Positions 1 to 64,000 of a DNA stretch of 64,000 bases are shown here, one piece after another. Origin of the DNA: Octopus sinensis (taxonomy: Eukaryota); assembly GCF_006345805.1 (NCBI RefSeq), contig NW_021833116.1, positions 1 through 64,000 on the forward strand. The letters are read 5' to 3'. The notes beneath the pieces were generated by a model. The model had not been told where the DNA came from, did no database searches, and was given only the letters and a program-made list of their open reading frames with translations. The position numbers were made by a program, and so were the translations under genes. The stretch's first letter is position 1. Each line of letters begins with the position of its first letter.

Positions 1-155
1 CCAAAAACAAACCAAAAATACTGATAAAATCTATTTCCGTTAATAACTACCGACTTGTGTATCTTGTTTTTAATATTACTCAATCAAAAATTAAATTTTT
101 GTAAATAATTTTTAATCAAATATTTAAAATAAAATTCCCTTATTCTTGTTGTGGT

Positions 156-1185
156 ATGGAAAATTCAACAGAAGATTGCCTAAACAATTGTTTGGAGTCT
201 GACCAGTCAAACAAAACCTCAGACAGCCAGACTAACCTCAAAATCACATCATTCAACTACAAATCACCCCTCAGTCGGGAAGATAGGCAATTAATTAATA
301 TCACATTTTAGTACTCGACATATTCTTATAGACACACAAAACGACGGTTTATTTAATAAGATAATCTTTTAGACACAAATATGATACAAGTATGAGGGCA
401 TTAAGCATTTCTGTAGTCCCCAAAGCCCCTCTCCAGCTCAATATTCCGGGATTTTGACCCTCTCCACATTCCTACTCCAGAAAATGGCGATCCTTTTATA
501 GCTTCCAGCACAAACCTCAATTCGATAGAATTTCCCGCCATTTCTGACTTCCCGGAGCAGTCTCCTGAGGTGAATGTCCCTAAAAGGACTCTGGCAGACC
601 AGCTTTTAGCACTGTATAAATCAACGACCCTTGAAATTATGTGTTTGGAGTTTTTTTGCCAAAAAATAGACAAATATGAGTCGGAGGTTGCGAAATGGCG
701 AGAATCTGAGCTCAATTTGAAGAAAAACGTGGAATGTATGAAGAATGACTACACGGCACTGGAAGCCTCATTTCACAACCTCCACGACCGATTTGAGAAG
801 GCTCGTGGTCTCCTGGTAGAGTCTGAGCAAGTTTGGGAGAGGGGTCTATTCGATAGGCTCGGTCAGAACTGGAGTCGACGAATGGCTTGTTGAACAAAGA
901 AGTAGAAAAACTGACAGAAAAATATAATTTGTTGTTGGAGAAGGCGCAGAATAAGCTTGAGGAGTTAGGATGGGTGTATTATGGTTGTAGGGCTAATTCG
1001 GCTATTTGTGAAATGGGCAATCAACATAGCACTGATGTGGCTGCTGTCGAGGAAAATTATCGCAAGATTGAGATGAAGAATGCCTATTTGGTGAGTTGTC
1101 TCAATGCCAAGGTTTTCTGATTTTCAAATCTCAGGAAGCCGAGTTGGCCCAAATAAAGACAATTTTTAACCAATATATGACCTAA
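156..1185 (+). CDS. TACC: TACC-family coiled-coil protein; at least 6 micro-introns including one GC-AG
   Basis: C-terminal NDYTALEASFHNLHDRFEKARG...EKYNLLLEKAQNKLEE..AN resembles the TACC domain. An open frame runs from ATG 156 to TAA 1183-1185 via introns 287-311 (GC-AG), 347-372, 390-416, 831-856, ~965-991 and 1112-1134. Confidence 0.7.
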
Positions 1186-1544
1186 GTTCATTCTGTTTTA
1201 AATGCTTTTCTATAATTCGTTCATGTATCTTTAATGGAGAGTGGATAGCTTTTAAATACCCAAAGATTTAGTAAAGAGTCGCGGATTTGATAATGAAATT
1301 ACACAAAGAACAAAAAACTATATCAGAAGAGGGTTAGAACAAGTTTAATATTAGTAAAATTAAAAAATGTAATTATTCGGTGTCGATCATGAATTTATCA
1401 TTAATGTTAATTAATTATCATATTTAACGGCTGTTTAAAATGATTGAATATCTGAAATAAATTTTTCATTATGAATGATAAAAAGAGAATAATTATTAAT
1501 CTAACTAATTTTTTTGATTTTTGCTTTGATAAAATAGTTTGACT

Positions 1545-2140
1545 TGAATAAGACACAATTTCAATGGATAACTCTCAAATGCGTATTTAGTTGACTAAAA
1601 ACACAATTTCATTTCAGTATCTTGCTACTAATGGGAGAGTGGATAGTTTTTAAATGCCCATTCAGTTCACTTGAATGAGACAAAATTTGTCTATTTTGTT
1701 GACCAAAATGATACACAATTTCATTCAACTATCTTACTACTAATGGAAGAGGATAGCTCTCAATAAATGCCCATTTAGTTGACTAGAATAGCACACAAGT
1801 TGCCTATTTAGTTGACTTGAATGAGACACGATTTCATTTAAGTATTTTACTACTAATGGGAGAGGAGAGCTCTCAATAAATGCTTATATAGCTGACTTGA
1901 TTGAGACACAATTTTATTCAACTATCTTGCTTTTCTATAATTCGTTATTCGTTCATGTATCTTTAATGGAGAGTGGATAGCTCTCAATAAATGCCTATTC
2001 AGTTCACGTGAATGAGACAAAATTTTGTCTATTCAGTTCACTTCGGACTCTCCTTCCTACTCTCGATTAGTCACAACTAATGGGAGAGGATATCTCTTAT
2101 GCCTATTTAATTGACTAGAATGAGACACAATTTGTTTATT
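1545..2140. repeat. Degenerate tandem array, ~112-bp period, ~5 units plus a partial unit, with internal sub-repeats
   Basis: The motif ctaatgg(g)agag(t)ggatagct(ctcaat)aaatgcc recurs at ~1628, 1740, 1853, 1964 and 2078. A ~50-bp piece is also copied at 1203-1250. Confidence 0.85.
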
Positions 2141-2161
2141 TTGTTACCGAATATACAAAAA

Positions 2162-3802
2162 CTAATAAGGACGGTCATTGAACTCTCCCAGGTTGCTTTG
2201 ATGACTGTCATCTACAACATTATAAACAATCCAAACAATAATCCCCACGAAACTGGCCATAGTTCATTCCATCTATCATATAAACACAAATAAATACACG
2301 AAGGACCAGAAAAGCGAGAACCAGATGGCCGACTGTAAACAGGAACCGGCCTCCGAGGAACCTCGAGTGGCTCAGTCCCCTCCAAACCAGGTATTTTCCC
2401 CACATATTTACAATTTTGCATATCACTGAGAATAGTCAGCACATCTGACTCTCCTTCCTCCTCTCGATTAGTCCCTCCATTGGCCACAAACTCAAGCTGA
2501 GATTGATCCCCAGGCTGATAACGCGTCCAGAACTTAATAGAATGGTCATTCGACCCAGAAACAAGCAAATGGCCAAGAGGATGCCACGACAGTGACCACA
2601 CAGTACTGTCATGGGCGTCCTGCACCACCCCAATCTCCTTCTCAGTCCCCACCGACCAGTAGAAAATAGACCCATCATTCCCCCCACTCGCAAATACATC
2701 CCCATAAAGCGGATGCCACTCCAATACTACAACTCCCCCAATAAGGGTACCACTCACTTCCTTCTTGTGCCCCACAAATGACTGAATTGGCACACTCAGC
2801 TTCCTCGTATCAAATAATTTGATCGTCCTGTCCTCCGATCCCGACAGTAGTCGATTCCCGTCCACACTCCACCGGACATGAGTCACCCCTGCCTTATGCA
2901 CGTGACTAAACCCTCCTATATATATTTCTACAGTGTCCTCAGACTAGTCTCAGTCCGGGGGTCCCAAAACTTGATTGGACGTTGGGAATCCCTACTTCCG
3001 GAGACGAGGAGCCCCATTTGAGGGTGCCAATCCACGGAGGACACATCCGCTCCGTGTTCTACACTCCCCATACCACGGAATACCACGGAATATCCTCTCT
3101 TCTCGACAGGATATGAAATCCCAGACCCTCACTGTCCCATCGTTGGAGGAGGAGGCGAATTTGACGTCGTTGGGGGAGAAGGACAGTGATCTGACTGACT
3201 CCTTGTGGGCCTGGAACATTTTTACGTTGTTCATGTTGGGCTGCCAGTATTTAAGGAAGCCCAGACTGTCCCCCGAGACCAGCCAGTTGTCGTTGTGACT
3301 CCACGCCATTGCCTGAATTGCCTCATCGTGGGCCTACTGCTTTAAAATATCACCAACTTGCAAAATTGTCTCGAAATTGAAAACCAGGCCATTCCAGAGG
3401 GTGAATTCTCCACTGGCCGAGCCTGTGGTCAATCTCCGGCCATCGGGAGTCCACTAGTCATATTTAGCCCACTGACCATGACAGTGTAGATTGGACACCT
3501 CTTCTTGTTGGTGGCTTGTTTGACAAATCGAGTGCACGTGACTGAGACTGCACTGGATAGAGAAGGGCAGGGCTTTCTTGTCTGGTTGTTTTATTTGTTT
3601 TTATTACTTGGAAGGCGTATAATTCGTTTGGTTGAATGCACTGCTTTCTTCGGCCTGGGAATTTTGAGATGTGTCTGTTTTGTACATAGTAGAGGGCAGA
3701 GGAGTTATAGTCGATTGTTTTACGGTATAATGACTTTCTTAAACGTTTTCCGTCGAAGGTCAGTTTTACGTTTGGCCGGGAAATGGAATCTTCTGTTATC
3801 AT
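2162..3802 (-). CDS. WDR33: WDR33/Pfs2 mRNA 3'-end processing WD40 protein
   Basis: [53 protein letters not shown] and GHKKE..LEWHP motifs; ~8 GT-AG introns of 23-37 nt. Confidence 0.93.
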
Positions 3803-4018
3803 TTTTTTGTTGTACCACTACGATTAATAAAATTGTTTTATTTATTTTTAATATATTTTATTATTTGTTGTAATATAATATTTACTTTTTACTAATACTT
3901 ATAAAATTAAATTAACACTTTATTAAAATTTAAAATAAACAATTTTTCTTTATTTTAATGTAGTTATTTTTTACAATAAATAATATAAAGTTAAAAAATT
4001 TATATAAAAATTAAACAA

Positions 4019-5389
4019 CTAAAATAAAATAAATATATCAATATTCATCAGATGATTCTTGTGGTGCCATCTATTATAGTCACAAAACAAGCTCACTCGA
4101 ATACTACTGGGACGAGCCTGAGACCTGATATACAAACTATCAACATGTGATGACTGTCCCCACCCAGTCCCATCAATATCTCTGTGTCCTGCATGATACA
4201 CAGTCCCCGGAACAATCCTCCCAACTTCAACAAAGTCAACAGACTTGACTGACTTAACCATTCTCACAAGCTTGGAGGGAAAATTCCCGACTTGCAAAGT
4301 TCTGAGATTCTGCCCCCTCCACTCATAGTCATCCCTCCAATCAATCACAGCAATACAGTCACGTGCTGTCACCTTCAGCCCCCTCTCCCACCTGTCCTTT
4401 GCCTCAACCACTGGAATACACATCTACACTCAATATACCACTCATTACATCATTTAGTTGTAGAATTAATGATATAAATGAAGGTCTCTTCCTTGAGACC
4501 CAAATCCGCTTAAGGATGCCTTCTAAGGGGAAAGGACAGGTGTCGTTCTTAGGGAGTGTCTTCTCTTTGTGTGCCACCAACAATTCTTGGGGACTGAAGC
4601 CTTCCCAGGGGGGTGTTTTATGTGCAAATATTTCCCAAACAGTCACTCCAAATGACCACACGTCACCATCTTTGGTTATTCTAGAACATTCTAGAAGTTC
4701 TGGGGCTCGCCAGGCTGGGTTGTTGAGAGAGAAGTCACATGGGAGGTAATAATCGGTTATTTTGACCACATTTACTGGAGAAAGAAGGACTTGGCTGGCA
4801 GAGAGAGAGCCATGGATAATATTATTGATATGTAGAAAGGCCATTCCACTGGCTATTTGTCTTGAAAAGTGTAGGAGTCTGTTTATTGGGGGGAGAATAG
4901 GCTGATCATTCAGAAATTCTCTAAGGGTCCCCCCTTGGATAAATGTGGTGATTATGAGGAGTGGGGATTCGACTGTTAGGCCTATTAACTGGACTAAATT
5001 GGCATGTTCCAGACTAATGAACATATTTCTGTCCAGTTTTGAGGGTTTTGTGTCAATAGATTTGACTGCCACTCTCATTCCGGCCATAAATCCTTCATGG
5101 ACAGTCGTGCTCTGTCCACTGCCGATGAGGCGTGTGTATGTTATGTCCTCATGTGGCACACAAATGACGGAATCAGCAGATGTGGATTGGTTTATTGCTT
5201 TTATTAATATTCGTGCAGAATTCTTGTTTATTCCCACTGATTTGATGAGTTTAATACTCAGTTGAGAATGTCTATTGGTATAAGAGGGTGGGTGTACTCG
5301 GAGATTTTACTTTTGAGAGGATAGTAGTGGTGGAGGAGGCCTAATTTGGCCATTGTGTATTTTAGAGTAGATTTGTCAACTGATGACAT
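4019..5389 (-). CDS. ACK/TNK2-like protein (SAM-like, degenerate kinase, SH3, CRIB); probable pseudokinase
   Basis: Tyr-kinase-like fold (VAVK, W.APE, DVWSFGVTVWEIF) followed by an SH3 with WRGQNLRTLQVGNFP and a CRIB-like HAGHRD..GWG..VDSLY. The catalytic loop is HGSLSASQ and DFG is DYY. Confidence 0.75.
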
Positions 5390-6439
5390 CAAGGCACTGA
5401 TTAGATACCACAAAATAGTGTATTTTTTTCGGATTAAGTTTTATTTTATTCTAAATATTGAACAATTTTTTAATTTATTTTTATTTTTAAATAATTTGTT
5501 TTTTTGTGATTACACTTTGTAAATAAATTATAATTTATAACTCACGTGCTGGCTATTTTCATTAAGTCACAGGAAAAACCATTTTTTAATCTACAGTTGA
5601 AACTTTCTTAATTTTATTCTGAGAATATTTTTTAGTTTATAAAAAAAATATTTATGATGTTTATGAAAACCCAGAAAATTGATATTAGTATATTTTAATG
5701 GTTAATAGGGTGTTCTGTTATTATAGTTGTCGGGAATGGAAAAGTGACAAAGTCCTGGTCCTCTGCGGCATTTGTCCTTGTATGACATTCTGTGTTGTTG
5801 TACTTTCTATTTAAATTCAAAAAATAGCAAAACCTCATAAAATTCGTTCATTTCGGCCATTTTTTTGGGGGACGAATTTAAAAAGTCGAAATAATTTTTA
5901 GGGAAATTAGCTTTTCGAGTGTTTTGTCGTGCTTCCCAAACAAGGTTGGGTCTGTTTGTGAAATACGTGGGAATCGACCCTCCTTTAATACTCCCAGACT
6001 CCTCCACGCATTTGAGACGATTATAAATAAAATAATCCGCACTTATATTCCCAAATGTATCCCCAAAACGATACTTTGTTGTCGGCACGTGTCCTAGGTA
6101 GCTGCCATGGCTTAGTTAGTTCACATTTACCCCGGCATTTGACTTGGAATGCAGTAAGTGGATTTATAAGTCGTTTCAGCGTTCTTCTTTGCCTCGCACA
6201 TTATTTACTTATGTTTCCATGGGTATTCCGATTTATGAAAATAGTCCATTTTTATTAATTTGATAAAAATAAGCTTTTTTATTAAACAGGTTTGGAAAAA
6301 ATTGTGTGAAATATCACAAAACTGGAAAGCCTAAACTTTCAATATGGCCGGAATATTTTAACTTCTTGTCTCAAGGAACTGGAAACCTTCAAAAATAATG
6401 CACGAATGTGTCTGGCTGTTTAGAGAAAGAAAAGAAGCT

Positions 6440-7720
6440 CCAAATTTCAGCTCTCAACCAACAAAGGAACTGTAATATCGTACTCGGGGGAACAGGCGAA
6501 GCTTATAGCGGATTTATTTTAACAACACTGAGCCAATTTTGTTTTGCTCTGGCTCACTGCGATTCCTGAGGAATATAATCACTTGCCGGAGTTTACAAAG
6601 GCAGTTAGCAGGCTTAAAAACAATCGACGACATCAATGCGAAGCTTCTGAAATACGGACCATTTTAGACCTAATTTCTATAAAATCTTATTCCTTGTCTA
6701 AATATAGAAATTTGGAACATTAAGAATATACTCAACGATATGTTTGTCACAAACGACTTACTCCTGCTTGGCTCTGGGGTCCTAATTCCTATTTAAAAGT
6801 CGGACAAGTCCGTTGGCCCAGTAGAAAACCTCTGCCCAGTCATTCTGCTGAACTGCCTCAGGAAGATTCTCTCATTGATTGTGCTGGATTGAATCAAGGA
6901 CAGATTTTTGTCTCCAAATCACAATGGTTTAAAGAAGGACGTTCAACTGCAGACGTCTGTGGAGTCACCGATGGCGGTTCACAACACACCAAAGATATAA
7001 AAAGGCATCAATATGTCAAAAGCGTTGACTCCATCCGTCGAGATTTACTCATGAAGAGTTTAAACGAAGATGACATCAAAATGATAAGAGTATTACTAAC
7101 AAAGACGAAACTTGCTGTTCGTCTTGGAACAACATCGTCCAGACCTTTCCTGACAAATGTGGGAACCTCTCAAGGCGACTTTCTCTTGCCTCTGCTGTTT
7201 GTGATCTACTTCAAGGCTGCCTTGCGAGATTTGAGAAGTCTATATGGTGCAAATCACCAAACTAATTTACGCTGATGACTTTGTGTCGACCGACTATTGG
7301 TGATTGCACCTGGAAAATGGTTTCTAATTATGAACAAAACCGATGTCACCTTCGAATAGCCAGCTTATGGAGACTGTCGAAAAAGCTTGGCTCACTGCTT
7401 GGAGACCGGGAGAACATAATGCGCAGAAGAACTCTGGACGCTGCTGGTATAAAAACCGTCATAAAAAACTGGCTAAGAAATTGACCTCTCACTACGCTCA
7501 GAATCTACAATGCCTTTGTAAAACCCGTCTTAATGTATAATTCATCTACATGGGGCATTTCTGATACCGAACTAAGGAACAAACTGACGGCTGTTCTGCA
7601 ACATGAAAAACCCTAAACAATTGCGATGATCTGGACGAACTCTGCAGACAGGCCCAAATCCGCAGAAAGCGGAAAACGGTGGTTAAGCAGGTCGTATCAT
7701 ATGTGGCACGTGAATATGAC
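6440..7720 (+). mobile_element. Degenerate RTE-like non-LTR retrotransposon (RT region to 3' end, internally deleted)
   Basis: Broken RT motifs: GRSTAD, VGTSQGDFLLPLLF, YADD, KKLGSLLGD, YNAFVKPVLMYNSSTWG, DDLDEL. Confidence 0.8.
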
Positions 7721-7959
7721 TTATTCTGTTCTTGTTCCTATGGGAAGTGCTATAACAACAATGGCACGTGCTAAAAATTCATATGTCAAAAATAAAAAAA
7801 TTGTCCTAATTTGTTGGTATATGGTATACAATGATACAAAAAAAGAACAAAACACAAAAATAAGATTCTATCTCTCCCCCTTATATCTCCTGTCCAAAAA
7901 TCACCAAGTCCTCTCAAAAAATAAAAAACAAATAAGAGCATAATAATCAAACAAACAAA

Positions 7960-8594
7960 TTAGACATTTTTATCACGATTTGATTGCCAAATAAAGATCC
8001 TGCTCATATTGACTTCCAGAATAGTCTTCTGGTCCTGAATATAGTTGAGCCGCTCATCCAACTTGGCAATCTGTCTGAGTGCTTCCTTATAGTTCTTGTC
8101 TAAAAATGCTTCTGCCTCATCCAACTCATATTCCATCATTATATTCGCCTGCATCCTTTATAACACATTTATACTCCCAGCAGTAAATACACACTCGATA
8201 CTGAGCTTATTCGAGCCTTCGAATAGACCTGACTACAAAGCAGATAACTGCACGTGAGATCCTCGTCTCCACTCAGCGTCTTTAGGTGTCTTACTGAGTC
8301 CAAGGAAGCCGTAAAGTCGGGGATTTGTTTCAGGTAACTTGATATTGAGAATCAATGATTTAAACCGAGATTTGCTTAGAGAAAAGTTTGATTCGATGTA
8401 TCTGAATTTCCTGTGTAGATCTTGGAATCGTTCGAGTGCTCCTTGTGCGTCCCCTTTATTGAGTTCCATGAAGGAATCTACGTCTTCCTGGAATAAATTT
8501 GGAAATTTATTTTTTATACCACAAATTCGGCTTTTATAAAATGATCAAAATTGTCTGGATTTTTGCTGATAGTTCCATTACCGTTTTCTGACAT
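7960..8594 (-). CDS. VBP1: Prefoldin subunit 3 (VBP1)
   Basis: AEFV/EDVDSFM, KFRYIE, ANIMMEYELDEAEAFL..N and DQKTILEVNMSRI motifs; micro-introns. Confidence 0.88.
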
Positions 8595-9293
8595 TATTTC
8601 GAACAACTACGCACAACAACTGAAACTCAGGTTTTTAATTATGTATTTAAAAATATTAAAGATAATAAAAAACTTCAAATATTAACCATAGAAAAAAAAA
8701 TAGAAAAATTATTCTGATTCTTATTGTTTTTAATATCTACTTCACCCCCCACAGTAAGCCATCACTACAAACTTGCTACAAAGCCTCTGGGAATCAGTTC
8801 TATTAGAATTTAGTATTAATCGGGCTCATAATGACAGAGTTGTTAACTTTTCTTATTAGCAGTGCTTACTGACTTTGTCCCAATATAATACTTGATATGT
8901 GGTTTAGAAATTTGATCAAATAATTTTTTGTGTCTTTTTGGAATATTTAAATGTTTCTTTTTTGGGTGAATTCGAGAATTTCCCTGAGAAATTTGTATTT
9001 TTATTTAAAAAATGGCGGATTCGAGAGAGTTTATTGCATTCAAATATTTCATTTTTTGTTTTAGTTAATAAAAAACGCCAAAGAATTATTTAACCCTCAT
9101 AATTTCTATTTATGGACAATGAATAAGATTTTATGGAAATTTGGTCTAAAAATGAATTGTACATAGAAAAATAAAACAAAATTGTAGTAAAACCGTTAGT
9201 AAAATCGTATAAAATAAAATAGTTTTGCTAAGCCTAGTATTGCATAGCACATTAGTGGTGAGTGTGATCCATTTGAAACTACAGAAATATTAT

Positions 9294-10223
9294 TTAAAAA
9301 AAAACTTTTCCAGAGTTATGTCGACGTTGTGGGTCATATCTTGATTGGTAAATTGAATAATCGGTTGTTTCTTGATTATTTTGTAAGGAATTTCGATAGT
9401 AGTCAAAACTGGATGCCAGCTGTATTCCGTTCTCAGGGTTGATTTGAGGAATAAAATTCGACATTTGCTGATATTGGACAAACGCGTTTGGATTGTGAGG
9501 GAATTGTCCGTTTTGGAAACTAGTTCCAAAGTTGGAATATGCTTGATAGTTAAATGGATTTTGTTGAGAGTACAAATCAGTCAATGGGGGTCTCGTAAAG
9601 TTGCCATTTTCAGGGAAATAATTTTCACTGATATTCATGCTATGACTGGATATAGGATGTGACACAACTTGATGTGTCATGTCCATAGGAATAAAATGAT
9701 GGTCCTTTTTTGCCAGATTTTTGTTTTTTCTACGTGGTCTGTATTTATAGTCCGGGTAGTCTCGCATGTGGATAGTTCGAAGTCTTCTGGACTCTTCGAC
9801 GAAAGGTTTTTTGTCTTCCTCGGATAACATCTTCCAATTATTTCCCAATCTTTTTGAAATTTCAGAATTATGCATTTTTGGATTTTCCGAAGACATTTTT
9901 TTACGTTGGACTCTCGACCAGACCATAAAAGAATTCATTGGTCTCTTGATTCTATTTTTTCCATTCGAAATTGGAGCACTTTCAACGTTCTGGTCTTGCT
10001 GGTAGTTAACAATCGAAGTTGATTGAGGATTGTTTTCAAATTTATCGGAGATTGAATTGTATTCCATTTGTGGAGCGGAGTACACTTTTTCCAAGTTATT
10101 AGAAACATTGAATTTGTAATGAGAATTATAATTTTCGTGGTATTTCTTTGATAATAAATTACCCGTTGAATCATTCTGATTGTATTCCAATTGTTGAATA
10201 GACATCAATTTATGCTGTTCCAT
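9294..10223 (-). CDS. SoxB: SoxB-type HMG-box transcription factor, intronless
   Basis: [37 protein letters not shown]...[11 protein letters not shown] in a 309-aa ORF. Confidence 0.93.
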
Positions 10224-12767
10224 TTACTCTATAAATTATTATGAAAATAATAAGACCAACAAAATCTCCACACTCAAACTTTGTTTGCGAAACAATGACC
10301 ATTTGTTCTCTTGAATAGTCGAAATAACGCGTTTATACGCCGCCCTGACGACGCGTATTTTATTTTTCAACAAAATATGTCTTTAAACATTCAACCGTAA
10401 AATTAAAGCTCATCCCCTTTTTTAAAATATCTCAACATCAAATATTCGGGGAATTTTTAATGTTTTTCTACACGTAAAATAATTTTTTGGGTTAAATTGG
10501 TTTTAAGTGCGGTATTGAAATATGCACTTGTGGGAACAAAAGGGAGCCATAAATATTGGATTTTAGGCAATAAATCACAGCTGAATAGAAAAACTCTTTG
10601 TTATTGAGGTTTTATTAATGGGATGACGGAAAGTGGAAACAATAGGCTGACCCAATTCAAAATCTGAATTACTTTCGTATCCAAGGCATTAAAGAATTGA
10701 AGTAAATATGCCAACAATGCAAGTATTAAGCCACAAATCGACATTCGCTTATTGACGATTAAAGATGGTAGATGATAGGAAACGCTATATAATTATTAGA
10801 AATATTGAACAAGGAATAGACTGAAGACAATATCATTTATCAATTGCTGGAACATCAATCAAACCGCTTTGATTTGTGCACGTGCAAATACCCATTTTAT
10901 ATCCTAAAAAATATTTATTTTACCAAAAATACATTCATTTTTGATTATATAAAAATTGAGTCAATCATATTATATCACAATAATATTAACTCATATGGTC
11001 TTAATTAAAACTTTTAATTCTTTCTTCAATAAGTAGATGTATTATATCTTTCTTTAAAAATGATTGGTCTTCCTCACTTTGAATTAAACTATTACTTTAT
11101 AGTAACTGGCAATGGAGTGTATTTTGTCGGGGAATTGTTTTTTATAGTTGAAACACAATGGACTTCCAATTAAAATTGGCCAATTGTAAAAATATAATAA
11201 GGTAATTCATTTATTTCTCAATAGACGTGAATATTGCTGTCATAAAATCATTTTATGAAAAACAATAATTACAAGAATAAGAGAATATTGGTTTTTCTAT
11301 TATTTTACGTACATTAATTACGAAATTTTCTTTTTGATTTCCCAAAAATAATTTGAGTCTCACTTTCAATATTTAAAATCATAAATTATATTTTTTCAGT
11401 TATTTTGCCTTTTTCAAACTAGTTTCAATTATCAGGATTATTTTCTAGATTATAAAATTTATGTCAATATCCAAAGCTTTCATCAATCATAATCCGATTT
11501 ATAAAAGTCGTCAACATAAACCAATAATGAATGAAAATGTAGAAAAACAAATTCCATTTAATAATTGTGGATTCTTATGTCATTATGACGATCAAGATTT
11601 TCTACCAAAGCCATCATATTGCACGTGGCATCTCTTTTGGAAGCCGATCTTATTTCTGATGTCATTTATAAAGTCAGAAGTTAGTAGTTGTCAAGTCCTG
11701 TTTTTGCCTTTACAGCAGATTACTTCTGAGTTTCCAATGGCAGGATAAATGACAAATGAGAAAACATGTCCGTGCACGTTGAATTTAACTTTTTACTGAA
11801 ATTTTGATTGTCGTTCGCATTTTCTTATTTTTAGGATAAAGAATTTGAAATTGACACGAAAGAGTTAAAATATAAAAACCAACCTCATTGTTGTAAAATT
11901 TAAGAATCCCATACTTTCCTGAAACATTTGTTTATTTAAAAATATCCCAAAAGATATGACTGATTTTACCATTGGTGTATACTGTTTGCGGTATCTAAAA
12001 TACATTGTTTGTGGTATCTAAAAATAGAAGTGATTGATCGCTGCATTTTTAGGGTTAGGGTCTCCTCGGTGTATCGGGAAAAGTTCTTTTAAAATACCCT
12101 GAAAAGATGTGGGATACATCCATATTTATGGTAAGGAATTTGTTACAAAATAAAAAAAGTTATCCAAATGTACAATTTGGTTAGCTGGCTTTTTCAGAAA
12201 ATATCGGTCACTGTGCTTTGCGGAAACTGCTACTCAATACGGCGGCACTAAGCTGACTTTTAGGCTCAGATGTATTAACAACACAAAAATATAAGACCAC
12301 CGGTGACATTAATTAGGGAAATGAATTATTCGATTGACTAAATTTTATTTATCAGCATATAACATGATCTAAAATTTCCGTTTCTAACTATCAGTGTCAT
12401 ATAGATGATCACATCTTCTAACAGTAAAATGAGGTGTTCGGATAGGACAGTAAAATGAGCAAAGTTGTTGAGTTCAAAAATCAAAAAAAAGACACTCCGA
12501 AGCAGTAGCAAAAGCTTTTTGTTTGAATTTCAATTGGTCATAAAAATATAAATGTCTTTTTAGAAGTATCTCACAGAACATAACATCCAACGTGATTTCC
12601 AACGTTTTATTTCTTATTTCCTTTTTCTTTTTATAGGCTAGTCCTTATGGTGGAAACCTTAAATGTCTATTTATTTAAAAAATGAAATTCTTTGATGTTA
12701 GAATATTAAACTAAATTATTTTTTGAATAATTAAATTTTTTAATTAATTTTATTATTCTATTTTGTG

Positions 12768-15150
12768 ATGGGGATCCTGTATCACCAAAAAATAGAAAGG
12801 CAAAAGACATTTCTGCTGACACTAATTCTGATCTCAATATGTGTCTTATCGTTCATAACAAGACTCCACTCCGTCATAAAATTCGAAAGCATAATCCACG
12901 AATTCGACCCCTGGTTTAACTATCGTGCCACAAAAATGATGGTCGAGAACTCATTTTATGACTTTATAAACTGGTTTGACGAGTCAGCCTGGTATCCCCT
13001 GGGAAGAGACGTCGGCGGAACAGTTTACCCAGGCATAATGAGCACATCCGGCCTCCTCCATTGGGCACTCCACTCCCTCAGCCTCCCAGTCCACATCCGT
13101 GAAGTCTGTGTATTCCTTCCTGCCTTCTACAGTGGTCTAATGGCCATCACAGCCTATTTATTTGCCTCAGAAGTGTGGAATAAATCAGCCGGGTTGATCT
13201 CCGCCTTCATAATGAGCATAAGTAGTCCCCTTCCACTCATTTCCAGTCCCCGGATATGTCTCCCGATCAGTTGCAGGGAGTTATGACTATGAATGTATTT
13301 CAATATTTATAATCATGTTTACTCTGTATCTGTGGGCCAGGACTGTCAAGTCTGGGAGTCTCCTTTGGGCAGTTTTTACTGCTTTTTTCTACTTATATGC
13401 AGTTGGTGGAGGTTTATTGACTTGTAGGTGGCTTCCTGGGGAGGATATATTTATGTAATCAACGTCATCCCTCTCCATGTATTCATACTTGTTATATCTG
13501 GTCGATATACTAGTAAATTGTTTTGTGGTTTGGTTTATACATGTTTTATTATCAGCTTATACTACTTTTTATATTCTTGGCCTACTTATGTCTATGCAGA
13601 TACCTTTTGTGGGATTCCTTCCGCTCACAACCAGCGAACATATGTCTTCTCTCAGTAATATTCGTATAATATGTCAGTGGTGTTTCTACTGCTCTGTTTG
13701 GTCGGACTTTTTAAGCATTTGGGGTCACTAAGTGACTCTCGTTGGGCAGCCAAGGTGGTTTTGTTGTGTTTGGGTGTGTTTGGCCTCGTTAGTGTGTTGA
13801 TGGTGGGCGTCCTTACTTATTTGGGTAGTCTTTTTGGGGGTTATTAGTGAAGGGGTTATTTCCCCTTGGACTGGCCGTCTTTATTCGTTGTTTGACACTT
13901 CCTATGCGGCCATCAACATTCCAATCATTTCTTCTGTCGCTGAACATCAGATTTCTATTTGGACGAGATATTTTATTGACTTGCATTTTATTCCGACTGT
14001 TTTTCCGATTGGAATTTGGCTGGCTTTTTCTCGTTTGAGTGATCAAATGATTCTGGTTCTCACTCTGGCTGTCACTTCTGCTTATTTTTCTGGGATGATG
14101 GTCAGACTGGTGATTATTCTGACCCCAATTTCCGCGATTGTGTCATCCTTTGCCTTGGAGTCCGTTTTCCGTAGAATTTCTCGATCCCACCGAACTGAGA
14201 AAAATTCATTTTTTTCATTCTCGATGGCCACAACTTCACTTTTTGCCGCGATTGCGTTATTTGTTGTGCACAGCACGTGGATTACTGCCGTGATGTATTC
14301 GGGGACTTCGATCGTGCTGGAAGGAAGCGGACAGGACGGGTACTGGTCAGTCAACTATTGGCAGAGCCCACCACATTATCGACGACTACAGAGAGGCCTA
14401 CTACTGGCTGGGAAGGAACACCCCAAAGGACTCCAAGATCATGTCCTGGTGGGATTACGGATACCAAATAACGGGGTTTTCTAACAGAACCACCATAGTG
14501 GATAATAATACGTGGAATAATACTCATATTGCCACTGTACTGTTCTCCTAATCAAATTAGGTGGGCAAAGCTATGGCCTCCAATGAGTCACGGGCTGCCG
14601 AAATAGCTCGGGAATTGGACGTGGATTATGTTCTGGTGGTGTTTGGGGGATATTTGGGGTATGACTCGGACGATATCGCCAAGTTTCTGTGGATGGTCCG
14701 AATATCCGAAGGGGAGTACCCTAACGAGATCCACGTGCCCAATTGCCCGATATTTTAGGAAAATGAGTATTTTGACTCGGAGGGGAACTATAACATTGGA
14801 AAGGGCGTTTCTGAGAGGATGAAGTCTTCTTTGATGTTCCGACTTTGTTACTACCGTTTTCATAACAAGCTGGTAGTATTATACATATATTAAAGACTAA
14901 TGGATATGACAAGTCGAGGAGACAGATGGTTGGGCATGTAGTCAATGAGTTGACTCACATGGAGGAGGCATTTACGAGCGAGAATTGGATTGTGAGGATA
15001 TATAAAGTTAAGGATCTGCCTTTTCGTGTCAGACTTACATATAAGCCGACATTTCCAATAAGTCTGCCAATGTCTAGAAAAGTAGATTTGTGTGGTTGTA
15101 ATGTGTAGAATTCGAGGACCACTAAGGGGTCCATTTATGGAAGAGGGTGA
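12768..15150 (+). CDS. STT3: Oligosaccharyltransferase catalytic subunit STT3 (STT3B-like)
   Basis: [33 protein letters not shown] and DNNTWN motifs; continuous frame after removing ~10 introns of 23-28 nt. Confidence 0.96.
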
Positions 15151-15799
15151 TTGTCTGGTTTTTTGACTTTATTTTTGGTTTAAACTAAAGTTTATTGGGA
15201 TAGTTTTATTGTTATGTTTGTGCTGGTGTTGGGGGTTTTGTAGTTGCTGATTTTTGAATTAGGTGGTCTGATTAGACACAAAATATATTTAAAATTGTAG
15301 TATCTTCTTGGGAGATTTCCTAACTGAATTTTCAACTACACTGAATTTAAAAAATATTTCAATTAGAGCTGTAATCTATTTTAGACTAAATTATCCAGGA
15401 ATAGTTTTCATTTAGAAAAGAATAACGACGTCAGCAAAACTACAATTTATTGATCTCTTATAATCAATGATTGCTGTATTCCTGATCAAGTTGCAACAAT
15501 CGCTTCAACTAAATTTAATATAGTGCAATTTAGATTTAAAAACGTTCAAGGTCATTAGAATGAATCAGCATTTCAACATCAACAATATGTTGATCTGTAG
15601 GAAGCATGTAATTAGCGTCTCTAACAATCGATTGCATAAAATTCGTAGCGGATTTATTATGTCCATTCACTTGGATATACCTTTCCTTGAGAACCAAATT
15701 TGCTGAGGAACATCAACAAATTATTATTTCCCACTCCAATAAAGTTCTCTCAAAAATGCACGTCTATTTTCTTGAATAAAATTGTCTATCTCTCCGCCT

Positions 15800-15890
15800 T
15801 CAATTGTGTACTTTCATCTTTCTTCCACTTTTAATACCATAGATTCGACACAAATTTAGATAGATACACCTTACAACTTTTACGGGCCTG
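15800..15890 (-). mobile_element. Short relic of an R4-like element C-terminus
   Basis: VVRCIYLNLCRIYGIK resembles VVKCIHLHLCRTYGIK of the intact ORF at 17-20 kb. Confidence 0.45.
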
Positions 15891-15959
15891 TGTTATAAAT
15901 AGAGCGGACTAGGTACCAAAGTTAAAATTTAATAATAGTAAGTAAATACTGTTATCATC

Positions 15960-16570
15960 CCAGAAACTGGAAATTTGATTGGGTAACCTTTCGACCTGAG
16001 ATTACAAAAAATCTCGTAAACTTGGGCATTCAATTCGTGTCCAATTGTCGCTTTGGATGTTGAGAAGCCTTGAGCTAGGATTCCTTTTCTTGCTGGCAGG
16101 TATAGCATTCTTTTAGAGATGTTAAATCTTTCTCCTTAAAAAAATAAAACAGAAAATATTTAGGTCAGTTTTATCAAAGACGACTAGAATATTATAACCC
16201 TAGTCGATGTAAATATACAAATTTTCTGTAATTTCATCAATTCGTTAAAATAATTTAATTTAAATGTCACAAGGTTGAAGTATTGCTGTCGTATTTTCAG
16301 AAAGATATTTAAACGATTTATATTTGAATAATTCTCAGTTTTATGGCACCCAGCATTATCCAAAATTAAAAAATTTCTTCTTCGATATATTATCCCGTGT
16401 TGAAAATTTTATTTGTCATCCACGAATTTTTTGAATGAATACATAGGATTCCTATCCAACATATCGAAATCTCTTAGCAACGATGAAATCTGAATTTTTT
16501 AATAACCAAAAGTTACATTTTTCAAAATTAAATTTAGACATCAAAGAACTCTGGCTCTTTCTTTATTGTG
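15960..16570 (-). mobile_element. pogo/Tigger transposase relic (DDE and CENP-B-like HTH fragments, scrambled order)
   Basis: SKNSWMTNKIF, LILDNAGCHK, NTTAILQPCD; separate fragment ELNAQVYEIFCNLRSKGYPI. Confidence 0.7.
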
Positions 16571-17053
16571 TTCAATTCAATTGTTTAATTTATAATGTTA
16601 ACTAAATTTTTTAATTTTTTTGCTCGTGAACTAACTAAGTGGACTGACTATTGCTAATTTATAAACAAAAAAATCAATTATAATCAAATAACGAATAAAT
16701 TTACCCTACAAATATAAACACATCAAATTAATGTACAGAAATTTCAAAAATGTTATCTCTACGGACTATCCTCCATCCTGAATAGCTTAAAATATACGTT
16801 CACGACTTTAGTTCAAAAATGCCTTTTATTTCTGACCATAACTCGTCTCAAACGCGATTAATTTAGCATTGTTCAAGGTCGACTTTAATTCCTTTCAAGA
16901 GGCATTTTAAAAAAGGTATTGAAGCACACAACATCCCAGATGAAAAGTCTGCCTCCATGGAAAGATATAGCCATTTAGAAATTATTTTTTTAATTCAATA
17001 AATATAGCGTCACTATAAATAACACATCAACTTTAATAACTGCTATGAAACTT

Positions 17054-17066
17054 ATTGGATACTCCT
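17054..17066 (+). repeat. Target-site duplication ATTGGATACTCCT, left copy
   Basis: Identical to 20691-20703. Confidence 0.92.
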
Positions 17067-20000
17067 AGTGTTGTTGTGGTGCTGTTCATGTCCGTTTTTC
17101 TCGATAAGAAGAAAATGAATCCCATGGGCCCTCCTGCAGAAGTAAATTATAAAAAAGATATGGTGGATGCAGGAACGATGTCTCTGGGGCTGGATAATGC
17201 CACAAGAGCTTATATAAACAATAACCCTACGTTTGGAAGTCGTGTTGCCAATACTAACTTTCACACTCTTTCTGCCATTATTGAGGATGTCGATTGTGTC
17301 TCTAAGAATGAATGGGTGTCACAGGCTGTTCATGCCACCAGACAAAGACTGGGGAGAATACCCAGAGGTGGCTGGAGTTTTATCCTTGAAAAGTTCAACG
17401 TGAAATTTTCTGAGAGTACGAGTCTAACCAGATTGAAAAATATGGCCAATCTCAAACCAGTAGTTGGTAACAATAATGAAGCTGGTGGATCTAATAGCAA
17501 ACAATTCCCAACAAGGGAACAAGTGGAAATCTCCAATTTCAGAAATTGCCTGGAAGAGATTAATTTCCAAATTAAGGAAGTTAAATCGATACCGAGAGAG
17601 GCTCGTAAGCCTACATGGAAAATTCCAAGAAAATATGTCAAAGCTGATATTTTAATGGGATTAAACTCTGCAATATATCATATTACAAAGGACGATCCAC
17701 CTCGAGATATCAATGCAATTTGTGATATTTTATATGCTGCCCAGTGTGCCTACTCAGTCTTAACTAAGAAAGTTAAGCCACAGACCACATGGTTGGGAAA
17801 TACCGAGGCGAAGATCTCAAAATTATCCGCAGAACTAGAACTTGTAAATTGTTACGTAAGACAGGCTCTGCCACAGTGTGAAAAACAAAATGTGATGGAT
17901 ATTCTATGTCGTTATGGATATAAAAAGAAGAAAAAAGGAGAGCTTTCGAGAATCGAATCCTTACTACATGACCTAATCAGAGTTAAGAAAAAACAAATTG
18001 CTGTATATAACTCGAGGAAGGACTTCCGTAAGGACAATGTTTGCTTCGAACTAAACAGAAGAAGATTTTACAGAAACTTATCAAAGAGTAATGAAGTCAC
18101 AACATACTCTTTTGACGATGAGGAGTGCATGTCGTTCTGGGAAAAAGTATGGAGCAAAAGGCGCGAAATATCCGTGTCACTGGACAATGTTAGTAAAAGA
18201 ATAACCGGCAGTGAAGACATGTTGCCAGATTTAACAAATAATTACATAATGGAGATCATTAAATATCTTCCTGACTGGAAGGCACCGGGATGTGACGGAA
18301 TATATAATTTCTTCATTAAAAGACTAGAATCTCTGCATGAATTTTTATGTGTTGAAATCAAGAAAATAATCAACGGTGATTACATGCCAGAAAACTGGTT
18401 TTATACTGGAATTACATATCTAATTCCTAAAAAGAACGATTGTGAGACCCCGAAAGATTTACGGCCTATAACATGCATGTCGACACTTTATAAGTTAGTT
18501 ACCAAGTGTGTTAATGGAAAACTGTCTGAGTTCATGGATGTATTTGGCTTAATTTCCGACAATCAACTTGGTACGAGGAGACAGTGTCAGGGTGCTAAAG
18601 AACAGGCCCTTATTAACCAATGCCTAAATAAAGAGTATGGAAATGGGCTATACTCTGCATGGATTGATGTCAAGAAGGCTTTCGATTCTGTTGACCACGA
18701 CTTTCTATTTCATGTGTTGGAGTGCTCTGGGATACCTGTATGGATTGTTAACTTTGTGAAAAGGACTGTACGAATGTGGACTGTAAAGCTCCATGTTGAC
18801 GGAAGGAGAATTGGTTCTGTAAAGTTGAGCCGAGGGATTTTACAAGGAGACTCGTTATCTCCGCAACTGTTTGTTATGGTGATGGACCCACTAAGCAGGA
18901 TTCTTAATGCCATGTTTCCAAAGGTTCAGATTAATCAACAGGACCCAAATATGTTGACCTATTCTACTAATCATTTGTTCTTCATTGACGACCTAAAGAT
19001 ATTCGCTCTTAAAGAAGATGTAGTAATTAAAATGATGGAAGCTGTTGATGGATTCTTTAAAACTGTTGGCTTGGAGATGAATTCAGAAAAGTCTGCATCA
19101 AATGTCAAATCTTTATCTTGTTGTGAGACTTTGGAAGGAGTCAAAGGATATCGCTACTTGGGTGTACTTGAAGATGCAGGAAGTAATGTTCTTAAGAGTA
19201 AAGTAATGGATTCTATCCTTGGAAATGTAAAGGAAAGGATAACCATGCTTTCAAAGACGAAATTAAATGCGGTAAATTTATTCCACGCTATAAATGAACA
19301 TGCCATTTCTCTATATAATTATTACATTGGACTCATTAATATTGAACCTCATGAATTTGATTGTATTGACCGTCAAATACGACAACTTCTTACGACTCTC
19401 AGACTCCATCTCAAACCTGCAAATAAAGAGAGGTTATATTTAAATCGGAAATCTCTTGGGAGAGGACTTGCTTCAGTCTCTTTCAGAAGTGAACTGATAC
19501 TTTTCCAGTTCATGAAAAGTTTAGAAAGACAGTCGACAGTATGCTTACGGAGATCGGGAATCCTGCGTGTGATACAAATAAATAAATGGCATATGGCCAC
19601 AATTGCAGGATTTCTCGCCTCCAAGTATGCAATTCTCGACATGGAGAATTTGGGTGTTGAATTTATCAAAGATGCTCAAAGAAAATATTTGCTTAAGAAC
19701 ATCAATTGTAAAATGCTACATTCGGTTCTATTCAAATGCATGGACGAACAAAATGTTGATCTAGCCACATCCTCAGAGTGGTTATCTAAAGGAAATAATG
19801 GTCCACGGAGTGAAGCATTGTACTGTCTCTTGCAGGATAGGAATTTGTTCTTCACATCCATGGGATCTTTATGCAGTCACTGCAAAAAATGCAAGAAAAC
19901 AGTTGATCATTTGGCTACGCAGTGTGGAAAGATGTTAAACAGTGATTATCTGCGGAGACACAATGAAGTTGTGAAGTGCATTCACCTTCATTTGTGTCGA

Positions 20001-20690
20001 ACCTACGGTATTAAGAGAGGAAGCAAATTAAAGACTCATTCTGTTCAGTCCATATTATCGACGCAGAATGTTGAAATCAGAGTCGATATGTCAATCATGA
20101 CGGAAACTAAAGTTCAATCCAACAAACCAGATATCTTCGTGTATGACAAAACCAAACAAGAGATAACCTTAATTGAAGTTGGCATCACGTCACAAGATCG
20201 CCTCAAACAAGTAGAAATCGAGAAATTTCGTAAATATGATCTGCTCGCAAACGAACTTTCGATACTTTATGATGCAAAGGTAAAGATTATCCCGGTTGTC
20301 TTGACCTGGGACGGTGTTGTTTCGAGATATTTCAAAAACTATATGGACAAATTATCGATCGAAAAAGCCACAAGAATTTACATTCAGTCTGTTGTTTTAA
20401 AAAGGACTCTAGAAAACATGGTAGTTGAACGCAGACATGGAGTGAGAGTATCTGCCGAAGAATACACCTCTGCTGTTTACCAGCTTGCAGAAGTGGCATG
20501 CTGCCGTGACACGCCGGTGAAAGCTATGAGACAAATAGAAAATTTATCTGACTGGGAGATTGAGAGTGAGGAGGAACCGGTTGCAAACTCTTCTCCTAAA
20601 AGGAGGAGAGAGATTTCCAATAATGAGAATCTAAATTAAATAGTCTAGCTTAAGTTAAATTTTGTTTCTTTTAATAATAGACTAATATCA
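17067..20690 (+). mobile_element. Intact ~3.62-kb R4/Dong-like non-LTR retrotransposon (RT + CCHC + restriction-like endonuclease)
   Basis: Uninterrupted ORF to 20639; RT motifs WKAPGCDG, RPITC, IDVKKAFDS, GILQGDSLSP, FIDDLK, YRYLG; C-x2-C-x8-H-x4-C knuckle; RHNEV / KPDIF / LIEV / KFRKY; flanked by a 13-bp direct repeat. Confidence 0.92.
17088..20639 (+). CDS. Single ORF of the R4-like element (first in-frame ATG at 17088), intronless
   Basis: The ORF track gives 17055..20639 (1194 aa from a TTG that lies inside the TSD). Confidence 0.9.
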   Translation: MSVFLDKKKMNPMGPPAEVNYKKDMVDAGTMSLGLDNATRAYINNNPTFGSRVANTNFHTLSAIIEDVDCVSKNEWVSQAVHATRQRLGRIPRGGWSFILEKFNVKFSESTSLTRLKNMANLKPVVGNNNEAGGSNSKQFPTREQVEISNFRNCLEEINFQIKEVKSIPREARKPTWKIPRKYVKADILMGLNSAIYHITKDDPPRDINAICDILYAAQCAYSVLTKKVKPQTTWLGNTEAKISKLSAELELVNCYVRQALPQCEKQNVMDILCRYGYKKKKKGELSRIESLLHDLIRVKKKQIAVYNSRKDFRKDNVCFELNRRRFYRNLSKSNEVTTYSFDDEECMSFWEKVWSKRREISVSLDNVSKRITGSEDMLPDLTNNYIMEIIKYLPDWKAPGCDGIYNFFIKRLESLHEFLCVEIKKIINGDYMPENWFYTGITYLIPKKNDCETPKDLRPITCMSTLYKLVTKCVNGKLSEFMDVFGLISDNQLGTRRQCQGAKEQALINQCLNKEYGNGLYSAWIDVKKAFDSVDHDFLFHVLECSGIPVWIVNFVKRTVRMWTVKLHVDGRRIGSVKLSRGILQGDSLSPQLFVMVMDPLSRILNAMFPKVQINQQDPNMLTYSTNHLFFIDDLKIFALKEDVVIKMMEAVDGFFKTVGLEMNSEKSASNVKSLSCCETLEGVKGYRYLGVLEDAGSNVLKSKVMDSILGNVKERITMLSKTKLNAVNLFHAINEHAISLYNYYIGLINIEPHEFDCIDRQIRQLLTTLRLHLKPANKERLYLNRKSLGRGLASVSFRSELILFQFMKSLERQSTVCLRRSGILRVIQINKWHMATIAGFLASKYAILDMENLGVEFIKDAQRKYLLKNINCKMLHSVLFKCMDEQNVDLATSSEWLSKGNNGPRSEALYCLLQDRNLFFTSMGSLCSHCKKCKKTVDHLATQCGKMLNSDYLRRHNEVVKCIHLHLCRTYGIKRGSKLKTHSVQSILSTQNVEIRVDMSIMTETKVQSNKPDIFVYDKTKQEITLIEVGITSQDRLKQVEIEKFRKYDLLANELSILYDAKVKIIPVVLTWDGVVSRYFKNYMDKLSIEKATRIYIQSVVLKRTLENMVVERRHGVRVSAEEYTSAVYQLAEVACCRDTPVKAMRQIENLSDWEIESEEEPVANSSPKRRREISNNENLN

Positions 20691-20703
20691 ATTGGATACT
20701 CCT
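20691..20703 (+). repeat. Target-site duplication ATTGGATACTCCT, right copy
   Basis: Identical to 17054-17066. Confidence 0.92.
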
Positions 20704-21050
20704 TTCTTCCGTTGTTGCCAACACTCATTTTTGTAATTTACATAGAAGCTCGATTGCTGTTTCCAGCGAGAACTGTCAATTCATTCCATACACACGTGAC
20801 ATATAATATCTTGCCGTGTTTATCCACATGAGCGACAATAGACGCACTAATCTTATCCCAAACTCTGTAGTATGTTGGACATGTTTGAAAATTGGGCACT
20901 GGGAGCATATAAAAAAATCAATCGTATTAACACTCTAAAAACTGATCCAAAATTGATTCATTTATGAAAATGAATCCTTGAAATGTATTTGCAACTTTTG
21001 TTGAGAAGATTGTTGTGTTGAGAATTTTGTTGAATTTCCGGCATTTTCAA
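20704..21050 (-). pseudogene. Duplicated segment, copy 1 (continues at ~17000-17053 across the retroelement); possible decayed exosome Csl4/EXOSC1-like sequence
   Basis: Clear DNA similarity to 24350-24670 and 25165-25210. The minus-strand peptides NTFQGFI and YRVWDKISASIV...YVTCVWNELTVLA resemble Csl4 NSFRGTI / FRPGDIVLAKVI...NELGVVVA from memory only. Confidence 0.35.
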
Positions 21051-21229
21051 TTCAGAGCAAACAGCCATTTTATTTTTGCTGCAAAAAATGTTTTTTAACA
21101 GTTTAACTTGATTGACACTAAATTTAATACTTGGTTTTTTAGGAAATAGGACGTAAAATAAAGACTTTAAAAAACTTGCAACTTTATCCTAAAATCGTTC
21201 AAATTTCTTTAAACTGAAAGTCTCTTTAT

Positions 21230-21560
21230 AAAAGTCTGAAGAAGAGATTGTGGAAAGATTTATTAATTGTCTAATGAATACAAATGTGAAGCTTACTGAG
21301 TCTTTCCGGTGGTTTATATGTGAAGAAATGCTACGTTTGTTCGAGATCGGAACTTATTTTTCGAAAAACCGAATTAAAGTGCACTCATTCCAACATTGTA
21401 AAAAACATTGATTATTTGGCTACAAAATGTGACCGAATGCTCATCAGTGATTATTTTTAGAATTCTACAAAAGACCGGTTTAATAAAAAAGATCCCAGAA
21501 AGTATTCGAGTTGAGTACAGCTGTGGGTGGATGACAAAGATGACTGTCAGCAGATTGAGG
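21230..21560 (+). mobile_element. Degenerate R4-like C-terminal relic
   Basis: MNTNVKLTESFRW, VRDRNLF, IDYLATKCDRMLISDY and SIRVE align by eye to the intact ORF's zinc-knuckle region. Confidence 0.65.
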
Positions 21561-21871
21561 TCAATGATTTGTTCGACATTACAAGATTGAGGTCAATGAT
21601 TTGATGAAGAATTCAAAGAACGACGCTTTAACGAATGACATGACGAGGACAATAAAAGGAGGTTAAAAAATGAACAGAAAGACTCTCAACTCTAAAAATC
21701 TTAGGATGAAGAAGTTTTTGCAGAAATAATAAGAATAGTTCACAAAAATGACGTAAAAGTTGAGAATTCCATCTTTTATTAATTTGATATGAATTAGTTA
21801 TTTTTATTTAACTTTATCATAATTTTTATTACATTAAATTATAAGAATTAAATTTATACTGTTCTCATTTA

Positions 21872-23793
21872 ATGACCTCAAATACAGCTGTGTTATTCTC
21901 TCGCATTCGCGAATTCATAAAAGATGATAAAAATTTAGAAAGGGTACCAAATCATATTTCCACTTGTCTTCAAAATATTTTTTTTGATACGGAACTTGAA
22001 AAAAAACTTTTTGACCTTTACGAAAAGGCTCCTCAATTTGACTGTCATCCATCAATTCCTTTCAATGGCCTTCGAAGTTATTTCTCTATTTTGGATAAGT
22101 CAATCAAACCAATCTATGACATAACCGTCGAAATATCCACAGAAAAATACAACAGCAAAGCCCAAACAAATAATCTACGTCAGCACGTTGATATTCTAGA
22201 ACAGATGCTAAAACTGGCTGATGTGATGGACCTACTTGTGTCTCCAAATACAAGCAGCTCCAATCCTCGGCAAATGGAGCAAGTAATCGAAAAGATAAAC
22301 CAAGTTGACCAAACTGTATTTTTTCGCTCAAAAATGGCATTTTTTGTAATATTGATTGATAATTTTCGAGTTTCCAAGTGCCTTCCACAAACCTTTAAAT
22401 CTCTTGGCTTCATTTTTTGTGGCCTGTCGAGTCAAAAATACGGCGACGAAAGGTAATTTTTTATCAAGTATGTTCGACATTGCAAGATTGACCAACTCCG
22501 ACTATTTTCTCAGATCGAAATTTGTTTTTATTCATTTATTCACATAGATTGCTTTTTTTAATAATTTTGTGAACTTGCAGGCAGTTACTGATGTTTGGAA
22601 TTTAACTGAAAAACCACTGTTTACTGTATTTCTAGTTCTTATTCAAGTTTTTTCTTAACAATTTGAATCGCCTTTCATTTAATAAATTGTTCGATGGTTT
22701 TCATTCCCCAAAAATCAATGACCTATTTTTGATACACCCTCCTGAGGGGGATCCCGTGTCTGTCCGACTTATATCTTACAATGTTCTCTATTTGTTGTGA
22801 TTTTATTAGTTTTTTGATAAAGAAAGTGTGTCGGAGAATATTTCTGACGATTTAATAATTCACTTCCATGGGGGAGGGTTCATCGCCCATACATCTGCCA
22901 GTCACTTGGTGGTCTCTTATTTCGTATTTATAGACATATTTGACTGCGTTAAGTCGAGCTACCAATTTGCCCATTCTTTCTGTTGACTACTCGCTTGCTC
23001 CAACGGCTCCATTCCCAAAGGCGATTGATCAATGTTTCTATTCTTACAAATGGGCCCTTGAAAATCTTAAATTTCTTGGTATGTTAAATTATATTAATAA
23101 ATATAGGCACTAGAGGTCGAAAAATTATTATGTTCGGTGATAGTGCGGGTGCGAATTTGGTGTTGACAGTTGCGGCTAAAACTATAATGGAAGGTCTACG
23201 TAAGCCAGATGTGCTTTTTTGGGCATATCCTTACTTTTCACTGTCATTGAATGCAACTCCTTCTCGTTTTCTCTCAGTTGTTGATTTTGTTGTCTCATTT
23301 TCGTCAAGTTATGCTGCTATTTCTGGTTCTTTTTATTGAAAATTTGGCAGCATATTTGAAGGTTGATATTCGTTCCGAAAACCAGCGAGTTCCTCAATTT
23401 TCTGGTTTTGATTCGGACACTATCGATTCCATGTTGTCCAAATACAATCTGGGGTATTGGATAGGCGACGTTGCATCCAAAATTCTGGACGAGGACATTA
23501 GAAACGACCCTTGGGTCTCTCCAGCTAATTTCAGTGATGAAATACTGAGGACATTGCCTCCTGTTAGAATATTTGTATTAAGCCCTAATAACCGAGAATA
23601 GGTGGGGAGTTATGACTCATTGTTGGATGATTCGATTTTTATGGCAAAGCGTCTTTATGATATTGGTCACAATGTTCAGCTTCGCGTCATTGACGGATTT
23701 CCTCATGGGTTTTTACACTTGTACGGAATTGCTGAAGAAATTGACACAGAAATCAAGATTGCGTTTGACAGTTTTTCGGAATTTACTAATTAA
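21872..23793 (+). CDS. LIPE: Hormone-sensitive-lipase-like alpha/beta hydrolase
   Basis: VWNLTE, IIHFHGGGFIA, SVDYSLAP.APFP, GDSAGANL, DSLLDDS and PHGFL motifs; micro-introns. Confidence 0.88.
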
Positions 23794-24349
23794 CTATTTA
23801 AAAGTTTAATGTCTTCTAATAATTGCCTCAATTAATATTCATACCGAGTATTTTTTTAGTTGTTTGCCTGTTAAGCGATGAATTTCCGATTATACATTTT
23901 TTCCATTCGGTAAGGACTATTGTTTTCTTGCTGGATTAATATAAAAACCATTCAAATAAAAAATATTTATTGTAACGATTAGCGTTGTTTCTGGTTTTAT
24001 TCCACGAGGACAGACAGCGAGTTATGTAGTAAAATAATTATTCTTATTTAATGCTGTCAAGATCAGAACTAATTTTCGGTTGGCTTAGCTATCTTACTAG
24101 CAGGTATGTTGAATCGATGATTTTTGTCCATATTAACGGTAGCTAATTTTTTATAGATTGAGGCTATGACGATTCACAAATTTTTTTAATAATGAAAATC
24201 TTGTCAACATGAATCAATTTTTTTTATATTGCATTTTTTAAAATATTATTTCTAGCATTAACGACAAACTTTCCAGGATCATTTGGCAGTTTTAATGTTG
24301 TTGAATTGCATAAAATGACATTGTTTATTAATTCAATAAAATTACATCA

Positions 24350-25210
24350 TTCTATAACGTCAATACAAATAATACACCAATTTTAATAACTGCTACGAAA
24401 GTTATCAGACATTCCTTTCCTTTGCCGTTGCCAACACTCACTTTTATAATTTACATAGAAGCTCGATTGCTGTTTCTAGCGAGAACTGTCAATTCCATAC
24501 ACACACGACATACACACGTGACATCTAATATCTCCCCGTGTTTATCCACATGAGCGACAATAGACGCACTAATCCTATCCCAGACTCTGTGGTATGTTGG
24601 ACATATTTGAAATTAGGCACTGGGAGCATATGAAAAATCAATCGTATTAACACTCTAAAAACTAATCAAAAATGCATGAAAAATTGTACGGAGACTACAA
24701 TCACAAAATTCACTGTTCTGGCCGACCTCATCACAAATATATTCATTTAATTTAAAAAGAAAATCGGATTCTATAAATATTCAAAAAAAAGTGAAGATAA
24801 GGCGGACGAAGATACGATAAAGGAAAACTATGAGGAGATTGTCGATAGTGATTCAGTTATTAATTTGTTTTGTTGATCTCAATTTATGCATACTGATGGT
24901 GCTAATACTCCTATTAATACCGATTGTTGTTTATTTGTTGCAGATTTAATATTTACCTTCAAATTTATACTACACAATTATTGACTCATATAAAAATAAT
25001 TTATTCAATTGAAATTAATGATGGAATACAAGTTGGATTATGTCGTTTTTTATGAGAACATTATATCAAATAAATTATATTGTTTGAATGGTTTGTTTGT
25101 TTCTTTGAATTTGTCACATTTGATTAATAAGTACGTTTTTTTGATTTTAATATGATAAATTAAAAATTGATTCATTTATGAAAATGAATCCTTGAATTGT
25201 ATTTGCAGCT
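24350..25210 (-). repeat. Duplicated segment, copy 2 (empty paralog of the R4 target), with an extra ~490-bp insert at ~24670-25165
   Basis: tttaataactgcta.gaaa.ttat..ga.a.tcct.t...t.gccaacactca...catagaagctcgattgctg matches the joined flanks 17030-17066 + 20704-20950. Confidence 0.88.
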
Positions 25211-25279
25211 TATGTTCTTTCAATGTATATTTAGAATGTTATTATGTTACGAATGATTTTTTAATAAAAGAATTTTAAA

Positions 25280-25430
25280 TCTCTAAACTGGTTACTCCTC
25301 TGGCCGGTTGCTGTCGAAACCCTGGGATTGATTGGAAAGGAGTCGTTGTGCTTCCTCAAGTGTATTGGACGTCTCGAGACCTTGAGAACACACAATCCTC
25401 TGGAGACGAGATGGCTCCTGGAGAATTTTA
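25280..25430 (+). mobile_element. CRE-clade retroelement 3' relic
   Basis: LWPVAVETLGLIGKESLCFLKCIGR...ETRWLL resembles the CRE endonuclease tail at 46770-46890 and 52051-52250. Confidence 0.6.
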
Positions 25431-25796
25431 AATTAACTTGTGTTGATAAAACTATATTCAAATTTAACAGGATGTATTTAACTACCGATACTTGAATTTA
25501 TATTAATTGTTATGTAACTATTCGATTATTATATAATAAATTTCATAACTTTCAGATTTTAAAGTCTTTCTGTTCAAATTTTATAAAATGGAACGAAATA
25601 GGTAATTTTAGAATAAAAAAGACAATTGACAAAAACTAGACAATAAAATATTTACAGAAAAAGTATTAGTTGCAAGTTCTAACTAAAAAATTGTTTAGTT
25701 ACTAAGTTAAATTTTTTGGTTAATTTTTTTTAGCTTTTAGGTCAATAAAGTTAGTTTTTGGTTAAAATTTTTATTTTTTAGCTTAATAGAATCGCC

Positions 25797-26733
25797 CTAG
25801 TTATTATAATTAATTTGAAGTTTAAAAATTGAATTTTTAGTGTTTAAAAAGAGGCTTTACCTTTTTATGCCCCGCAACCACTGAAGGCCGCTTTCAACTT
25901 GACTGGTCGCATTTAAATGCTTTTTGCTGTGACATGTTTATAGAACACTATCCATATGGCCATGCGGCCACTTATTCTTTACTATTAAATTACAAGAAAA
26001 AAGCTAATCGATGTCAGTTTTAGTCTGCTAGAACATTTTAATTAATGTCAGTTTTAGTCTGTACCCACCATCCTCGGGAGGTAGACTGGCTATTGCAACG
26101 GTTCTCGATCGCCGTTATCCGGGGGAACAGTTTGGCAATCCGCCAGGCTGTAGTTGTTTAAACCAAACAGTTAATGAATAAAGTATTCCTTGTGCTCTTT
26201 TGGATGGGTTTTCATAAAATCTGTTTTTAGCAACAATGACAATATCTTCAGCATAGAAAAAGAGTTCACTCTAGCATAAAGCTCTAAATAAATTAATAGA
26301 ATTAAAACTAAAAAAAGAACAATACCGATTTTGTAAATATTATTATAAATTTGTTTAATAAATACGAAAAATCTGAATTGGAAATAAAACAGCTCATTTG
26401 CAAGAATTAACTAAAGATTGACGAATAAATTAAAATATTGTAGCAGACTAAAACTGTCAGTGATTAGCACTTTACTTGTAATTTAATAGTAAATAATAAG
26501 TGGCCGTATGGCCATATGGATAGAAATTCATAAACTCAAACGTACGTATCACAACAAAAACAACAAAAAGCATATAAATGCGACTACTCGATAACAAAGC
26601 GAGCTTCAGTGGTTGCGGGGCATTAAAAGGAAAAGCCTCATTTTTACACCAAAAAATTAAATTGACATGGAAAGTGTGCTGAAACAATTGAATCCTATGT
26701 TTATTTTTCAAACTTCAAATCAATAATATTTAG
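25797..26733. mobile_element. Foldback/MITE-like element with long diverged inverted arms (~25797-26040 and ~26431-26733)
   Basis: atgccccgcaaccactgaag / cttcagtggttgcggggcat, ctatccatatggccat.cggccacttatt and cagttttagtctgcta all occur as inverted pairs. Confidence 0.8.
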
Positions 26734-26949
26734 TTTTTAAAATTTTTGACCGTTTGAGATTTTGAATTTCAGGTCAGTGAGAACGTAAATAATCTGACAA
26801 ATCTCTGATCTTTCGTTTTGAAAAAAAGGCTTGGGGAAACAGAACTTTTCTGACAAAACAGGACTGTCATTGTGTTCCTTTCAAAGACTATCCTGTGTTT
26901 CTTACAAACAAGGAGATGGCCCTTACAAAAAATCGAGTAATAGCTCTTT

Positions 26950-27570
26950 GAATGACTTGGTTGAAAAAAATGCTATCTTCGGCACTAAAACTTATCGCCT
27001 TACCTGCCACCCAGACATTATCTTTTCTAAGACCCTAGGGAAGCCTTTGAGGGACAATTCCTGGGTGTCCGAGAGCTCTACTCGCCATCCTAAGCCATGG
27101 GCTAGCCGGATGGCTCGTCTTCTGACTTTCTTGAGCGCGTCAACGTACTTCTCCCGGTCCTCGCAGAAGAACGTAAACAATCAGAAGTGCCAGGCATGTA
27201 CGCCATAGGTCAACACGGGTAACACTATGGCGTTAAACACACGTAGCTAAGCACCTCTCCGCAGCCGGAAAGCACGCAACGCGCCTAATCGCTGCATTGC
27301 ACGCATTTTCGTACGTGCAATGTGATCATCAAACTTACCGGACGGCTTAAAGAGCACGCCCAAATAAGTCATCCGATCAACTGAGCAATTGCTGACCCGT
27401 TCAGCAATAACCTAGGGGCGTAATTAGTGTAACCCCTCGTCCTTTTACAGACTTTGAGAACACTGCACTTGTCCGCACGCATCTTTAGACCCCTACTCCC
27501 ACACCAGTTTACAAGTCCATCCACAGCAACCTGTAGCCTACGACACGCACACTCAGGTTTCATGCTCAGT
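26950..27570 (-). mobile_element. CR1/L2-like LINE RT C-terminal relic
   Basis: LQVAVDGLVNWCGSRGLKMRADKCSVL, LGVLF...FDDHI, VFNAIVLPVLTYG, LKKVRRRAIR. Confidence 0.7.
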
Positions 27571-27589
27571 CACAATTTTATAAAATTTG

Positions 27590-27780
27590 AAATAAATCAG
27601 GGTTTAATTGAACGCTTTAATCAAACATTGACACGAGCTATGCCAAAACTATTGGATAAAAAAAGAACTAAAAATTGGCAACAATTTTTAGACAAAGTTA
27701 CTTTTTCCTATAATACGACACATTACTCGGCGATCAATGAGACCCTTTTCAAAAAGTTTGGGATTATTTCTGGAATTAAC
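27590..27780 (+). mobile_element. Retroviral-type integrase core fragment (Gypsy/Ginger-like)
   Basis: NQGLIERFNQTL...NWQQFLDKVTFSYNTTHYSAINETLF. Confidence 0.7.
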
Positions 27781-27936
27781 AGTGTGATTCATGAAATACA
27801 AGTTATAAGCTCATTTATAATTTAGATTAAAATATGAGGTCTCGTTTGTAGAAGATGAACTTGAAAGTAAAATGATGTATTTATTTTTAGAAACGAATAA
27901 TAAAATTTCTGATTTTACTCCCCTAGGCATGAATTC

Positions 27937-28559
27937 CAGGTCGTCCCAGTTTTTGAAACTTTTGCCATGAAGTTTGAGATCCCTTTCCAGAATTGCCGGA
28001 AGAGTGGATCTAGGTCTTCCACGATATTTGTCTCCATTTTCGGAGAAATAATCGTTCATTGCCCGATTGGCCGGAGCTCTGGGGTCCATTCGCAAAATAT
28101 GGCCAAATAATTTCCACCGGCCTCCAACAATTTCTTGAGACAACGGGGTAGCATCGTAATGTTTATACAGAGATAGATTGTTAATTTTTGATGGCCAGTA
28201 TATTCCGTGTAAGAGACGTAGTTGTTTACGGTGAAAAGAGCCTATAGTCTTCAGTTCAGTCTCCGAGATCCCCCATGTTGACGAGTTGTATAGTAGAACA
28301 GTCTTTACGAATGCATTATAAAGCTTTGATCTGAGGGCCATTTTTTACGTATTCTGCTCAGAGCCGTGGTAGCATCTTTCTGCGAGAAATGTCTTCACTA
28401 TCTCCAACTAGGGAGCCGAGTTTGGGGCGACCTATAATCTTTGCGGGATCTCGTCCGCAACAGAGAAGCATGGACGAGGATGGTCCAGAAGATTGTTTCG
28501 CTTGTGACACGTGTGGGATTATAACTTTGTTTATGTTCCTACGGAATGTGTTATAATAA
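27937..28559. mobile_element. 5'-inverted (twin-primed) RTE-like insertion with 13-bp TSD TAGGCATGAATTC
   Basis: Minus-strand segment 27937-28423 (KLGSLVGD...RWKLFGHILR...RGRP) is joined to a plus-strand 3' end 28424-28559 ending in ataataat; TSD at 27924-27936 and 28560-28572. Confidence 0.85.
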
Positions 28560-28947
28560 TAGGCATGAATTCATCTTATTTTAAAAGAATAAATAAAAAA
28601 TGAGAGTACACAAAAATATGATTTTGAAATAAGGAATGAGGTATAATTGAATAATAACAGTTTAGGTTCTATTCGAGTCAATGCGATTTAACATTTTATC
28701 AAATAGTACATTTACAAACACATGTTTATCTGAATATAATGAGAAATTATGTAAAGACAATGCATCTGATTCAAATCCGGGTCACGTAAATTATTTTGTT
28801 TCAAATGGAAAAAAAATTATTGGAGGGAATCTGGAATTTTAACTCAACGATGTACCAGAAAGATCACCAATATCACGCGTCTTATTTAATTTATTATATT
28901 TATTAAATATCTGTCTAAATAAAATATAAATTCTGAATTCAATATTA

Positions 28948-31900
28948 TTACAAAATTTTTGTATTAGCCAAACAAACTGAAATTAAATTAGTAAATTCTC
29001 TTAAAAACTGATCAGTAAACATAAAAAAGACATACCTCGTAGAATAAGCAAAGTTGCTTCCAGTTTTTTGTTTTCCCGCCACATTTGATTTAGGTTTACC
29101 ATCATTTAAGCTAGCCATGATAATTGGCTTATCCAAAGAGATATTTAATTTTTTATTTAAACTGCCCTAAAATTATATATGATAAATTAAAACTTCATTA
29201 AGTGAAATTCCAATGCTTCCTGCCAATGATTCCTAAAAAATCAAATCCCTGCCCAAACCCTTTTACTTCCCTTCAAAAATTCTGTCGACTGATTCAGAAT
29301 CTTGTCGATTATGGACTGGTCGTCTCCCTTCATGCTAATCATTTCACTCGATTCTGTTTCTTTTTGACGTTTCGATAATAATTCGACCTCCTTTTCTTTA
29401 TTTTTCACAATATTTTGTAGATCTTGCACTTGATTATTCAAATTATCAACATTTTTCTACAAAAAATCAACAAAACTAGATGCCTTATGTTGATTAGTCG
29501 CATTTTCAATATCAAATCTCAATTTCTACAACAAGCTAACTTAAAAACAAACCTCGTTGTCCCCTTCCAACTTAGATATAACATCCAAATACTTGATTAC
29601 AGCACTGCTCTCGTCCTTTAGCCACATTGCTTGGAAGGGCGGTTTTGAAGCTGACCAATTATTTTCTAACATAAGATAAACAAAAAAAACTACCCAAATT
29701 TTGATCAAATGTCAAATCCGTGTTTATTTCTTCTGGAATTTCTTTATTTCCACGGAATCGGCTAAGTTCAATTTCCTGTCTGACTTTAACCAGTTCGTCC
29801 TTGAGGAGATCCTTTGAGGTGGTCAACTTGTCGGATTCGTCATTCAAAAGTCCTGACATTTGGCATAAATTCTAAAACATTTTTATAGCGTTTTGTACAT
29901 ATATTTCCTCGTTTTTTGTGTTGAGTTCATTTTTTAAGCTAATCAACTCTAATTTCATTGTTTTGTGGGAAGATATGAGTCCATCCAGTTGACTGCTAAA
30001 GTTATCGCAAGCTTAATAAAATAAATTTTTATTTTTACTGGTTTGAAGGCGACACTTTTCTTCCTCCAACATGTAATTAGAGGCTTTGAGGGTGTCAAAC
30101 TCCTTTAAATAAAAATAACTAAAATTACTTTCATTTTCTTGTTTTTCTCTTCCAATTCTGATTCCAAATTTTTGATCTCATAATTTTTAGATTCCAAAGA
30201 CATTTTTAGGTTATCAGAATCTTTCATGAGTACTTTCAAGTATTTTTGCAAATCCTTAAATAATAAAAATAAAAACTTCTACTTCATTTTGATTACTTTT
30301 ACGATTTAATTTTTCCGATTCCAGTACTTTGAGTTTTGTCTCGGCTTTTAGTTTTTCGCCCATACGAGATATTTCATTTTCCAAAGCCTTTAAAACTATT
30401 ATTAAATAAAAAACGATTATTTTTGCTTCTTTTTCTTTCAAAATAATCTCATATTTGCCACATTTTAATTCTTGTGAATCAACCTCTCCCTTCAATATTT
30501 TCAATTCGTTTTTAGCCAAGTTCAGCTCATTTGAGACGTTCTAACATCTCAACCTCACAAAAAACTCACCAAATAGTCCTGATTGCGAATCGCTTCTTTA
30601 CAGGGTGTTTCGTTTACAAAATTTGCTTGGAGAGATGGTTCGTTTTCAAAGTTGTATTTGTTTTCTCCTGCGCTTGTAAAATCTTTTCTGGTTATTTCAA
30701 ATCGAGTTTGGCTGTTTTCGATTTCATTTTGAACTTTGATTATTTCTTCCTGAAGAAGGCTCCTTGATTTGGCAAGTTTTTCAGATTCGCTGTCTAAAAA
30801 TCCTGACATTTGACATAAATCCTAAAATTCAGTTTCTATGCAAAAAATACATATATTTCTTCATTTTTGAACTTTAATTTGTTTTTTAAGTCAACTAACT
30901 CGTTCTTCATTTCCCTCTGAGACACGATTAGCCCGTCCAACTGTCCGTTAAATTCCTGGCAGTCTAAAATCCAATAAACCTACGAATACTCAAATTCAAC
31001 TCCTCTTTATTTGTTCTCATATCAGAATTTTCCAATTTTTGTAATTCCTTAAAAAATAGTAAAAATGAAGTACTTCAAGTTTTTCAGTTTTGTTGTTGAG
31101 TTCTTGTTTCAAGTTCATTACTTCACAACTAAGAGATTCGTTTAGAATTTTGACGTTGTTGTAATCTGTCATGATTGCGTCAATATGATACTTTAGTTTC
31201 TAATAAAATAAGCTTTGTTATTTTACTTGATTTTCATCTTTTTCTATTTCCAATTTTTCTGTGATTTCTTTTGCGCTGGAAAAAGCGGTTTGCAATTCCT
31301 AAATTTGATTCAATTTGTCTACTCTAATCTGGGAGTCCTTTTCATTCGCAATCTCCTCGTTCTCAAATTTGTTTCTTTTTATCAATTCGTTTAATTCTCT
31401 TTTAAGGATTGAACATTGTTCAAGAATATTCTTAATAATCACACAAGTATAATTTTACTTGATTTTCTTGTTCTTTTTCGTTAATTTTGTCATTATATAT
31501 ATCATTATTTTTTTGAATACAATCCTTCAGATTCTAAAAATATTAGTTTTTATTTTACATTAATCTCCTGTTCATAAAAAAGCATATTTTCCTTCAAATC
31601 TGTCATTCTTGCCTGCCAATTAGACTCTGAGATTTCAGTTTGAGCATTCAAATCAGAAATCATATACAAAGCGTCGGCATAGTCGTCTTTCAAATTCTAC
31701 CAATTATATATCTAGACATACTTGGAGTTCCATTTGAGTTAAGTAAAGTCGATTAGACAGGTCATCTACCAATTCTTGATGTTCTTCAGAAGAAATAATT
31801 TCTTGGTTGTTGGCTTGAAGAATGAATTCTTCATTGATTTCATTTTCAACGTTGAAATAGTCTTTTTCTGGTTTATTTGCGGTTTGTATTTCTTCAGTCA

Positions 31901-33252
31901 TAACTTGGTCCGAAAAATTGTCGAAATTCTTTTTTTTAATACAACAATATTACATTTTGTATTTCTGTTTGTCTTTCGGGATATTTTGATAATTTTTTTT
32001 CCAATTCTCGAATTTGTGTTTTTAAAGCGTCATTGACCATATCCTTGCCCCGGATGACCGCCTCGAGTCGGACAGTCTCGTCGTCCGTAGATTCTGAATC
32101 AAATGTCACTTTTTTAGCCTTTCTGATTCCAGAATTCTGAAAATCATAACATTTGACGATTCAAACTTCTGGTTTCAAGTTTTCGAAAGTCTCTCCTATA
32201 TTTTCAGGACCAAGTTCACCCAAACTGTCCAACTCACATTCAATAACAATTCCAGGAACACCTTCTGCAGTGCACTAAAGATTTTAAGAGCTATGTAAAA
32301 TACAGGTTCGGACTGATAGGACATCTCATGTTCAGGTTGTTCAAATTTCTCGAAATCTCTAAAATCGATTTTTTAAGTCCATGTTTAAACTTGATTGGAA
32401 AATCGATTTCTTCTATTTTTTGATTTTCCAAGTTCTCATCCTCAGATAAACTCGTGTCTAAATAAAGTTGTTTTATAATCAATCAAACGGTTATCAATGT
32501 TTATTTTTACGTCCGAATCAGATTTTTGTTGTCTAACCAAGTTTTCGGAGGTCTCCAGACGATTGTCGTCTGCAGTTGCAAACAGTGGAGAGAGCGTAGT
32601 GTAAAGAGCAATTTTTGAGTCCTGCAAGTTCTCGAGAGCGTTGGAATAGTTTTTAGATGTGGAATACATAAATTCGTAATCGTGGATATATTTCTGATTT
32701 AAAGCTTCTAATTCTTTGATTTTTTGTTCGTTTTTAGCAATCTATCATGTTTGTTGATTAAAAAACAGTCTCAACTTGTATGCGAAGTGAATTTATTTCT
32801 CGGTCCTTGTTTTCGAGTTGTGATTTCATGTTTGTTTGTTCTTGAAGTAAAATTGTGTTTTCTTCCTGTAGAAAGGCAACCGTATCTTCATTTCCAATTG
32901 TAAAATTCTTGTATTTTTTTATTAAAATACTTTTTGTAGACTCAAAAATTTTTCTCGTTGGTCTCTAAACGCGAAATCTCTTTGGGACAATTCTTGTTTT
33001 GTTTTTTCTAGTGATTCTTCCAGCATATTCAAACAAGTACATTTCAGTTCTAATTCATTCAGTTCTTGCCTAAAATAAACACTGATTTAATTTTTACTGT
33101 TTTCTAGAACTTTCCTCAGATAATTTTGAAAGTTCTTGCATCCACGTGTCTCGTTCTGCTGCATGAGATTTGCACAATTTTGAATATTCTTCGATAAGAC
33201 TGTCGAGATGAAGGTTCGTTTTGTTTTGGGGATTTTCATTTTTGGTTTCCAT
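28948..33252 (-). CDS. Large multi-exon coiled-coil protein, family not recognised
   Basis: Series of E/K/L-rich exon ORFs separated by ~25-30 nt GT-AG introns; ATG at 33252; 3' end uncertain. Confidence 0.65.
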
Positions 33253-33599
33253 TTTGGTTATTAATTATTTCTAAAGTACAATGGGAGCCCCAGTAAATTC
33301 AAATATTTGTGGTTTAAGAGAAACAATGATTATATCAAAATAATTAATTTCTGTTCATCATTTTCAAAAGGTGAAAAATGATGCTCAAAATATATGCCAT
33401 TTAAAATTGGAATAACTAATTACTTTATTAACGATGTCGATAGTAACAATAGTACAAAATATAATATTATAACATATTTGGTTTGCCATTATATTTACAG
33501 TTATTTAAATAGATTATGATATAACTAAATTTAAATAATTTCTGTTTTAACATTTCTAATAATAATTTAAAGTAAAATTATAATTTATAATTTATTTTC

Positions 33600-33780
33600 T
33601 TCAGAAAGTAATAATTTAAGTCTTTTTCGGATGATATTTTTACCTTTTTTACTAGATCCCTCTGAAATTGGGTTCGCCGGTCTCCCGTTCTTTCTGTGTG
33701 CTTACCGCCAACCCAAAGTTGTTCTCGGAATCCCCAACTCTTGAAGTTTTTTTCTATACTTTGCCTTTCGATCAAATTCT
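33600..33780 (-). mobile_element. Old RTE-like C-terminal relic
   Basis: RTGDRRTQFQRDL...EKDL resembles the RGRP...ERDL...DDL tail of the other RTE copies. Confidence 0.35.
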
Positions 33781-34304
33781 AAAATCACCTAAGATTATCG
33801 TGGCTAACTCTATGTCTCATTTGATTATTTTCTGAATGAGAAACTGATTGGTGCGTTTGTCCCTGTTTTCTAATGGATAGTCTGGAATTTTCAATTCAGC
33901 CCAATATAATCATATCAATGTTGTTTACGCTTCTCTCTTTATATTCTATCTCCCACTTTGCCTACTCACACTCAACTGCCTTTTATCTAAATAAAATAGT
34001 GAGATATATTCACTTTGTTTGTGTTTGCCAAGAAAACAAATATCCTTGATTGACTACCTACACTCGGAAAGAAAAAGACGTCATGACTGTTCCTGAGGAT
34101 CTCAGTGGTGATTCTGTGGGAACTATTAGCTATCCTTCACTTCTCGAATTATACAATAAACATAAAATGCGCTCGCAATCGAGCTTGGCCGCTTACTTCC
34201 TGACGTTGTTATTTTGATTATGAATTTATCAATTGTGGAATAAAACCGAAAAAAACATAAAATTATTTTAAATAGACATGACCATGTTGTATTTGTTCTA
34301 TCCG

Positions 34305-34430
34305 ATATGATTATTATTATTTTAGCACATTCCGTAGGGACAAACAGAAAAGAGTTATATTCCTACACGTGCCAACACACGAAACGACCTTCTGTACCAA
34401 CGTTATATTCTTAGTCATGAATTCTCAAAT
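34305..34430 (-). mobile_element. RTE-like 3' end fragment
   Basis: Shares cacgtgt.gga.tataact...cctacggaatgtg.ta.aataata with the 3' end at 28505-28560. Confidence 0.7.
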
Positions 34431-34930
34431 ATTCTTTCTGTTATTCAAATTGTTATTTCTTTGTCTAATAAAGAAGTTTAAAAGATGATTTTTATGCATG
34501 AAGTATACAATCTCATCACCTGTAATTGACTTTTTTGCCTATACCGGTTGTCGACGTTTTTTTAAAAATTTATTTTTGTTATTGCTATATGTTGTTTTTT
34601 GATAATATTTGTAATATTTGTTTTGAATGGATCGCTGGTTTTTACTTATTAATGTGGCAAACCTATGTATTCAAAATTAAATATATTCTTGTGGATCTTC
34701 ACTTGTGTTTAAAATGACAAATAAGACTTCATATTATTTATGGCTCAAAATAAATTCTAATTTATCTCTAAGCCAACAGTCTGGTGGAATCCACCCATGG
34801 CCGTCATAATTTTAAAATTTAAAATATTTTCATGTTTCAATATTTCTTAATAATTTTAAATTATTATTTTTAACAATATATATATTTATTAAATAAATAA
34901 TTTAAAAATAATGTTCTTGTGTACCATCAA

Positions 34931-35943
34931 ATGAGGAACCTATTGATGCTCTTTATAGTACTTATTTCTTTAATATTATACAAACTATGGACCAATATCC
35001 CCTACAAACGTCGAATTCGTATAAAACTAGCCATGGTTTCTGACAGAGACATCCAAGTCCTTCCAGGCCAGTCTGCATGCAGCGAATTCCTCGAAGGAAT
35101 ATTAATCTGGGATACAAAATCCCAACTTTTTTCAATCAACTTTAAAAATTCCCCACAAAAACTATGTTCAAAAATCCTCCACAGAAACCGTGGAATGGAA
35201 CTTTCCGACCTGATCACCTTCCACGGAAAACTCCTGGCCATCGACGACAAGACAGGAATTATCTACCAAATCTTCCCCGAAAATAGCACTGTGGCTGTCT
35301 GGGTCAAACTGACTGACGGAGACGGGTCTTCCCCTGCCCGTAAGTCCCCTATGGCTCATCCACAGCCTTCAAGGGGGAGTGGTCCACTGTCAAAAACGGG
35401 CTCCTCTACGTCGGTGGGTACGGAAAGGTCTTCACTGACTCGACAGGGACAATTTTAAATTCGTTCCCAATGTGGATTAAAATTGTTAATAAAAATGGAC
35501 AAGTGCACCACGTCGATTGGCGGGAAAAATATTTGGCTTTGAGTTCGCGCCTTTTGATTGAACATCCTGGGTTTGTGATTCATGAGGCAGTTGTGTGGAG
35601 TAAAGTGCACAATCACTGGTTTTTTCTGCCACGTGCTGTGAGTATGGAGGGGTATTTGCAGGGGGGAGAAGCATCGAATGGCGGGAATTATTTGTTGATT
35701 GCGGATGAGGACTTTGAGAGGGTTGATGTGGTGATTGTGGGGGATTTGTGTCGCACGAGGGGCTTCTCTGCTTTCCGTTTTTTGCCGGATTCTGAGGACA
35801 GGGTTATTATGGCTGTCAAGACTGAGGAAATGGCGGGAGTTTTGGCTTCGTATTTTCTTATTTTTGACTTGGTGGGAAATATTTTGCACCAAGAGACTAA
35901 ATTTGCTGATTCGAAGTATGAGGGATTGGAATTTATAAATTAA
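34931..35943 (+). CDS. CANT1: Calcium-activated nucleotidase (apyrase) CANT1
   Basis: N-terminal TM, VSDRD, RGMELSDL, DDKTGIIY, FKGEWSTVK, HEAVVWS, WFFLPR, TRGFSAFRFLP, KYEGLEFI; one 26-nt intron. Confidence 0.93.
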
Positions 35944-36059
35944 TCCTTTTATTCATTTTTTAATAAACAAATAATTGTTTGGTTAGGCTCGTCAGGGGCA
36001 GGTTTAGACATGTTCGAATATTTATTATATAAAAATAACATGAAAATTATCAAAATAGT

Positions 36060-36600
36060 TCAGTGAGATTTCTGATCTTGTTTGTTGTGAATAATTTTAC
36101 TTATGTCAGGCTCTATGGTCGACAAAACTACTCACATATCATCCCGTGGTCTATTTCTATATTTTGTTTTTAGAAAAGTCAGACAGGACACTTCACAGGG
36201 ATAAGTAGTTGGGATTGCAAGTATTAATTCCAATGCAGTTTTACTCAAAATGGGGACTTCTTTCGCCATCTGACACCTAAAAATAAGAAGTAATTAGCCG
36301 CCGGTTTAATTAACTTTTCCCCAAAATTATGTGCAACTTTTTTGCAATAATTATTGAGACTATTGATACAAATTAGAATTTACAGATGCTTCTAATCTCG
36401 ATTTATCTTGGATTAAACCATTAAAGCTTTGGATGTGAATTTCGTTATTTTAATTTAAAATATTAATGTGAGCAACAATTTTCTAAGCATACAGACTCTT
36501 GTGGTGCATAAGTAGAGAAGGAATTGTTTCCCAAAATTATATGACAAATTGGCCTTTATTTCATTATTTGAGCCAATTAATTAGTAAACGAAGATTCTTG
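36060..36600 (-). mobile_element. hAT (Charlie/Buster-like) transposase C-terminal relic
   Basis: KTALELILAIPTTYPCEVS..FLKTKYRNR...LSTIEPDI...KSH-stop. Confidence 0.7.
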
Positions 36601-36719
36601 AAACCATAAATAGAATCATAAACCACGCTAAAAAAATCAGCTTAATTTCAATGTTTTTGTTTATATTTAACCACAAAATTACTTTTAACTTTAATAAATT
36701 TTTTCAACATTCACTGGTG

Positions 36720-36746
36720 GTTCTAGAACATTCCAGTGACGTCATT
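36720..36746. promoter_or_regulatory. Candidate heat-shock element plus CRE/ATF site, copy 1
   Basis: gTTCtaGAAcaTTCc followed by TGACGTCA (36737-36744); function not shown. Confidence 0.35.
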
Positions 36747-36839
36747 AAACCTGGGTTCCCATTGGACTAAGTATTTTTATGGTTTTACTTATTCATTATT
36801 TAATAAACAAATAATTGTTTGGTTAACCACTTATGAAAA

Positions 36840-36866
36840 GTTCTAGAACATTCTAGTGACGTCATT
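36840..36866. promoter_or_regulatory. Candidate heat-shock element plus CRE/ATF site, copy 2
   Basis: gTTCtaGAAcaTTCt followed by TGACGTCA; abuts the MTRFR stop codon. Confidence 0.35.
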
Positions 36867-37313
36867 CAGCTTGGGTTGTCAATAAGTGTCTTGTATGACT
36901 TTAAAAGCGTTCTTCTCTCATGACTACGCTCTTTCTTAAGTCTTTTAAATTCAATTTTTTCAAGATATTCGATATTTTTGAGACTTTGAGGGCCATTTTT
37001 TAAATTATCCAACTTTTCAGCCAACAAATATTTGGCCTGTTTTAAATTCAAAGAAGCACTTCTCGATATTTGACACTAAAACGAGTTTTTTGGTATAAAA
37101 ATAAACCTTGGTTGTGATTCCGGTGTCCTTGTGCTTTATAAAACAGCAGGTGTTCCGTCGGTTTACGTTCTGTCCTCCAGGACCAGAACTTTTTATTTTT
37201 TTAATTTCAATTTCATTATCTTTGATGAATGGATATTTAATTTTTGATTTTTGTGCTATTGTATTGAGGGAAATTATTAAATTGTTAGATAATAAATTCC
37301 GTGCACACAACAT
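36866..37313 (-). CDS. MTRFR: Mitochondrial ribosome-rescue GGQ factor (C12orf65/MTRFR-like)
   Basis: SGPGGQNVN, KHKDTGITTK / CQISRS..LNLKQA..LLAEKLD..NG..S, basic C-terminal tail; one intron. Confidence 0.78.
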
Positions 37314-37372
37314 TACAAATTTAAATATTTTATTACATTTTCAAAATTTAAATTTTCAAGTTCTTGTGGTGC

Positions 37373-38217
37373 ATGGCTGGTTCCAAATATGAATATGTTA
37401 AAAAATTCGAAGAAGATCCCAAATGTCTATACAACACCTACATAGTAGCCCGAATAGACGGCAAGTCCTTCCACAGGTCCTCAAAAACATATAAAAAACA
37501 GATTTTCCGAAGACCACAACTTCCAGAAGCCCAACGACCCACGTGCCCTCGCCCTATTGTCACGTGCCTCAGCCTCCCTCTTCGACCTCTTCAAAGATAT
37601 TGTCCTCGCTTATGGACAGAGCGACGAATTCAGTTTTCTCTTCAACCGAAATTGTCAGCTTTTCCAGCGAAGAAAATGGTTTTTTATTATTATTTATTTA
37701 TTTAAAAAATAGTAAAATAATATTAAAAAAATAGTAAAATAATTTCTACTTTGGTAAGTGCACTCAGTTCGGCCTACGTCTTTTACTGGCCTGAATATTT
37801 CGGGGTGGCGACCCTCCTTCGTCCCCCCGTCTTTGACTGCCGCCTGATCTGCCTGCCCACGTGTGCCAATGTGCGGGACTACTTTTCCTGGAGGCAGGCC
37901 GACTGTTGTGTTATATACTGACTGTTAGGCCACATTAATAATTATATAACACTGCCTTTTGGGCCTTGGTTCAACAAGGCGGGAAAAGTAGAAGGGAGAG
38001 TGAAGAGGTCCTTCGAGTGGGGGACATTTTTAAGTTGTAGGGGACATTGGCCAGGGATAAGAATGAGATTTTGTTCACGGATTTTGGGATTAACTACAAC
38101 GATGTGCCACTCTTGTATAGGAAGGGGACTGTCTTGGTTAAAGATGGGGATAATATTGTGGAACTTAATTGTGATATAATTAAAGATGATTTTTGGATTA
38201 AATATTCTTTAATTTAA
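37373..38217 (+). CDS. THG1L: tRNA(His) guanylyltransferase; apparent 1-nt frameshift at ~37942
   Basis: [74 protein letters not shown]. Confidence 0.92.
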
Positions 38218-38287
38218 ATATACTTTTTAATTTAGAATAAATTGTATAAATAATTTGTTTCTTGTTGGCACGTTCTCATTGTCTCAT

Positions 38288-38795
38288 ATGAGATCAAATC
38301 TTGGCACAATTGGTAGTCCTAATGCTGACATATTTTCAGAGGTACCTCGGAACTTTAAGCTTTTGGACGAACTTGAACTTTCTGAAAAAGGTTTTGGAGA
38401 GGGACAATTAGTTGGGGACTTTGTGACAGTTCTGACACGACCCTGACCCACTGGAATGGGATCATCATGGGCCCTTTCAAGGTTTTTCCTACTTATTGGA
38501 CTCCCAAGTCTGCCTACGAGGACAACACGTACTCCCTGGCCATCGAATGTGGGTCTAAATACCCTCAGAAACCGCCTCTGGTCAAATTCCGTACAAAAAT
38601 CAATTTGAAATGTGTAAGGATGGAGACGGGGGAAGTTAGAACTGATTATATTAGTCAGGTTATTACTAGTGAGGTCCCCACCTTGAGGAATTGGAACAGA
38701 AAGTGTGGGATAAGGACGTCCTTCTCGACATAAGGAATTTGATGGCTCACTCAAAAATTAAGAAAAATCAGCAACCTCCACCAGAACTATATTAA
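38288..38795 (+). CDS. UBE2V: Ubiquitin-conjugating enzyme variant (Uev1/Mms2); two apparent 1-nt frameshifts (~38401, ~38714)
   Basis: VPRNFKLLDELE..EKG, ISWGL..D.TLTHWNGIIMGP, IECGSKYP.KPP.VKF.TKINL, DVLLDIRNLM...QPP. Confidence 0.88.
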
Positions 38796-39089
38796 TTCTT
38801 TTTTATTCATTTATAACATTTTTCACTTTTTTTAGTATGTGGCAATTGGCCTAACACCTATTATTATAGTGTGATATTTTGCTGTTTTTGTCAAAATTGT
38901 TGTTTAAAAATTTAGTACTAAACATTGTTTCTTATTTGGAAAGCATTGATGAAAAATCTATTGCTGATTTTAATGACACAATCAGTTTAAACATTGAACA
39001 ATATGGATTATTAAATGTTTTAAAAGGCGATGTTCACTAAATCAAGGCTTGCAAAATTTTCCAATATCAGGGCCAATCATCAAAAAATA

Positions 39090-39767
39090 GGCTTACTCAC
39101 CCATCTGTGTCTTGCACGCTCAACCCATCAGAAGATGAAATTAAGTTCTCAATTCAATCTTTTGGCAAAAGCAGCTGCGGCGGACTTGATGGCCTCCGCC
39201 CGGGCCACATCAAGAACCTCACCTCTCCCTCAACTGGCGAGGCAGACAACTCTCTGATATCCGCTATAGCCGCTTTAGTCGGAAAGATTCTGAATGGGGA
39301 TATCCCCTACTGTGCGAGGGACATGCTTTTCTCAGCACATCTACTTGCATTCCGGAAGAAGGACGGCGGAATCCGTCCCATAGCTGTTGGAAATTATTTC
39401 CGCCGCCTGACTGCTAAATTGGCCTCGAGGATCGTATGTCCCCGCCTAAGTTCCGAACTAGCTCCTTTTCAACTGGGAGTCGGGATTCCAAACGGCTGTG
39501 AAGCTGCCGTACACGCGGCCCGACCGGCCTTGGACCAACACTGCCAAGACTGCCTGCTTTCTGCAGCACACGAGCATAGTGGATCCTGGCTCGACACTTA
39601 CCCAACGTCATCGACGGGTTCCCTATTAGACAACGAAACACTGCGTATCGGGGTCGCTCTTCGGCTGGGGCTCGATGTCTGCGCCCCTCATCCCTGTCGA
39701 TGCGGAGGTACGGTGGACGTGAAAGGCCTTCACCCCCTCTCCTGCCGCCGGAGCCGAAGAGCGACCC
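39090..39767 (+). mobile_element. CRE-clade fragment: RT N-terminal part fused at ~39524 to the pre-endonuclease region
   Basis: GGLDGLRPGH, KKDGGIRPIAVGN, QLGVGIPNGCEAAVHAAR then HSGSWL...ALRLG...CRCG...GLHPLSC. Confidence 0.85.
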
Positions 39768-41490
39768 TCCGAACCTGACGGGAAGTTTCGCTTGAGTCCA
39801 ACCGATTTCGTCAAAGGAAATGTTCAGAACTGCTTCCGTGCAGGATTTCAGTGATTTTTCCAAGTAAGATAGAATGTCTGGATGCGAGTAGCATGGCAGG
39901 CAGCGGAGCGTGTACAGAAGTTTCGGCATATGTATACTGTTTTTCATGAGGAAGAAAGCGATGTGCGAGTCTAACTCCAAGAGACTGCTTGTGAGGTTAC
40001 GGAATTCCATGTCCTTCTTCGCCAGATGGGCCTTTAGGCCAGATGGGCTTAGAGGGTTGCTTCTGATGGCTGGGTTATTTGTGCACCAGTGATGAAGCCT
40101 TGGATTATCATATTGACATTCGGAAAATCCGCCTCAGGGTAGTTGAGGTTTAGGAGTTCCGATTTATCCACGTTAACTTCTAGGCCAAGGTTGCGCAGAG
40201 AAGGGATTAGGCGGGATAGGTCCTCGGTGATGGATTCCACAGAGCCGCCAATGGTGGCGTCGTCCAGGTACCATAAATTGAATGGTGAGAGGATTCATCT
40301 TACAGCCTCGTCGATTGCTAAGGCGAATAGTAATGGTCCAAGAGGGTCGCTTGTTGGACTCCTGTCCGAGAACGGATGACTTTATCCCCAAAGATAAGTG
40401 AGGTGTCTTCCCCGTACGAGAGGAAGACAAGCTGGGAAATCTCCGGAGCCCTCTCGACGCATACCTCCATTATACGGTCCCTCCTGACGCTGTTGAAGGC
40501 ATTACGCAAATCGAGTTTAACAGCCACGTGACAATGGAATAGGGCGTCCTTTGAAAGAAAGAGAGTTCGGGCCGCGTGTACGGCAGCTTCACAGCCGTTC
40601 GGGATCCTGACTCCCAGTTGAAGTGGAGCTAGTTCGGCGCTGAGGCTTAGACTGACGTGTCGTGCGGCAGCTTTAGCGGCAAGCCGGCGGAACAGGTTGC
40701 CAACAGCGATCGGACGAATACCGCCGTCCTTTTTTTCTGAATGCCAGTAGATGAGACGAGAAAAGTAGCTTCGTAGCAAAATTCGGGATGTTCCCGCTCA
40801 ACAACCGGTTTATAAGTGTGGTGATGGCAGTGAGTAGAGTTTGGCCTGCCTCGGCTGTCGTTTGAGAAATAAGGTCTTTTAGGTGCCCTGGGCGTAGTCC
40901 GTCTAGGCCCCCACAGCTGCTTTTCCCGAAAGATTGAATTGAGCGTTTGATTTCCTCGTTCGTCAGAGTTAGAACTGGAGTGTCTCTTGGGCGTTCAAGG
41001 GGTCGGAGGTCGACGGGAGGGTCTGGATGTTTGGTTTTCAGCTTGTCGAAAGCGTCGGGAGTTGGAAGTAAGACCGTGTCGTCGTTCATGACAGTGCGGA
41101 TAGCAGCTCGGATGTCGCCTTCAGCCAGCTTGCTACTGACACGTTCACTCAAGTTCCGCCCGGAATTGTAGTGCAGGTTGGGGTGCTTGTTGTCATTCTT
41201 CGTGGGTTGTGTGAAGGACAAGTTTGCGGGAGAAGTCTTTGATAGAGAGAAGATTTCGCTGATGTTCTGTTTGATTCGTGAGGAGAGAGGTTGTGGGTTT
41301 TTTTCAGTGCGAATTTGAGTCCCGAGGGTCAGAGGGGCAAAGCTGATGAAGCGGGTCCATGCTTCCCAAGTGTCCAACAGAAGCGTATCGTTGATAACAG
41401 TTGACAGGCACATGGCTGCTTGTATGCGGGCAGATTTAGGAATTCGGAGAGGGATTTTTAGAGACCGGCGGAAGCACGATAATTCAACGA
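39768..41490 (-). mobile_element. CRE-clade element (related subfamily), 5'- and 3'-truncated, frameshifted
   Basis: RIPKSARIQAA, GDIRAAIR, GLRPGHL, KLDLRNAFNS, GVQQ, YLDD, QAKLPVRFGG. Confidence 0.88.
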
Positions 41491-41609
41491 GGATAAAATA
41501 ATCGAGTAATAACATGTTATAAAATAATCGAGTTGATGTGAGGAGAAATTTTTTTATTTATTTAAATTCTCAAGATTACAAACATAATCCTTAGAATGAC
41601 CATAAACTT

Positions 41610-41910
41610 CGCTTTCTCATAAAAGAACCGGTCTTACCAGATACGTTTTCAATTAAAGTTCTATTTTTCCGACACCTATACCATTTCAAGTTTAAAGTGG
41701 GTTTTACTAAAAGTAAAGTAATACAAAAAATAATTATTGAGGTAGTAGACAATGCTCCATGCCATTCAGGAATTAAATAAATTGTCAAAAAAGTAATTCA
41801 TCGGATATTATTGCGTCCCTATAGTTTAAAGATTGCGTCCTATAGCCCTATTCTCAACCCAATTAAAAATATTTGGTCAGCATTCAAAGCTGACATAAAA
41901 AGAAACATCT
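41610..41910 (+). mobile_element. Tc1/mariner-like DDE transposase relic
   Basis: VVDNAPCHSG and YSPILNPI.NIWSAFK. Confidence 0.7.
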
Positions 41911-42131
41911 TAACAGACATCAAAGAAACATCGGTCTGTTGGTTTTTTCGTGACAAATATTATTAAGAAGTCTATTATCAAAAAAGTCACATAGTTAGAA
42001 TAAAAAATGCAACACCCGTTGGTTACAAAAAAGACTATTTTCAGTCATGAGATTAAATTTCACAAAACTGATATCAAAAATCTAACATGACAAAATATTG
42101 TACAACATGAAAAATAAAAAAACATTTTTAG

Positions 42132-42550
42132 TCATTTTTTATCTTCGACCATAATAATGTGGTACCCAAACTGAGTCCTGATTGGTGGATCCGTGAATAT
42201 TGGGGAATCCACCTTACTTTTTGCAAGTCCGAATGCAGCCTCCTGGAACTCGAGGACCATCGACCCTTTCGCCATCCACCCCAAATCTCCCTACCATTCC
42301 ACGTGTCACTTTACAACCCCGTGACGAGCTTTGTCCTCACTAAATTCCTCAGCAATTTTCCCAAAGTTTTCGCCTCCTTTTAGCCTAGTGAGGGCTTCGG
42401 CTATTTTTGTGTATTTTTCGCACAGAATGTGGCGAACCTTGACGATTTCAGGGATATTTAAACCTTCACGGAAGTAAACTTCTTTTCTTTTGGCTTATCC
42501 GAAGAGCTCGATGCATTTTTTAAAAGAACTTTGTTTTTGCCTTTTGCCAT
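42132..42550 (-). CDS. PIN4: Parvulin-type peptidyl-prolyl isomerase PIN4/Par14
   Basis: [52 protein letters not shown]; two introns. Fragmented in the ORF track. Confidence 0.93.
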
Positions 42551-42811
42551 GATTTTTATCACCTAAACGGAATGTGAAGTTGAATTTAAATTTAATTAAA
42601 AAATGTTTATTATTTATTAATAAATAAATTAAAATAGATAAATATTCATTAAAATCAAAAAAAAAATTAAAAAATTATATTTTTATTCAAAACTCATTAA
42701 TAGAATAATTTTTTAAAATAAATAATTTAATTAATTTTATAAATAATTTATTTATTATAAATATTAATTTAGCAATAAAATAATTAATTCATAAACATAA
42801 TCGGGTTAAAG

Positions 42812-43680
42812 ATGGAATCTTACAAGTTAGAAGACAGCCTCGATACTCTCATTAAATCGAGCGACTCCTCTGATGAAACGGTAGAAAGATTTCCCCATAT
42901 ATTTTCCAGTGGTTCCGTAGTCGCTGTGCACTCGTCGAAGATTTGGAGTCACGGAAACAGTCTCGGCTGATCATCTGTCACGGAAGTGCAATAGATTTGG
43001 ACATTGCAACAATTTTTGAGTCCAAGAATGTCGTCGATTGTGAAATATTCGGATTCCCCGAACCAAGCAACAAATTTTCGATTCTATTCCAAGACGGACG
43101 TCAAATTCACATGAAGGCTATGGACTCCAAGACATGTGTCCAGTGGTTTTATAATCTAATCCAAAACCAATTTTGTCCAATTCCCTACGAAAATATCCCC
43201 GGTCCCCAACGCGAACAACTTCCCGAAGGCAACAATTCATTTTAGTCATATTTAGAAGAATATCCTGTCACTATCATCTCTTCGGAGATCACCGAACGTC
43301 TGAACTTATTGGGAAAATACATGTTGGTTATAAACAATAATTCGATTCTGCTCAAATCGTTTTCCCAGCCTACAGTAATCTACAAATGGGACTTTACTAA
43401 AATAAGAAAGTATTTTATGAAGGGTGCGACTATTTTTGGGATCGAGGCGGGTTCAAAGTGTGGTCCCTGGTGTGGAAGCTTTAGTTTTAAATGCAGAAAT
43501 TCGCAGTTATTGTCGACTTCTTTCAAATTGAGAATGAAAGAGTTTATTCTTCTTCAAAAAAAGAACAGGGAAACTCAGTTCAGATTTCATACTGAGTCGG
43601 TCACTAATGACGAAGTTGTTGAATACGCGAATGGAAATCTTTAGCTACTGACTATGCTTATTATTCGTTTTATGTCTTTT
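42812..43680 (+). CDS. Dok/IRS-like adaptor (PH + IRS-type PTB); 3' end uncertain
   Basis: PH-like exon ending CVQWFYNL; PTB-like YPVTII..RLNLLGKYML...KWDFTKIRKY..FGIEAGSKC..GSFSFK. Confidence 0.7.
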
Positions 43681-43879
43681 AATCCCAAAATGTATTTTTT
43701 AAGGAATTTTGTTGGCAATCTTCGCACAGTCAAGTTAGGCTGATGAGCAGAAAATTGTAAATTGTTATTTTTGAGAATTAATCTACTGCAGTTACATTTA
43801 TTATTTTTCGGATTATTTTTGGAATTATAGAAAATGTGTGATTTATTAATCAATCTACTAAGTAAAGTCAACAAACTAA

Positions 43880-46800
43880 TAAATTCTCCCAGCGAGACGG
43901 AGGGAACAGCTGTTGCCACGCATCCAATAATCCATTGTTGCTTCCCTTTCTCTTTTTTGTTTTTCTTTTCCTCTTTCTCTTTCTTCTATCTCACCAATAA
44001 TCCATTTATTGCTAATTCTAATTTTCCATATCTATGTCTGTCTGTTCTGTTTGCAATATCCGTAATAATCGGAAAAAGACCATCCGTTGTGACCGTTGTT
44101 ATGCCTTTTTCCATTTATCCTGCATCAAGCTTCTAAGAAATCTGCCTCTTCCCTTTCCCGATGGGTTTGCTCTGCTTGCTCTTCTTTCCCCCCGTCATAT
44201 TCGCTCCTGCCATCTGTACCGGGTCCTCTGATTTTACTAATCCTATCCCTTCGCCGGACCCCTTCCTGCTTAATCCAGAGTCTGTCTTAAGACTCGCTCG
44301 TGATTACCGGGCGTCCTATCGTATTCCTATAAGAATTCCTCGTTCTGCCCGTTTTTCCGCGGCGAAGGCTCTGTCTGCTTTGATCGAGTCAGTCATTTGT
44401 GTTCAGTCCATTCCGAATTGGAACCGTTTGTTTTGCTTTGCCATATTTGCCCTGGGCTCCCCAGTTCAATGCTTGGGCTCGGTAAAATCCCTTTCCTCTT
44501 CCATCAAGGAAAATATTAATAAGTTCATGGAGGATTCCTTCATTCTGCCTCCTCTTCTGGGCAAGTCCCATGAACCAACTACTCTTAAAGATAATCGTAT
44601 TCGTTTACGCAAACGTGTCAATTCCTGCCTTATGGCGCATGATGTCGGCTCTGCGGTCCGTATTCTTTCGTCTTCCGATTCCGTCCGTTCGATAACCCCG
44701 GATGTCCTCAAAATTCTCAGCGCCAAGCACCCGGCTGGCGATGTCCCTGCCTTTTGTGCCCGGACCCCTGAGGAGGTCTCGATCGCCTCTTCATCTGTCC
44801 AACAACTTTTGTTAGCTTTGAAATCTTTCAGGGGGAACTGTAGTGGTGGTGTTGACGGTCTCCGTCCCATTCACTTAATGGACCTCATCTCCAATACTGC
44901 TGAGGCTGGAAACCGTCTTTCTCAATCCATTGCCAAGCTTTGTAACCTATTTCTCCGTGGGGACATATCCGAGCATGCCAGACTGCTCTTCTTCTCTGCG
45001 AACCTGTCTGCTTTGGGGAAGAAAGACGGCGGCATCAGACCTATTGCCGTCGGGAACGTTTTTCGTCGCTTGTTTGCAAAGGTCGGATGCAAGCTTGTAA
45101 TTCCTTCTATTAGCGACGAACTCCAGCCCATTCAGTTGGGTGTGGGGGTACCTGGTGGGTGCGAGGCCCCGGTCCACGCTGCCCGGTGTTTCATTGAATC
45201 GGCTCGTCTCTCAGAGCGGCCCCAGTTATTATTAAAATTGGATGTGAAGAACGCTTTCAATTCGCTCAATAGAAAGCATCTTCTTGAGGTTTGCAAGGCC
45301 AGAATTCCTTCTCTGCTGCCCTTCATTTTTCTTTCTTATGGTAACCCGACCCTCTTGGTTGCTGGCGATTCTTTCATTTCGTCTTCCTGTGGCGTACAGC
45401 AAGGCGATCCTTTGGGTCCTTTATTATTTGCCCTCTCGGTGGACTTTGTCGCCCGCAGGATTGCGTCCCCTCTTAATATTTGGTATTTGGACGACTGTAC
45501 TATTGGTGGTCCGCCCGACATTTTGCTAAACGACTTGCAATCTCTACTCCCGGCGTTGTCATCTATTGGTCTTGAAATCAATTCTCTAAAATCTGAAATC
45601 GTTAATCTTAACGTCGAAGACCTCACCTTCGAAGACCTTTTTGCCCAGTTTCGTGGCCTCTTGCCCGATCTGAGGCAGACCTCTTATTCTGAACTTGAAA
45701 TCCTGGGTGCCCCGATCCACCACCAATCGGTCTCTCGTATTCTCGATTCCAAGAGAAATGCTCTTGCTTCTCTTTGTGATAAACTTGTGGACATCGATCC
45801 CCATCCCGCTTTTTTTATCCTCAAAAACTTTCTTTTGATTCCGAGGATCAATTATGTCCTAAGGAGTTCCTGTTGCTTTTCTGTTCCCTCTGCTTTGGAG
45901 TCTTTTGACGCTCTGGTGCGTTCTTCAGCCGAGATTATTTTTAACGTCAAGTTCGATGATGTCGGTTGGCGTCAGGCCAAACTTCCTGTTCCTTTTGGTG
46001 GGCTTGGGCTCCGCTCGGCTCTCGACATTCTCTTCCCGCTTTCCTTTCATCGTCTTCAGGATTGTATCTTCTTGTCCATAAGATTCTTGAAAAATCGCCC
46101 GGATCTCGTTTGGACTCTGATATTAATTCTGCACTTTTGCTTTGGAAGGAAAAAGGGCTTGAGTTCCCTTCTGACAGGTCCCTCCAACGTGAATGGGATA
46201 AAATTCTTAGTAAGCATCATGCGGACTCGTTGGAGGCTCTCCTGAACCAGCACAGACTGGCTTGTTACCGTGCCAGCCGCCAACCGCATTCTGGCTCTTG
46301 GCTTAACTGCCTTCCTTCGACCCATTTGGACACCTGTCTTGACTCCGACGCCCTCCGTTTTGGCATTTGCCTCCGCCTCGGACTTCCGATCTGTAGTCCC
46401 CACCCCTGCCGGTGCGGATCTACTATGGACGTATACGGGCTCCATGCCCTCTCCTGCAAGAAAAGCGCGGGTCGTATTCCACGCCATTCGGCGATTAACA
46501 GAATCATTCTCGACTCACTCGAAAAGGCCGGCTACCCTTCTGTCCTTGAGCCTAAGGGTCTCGACCGTGGTGACGGGAAAAGGCCGGACGGCTCTACGTT
46601 GTTCTCGTTTTATTCTGGGAGACCTTTGGTCTGGGATTCCACTTGTGTGGATACCTTCTCAAAGTCTTTCATCAACGAATCGGCCTCTCTTGCTGGGTCT
46701 CGTGCTAATAAGGCTGAGCTTTCGAAGTGCCGGAAATATCAGTCTTTGATGGATGACTTTTGGTTTTGGCCAATCGTTGTCGAGACTTCCGGCGTCTTTG

Positions 46801-46890
46801 GCTCCGGGACCCTCACTTCCCTAAAGAAACTGGGACATCTTTGTTCTTCGCGGCCAAGGACCCTAGGGAATTTACTTTCCTCATTTAGAA
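43880..46890 (+). mobile_element. Near-full-length CRE-clade non-LTR retrotransposon with N-terminal PHD finger; four -1 frameshifts; extreme C-terminus missing
   Basis: CSVC-CDRC-FHLSC-WVCSAC; RT GIRPIAVG, KLDVKNAFNS, GVQQGDPLGP, WYLDD; REL KRPDG...VWD.TC.DT...K.RKY..PIVVETSG. Confidence 0.88.
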
Positions 46891-46964
46891 AATGTTATTT
46901 TGAAATAGAAGAACAGTCAATTTTGTTATGAAATATTTGTTCCAGGAAAAAATAATTTAATTAA

Positions 46965-48298
46965 TCAAATTTTTAAATTATTATTTTGATATCCCATTTT
47001 ATGCCATAAAATATTTTCGAGGACCGCAGTTTGAACTTTACTGCCACGCAAAGCCTTTTCTAAATTGCCAGAAGCCAATTTAATCCGGTTTAAGGGCACT
47101 GCCGGATTCAAAAAATACAAAAAATTACAGCTATCAGTCATTTGATTTCCCCTCTCCTCCATTTGTTGTTTTATAGTTCCAAGTTCAACATTAATCTACA
47201 TTCGTTCAAAAAATGAACTTTTTGTAGATCCTCCAAGCTAGACTGGACACGTGCTTCTGTTTGCCTGCATTTGTCAGTCACGTGGGCATGTTGGGCCTGT
47301 ACCTCTCGAAATTCGGCCATCATCCCACTCAGTTCGTCGTTTAAATATTTATCACGTGATTTGATAAGAGAAAGACTTTTGTCTATTTCTGTACGAATGT
47401 GACTCAATTTGGCTGTCAGGGCGGGAAATGCCAAGTCTATGGCGGCCTGTGAGTCCTTCATTTGGCTTAATCGTGATCTCCAGTCCTTGAATCTCCCCCA
47501 AAGTCAGTACCTTGTCATTTGTTGCCACAGTGATTCTCAAATGAGGCAAAACTCGATTTACTTCAAGTTCCCACTGAATTTTGTCAGTTTTAGAGCTCAA
47601 AATTGACTTGACTGGGTCCTCAATATTGTAGCTTAAAGTAGATAAGACGTTTAAATTCATTCCTTCATCTTCCTCCTCTAAATCAGTGCTTTGAGTGAGA
47701 TCCTCTTCGTTCTCGGTGACTTGTTCATCATTGGATTCCTCGAAATAAGTTGGTCTTGAAAGGTCAGTCACATCCGCAAACCTGTTCCACCGAAAGTTGG
47801 TGGTTTCAAGGGCCAATGAAGCCAGAAAGTTGAGCACGTGTGTACATTCAAGTCCCCATCCTGCTCTGAGGCGGTTTAGGGGGATTTCTTTATCAAATCC
47901 CTCAAAATGAAGTTATGCTTATACTAGTTGTTTTGAGAGCTCTAAAATAGTTTGGAGAAGAGTATTTGGGTCGTCAGACTAAAAAATGTATAAAAATACT
48001 ACTTCGTTAGGATAGCTGATGTTTTTTCCGCATTTATTGATTAGCCAGGCAGAAACTGAGACAAACATGAAAAATTGTTCTCCGCCGGGTTTTTGGGTGG
48101 CAAAATAATGTCTACGATATTTGCTTGGAGGTACCTCGTTATGGGCTGGTAGGAAAATTGGTTTTTGACAAGAAATTCTTTTTCATAGTCAAGGAGCTTG
48201 AGGATGTGGAAGATGTCGTCCATTAGGACAAACAGTTCGTATTCTATCTCATTTTTATTACTTTCCCTAATTTATAAATATAGCATTAAAATGTACAT
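46965..48298 (-). CDS. IFT57: Intraflagellar transport protein 57 (Hippi)
   Basis: EYELFVLMDDIFHILKLLDYEKEFL, WELEVNRVLPHL, EMEERGNQMTD..PLNRIK; start codon inferred to be split by intron 48267-48296. Confidence 0.85.
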
Positions 48299-48939
48299 TT
48301 TGTTATTTCCTTGGTAATTAAAAAATTATTTTAATAATGATTTATTAAATATATTAATTATATATTTAATTAAAATTGAGCTTTTAGAGTGGATAGGGAA
48401 CTTCCCCTTTTTGTTCTCTTCTCCGAAAACCGAGTGTCCATAATTTGATAGGCCCTCGACCGTTATTGCCGACTATTCATTGACATTCCTGCTGGATATG
48501 TCCTCGAAATGTTTGGAAGTTTGTCGGAATTATATGACGACATGCAATTTATGGGTATTCTCTTTTATGAAATTATGGAAAATGTTGAACTTCACTTTAC
48601 GGGAGACCTAATCCCTTGAAATTTTGTGAGAAAATATGCCTTCTGGATCCCAATAACTCAGTACGCAGATTGATGGTCGTCGACAATGCATTTGTCGCGC
48701 GGATAGCCATGACTATTTAAAAATACAACCGTAAAACTCAGTCAAGCAAGACAAACGGTCAATACAGTGTTAACTACTCTGATTGGTAATGTCGCTGCTA
48801 CATTTTCAGCAAATATGGTTATGAGCAAAGTCACTGGGGGAACTATAGATAGTCAGGTGGGGAGTGTCGTAGCATGTTTTATTAACTCTCTTTCATTAGA
48901 TTTAATTGTGAAATACCAAACTACCACATAGAGGACCGT

Positions 48940-49330
48940 AAATGATTATTATTAAGAGCACTTTCGAGAAAACATAAAGTTAATTAAGTCTCCCTTGTGC
49001 CGTGTTCTATAACATTCTCTCCGTTAATCTCGATCAGGATTTTTTGTTGCGCGCGATATCTTTGAGGTTGTCCAGGTCGTCCGTCGACTTCAGTCGCAGA
49101 CCAACCATCGAGAGATCCTCATTTAGGATTGTCTGAAGCGTCATTCTTGGTCTGCCACGGAATCCAGACTCCGTCTGCGCGAAGAAATAATTCATTGCAA
49201 TCTTTGCTGGAACCAGGTCGTTTAAACGTAGGACATGACCAAAAAGGCTCTATCTCGATCTGAAGATATCGTCTGACAGAACACCGGATTTGCATTTATT
49301 ATAAAGGTTTTCTTTACCGTACATGATTAC
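48940..49330 (-). mobile_element. RTE-like 3' fragment with (TAA)n tail
   Basis: LFGHVLRL...FRGRPRMTL..ILNEDL...STDDL; ends in taataataat. Confidence 0.75.
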
Positions 49331-49399
49331 TGCTCAAGAACTCAAAAACACTGTTTGTGGACAGCAGACCTTTTACTGAATTGTGGAAAACCTTTACCT

Positions 49400-50060
49400 G
49401 AACCTTGCATTTTGCCACAACACTTCCCGATAGTCCTGTCCTTTCAGTCTAGTCTTTGCTTCCTTTATTTCATTCAAACTTTGGTCGACATTTCGCACAT
49501 GAACAAGACCATTTCCTTAAATTCAGAACCGGGTTGTCCTCCCTTCCAATAATCTATGTACAGACCAGCTGAATCTAAGCCCTGAAAAATGCATGACCAC
49601 TCTATTCACGACGAACAAAAAAATATCCAATTTCGAAATCAATGTTATTTTGAACGGAACAAGAATTCCGCAGACAAAACGCATGAAATACTCGGTGCGA
49701 TTTTTGACACCAAATTCTAATTCTCTAAGCACATTGACAATCTTACAACTAAACTATCAAAAATATTGAACTTTTTAAGGGCCTTTCTTGGTTCATGCAC
49801 AGGAATACAACAACCCTGGTTCAACACCATATACAAACAATATGTCAAGCTCTCCATTGGTTATGCTTGTGGTACCTAGGGATCATATCTGACCCCAACA
49901 AATCTGGAAAAGATCTCAAACTTACCGCGGAAGGCTGCAAAGTCTATCTCCAGTTTCACTGAACAACTAATAAAACCAACTGTTTTCGAAACGCTTGTAA
50001 GGACGACAAGTTCTGAGTTTTATTTTAAAACATGCTCGCAACAGCCCAATCAGAAGATGC
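49400..50060 (+). mobile_element. LINE RT C-terminal relic (I/Ingi-like)
   Basis: KCMTTLFT, ILGAIFDTK..FSKHI, IYKQYV..IGYAC, LEKI...RKAAKSI. Confidence 0.6.
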
Positions 50061-50830
50061 GTCTGACCTTTGGCTGAACACAGAGGGAAGATGTGTAAAT
50101 TGATTGTGATTGTCGGGATCACCTAAAAATTTTGTTTCCTGGCCTCGACGGTGTTTTTGATTCAAAAAATAAATAAAAGTTTTTGTGAGACCTTATCATA
50201 CACGTGGGTTTTTTCGCTTATCGACTTTTGCACAAAATCAAAATTTTCTTACGATTTCGACGCTGCTCTTGATTTTATTTTTCCGGTTTAGAATTTCCTA
50301 CTTTAAATTTCAGTTTCAAATTTCATTCCGTCTTTCTGTTTTCTCGTTGTAAGTCTGATTTTCTGTTTTAAGTTTTTCAAAGTCAATTGTGTTCAATCTT
50401 TATATAATCTTCCTAGCGGATGTGTCTAAAAAATTGAAAATAAACAGAAGAACGAGATTCGACAAATACAATATGTACTGGAAATTTTCTACCAAAATGG
50501 GCAACACATAAAAATTTCTAAAAAAATTTTAATAAACTCGGATTAAAATTACAAATTTGCGAAACAATTTTCTAGGAGTCGTCAATTCTGACTTTTTCGA
50601 ATCACAAGACCATAAAACTAACAAAATTGTTCAAAATATGTTTAATAACTTAAAAATGATCTGAATTTAGTCTATCAATTAATCAAACATTTTTAATGAT
50701 TAATTAGACCACAAATTTTAGCCGCAATTTGTCAAGTAACTTCCGCCAATTAATTATTTATTAAATTGGATTACGCAAAAAAAGCTAGTTTTTTGATATA
50801 AGGTTAATGAAACTTAATTCTGATTTTTAG

Positions 50831-51265
<435 letters not shown>

Positions 51266-52029
51266 ATTTAGAATATTGTTTATATTTTCTACGTTATACC
51301 TAAAAATAAATCTTTATTATTTCAGTAGTTTTCCAAGTTAATTTTATAAACCTGATCTTTCAAATTATCATTTTTGGTACGTTTTTTTACATTTTTTACG
51401 AGTCGGACTAAACCGAGACCTCACGTTATGATTCCACAGCGATTTTTCCCACAAACTAAATGTAAAATTAGTGTAAAACAATATATATGATTCACACAAT
51501 AGTCCCACATCAAAAGTTTATAATTTGATGCCTCAAGCTTCACATTAGGATCAATGGTTATTCGATTTTAGAAACTTATGCCTCTATTAAAAGTTTTTAA
51601 GCTCCAAACGTGCTTAGAAAGAAATTTTTTAATTTATTTGTGGTTTATCATGTTGCCTAGAACCAATAATTTTGTAATATAAAAACGATAAAAAATCAAG
51701 TAATTTTGGATAAAATGACCTTTAAAGTCGTTTATAGTGAATTTCCAAAATGTTCAGACTACAAAACTAAATTACACTAGAAAAATTCTCAATTGAAGAT
51801 AACAAAATGACTAAATAAAATCCGGAGTCTCAACAAAATAAAGAGAAACATTTAAGATATGAAAAAGTAAAAAAGAGACTGTACTCGAATACTTTTCTAA
51901 AAGAAAGGAAGGCTCGCTTTCAAAAAATCAGAATTAATCAGGATAACCCTTATTTCGGACAACAGAGATCAAAGCTTGACCAGCACAATTCAAATGGATG
52001 TTTGAATTTTAATTTTTCCTTTAATAATC

Positions 52030-52445
52030 AAAGAATCTGTTATTTAGTATTTAATTAGCAGCAGAGGATAAGATGGAATGGCAATTCCCACGCAAGATGG
52101 CTATTGATATGCGTTGGAAAAGCCGTGTCCGTTCCCGATGATCATTTCTTCTTCTGCTTGCCAAATCCCCCAGTTTAATAAGGAATTTTTTAGTTCTGGG
52201 ACCGAGGACTCCCGATGTCTCCACTGCGATCGGGGCAAAGATATGGCGGTGAGATAATGCACTGTATTTCCTGATTTTTAGGTGCGGAGCCCGGTTCTGC
52301 GGCTGACGTAAAGATGTTTCCGGCAGAGAAGGTGTCCGTGTAAGTTGCGTCCCAGATGAGCGACTTGCCATTTTCGAAGGGGAAAGTCGTTAGGCCGTCA
52401 GGACTTTTACCATTCTCCCGAATCAGGCCGACCGGTTCCAACTGT
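52030..52445 (-). mobile_element. CRE-clade 3' fragment (endonuclease to stop codon)
   Basis: GKSPDGLT...LIWDATYTDT, RKY, PIAVETSGVLG, LFQRISIAILRGN. Confidence 0.85.
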
Positions 52446-54579
52446 AATGGGAATGTTTGAATTATAAATAAAAATAAAATAAAAAGATGCAATTTAAACT
52501 CGATGGATATAATTTCTGTGTATTAAAAGTCGGCATTTATTCCTAGACCTTTAAAATATTGAAAAATGAATTTGAATACTAGAATTTCTAGAATTAAAAA
52601 TATTTTTGAACCAACCACAATAAATAACAATTGGAGAAATGTACTCCAAAAAATTATGTGAATATCCATGAATTATAGACAATTTAGCAATTACAAACCA
52701 ATTCTAGTGATTTAAATGCTAAATATATGGACTATGGGTACATTGTAAAAGTTAAGACGGAAAATGTCTTATTAAATAAACGAGGTCTGGAAAACTAAAA
52801 ATATTAACTTTGCTTGAAATCAATCATTTTGCAGCAAACAGAAAAAAACTTGTTTTTTAATGCTCTAGAACTCGAGAAAAATGTGCGAGCTTTCATATGC
52901 GGAGCACAACATAAAAAGGGACTATCTTCCTCAAACAATTGAGTGCAGAAAACCAAGAAAATGAATTGACAAAAAATTCACAAATTTAAAACTCGAAATC
53001 CTGGAAAATTCTGTCAAAAAATCATTTGAGAACAAATGGTTGCGGAGAGGGAGTCGCTGTGCGGAGTCGTGTGCATATGCGATGAGTAGTTATGTGATGG
53101 ATCTCTCGAAAAGCAAAAATCTTTATTACAATGCCCGTTTTACACCAATCTCATCTGAAGAAGTAAGAATTGCAATCCAGGCTGTAAAAACAAAGTTCCT
53201 CTGTATAAAAATGAAGATTCTACACTAATTGGTGTATTTATTTTGTCTTAATAATTTGTCGTATTTTGTCCTGAAAGAGAACAATTGTCCGTATAGTTGG
53301 AAAAAGAGGAAAACTAACATCAAATATAAAGAATTATCAGTCTCTGTTAAAGGATAATGGAGAAATTTATATTTAATTGTTTGTTAAAAGTAATCGAGGA
53401 AAGTAACATTTTGCTATTTACTTTTTGGTAGCTAAAACTTTTTTACTGACAAGACTGCCTCTCCTGCCTAAGACCTTAACGTCAAGAACTCAAATTATTC
53501 TGATAAACATGACTGAATAGCTCACTATACTTTTGAATACATATAATCATAATTTTTTTATATAGACGGCCAATACAACATTCTTTGTCTTTTCGCAAAA
53601 AGAGACACTCATGGACTTTGACCAACATCCTCTCATTCTCCTTCCTACATTGCTTTCCCATAAAACAAATCACTAACCAAATAATATTCCCGCCAATTCT
53701 GGTCCTGCTTCTTCCCGCTACTGGATTGAGTGTTAATTCTGGCACAATAATATTTTCACAATGACTGTATTTGTTTCACAAACATCTACAAGTCGCCAAA
53801 ACACATAACAAGATTAAAATATTCAGTCCTCGCCAACTAGCTGCTCGGGAGTGCACATTTCCAAAACGGAACAGAACAACTGCAAGGGTATCAATCCCAT
53901 GTGTTACATCTCTATAACACTAAAAATACTAATACTGTTGATATTCCCTAACAAATGTTCCAACACGGTGACTGATTACACATCTGTCCACATTATTCAT
54001 TGACATTAATAGTAAGTTGGTTTTTTTAATTTTTATAGATTTGCATTTGCACGGCCACTCTATTATAAGTCAGGTAAAGAAGTATGTCAAAACTAAACAT
54101 CTTTGTTTCGCCTAAATGGACCATGCAAATTTCTTCCTTGGCTGAAGACTAAGCTATGGGTAATGGATTTGGACAGTCGTGAGTTCGATTCCGAAGGAGG
54201 CCAGTTTTCATCCTGGGGTCAATTCTCGTTATCGTTCCCCTGCCCGTGAGGCAACGAGTACTTCTGGCACGACACAGTTGAAAAATGGGGATCTCTTACC
54301 TTCTTTCCGGTCTTAGCGTGGCGTTATGGGGTCCACCATGTCAGTTGGAACTTCCAATCGGATGTGGCAACGCTCAGGAGGCACTTAATGCCTACCGAAA
54401 AAGGACTTCTAGATCTCAGACCCTGGGACATCGTCGTCTCAGTCCGTTCATTGTGGGCAGGATCGAACCTTTCAGAAGGATCTCCCTCGCATGAATCGGG
54501 GGATCACGGGGGATTATAATTAACTGGCTTACCCTGGTCCTTTGGTTAATAAAGTGTTTAAAATGTTTAAATGTTTTCA

Positions 54580-54730
54580 ATCAGACAATGGGTCTGAATT
54601 CAAAAATCAAGAAATAACACAACTATGCGTATATTTTAACCAGTAATCCAAGAAAAACCCAATAATCCTCGAACTCAAAGAATTGTCGAAAGATTTAGTC
54701 AAACGTTAACTAGAAAGTTGTCAAAAATGA
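54580..54730 (+). mobile_element. Integrase core fragment
   Basis: FQSDNGSEFKN and PRTQRIVERFSQTL; related to the 27590 fragment. Confidence 0.65.
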
Positions 54731-55079
54731 TGGAAAACAGTGAAAAAAGTGAGAAAATGCTGTGTGCAGTTATAATATATGTCCATTCATTTTTTAACAA
54801 GAGGGCTTTCAAAAGATATCGAGGAATAAAGTTAATAAATTCAATAATCCATGGTTATACACATATCAAATTATGTCTCTTGTGTCCTCGATCGAAGCCA
54901 GCACAGCGGCGACGAAAGCAGATTCATTTTTGGACCAGTATCAGTCGAAACTTCTGGTACGCTTGAACCATCAAATCTTCGTTTCCTCGGCGTTTCCAAT
55001 TCTTCCGTTTGAAAGAAACATGGCAAAGTGATCCAATTTGTTGAATGTAGCAACACACTTGACATTGTAGACTCTACCC

Positions 55080-55560
55080 CGACGTCCATTCAGAAAATTA
55101 GCAAGCCATAGTTTTAAATTTGGTTCCATATTCAACGAGTAAATTTTCTGCGTAAGAATTTTTTGGGAGACCGTTTCAAAAGCCTTGTGAATATCAATTG
55201 AGCATACAATCGTTTTTTCCTGTTTAGGTTTTCTTTCCAACCCTTTTGTAACAAATTGTTTCAGGGACAGTAAATGAGATGTAGTTGACAATCCTTTCTT
55301 GAAGCCATGTTGAAAGTCTGCTTCCGGAATAAAATGTCGAATACGGCCAAGAATCAACTTTTCAGAAATTCTCGAAGGGCACATAATAGAGATATTGGCC
55401 TGTATGATTCTGGTTCGTTCCTCTCTTAATTTCCTTCCCTCGAGTATCACTTTATTAAAATATTTGTCTGCCCTATCGAGGGAGTTGGGTCCAGGATAGA
55501 ATGTGGAAAGTTTCGTATCGACGTATTTCTTATAAGCTGACCATTTTGCATTATTTTAAT
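55080..55560 (-). mobile_element. LINE RT fragment (I/Ingi-like)
   Basis: EKLIL.RI, QHGFKKGLSTT, SIDIHKAFETV, WLANFLNGR. Confidence 0.75.
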
Positions 55561-56228
55561 CGCAGTAGGAATCATGATTCTCTCGAGTCATTGGAGAACG
55601 GTTTATCCGTATAATAATTGGATTGTGATCACTCTGTTGGTCATATTTTACCGTCCAAAAAATAATTGGTGCTAATTTCGGGGAAGGTTAATTCTAAGGA
55701 TGTGGTCGATTTTTTTCCATTATATGGCGTCCTTGTATTTTTCTTTGGACCAAAACAATCATTATGATGGAGAGTATTTATCCCATTGTTTGGAAAATAT
55801 AAAATTATTATCGGATTTTTATAATTCGTCATCAATTTTCGTAACCTAATAAAATCACTTAAACTCTAAACTTTAAATCAATGAGACAAATTGATTAAAA
55901 GTAGCATCACCAAATTACTTATGCAGATCTTGACGCTACAACGAAAATTATTTTAGATTTTCGTTAAAAAATCCACTGTATTTCCAATAATATCAATCGG
56001 GACAACGGCGGAACATCAGGAGAGGCTGCGCGAACTGCTGAGGGAGGCTGGGATCACCTGAATTCTTCTTTCTTTTGGCTATGACGGTGGTTTTCTGGTT
56101 CAATAATAATAATATCAATAAAGTCAAATATAATATACAATCAGCAGCACAAAATATTAATTAAAATTTTAGTGAATTAATAAGAATTAAAACATTTGTT
56201 AATGTATTATTAGGATTAAATTAGTATT

Positions 56229-56451
56229 TTAGGCATTCTTGCAGCATTTCGAAGACTTTTTCCTGCAGCATACTCTTTTCTTTGAAGGAGTCCTCTTTTT
56301 GATTTGTTTGCAGGTCACAGGTTTTTTGCTCGTCTTGACCTTGGTCTAAACAACGAATTTTATTTTTTTAAACCTTGGTCTTTTTTTGTCTTGGCTTTAC
56401 TACTTTTCCTGCTTTCTTAACCCTTTAATAAACATAAATTAAAATTTACAT
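56229..56451 (-). CDS. Small basic Lys/Cys-rich protein (55 aa), protamine/SNBP-like; absent from the ORF track
   Basis: Exons AT | G+48 nt | terminal exon, joined by 27-nt and 28-nt GT-AG introns, give MVKKAGKVVKPRQKKTKTKVKTSKKPVTCKQIKKRTPSKKRVCCRKKSSKCCKNA. Confidence 0.7.
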
Positions 56452-56660
56452 ATATCAAAATCTAAATATAAACGATTTTCTAGTATATATTGTCAATCGT
56501 ATTGTTACTTACGTTAATTAATCGTCATTCTTAATTGGAATTGTACGTCATTTACATTCCACACAAGGTAATTTTAAAAATATCGAATTTTTAAAATATC
56601 TATTCAATTTTAAAAATATTTTTCTTTATTTAATTAATTTCTTCAATTAGTATTTTAGTT

Positions 56661-57342
56661 TTAAAGAATTATTGTTCTTTATTGTAATCTCCACTTTTAA
56701 TAAAATTCGTGTACGAGATGTAATCAAACTCTCCATTTTCTCCCAACTGTATGTCCTTCAACATTTCTTTTAACTTTTAATAAAAAAAAATTAATCAACC
56801 TCTTTTTCCGAAAAGTTGTCCCCCATATTGGTCAGGATATCCTTTAGACTAGAAAATATTAAATAACTACGACTAGTCTTGATGAATTGTCCCATCTCCT
56901 TTTTTGTCAAACATTTTAAAAGAACTAATCAGTTTTTGTTCACTGTCAGTCCCTGAAAGTTGCCAATTCATTTTTACCAGACATTTTTTCCCCAAACATG
57001 CTAAGAAACGCCGTCAGATTTATCGGTCCCTTCACTTCATTCAACATTTCCTTGAGTCGTATTTCGTCCGGAGTGAGCCCTTATACATAAAATCAGAATT
57101 CACAACCTAATGACTCATAAGTAGTTTTCAAGTCTTCAAGATCAATTTTCCCGTCGTTGTTTTGATCAATGATGGCAAATCCCTGTAAAGGTCAAAGAAT
57201 GGACCACTTCTTTGAATTCTTGGATCTGTGCTTGAGTAAGTTTTCCAATTTTCCCCGGAGGTTTCAGGCTTGCCTTTTTTTCTGTTCTGGAAGGAGTATT
57301 TTTCTGGTTTATAGTCATTTTTTGACCTGCCTTATTACTCAT
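56661..57342 (-). CDS. Myosin regulatory light chain (EF-hand)
   Basis: QIQEFKEGFAIIDQNNDGKID.EDLK, GPINLTAFLSMFGEKMSGTD, LTNMGDNFSEKE, FDYISY; 5 micro-introns. Confidence 0.9.
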
Positions 57343-57776
57343 TCGTGGCTTTTCGATGTTGATTATTTCTCTTATTAATGATGAATTTGATTGCTATAGA
57401 TTTCCTGTATACTTTGAAACGTTAAGTGCTCTTATGACAGAAAACATATATTCAATTTATATCACGAGAATTGTATTATTTATAAAATTGAATTTCCTTC
57501 ATCACAGTTTTTAATTGTCGGCATATCCTGGGGTCTATCAACACATATAGAAAATAGCCGAATTTCGATTATTATAATGTTTGGATCTGAACCGGATCTC
57601 CAGCATGTACATTGGACTTGTAGAGTCTCTCTACTTTGGCTGGAGAGAGGCGATTAAAACTTGACAGTAAATCTCGATTTGATTTTAAAAATGTCTAATT
57701 TTCTGATTAAATAGAGTTAAGATAGAAAATTTTTTTAACTGTTTTAAAAAAAGTAAATCCGATCACGACATGATTT

Positions 57777-59274
57777 CTAAATAAATAAAAAATGCAACAA
57801 ACTTATGAATATGTATAATATTGCCACAATATTAGTGACAACATAAATAATGAAGAACAGTCGATCCAAAATCAAAGCGGAAAGCCTCCATTCAGAGAGA
57901 ATTGAGTTAATTCGGTCTTTCGATTCCTTCCTTCCAAAGAGTTCTCTCACGCACTCAGCAATTTGACGAACGTCAGCCTCCACACTGTTCGGCAAAATCC
58001 GTTGTCGAACATTTGGTTTATAAATTCTAATATTTTTGGGAATAGTTGTTATATTGTCATTTTCCGTGAGATTACGAAATCCAATAATTCGTCCAAGTTT
58101 AAAAATAACCTTCAAATAATCACAAAAATGAACTTTTTTAAGTTTAATCGGCAGAGGATTCACTTTTTCTCCCCTCATATTAAAAGTAACAACAATGGCA
58201 GCCAAAAATGTGGACAAGGTTATGAGGACCATGTTGAACACAAAATAACTCCCTACAATAAAATCTTCCCACACAACAAAAACCCAACAGCGGCACGGTC
58301 GAGGCAGCTCGCGGAATTGATTCGGAAAGTAGCAAAAGAAGAACAAAAAACGCAACATAAATATTCATTCCTAATCAGTAAAAAATATATAAAAAACCGA
58401 GTAACATTTTGGAAGGGGACTCGGCGGGAATCCAAAATATCGAAAGTGTGAGCATCGACAGAAGAATGCAAGGAACGGCCAAGATATAGTGATAAAACCC
58501 TCCCTTTCTGCTGAGAACCAAATAAAATGTTATATCAACGAATTTCTCAGAACAGCAAGGATAATTCTTGATGCTTTTTACAGCGTTAGACTCGAGAAGA
58601 TTCCACGTGTTGCTTTCCACATATTCTGTCAGTTCGAATGCTTCTTTATTATCATAGAAATCCATATCGACGTCCTCGCCTGTGTATGTCCAGGACCCAA
58701 ACTTGAGTTCGCATTTTTGAGTGTCAAATGGAAAGTAGAAAATATCGATGGGACACGAAGATAGGAGAATTGACTGAGGGATCCACAGGATTCTTCCATC
58801 TGCGTATATTGTAGCCAAGGCGTCTCGTTTGTCTTCTAATCTCATATCCGCACTATGTATCAATATATGTGTTGTATACTAATTATAAAGTACAATATCT
58901 GGTTTCCAGATGAGGTGAGAATATACGCGAATGACGGAGATGTTGTCGTATTCCGACGGGTTCCATTGGAGGAAATGGTCGTGCCATGACTAAAAATAAT
59001 AATTTTTGATATTTCGTAACAAATGTGAGCCACACGTTTGTTGTGAGGACTTGCTCTTTTTCGTTCAAATTGAGGATTTGGATTAAAGTAAGTCCAAAAT
59101 AAATCTTTAATGTGTCTAATGAGCTTTCAACTGGTCGATTCGATTTACCCGATTCGTGATAGCGTTTTAGAATTTGCTTAATCAGCAATTTTTCAGTTGA
59201 CAATACATTTACTACAAAATATAGTTTAATTAGGAACCATGTTGTAGTTGTGTTAGAAATAATATGAAAAACAT
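57777..59274 (-). CDS. Nicotinic acetylcholine receptor alpha-type subunit, anion-selective-type M2
   Basis: Signal peptide exon, WKPDIVLYN, Cys-loop [21 protein letters not shown], loop C YPCC, M1-M4; [27 protein letters not shown]. Confidence 0.92.
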
Positions 59275-59970
59275 TCCAAAATTTAATTTTAAAATTGTTA
59301 AAAATCTTTTTTCAAAATGAACAATCACACAAATAAACTTTCATGAAGCTCACCTTTATATACTTAACTAATTTAATTAGCAATTCGATAAAATCGATCG
59401 AAATGTTCTAATAGTGCCCCATTAATGGATTGGTTTTTTATCTAAAAACTTAAATTTATAACATAATTAGACTTTTTAAAATCACAACTTAAAACGAACA
59501 AATGGGGTCAAGAGAATATAATTGCAGAAGTCTCACATTTGGATCTGTTTTGACCCCAAAAGTGTCGAGGAACAAATTAAATATTCTACGAATTAACAAT
59601 ATTGTTTTCACTAAATAACTAATTTAAAATAAACTTGATTAATCAATTATTCACCTTTCAATATATAGAAAGGACAACTACATCAACTATTTTATTTCTA
59701 TCTCAACTAAATTTAAACTTAAATTTGACCTTATTTACTTCTTTCTAGCCTAATATTTCTGAACCCAGCCAAAATCTAAGCACTTTTTGATATCTCAGCT
59801 CTCTAACCACGCCAATATATTTCATTTCGTCAATTCCTGTGACTTAATCAGTAAACATGTTACGACAGAAAAAAATGACGATTTATTTCATTAAAACATT
59901 TTCTGAAATTAGGACAACCACCCAGGACTTTGTCTTTTATCAAAAATATATCAAAATTAAAAAAATAAAA

Positions 59971-60707
59971 TTAAAGAGAATTCAAATTATCCTCAAATCT
60001 AAATCCCAATAAGAAAAAAAATAAAACCGCTGAATCAAACTGAAATTTCTCGTCTGCTTTTCATTCGAAATACGACACAAATATGTAATATACTACAATC
60101 AACGACAAACATACATCACAGTCCACAAATACTCTCCCATCCTCACCCACAGGCACCTCCAAATTGGATGTACATCGAATTGCCTGAAAGGACATAAAAA
60201 ACCATCTTTCAACCAACAAAATTTTTTTAAATTTTTTGTCGATTGAAATTCCTGAATTTTTGAACCCGGAAAACAAGGCGATGGCCAACTTGGAAATTTA
60301 TGGTAAAAATACCAGTTTTTGTGCCTTTTCGACAGACCGACAGGCCACGTGCAAAATGGCAGGCTCAAATCTGACGGAAACACGTCCGACGGTCTCTTCC
60401 GTGTTTTTCAAGGCTTCGGTCTTTTTTGACTACACAAAATTAGACCAGGGCACGTGGGTCGCAAAAATCGTGTGTAACGTACAGCCATTTGCAGGATTGT
60501 TTATCGTTGGTTATGTTCTTTAAAAATATATTATTCTTATACGGTGATAGATAGGGAGACTCTGCCTGAGCATGAACTAGTGGTATAGTAGTCGTTGTGG
60601 TTGTTGATAAAAGTGATTATTTTAAGTAAACGATCATCAAATGATTTCTTTATGCTTAAATCTGGAGAATTTAAACACCGTTTTTTGTTAATTTCAAAAT
60701 TTTGCAT
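59971..60707 (-). CDS. TYW3: tRNA wybutosine-synthesizing protein 3 (methyltransferase)
   Basis: PDLSIKKSFD, YTTSSCSGR, WLYVTH, FEPAILHVACR, SGFKNSG, AIR...LEVP; ~6 micro-introns. Confidence 0.88.
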
Positions 60708-60794
60708 TTAGTGAGATGACCACGTGATTACAAAAATTTGAATTTTATTTAAAACTTTTATAATAAATTTGATAAACAAAAAAATGATTAAATG

Positions 60795-62627
60795 TCATAA
60801 ATTGCAATTATGATTTTCATTAGATGTATCAACTTTCTGAAAAATTTTTTTCCTTGACTTAAATCGCGAGCATATTTTGGCAAAAATTCTGTCATAAAAT
60901 TCTAACGAGCGAAGCCATTCTGGCAAAAATTTCCAATCCCTCAAAACCCTCGGCAAAACCCCGGGCTTTCTTTTTTGAAAAATGGACACAACCACGACAA
61001 AGACCAGCAAAATAAACATCGGCGACAAAACCCCGACAAACACCTTCCACCCACCCAACGACAATACAAAAATAAATCCAGGAAACATGAAAAAAACCAA
61101 GACAATGTAGACCAAGGGGAACCAACGGTACTTTTCCGTGATCGTCCCAAATCTGTGAGCAGCCATGAGCGGGACCTGAAAATCAAAAAGTGGACTACCC
61201 TCCGAAGCAGGGGGACAGGGTACCACACCAATATGCCATTCAAGTTGAAGTACAAATGACAAAAAGCAACCTGAAGAGCAGGAAATCGTGTTTTGGGGTC
61301 AATCGCCAACGCAGCGAGAATTGCAGTAAATGTGGTTCCCAGATTCGAACCCAGACACATTGGATAAAATCGCTCAATCGAAATAATATTCACTCCAACC
61401 AACGGAGTTAAAATAGACGTGAATGCTGAACTACTTTGCAACAGCATGGTGAAGACAACTCCAACTACGATGGCAAAATAGCCCGTCAAGTGTTTGAACA
61501 CCCCCGGAAAGTCAGAATTGATTATCTAAAAAATCTATCAAAAATACTTTTTTGACTCCAAAAACGAGTTTAGAATTGAGCAGAGAATACAAAAGTTTAA
61601 CAAGAAATACAAGACCCACTGCAATGCACACAAGTGACAGAACTAGGAGAATGGCCCCGATTTGAGAGTCAGTCAGAGTTGAGTAAGCAAAGAGAAAGCC
61701 ACCTGCTCACTAATAGGGATCTACAACGGAACACAACAGCTATATTTCTCTGTCTTGTTGTCAATCATTCTTTGACATTTTTTCTTTAAAATGCTCGTTT
61801 CGTTGGATTTACTGATTTTTTTCTTGTCGATTTGAACAATCAGATTTTCGAGACTTTTTGTGATTTTTGAAAAAAAGTCAACTTTGGAGACCTTCGTGCA
61901 GTTTTTGCAAACCAAAGGCACACACGATTTCCACGAAATGTACTCCAAATACCCAATACCAACAGTCGCAACTAAAAAAACTCACAAAACAAACAAAACT
62001 TAACAATTCCTCCAAAGTAAGAAATATTCCGACAGTCAGCAAATTAAAAATGTCGTGAATCACTGCCCCCGCGAACGCACGTGCAAAATCACCGCGGTTT
62101 TTGATGTTTCCGAAGGCGACGATGGTGTTGGTGAGGGACGTGCCAATGTTGGCCCCCATGATCACGGGAATGGCCACACTCACGGAAATTACTTAAACAC
62201 ATGAAAAATGACTACTTTTATTTCCCACCATCGTGACGATTATCGAGGACGAAGCAGACGAGCTTTGGACGACGATTGTGATAAGAATTCCAATCACAAG
62301 TCCCACGATTGGGTTTTTGAGCAAAGTTATTTTTTCTAGCGAACTTGAAGAGTTTCCTCCTCAAAAAATGTCAGACTCGAATTACCTCCGAGTAGTTTTA
62401 AGGATGTCCCCATTAGTTTGAGAGAAAATATGAACAAGTACAAGACTGAAAATATAACTACAGTCTTTAGAAATATCCGAATATATGCAAGGATCTTATT
62501 TTGGCTACCTTAGACATCAAAAACCATTTGAAGGACCTGATTTTTTTGAATTAGTGGCCAAGGGTGAATCCTCTGTGCCTAGAAAGATTTAATTTGGGAA
62601 AATACGTATCTGACAAGTCATGGACAT
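60795..62627 (-). CDS. SLC34A: SLC34/NaPi-II sodium-phosphate cotransporter
   Basis: Two QSSS repeats ([16 protein letters not shown]), [38 protein letters not shown]. Confidence 0.92.
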
Positions 62628-62849
62628 AAATTATATAAATTAGACCGATTTATTAATTTAAAATAAGACACGCTGAATTAAATTCCTAAGTATTTATTTG
62701 AGAATAATTTTATTTTTAATAGCATTTAATAAAGCAAATTTAATTTCTAGTTCCTAAAAACTAAATTCATAAAAAATTCATTTGACCTATTTAGATAAAA
62801 AGATTCCCAAACTCAGACTGTCCACTGTTTAAAAATGTAAAAAATTAAT

Positions 62850-64000
62850 TTAATGTTTCCATTGTATAGTGGACAAATCGACCCCATCCTGAACCATCTC
62901 CCAAAGAGGACTACACAATAAGACCCCCCGTACCTCATTTCCCTCAGTTTATTGACCTTCTCGACCACCAAATCGACAGTATACTCCACCTGTGCTAATG
63001 TAGTAAACCTGCCTATTCCAAACCTACCAAACACTCCCCACCAACTACCGAATCGACGAATGAGCCAACTCCTCAGACGTAGCCAAGGCTCTCAGGACAT
63101 AGGACGGCTCGAGAGTACTCGACGTGCAGGCACTGCCACTACACAACCACCACTCCTAACCTCCCAGAGGAGACCGAAACATTCTTTATGGCCATCAACA
63201 GACTCTCCCCTTCCACACAACTGAAAGATATGTTCACACACCCTGCAATACACCCACACAACACACCCGGATATGAACGATCGGGGTCTCCATTTCTCTC
63301 CAGTTTGTCCAATCGAGAAAACAGTCCATCAACCAACACATTTCTGAGCATACTGACGTGTTTGTAGTCATACTAGAATAGACAACACACACCACCTCCA
63401 TCTCCTCCCCCGCGACCTTGGCAGCCTCCCCCAGTCCGACCACCAGACTGACCGGCAATGTCCCACTACGGAAACCCCGTTCCTGTCCTCCTCCACTCAT
63501 TTGGGGGGTCAGTCGCACCCTTTGAGCCCTATTCACAAAAAGTGCCCCAATCCCTTCCATATATCAACACAATACCCTTAGGACCGTATATTTTGTGCCC
63601 ACTGATAGACAGAAGGTCAATCTTGTCCTTTCTGACATCAACAGGCACCTTCCCGACCGTCTGGGCTGCATCGCAGTGAAAGAACACTTTATTCCGTCGA
63701 CACAACTCCCCTGCCAATGACAACCAACCCAAACCAATGTCCCCGATAGGCTGAACTACTCCTATTTCATTATGTACCCCCATTATCGACACCAAACACG
63801 TGTCGGGGGTGATCTCCGACTCCAATAACTACAATTCTCTACTTTCCGTGGAATACCTTCAGGTCGACGATCCCCTTCGTGTTGACGGGGAGGTAGGTGA
63901 CCCTGAAACCCTCACTTTCCAGAATCCTGCAGCAATCGAGGACACATTTGTGTTCCTGGGTTGTTTAGTTTTGTTTTTTACGATTTGTGATGTGATTATG
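62850..64000 (-). CDS. NFS1: Cysteine desulfurase NFS1, 5'-truncated by the window edge
   Basis: [65 protein letters not shown]. Confidence 0.95.

Follow-up and report, generated by a model that had tools for sequence, protein, structure and literature searches.

An earlier note on the window, the 64,000-nt stretch of dicyemid DNA analysed here, had seen that the sense strand of most housekeeping genes begins rich in C and A and ends rich in G and T, and had proposed the AT-rich spacers between genes as the source. This locus thus raises the questions of whether the flip is real, whether it belongs to the gene or to the spacer, and what process could have left it. The within-gene flip of strand bias is confirmed as real and strong in most housekeeping genes of this dicyemid, a tiny parasite of the octopus.

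Extent and nature of the flip

Gene models were obtained by a splice search maximising the open reading frame with introns of 20–33 nt; they are approximate and do not delimit the 5′ UTR. Strand and identity were given by Pfam for TACC, WDR33, the ACK-like kinase, VBP1, STT3, LIPE, CANT1, THG1L, Dok (IRS PTB domain), IFT57, TYW3, SLC34, the Egr-like gene and the retroelements, and SoxB was identified via an exact-protein look-up. The pooled statistics are for the 17 unselected complete genes of the window and use the third-position keto skew, K3 = (G+T-A-C)/N. Pooled by fifths of the gene, K3 rises from -0.20 to +0.25. Its mean change from the first to the last third is +0.416, compared to 0.00 +/- 0.036 when third positions are shuffled within genes (z = 11.5, permutation), and third positions pass from A+C-rich to G+T-rich in 15 of the 17 complete cellular genes (Wilcoxon p = 8e-5). 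By gene quarter, the sense GC skew of most cellular genes starts at about -0.2 to -0.3 and reaches +0.2 to +0.5. Seven further contigs from this genome show the effect less strongly (14/20 genes, mean +0.12).

On the + strand, the gradient is exemplified by the TACC-like gene (417..1117, Pfam TACC_C; GC3 skew +0.04 to +0.41, K3 p = 0.003), whose 5′ part may reach further upstream, and by STT3 (12744..15185, Pfam STT3; GC3 skew -0.19 to +0.31, p = 8e-7; K3 p = 3e-7), the hormone-sensitive lipase LIPE (21845..23806, Pfam HSL_N and Abhydrolase_3; a moderate flip, GC3 skew -0.27 to +0.16, p = 0.002), THG1L (37296..38176, Pfam Thg1; GC3 skew -0.42 to +0.18, p = 1e-4) and the apyrase CANT1 (34901..35940, Pfam Apyrase, E = 2.5e-96), in which the flip is strongest (K3 -0.35 to +0.58, p = 1e-11). 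On the - strand, the WDR33-like WD40 gene (2110..3817, Pfam WD40) is among the strongest (GC3 skew -0.27 to +0.62, p = 2e-13; K3 -0.33 to +0.55). It is joined by the ACK-like tyrosine kinase (4022..5440, Pfam PK_Tyr_Ser-Thr; a strong flip, K3 -0.29 to +0.43, p = 9e-10), the prefoldin subunit VBP1 (7963..8544, Pfam Prefoldin; K3 -0.36 to +0.21, p = 0.003), IFT57 (46968..48271, Pfam IFT57; GC3 skew -0.42 to +0.11, p = 2e-4, the 5′ end being the stronger), TYW3 (59974..60707, Pfam TYW3; GC3 skew -0.50 to +0.27, p = 3e-4) and the Na/Pi cotransporter SLC34 (60798..62588, Pfam Na_Pi_cotrans; K3 p = 6e-4). Two further - strand genes, absent from the earlier list, encode an EF-hand protein (56672..57393, Pfam EF-hand; a weak flip, K3 -0.25 to +0.13, p = 0.045) and a Cys-loop receptor (57710..59407, Pfam Neur_chan_LBD; a moderate flip, K3 p = 0.003). 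Most of the genes listed earlier thus show the gradient, with Dok (r = +0.07, p = 0.03) and PIN4 (p = 0.09) marginal, and the NFS1-like gene (62816..64000, - strand), whose 5′ part lies beyond the end of the window, displaying its G+T-rich part only.

The genes named as exceptions behave as such. SoxB, a single-exon HMG-box gene (9294..10223, - strand; K3 change -0.06, all-site r = -0.01), and the Egr-like gene are flat, as are an intact LINE reverse-transcriptase ORF (17049..20636, + strand, RVT_1; all-site r = -0.001, GC3 flat) and a second retroelement ORF, RT2 (44137..46928, + strand), whose silent sites are T-rich throughout. A long coiled-coil gene with about 27 mini-introns (28951..33264, - strand) has only a faint gradient, with a K3 change of +0.18 and no trend in fourfold GC skew; UBE2V is mixed. 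Overall, the flip is a feature of housekeeping-type genes and is absent from retroelement ORFs and from transcription factors (SoxB, Egr-like, Ets, a nuclear receptor).

The change is largest at fourfold sites: their GC skew climbs from -0.33 to about +0.2, and their TA skew from -0.12 to +0.17. Their composition is A 0.35, C 0.26, G 0.13 and T 0.26 in the first fifth of the gene and A 0.24, C 0.16, G 0.26 and T 0.34 in the last, which makes the composition of one end the reverse complement of the other. The purine fraction at these sites is constant along the gene (p = 0.24), as is, approximately, the G+C content of skewed genes. In NNY codons, T/(C+T) increases from 0.54 to 0.73 (p = 8e-24), and in NNR codons A/(A+G) drops from 0.77 to 0.46 (p = 1e-37). 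The shift consists of transitions only (A<->G, C<->T), also when restricted to the unselected window genes, and the pattern is a deamination-type signature that changes strand mid-gene. Its length scale is 0.6-1 kb, with a maximum 100-400 nt inside the coding sequence and a value of about 0 in the 200 nt upstream. The 5′ and 3′ skews of a gene co-vary (rho = -0.33, p = 0.05; 37 genes), and GC3 is somewhat higher in strongly skewed genes (rho = 0.34, p = 0.04). Amino-acid usage shifts along skewed genes as well, Trp being about twice as common near 3′ ends.

Introns, orthologues and the DNA between genes

Introns were said to follow the gradient, which holds for their GC skew and fails for their TA skew. 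The five introns quoted in support are found at 35340, 13222, 831, 38017 and 62911 (- strand), in the claimed parts of CANT1, STT3, TACC, THG1L and NFS1, respectively. In the first third of the gene, introns have a GC skew of -0.18, against values of +0.17 to +0.21 further along (p = 0.009 in a Fisher test, p = 0.05 when introns are permuted), and this skew correlates with that of the flanking exons (rho = 0.31, p = 0.003). Intron TA skew has no gradient, introns being T-rich at all gene positions. Sign changes are thus present both at fourfold sites and in introns. Nor does amino-acid composition suffice as an explanation: along the CANT1 protein the amino-acid index goes from 0.02 to 0.22 in the dicyemid compared to 0.07 to 0.07 in 30 orthologues, relative to which the gradient is a derived state. 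The earlier preference for mutation bias over codon selection is borne out by the strength of the effect at fourfold sites, the intron GC skew, the extension past the stop codon, the restriction to transitions and the derived state relative to orthologues.

On the + strand, islands that are C/A-rich on the left and G/T-rich on the right, whatever the gene orientation, form a sawtooth that is visible even without gene models. In the spacer at 3818..4021 (about 10% G+C), for example, the + strand skew changes sign, positive to negative, over some 200 nt. Does this make each spacer a symmetric source of skew, as had been proposed? Non-genic DNA beside strongly skewed gene ends was examined with other coding sequence masked. 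Upstream of the genes its keto skew is close to 0 (-0.01 to -0.035, se 0.02); downstream, it amounts to +0.10 over the first 200 nt past the stop codon and is about 0 thereafter. No mirror-image lobe was found in these flanks, and old retroelement fragments beside the ends of ACK, VBP1 and IFT57 have neither skew nor mirror image. Even the non-genic DNA adjoining the gene is less skewed than the fourfold sites within it. Neighbours do not matter either, since 3′ G+T-richness is the same in convergent pairs (TACC/WDR33; CANT1 facing the RF-1 gene) as in tandem ones. In view of the missing mirror image, the pattern is assigned to the gene and not to the spacer: the skew is a property of the gene and ends at its borders, and the + strand symmetry is that of each gene's own 5′-to-3′ gradient. 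Repeat turnover may, however, have left the non-genic DNA too young to carry a mirror-image skew, in which case this main argument against spacer-centred models is weaker.

Transcription and competing explanations

The polarity of the skew does not discriminate among the three causes put forward earlier, i.e., (a) replication origins, (b) breakage with resection and (c) bidirectional transcription. Our preferred reading, to which we give somewhat less than even chances, is that mutation has left this imprint on transcription units, namely those of genes with probable germline expression, as judged from gene function. A link to transcription is suggested by the silent-site maximum, the restriction to transitions, the reverse-complementary ends and their co-variation, the behaviour of introns and 3′ flanks, the unskewed non-genic DNA, the independence from neighbouring genes, the contrast between housekeeping-type genes and transcription factors or retroelement ORFs, and the fungal precedent described below. 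The sense strand is G-poor and A-rich near the 5′ end and C-poor and T-rich near the 3′ end. Such ends are what an excess of deaminated bases (C read as T, A read as G) would leave behind, provided that the damage fell on the antisense (template) strand in the first 0.5-1 kb and on the sense strand in the last 0.5-1 kb. Presumably, transcription leaves a different strand unpaired or unrepaired at each end. In the version we favour, a single rule would be used twice: damage to the non-template strand would be highest towards the 3′ end of a transcript, with sense transcripts starting from the 5′ spacer and antisense transcripts from the 3′ spacer, and the very AT-rich spacers would start and stop transcription both ways. 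Alternatively, as proposed for fungi, the initiation and termination complexes of RNA polymerase II might impose distinct mutation and repair regimes. The unusual strength of the effect could, speculatively, reflect weak repair of deaminated bases in a reduced genome. The intron TA skew, which is off the gradient, and the far weaker effect on the seven other contigs count against this reading.

In mammalian introns, transcription asymmetry amounts to a few per cent, far below the amplitude of up to about +/-0.5 reached at silent sites here. Transcription-associated asymmetry takes the form of a G+T-rich sense strand in mammals and of C-biased start sites in fungi and invertebrates, as far as it is summarised in PMC3315797. 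The dicyemid skew, too, follows the transcription unit, apparently only in genes with likely germline expression, and in the 3′ half it has the mammalian sign, but it reverses within the gene. Mammalian-type asymmetry therefore covers the 3′ half only; the 5′ half requires putative antisense transcription or a second regime, and, since the amplitudes of the two ends are nearly equal, antisense transcription would have to weigh about as much as sense transcription.

The closest parallel is the GC-skew flip along the genes of unicellular fungi (McLean and Tirosh 2011), most of which have C-rich 5′ and G-rich 3′ ends, at fourfold sites and in amino-acid usage, a pattern attributed to transcription (PMC3315797). 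In both cases the coding strand is C-biased 5′, G-biased 3′ and intermediate in between, fourfold sites and amino-acid usage are affected, Trp is about twofold enriched near 3′ ends, and the effect reaches the 3′ UTR. However, fungal AT skew is uniform along genes, on which its authors based an argument against C-to-T deamination (PMC3315797), whereas T/A flips together with G/C in the dicyemid, by transitions only and with reverse-complementary ends. In addition, the fungal negative skew is strongest in the promoter or 5′ UTR, in contrast to the unskewed 200 nt upstream of dicyemid coding sequences; fungal fourfold sites resemble non-degenerate ones, whereas in the dicyemid they are the strongest class; and the dicyemid is an animal, with introns of 20-30 nt. 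The G/C flip is thus already known from yeasts, and the coupled A/T flip and reverse-complement symmetry are new here.

An unlikely but live rival is that recurrent germline double-strand breaks, for example at stable meiotic hotspots, occur in nucleosome-poor spacers at both ends of active genes. After 5′ resection, the surviving 3′ single-stranded tails would be deaminated, the affected strand differing with the side of the break. This is option (b) without the programmed fragmentation or excision of gene-sized units also suggested earlier, to which nothing in the sequence points; changes confined to the soma would not be inherited and could not have shaped it. The polarity is correct, as the single-stranded DNA flanking a break is the forward strand to its left and the reverse strand to its right, and the model accounts for the reverse-complement symmetry, the joint C-to-T and A-to-G signature, the 0.6-1 kb scale and the independence from neighbour orientation. 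The somewhat higher GC3 of strongly skewed genes would also fit biased gene conversion in the vicinity of hotspots. Strand-asymmetric mutagenesis in the resected flanks of human meiotic hotspots (Hinch et al. 2023, PMC7615360) has the same polarity, the same bases (C>N and A>N on the single-stranded strand) and a scale of about 1-2 kb per side. Yet it is a pattern of mutations at short-lived hotspots, as opposed to a standing base composition, and it is symmetric about the break in any DNA, whereas the dicyemid skew is confined to genes. The mirror-image lobes that breaks should leave are missing from the non-genic flanks and degenerate retroelement fragments at strongly skewed ends, the skew left of the VBP1 3′ end has the sign opposite to the prediction, the flank adjoining the gene is less skewed than internal fourfold sites, and the spacers themselves are extremely AT-rich.

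Bidirectional transcription from every spacer, with a non-template strand that is A+C-rich near start sites (option c), is improbable. A C-bias of the coding strand at start sites has been reported for fungi and invertebrates (PMC3315797), and an antisense start site in the 3′ spacer would mirror the skew at the 3′ end. Nevertheless, transcripts leaving the spacer away from the gene should skew the non-genic side, which is unskewed, and the skew peaks well within the coding sequence instead of at its upstream edge. The sign is also contrary to the known deamination logic for the non-template strand and wrong under the mammalian rule.

We consider it hardly probable that selection on the transcript or on transcription, instead of mutation bias, is responsible. 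Introns and 3′ UTRs belong to the primary transcript and would be open to selection acting on the RNA. The base compositions of the two gene ends complement each other, and when the first 200 nt are paired with the last 200 nt, the predicted duplexes have about twice the stability of 5′-against-5′ controls and are slightly more stable than shuffles (mean z = -1). The complementarity has no clear sequence specificity. Against selection, the effect is strongest at the least constrained sites and amino-acid sequences are pulled along, contrary to the orthologue pattern. Selection would also need to reach hundreds of silent sites in each gene, and in this organism it is likely weak.

Least probable is a replication origin in almost every spacer, with gene-sized replicons and forks meeting mid-gene (option a). 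Yeast replication skews are weak, far under the +/-0.3-0.5 observed here, and highly efficient origins every 2 kb or so are implausible. The sawtooth, changing abruptly at the spacers and gradually across genes, does resemble the upward jumps at human origins, and its polarity would agree with an A+C-rich leading strand, the situation in yeasts (PMC3459929), but is wrong under the human and bacterial rule. Furthermore, its period is about 2 kb as against tens to hundreds of kb, the intergenic DNA on both sides of the putative origins is unskewed, and adjacent non-housekeeping genes are skipped.

A strand bias that is mirror-symmetric about a gene-sized unit also has a counterpart in hypotrich ciliates. 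Prescott and Dizick are said to have described, in 2000, base-composition anomalies at both ends of their gene-sized macronuclear chromosomes. These reportedly concern the short non-coding leaders and trailers of separate molecules, whereas the dicyemid genes share a contig of 214,620 bases and their bias runs through the coding sequence.

Source of the DNA and gene models

The window belongs to the Octopus sinensis assembly GCA_006345805.1, where it forms the initial 64 kb of contig VCDQ01011375.1 (214,620 bp). Its DNA combines a G+C content of 36.5 % and numerous LINE-type retroelements with introns of 20–33 nt, a type which in animals is known only from dicyemids and myxozoans (PMC13644364). 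The genome of Dicyema japonicum, for which a stranded RNA-seq library exists, comprises 67.5 Mb with 36.7 % G+C and 49 % repeats (PMC6736024). We infer, and accept here, that the window is DNA of a dicyemid resident in the sequenced octopus. At least nine other contigs of the assembly share the 20–33 nt introns and a G+C content of about 36 %, and look dicyemid, not octopus. NCBI, UniRef and nr name the products of these dicyemid-like contigs “uncharacterized protein LOC... [Octopus sinensis]”, and some of the called genes are chimeric (RVT_1 with Abhydrolase_3, i.e., a LINE ORF fused to LIPE; Ets with RVT_1). The public annotation of the window likewise amounts to no more than a few chimeric “octopus” models. 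Near-identical copies of positions 87–20220 (99.8–100 % identity) occur on two further contigs; the three copies are probably haplotigs or stem from several individuals in the sample. One copy contig (L002) carries a diverged, indel-rich stretch over window 15.3–18.0 kb, upstream of the LINE.

A splice-aware gene finder trained on codon usage recovered few genes, probably because codon usage shifts along the genes. It was replaced by a dynamic program maximising ORF length across GT..AG introns of 20–33 nt, with Pfam serving to verify strand and identity; the identifications made in the earlier note, which had worked from the sequence alone, were correct in all cases tested. These models are approximate: some in-frame mini-introns have probably been kept, some intron boundaries are wrong, and starts and UTRs are undefined. 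Mini-introns free of stop codons are invisible to ORF-based models, and the modelled exons of WDR33 (2110–3817) and other genes contain in-frame GT..AG segments of 24–27 nt that resemble unremoved mini-introns, an apparent example being “GTLIGGVVV” within a WD repeat. Three genes of the − strand are additions to the earlier list: an RF-1-domain gene (36869–37340), an EF-hand gene (56672–57393) and a Cys-loop receptor gene (57710–59407). The first is divergent from THG1L (37296–38176, + strand) and the two modelled 5′ ends have about 45 nt in common, which implies either that the promoter region is very short or shared, or that the models reach slightly too far.

Reversal of strand composition along genes

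In most cellular genes of the window, whatever their orientation, the GC skew of the sense strand taken by quarters passes from about −0.2 to −0.3 at the beginning to +0.2 to +0.5 at the end, while both retroelement ORFs are flat. On the + strand this pattern appears as a sawtooth, evident even in a model-free profile of 200-nt bins: WDR33 runs from −0.30 to +0.29 and is followed by a 200-nt spacer of 10 % G+C, after which ACK runs from −0.19 to +0.25. CANT1, THG1L and TYW3 have the same shape. The keto skew at third codon positions (K3, where K = (G+T−A−C)/N) was then computed for the 17 complete cellular genes of the window, unselected. By fifths of the gene it amounts to −0.20, −0.10, +0.05, +0.16 and +0.25, and the last third exceeds the first by +0.416 on average, compared with 0.00 ± 0.036 when third positions are shuffled within genes (z = 11.5). 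The change is positive in 15 of the 17 genes (Wilcoxon p = 8e-5) and individually significant (p < 0.01) in nine, with none significant in the opposite direction; the corresponding GC skew at position 3 is −0.29, −0.15, −0.07, +0.22 and +0.26. The flip from C/A-rich to G/T-rich described in the earlier note is thus real. Its proposed exceptions also hold, SoxB, the Egr-like gene, the retroelement ORFs and UBE2V (about 38290–38800, + strand) being flat and the coiled-coil gene nearly so. The list of affected genes stands for the most part, except that Dok and PIN4 (42131–42674, − strand) are marginal and NFS1 is truncated by the end of the window. That the flip is produced by ORFs running on into C-rich DNA with few stops can be excluded, since it also occurs within Pfam-aligned domains and in the profile that uses no gene models.

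Fourfold-degenerate sites show the gradient most strongly, their GC skew rising from −0.33 to about +0.2 and their TA skew from −0.12 to +0.17; codon positions 1 and 2 show it to a lesser extent. The composition of fourfold sites, which in the first fifth is A 0.35, C 0.26, G 0.13 and T 0.26, becomes A 0.24, C 0.16, G 0.26 and T 0.34 in the last, so that the two gene ends are reverse complements in composition. TA skew at position 3 also moves along the gene, from −0.13 to +0.21; AT skew is thus not uniform. The gradient is made up solely of transitions. T/(C+T) in always-synonymous NNY codons rises from 0.54 to 0.73 (p = 8e-24) and A/(A+G) in NNR codons falls from 0.77 to 0.46 (p = 1e-37), with a constant purine fraction at fourfold sites (p = 0.24) and a constant third-position G+C.

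Deamination, by which C is read as T and A as G, yields a pure amino-to-keto shift. Judged by composition, over-deamination seems to affect the sense strand towards the 3′ end and its complement, the antisense strand, towards the 5′ end; composition can suggest such a mutational mechanism but cannot prove one. The observed/expected ratio of CpG is 0.88 and equals that of GpC, hence methyl-CpG decay is not the driver. A test of sequence context revealed no preference for TC (APOBEC-like) and a modest effect of a following G at both gene ends. Near-identical haplotigs differ at fewer than 25 positions inside skewed genes, too few for polarising mutations, and no dicyemid orthologue was found for a cross-species test, the best CANT1 match in the protein collection being 48 % identical and from other animals.

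The earlier note had also claimed that introns follow the gradient. In 90 introns of strongly skewed genes this applies to GC skew, which starts at −0.18 (first third), reaches +0.17 to +0.21 further on (Fisher p = 0.009; p = 0.05 when permuted by intron) and correlates with the skew of the flanking exons (rho 0.31, p = 0.003), but not to TA skew, since introns are T-rich throughout with no gradient. Proteins are affected as well: amino acids with G/T codons and those with A/C codons are unequally distributed between gene ends (Fisher p = 1e-5). The last third is enriched in Trp (1.9-fold), Val (1.5-fold) and Gly (1.4-fold), with Arg also between 1.4- and 1.9-fold, and Thr falls to 0.65-fold, Thr and Ser both lying within 0.65–0.7-fold. 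Amino-acid composition alone, named by the earlier note as what would undo its claim, cannot be the cause, because the G/T- minus A/C-codon amino-acid index climbs from 0.02 to 0.22 along the CANT1 domain while 30 animal orthologues stay at 0.07.

Genes, spacers and candidate causes

Each of the very AT-rich spacers between genes had been proposed to act as a symmetric source of strand asymmetry. Flanks of 18 strongly skewed genes were therefore analysed in 200-nt bins with other coding sequences and retroelement ORFs masked. Successive K values are −0.009, −0.010, −0.035 and −0.018 (se about 0.02) in the 5′ flank, i.e., close to 0, and +0.10, +0.018, −0.016 and −0.030 in the 3′ flank, where the first bin directly follows the stop codon of models with undefined UTR limits. 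On either side the masked non-genic flanks contain no mirror-image skew between 200 and 800 nt, K staying within ±0.035 (se 0.02), and no mirror lobes occur in the degenerate retroelement fragments beside the 5′ end of ACK, the 3′ end of VBP1 and the 5′ end of IFT57; left of VBP1 the sign of the skew continues that of the gene. Moreover, 3′ ends are as G+T-rich in convergent pairs, where a downstream promoter is lacking, as they are in tandem pairs. The spacers thus do not behave as symmetric sources. The pattern is a property of each gene, and the regularity of the + strand results from the reverse-complement symmetry of the within-gene gradient. As a caveat to the mirror-image test, non-genic DNA may be too young for compositional equilibrium, the genome being half repeats. 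Models that are linear in relative position, exponential (600–800 nt) or ramp-shaped (800–1000 nt) fit about equally; the length scale is 0.6–1 kb or proportional to gene length, and does not discriminate between causes.

Polarity does not decide among the three causes put forward earlier, namely an origin in each spacer, breakage with 5′ resection, and bidirectional transcription from spacers. We tentatively prefer, with rather less than even confidence, a deamination-type mutational asymmetry tied to the transcription unit, which switches strand along the gene. The non-template strand would suffer most damage towards the 3′ end of its transcript, and the same rule would hold for two classes of transcript, sense and putative antisense, both bounded by the very AT-rich spacers. 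One rule acting on two classes would account for the symmetry of the pattern, its confinement to genes, its independence from neighbouring genes and the small net G+T excess of the sense strand in mid-gene. In an alternative version, suggested for fungi by McLean and Tirosh (PMC3315797), the regime of mutation or repair set by polymerase complexes would differ between initiation and termination. That the flip is restricted to genes expressed in the germline is no more than suggested by how housekeeping genes differ from developmental ones.

Break hotspots with resection at the spacers seem an unlikely cause, albeit one to be taken seriously. After resection the DNA that stays single-stranded is the forward strand on the left side of a break and the reverse strand on its right side, so that, as the earlier note had argued, the polarity agrees with the sign and signature observed here; flanks of human hotspots show C>N and A>N changes on the single-stranded strand (Hinch et al. 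2023, PMC7615360). Hotspots would explain symmetry, sign, signature and scale, polarity and transitions being read from composition, but they fail the mirror-image test, with no lobes in non-genic flanks or retroelement fragments, DNA that is possibly young. A broader formulation, to which we give a similarly low probability, sees the AT-rich spacers flanking active genes as fixed sites of single-stranded DNA production in the germline. They would be stable break hotspots with resection or, with lower likelihood, closely spaced origins. The gene-sized sawtooth would then have been written into the genome as the exposed strands were deaminated, and rapid turnover of non-genic DNA would explain the missing mirror-image skew. 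If this were true, base composition would provide a map of recombination initiation (or replication) at single-gene resolution in an unculturable animal.

Bidirectional transcription initiated in spacers is a good deal less credible still: it agrees with the C-bias at start sites of fungi and invertebrates (PMC3315797) but has the wrong sign under the mammalian rule. Just as doubtful in our eyes is selection at the RNA level. The first and last 200 nt of the CDS of strongly skewed genes are A+C-rich and G+U-rich, respectively, so that the two mRNA ends are complementary in composition. Predicted duplexes of 5′ against 3′ ends are about twice as stable as 5′-against-5′ controls; their gain in stability over mononucleotide shuffles is weak (mean z about −1), with THG1L and TYW3 surpassing the shuffles at z of about −2.5. 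Gene-sized replicons with an origin in each spacer are highly improbable, for although the rule of yeasts (A+C-rich leading strand; PMC3459929) gives the observed sign, that of humans and bacteria (G+T-rich leading strand) gives the reverse, and the opposite skews expected in untranscribed flanks contrast with the near-zero K of the masked flanks. Finally, nothing supports the programmed fragmentation or circle formation envisaged in the earlier note, and somatic fragmentation can be discarded as a cause on the reasoning that somatic events are not inherited and hence cannot shape the consensus sequence.

Generality and comparison with known skews

Homologues of the LINE protein of the window led to seven further contigs of the assembly, which together span about 167 kb. 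They were subjected to the same gene prediction, retroelement-like ORFs being removed by similarity; the whole sample comprised 37 genes. On these contigs the K3 change is positive in 14 of 20 cellular genes, with a mean of +0.12 (permutation z = 3.6, Wilcoxon p = 0.03). Named by eye from translations and precomputed Pfam hits, genes with clear flips include an SR splicing factor, a MYST acetyltransferase, PFKFB, a condensin-like gene and TSR3, while the flip is absent in an Ets factor, a nuclear receptor, an LRR-PDZ protein, IFT88, MGAT2 and a C-type lectin. It thus recurs elsewhere in the genome, the window being an unusually strong region, and shows a preference for housekeeping-type genes. 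Its amplitude correlates weakly with GC3 (rho = 0.34, p = 0.04), and the two gene ends vary together (rho = −0.33, p = 0.05).

For most unicellular fungi the G/C component has been on record since 2011; there it extends to fourfold sites, amino-acid usage and 3′ UTRs, and it was left unexplained by its authors (PMC3315797), whose title is cited by only three later papers of the literature searched. Fungi and dicyemid share a C-biased 5′ end, an intermediate middle and a G-biased 3′ end, the flip at fourfold sites, and a shift in amino-acid usage with Trp up about twofold. However, AT skew is uniform in fungi, and the authors argued against deamination (PMC3315797), whereas in the dicyemid, an animal, the A/T balance reverses along with that of G/C, only transitions contribute, the two ends mirror each other as reverse complements, and fourfold sites are the most affected. 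Fungal skew is also strongest in the promoter and 5′ UTR, whereas the promoter-proximal flank of the approximate models used here appears unskewed. The transcription-associated asymmetry of mammals has one sign, a G+T-rich sense strand, unlike the K3 of the dicyemid, which reverses. Neither the dicyemid genome papers nor the other literature searched mention skew or such a flip; strand bias of such strength at silent sites, with a change of sign inside 1–2 kb, was previously described only for fungal G/C.

The dicyemid case is cleaner than the fungal one in that a pure deamination-type shift swaps strands in mid-gene and reshapes protein sequences, which narrows the causes to processes exposing opposite strands at the two gene ends. 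The question is testable in the D. japonicum genome with its stranded RNA-seq (PMC6736024). Such gradients bias amino-acid composition along proteins and impair gene finders whose training relies on one codon table, as happened here. They also violate the stationarity assumed by codon-usage, dN/dS and phylogenetic models, and dicyemids are notorious for long branches.

Several features of non-genic and repetitive DNA can be added. In RT2 (44137–46928; related fragments 38870–41557) fourfold sites have far more T than A (TA skew between +0.6 and +0.7) and C exceeds G over the whole ORF, a T- and C-richness not shared by the LINE at 17049–20636; this silent-site composition may reflect a family-specific history. 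The spacers 3818–4021 and 42601–42800 have 6–10 % G+C, consist almost entirely of A/T runs and fit both terminator and promoter into about 200 nt; that between TYW3 and SLC34 (60708–60797) measures only about 90 nt. A 113-bp tandem repeat (1580–1911; three copies, 78 % matches, weaker copies up to about 2133) lies in the convergent TACC/WDR33 spacer. At 24300–25500, where no convincing gene model or domain was found, the + strand keto skew runs from −0.22 to +0.21 in a gene-sized tooth of the sawtooth, which may mark a small unrecognised gene.
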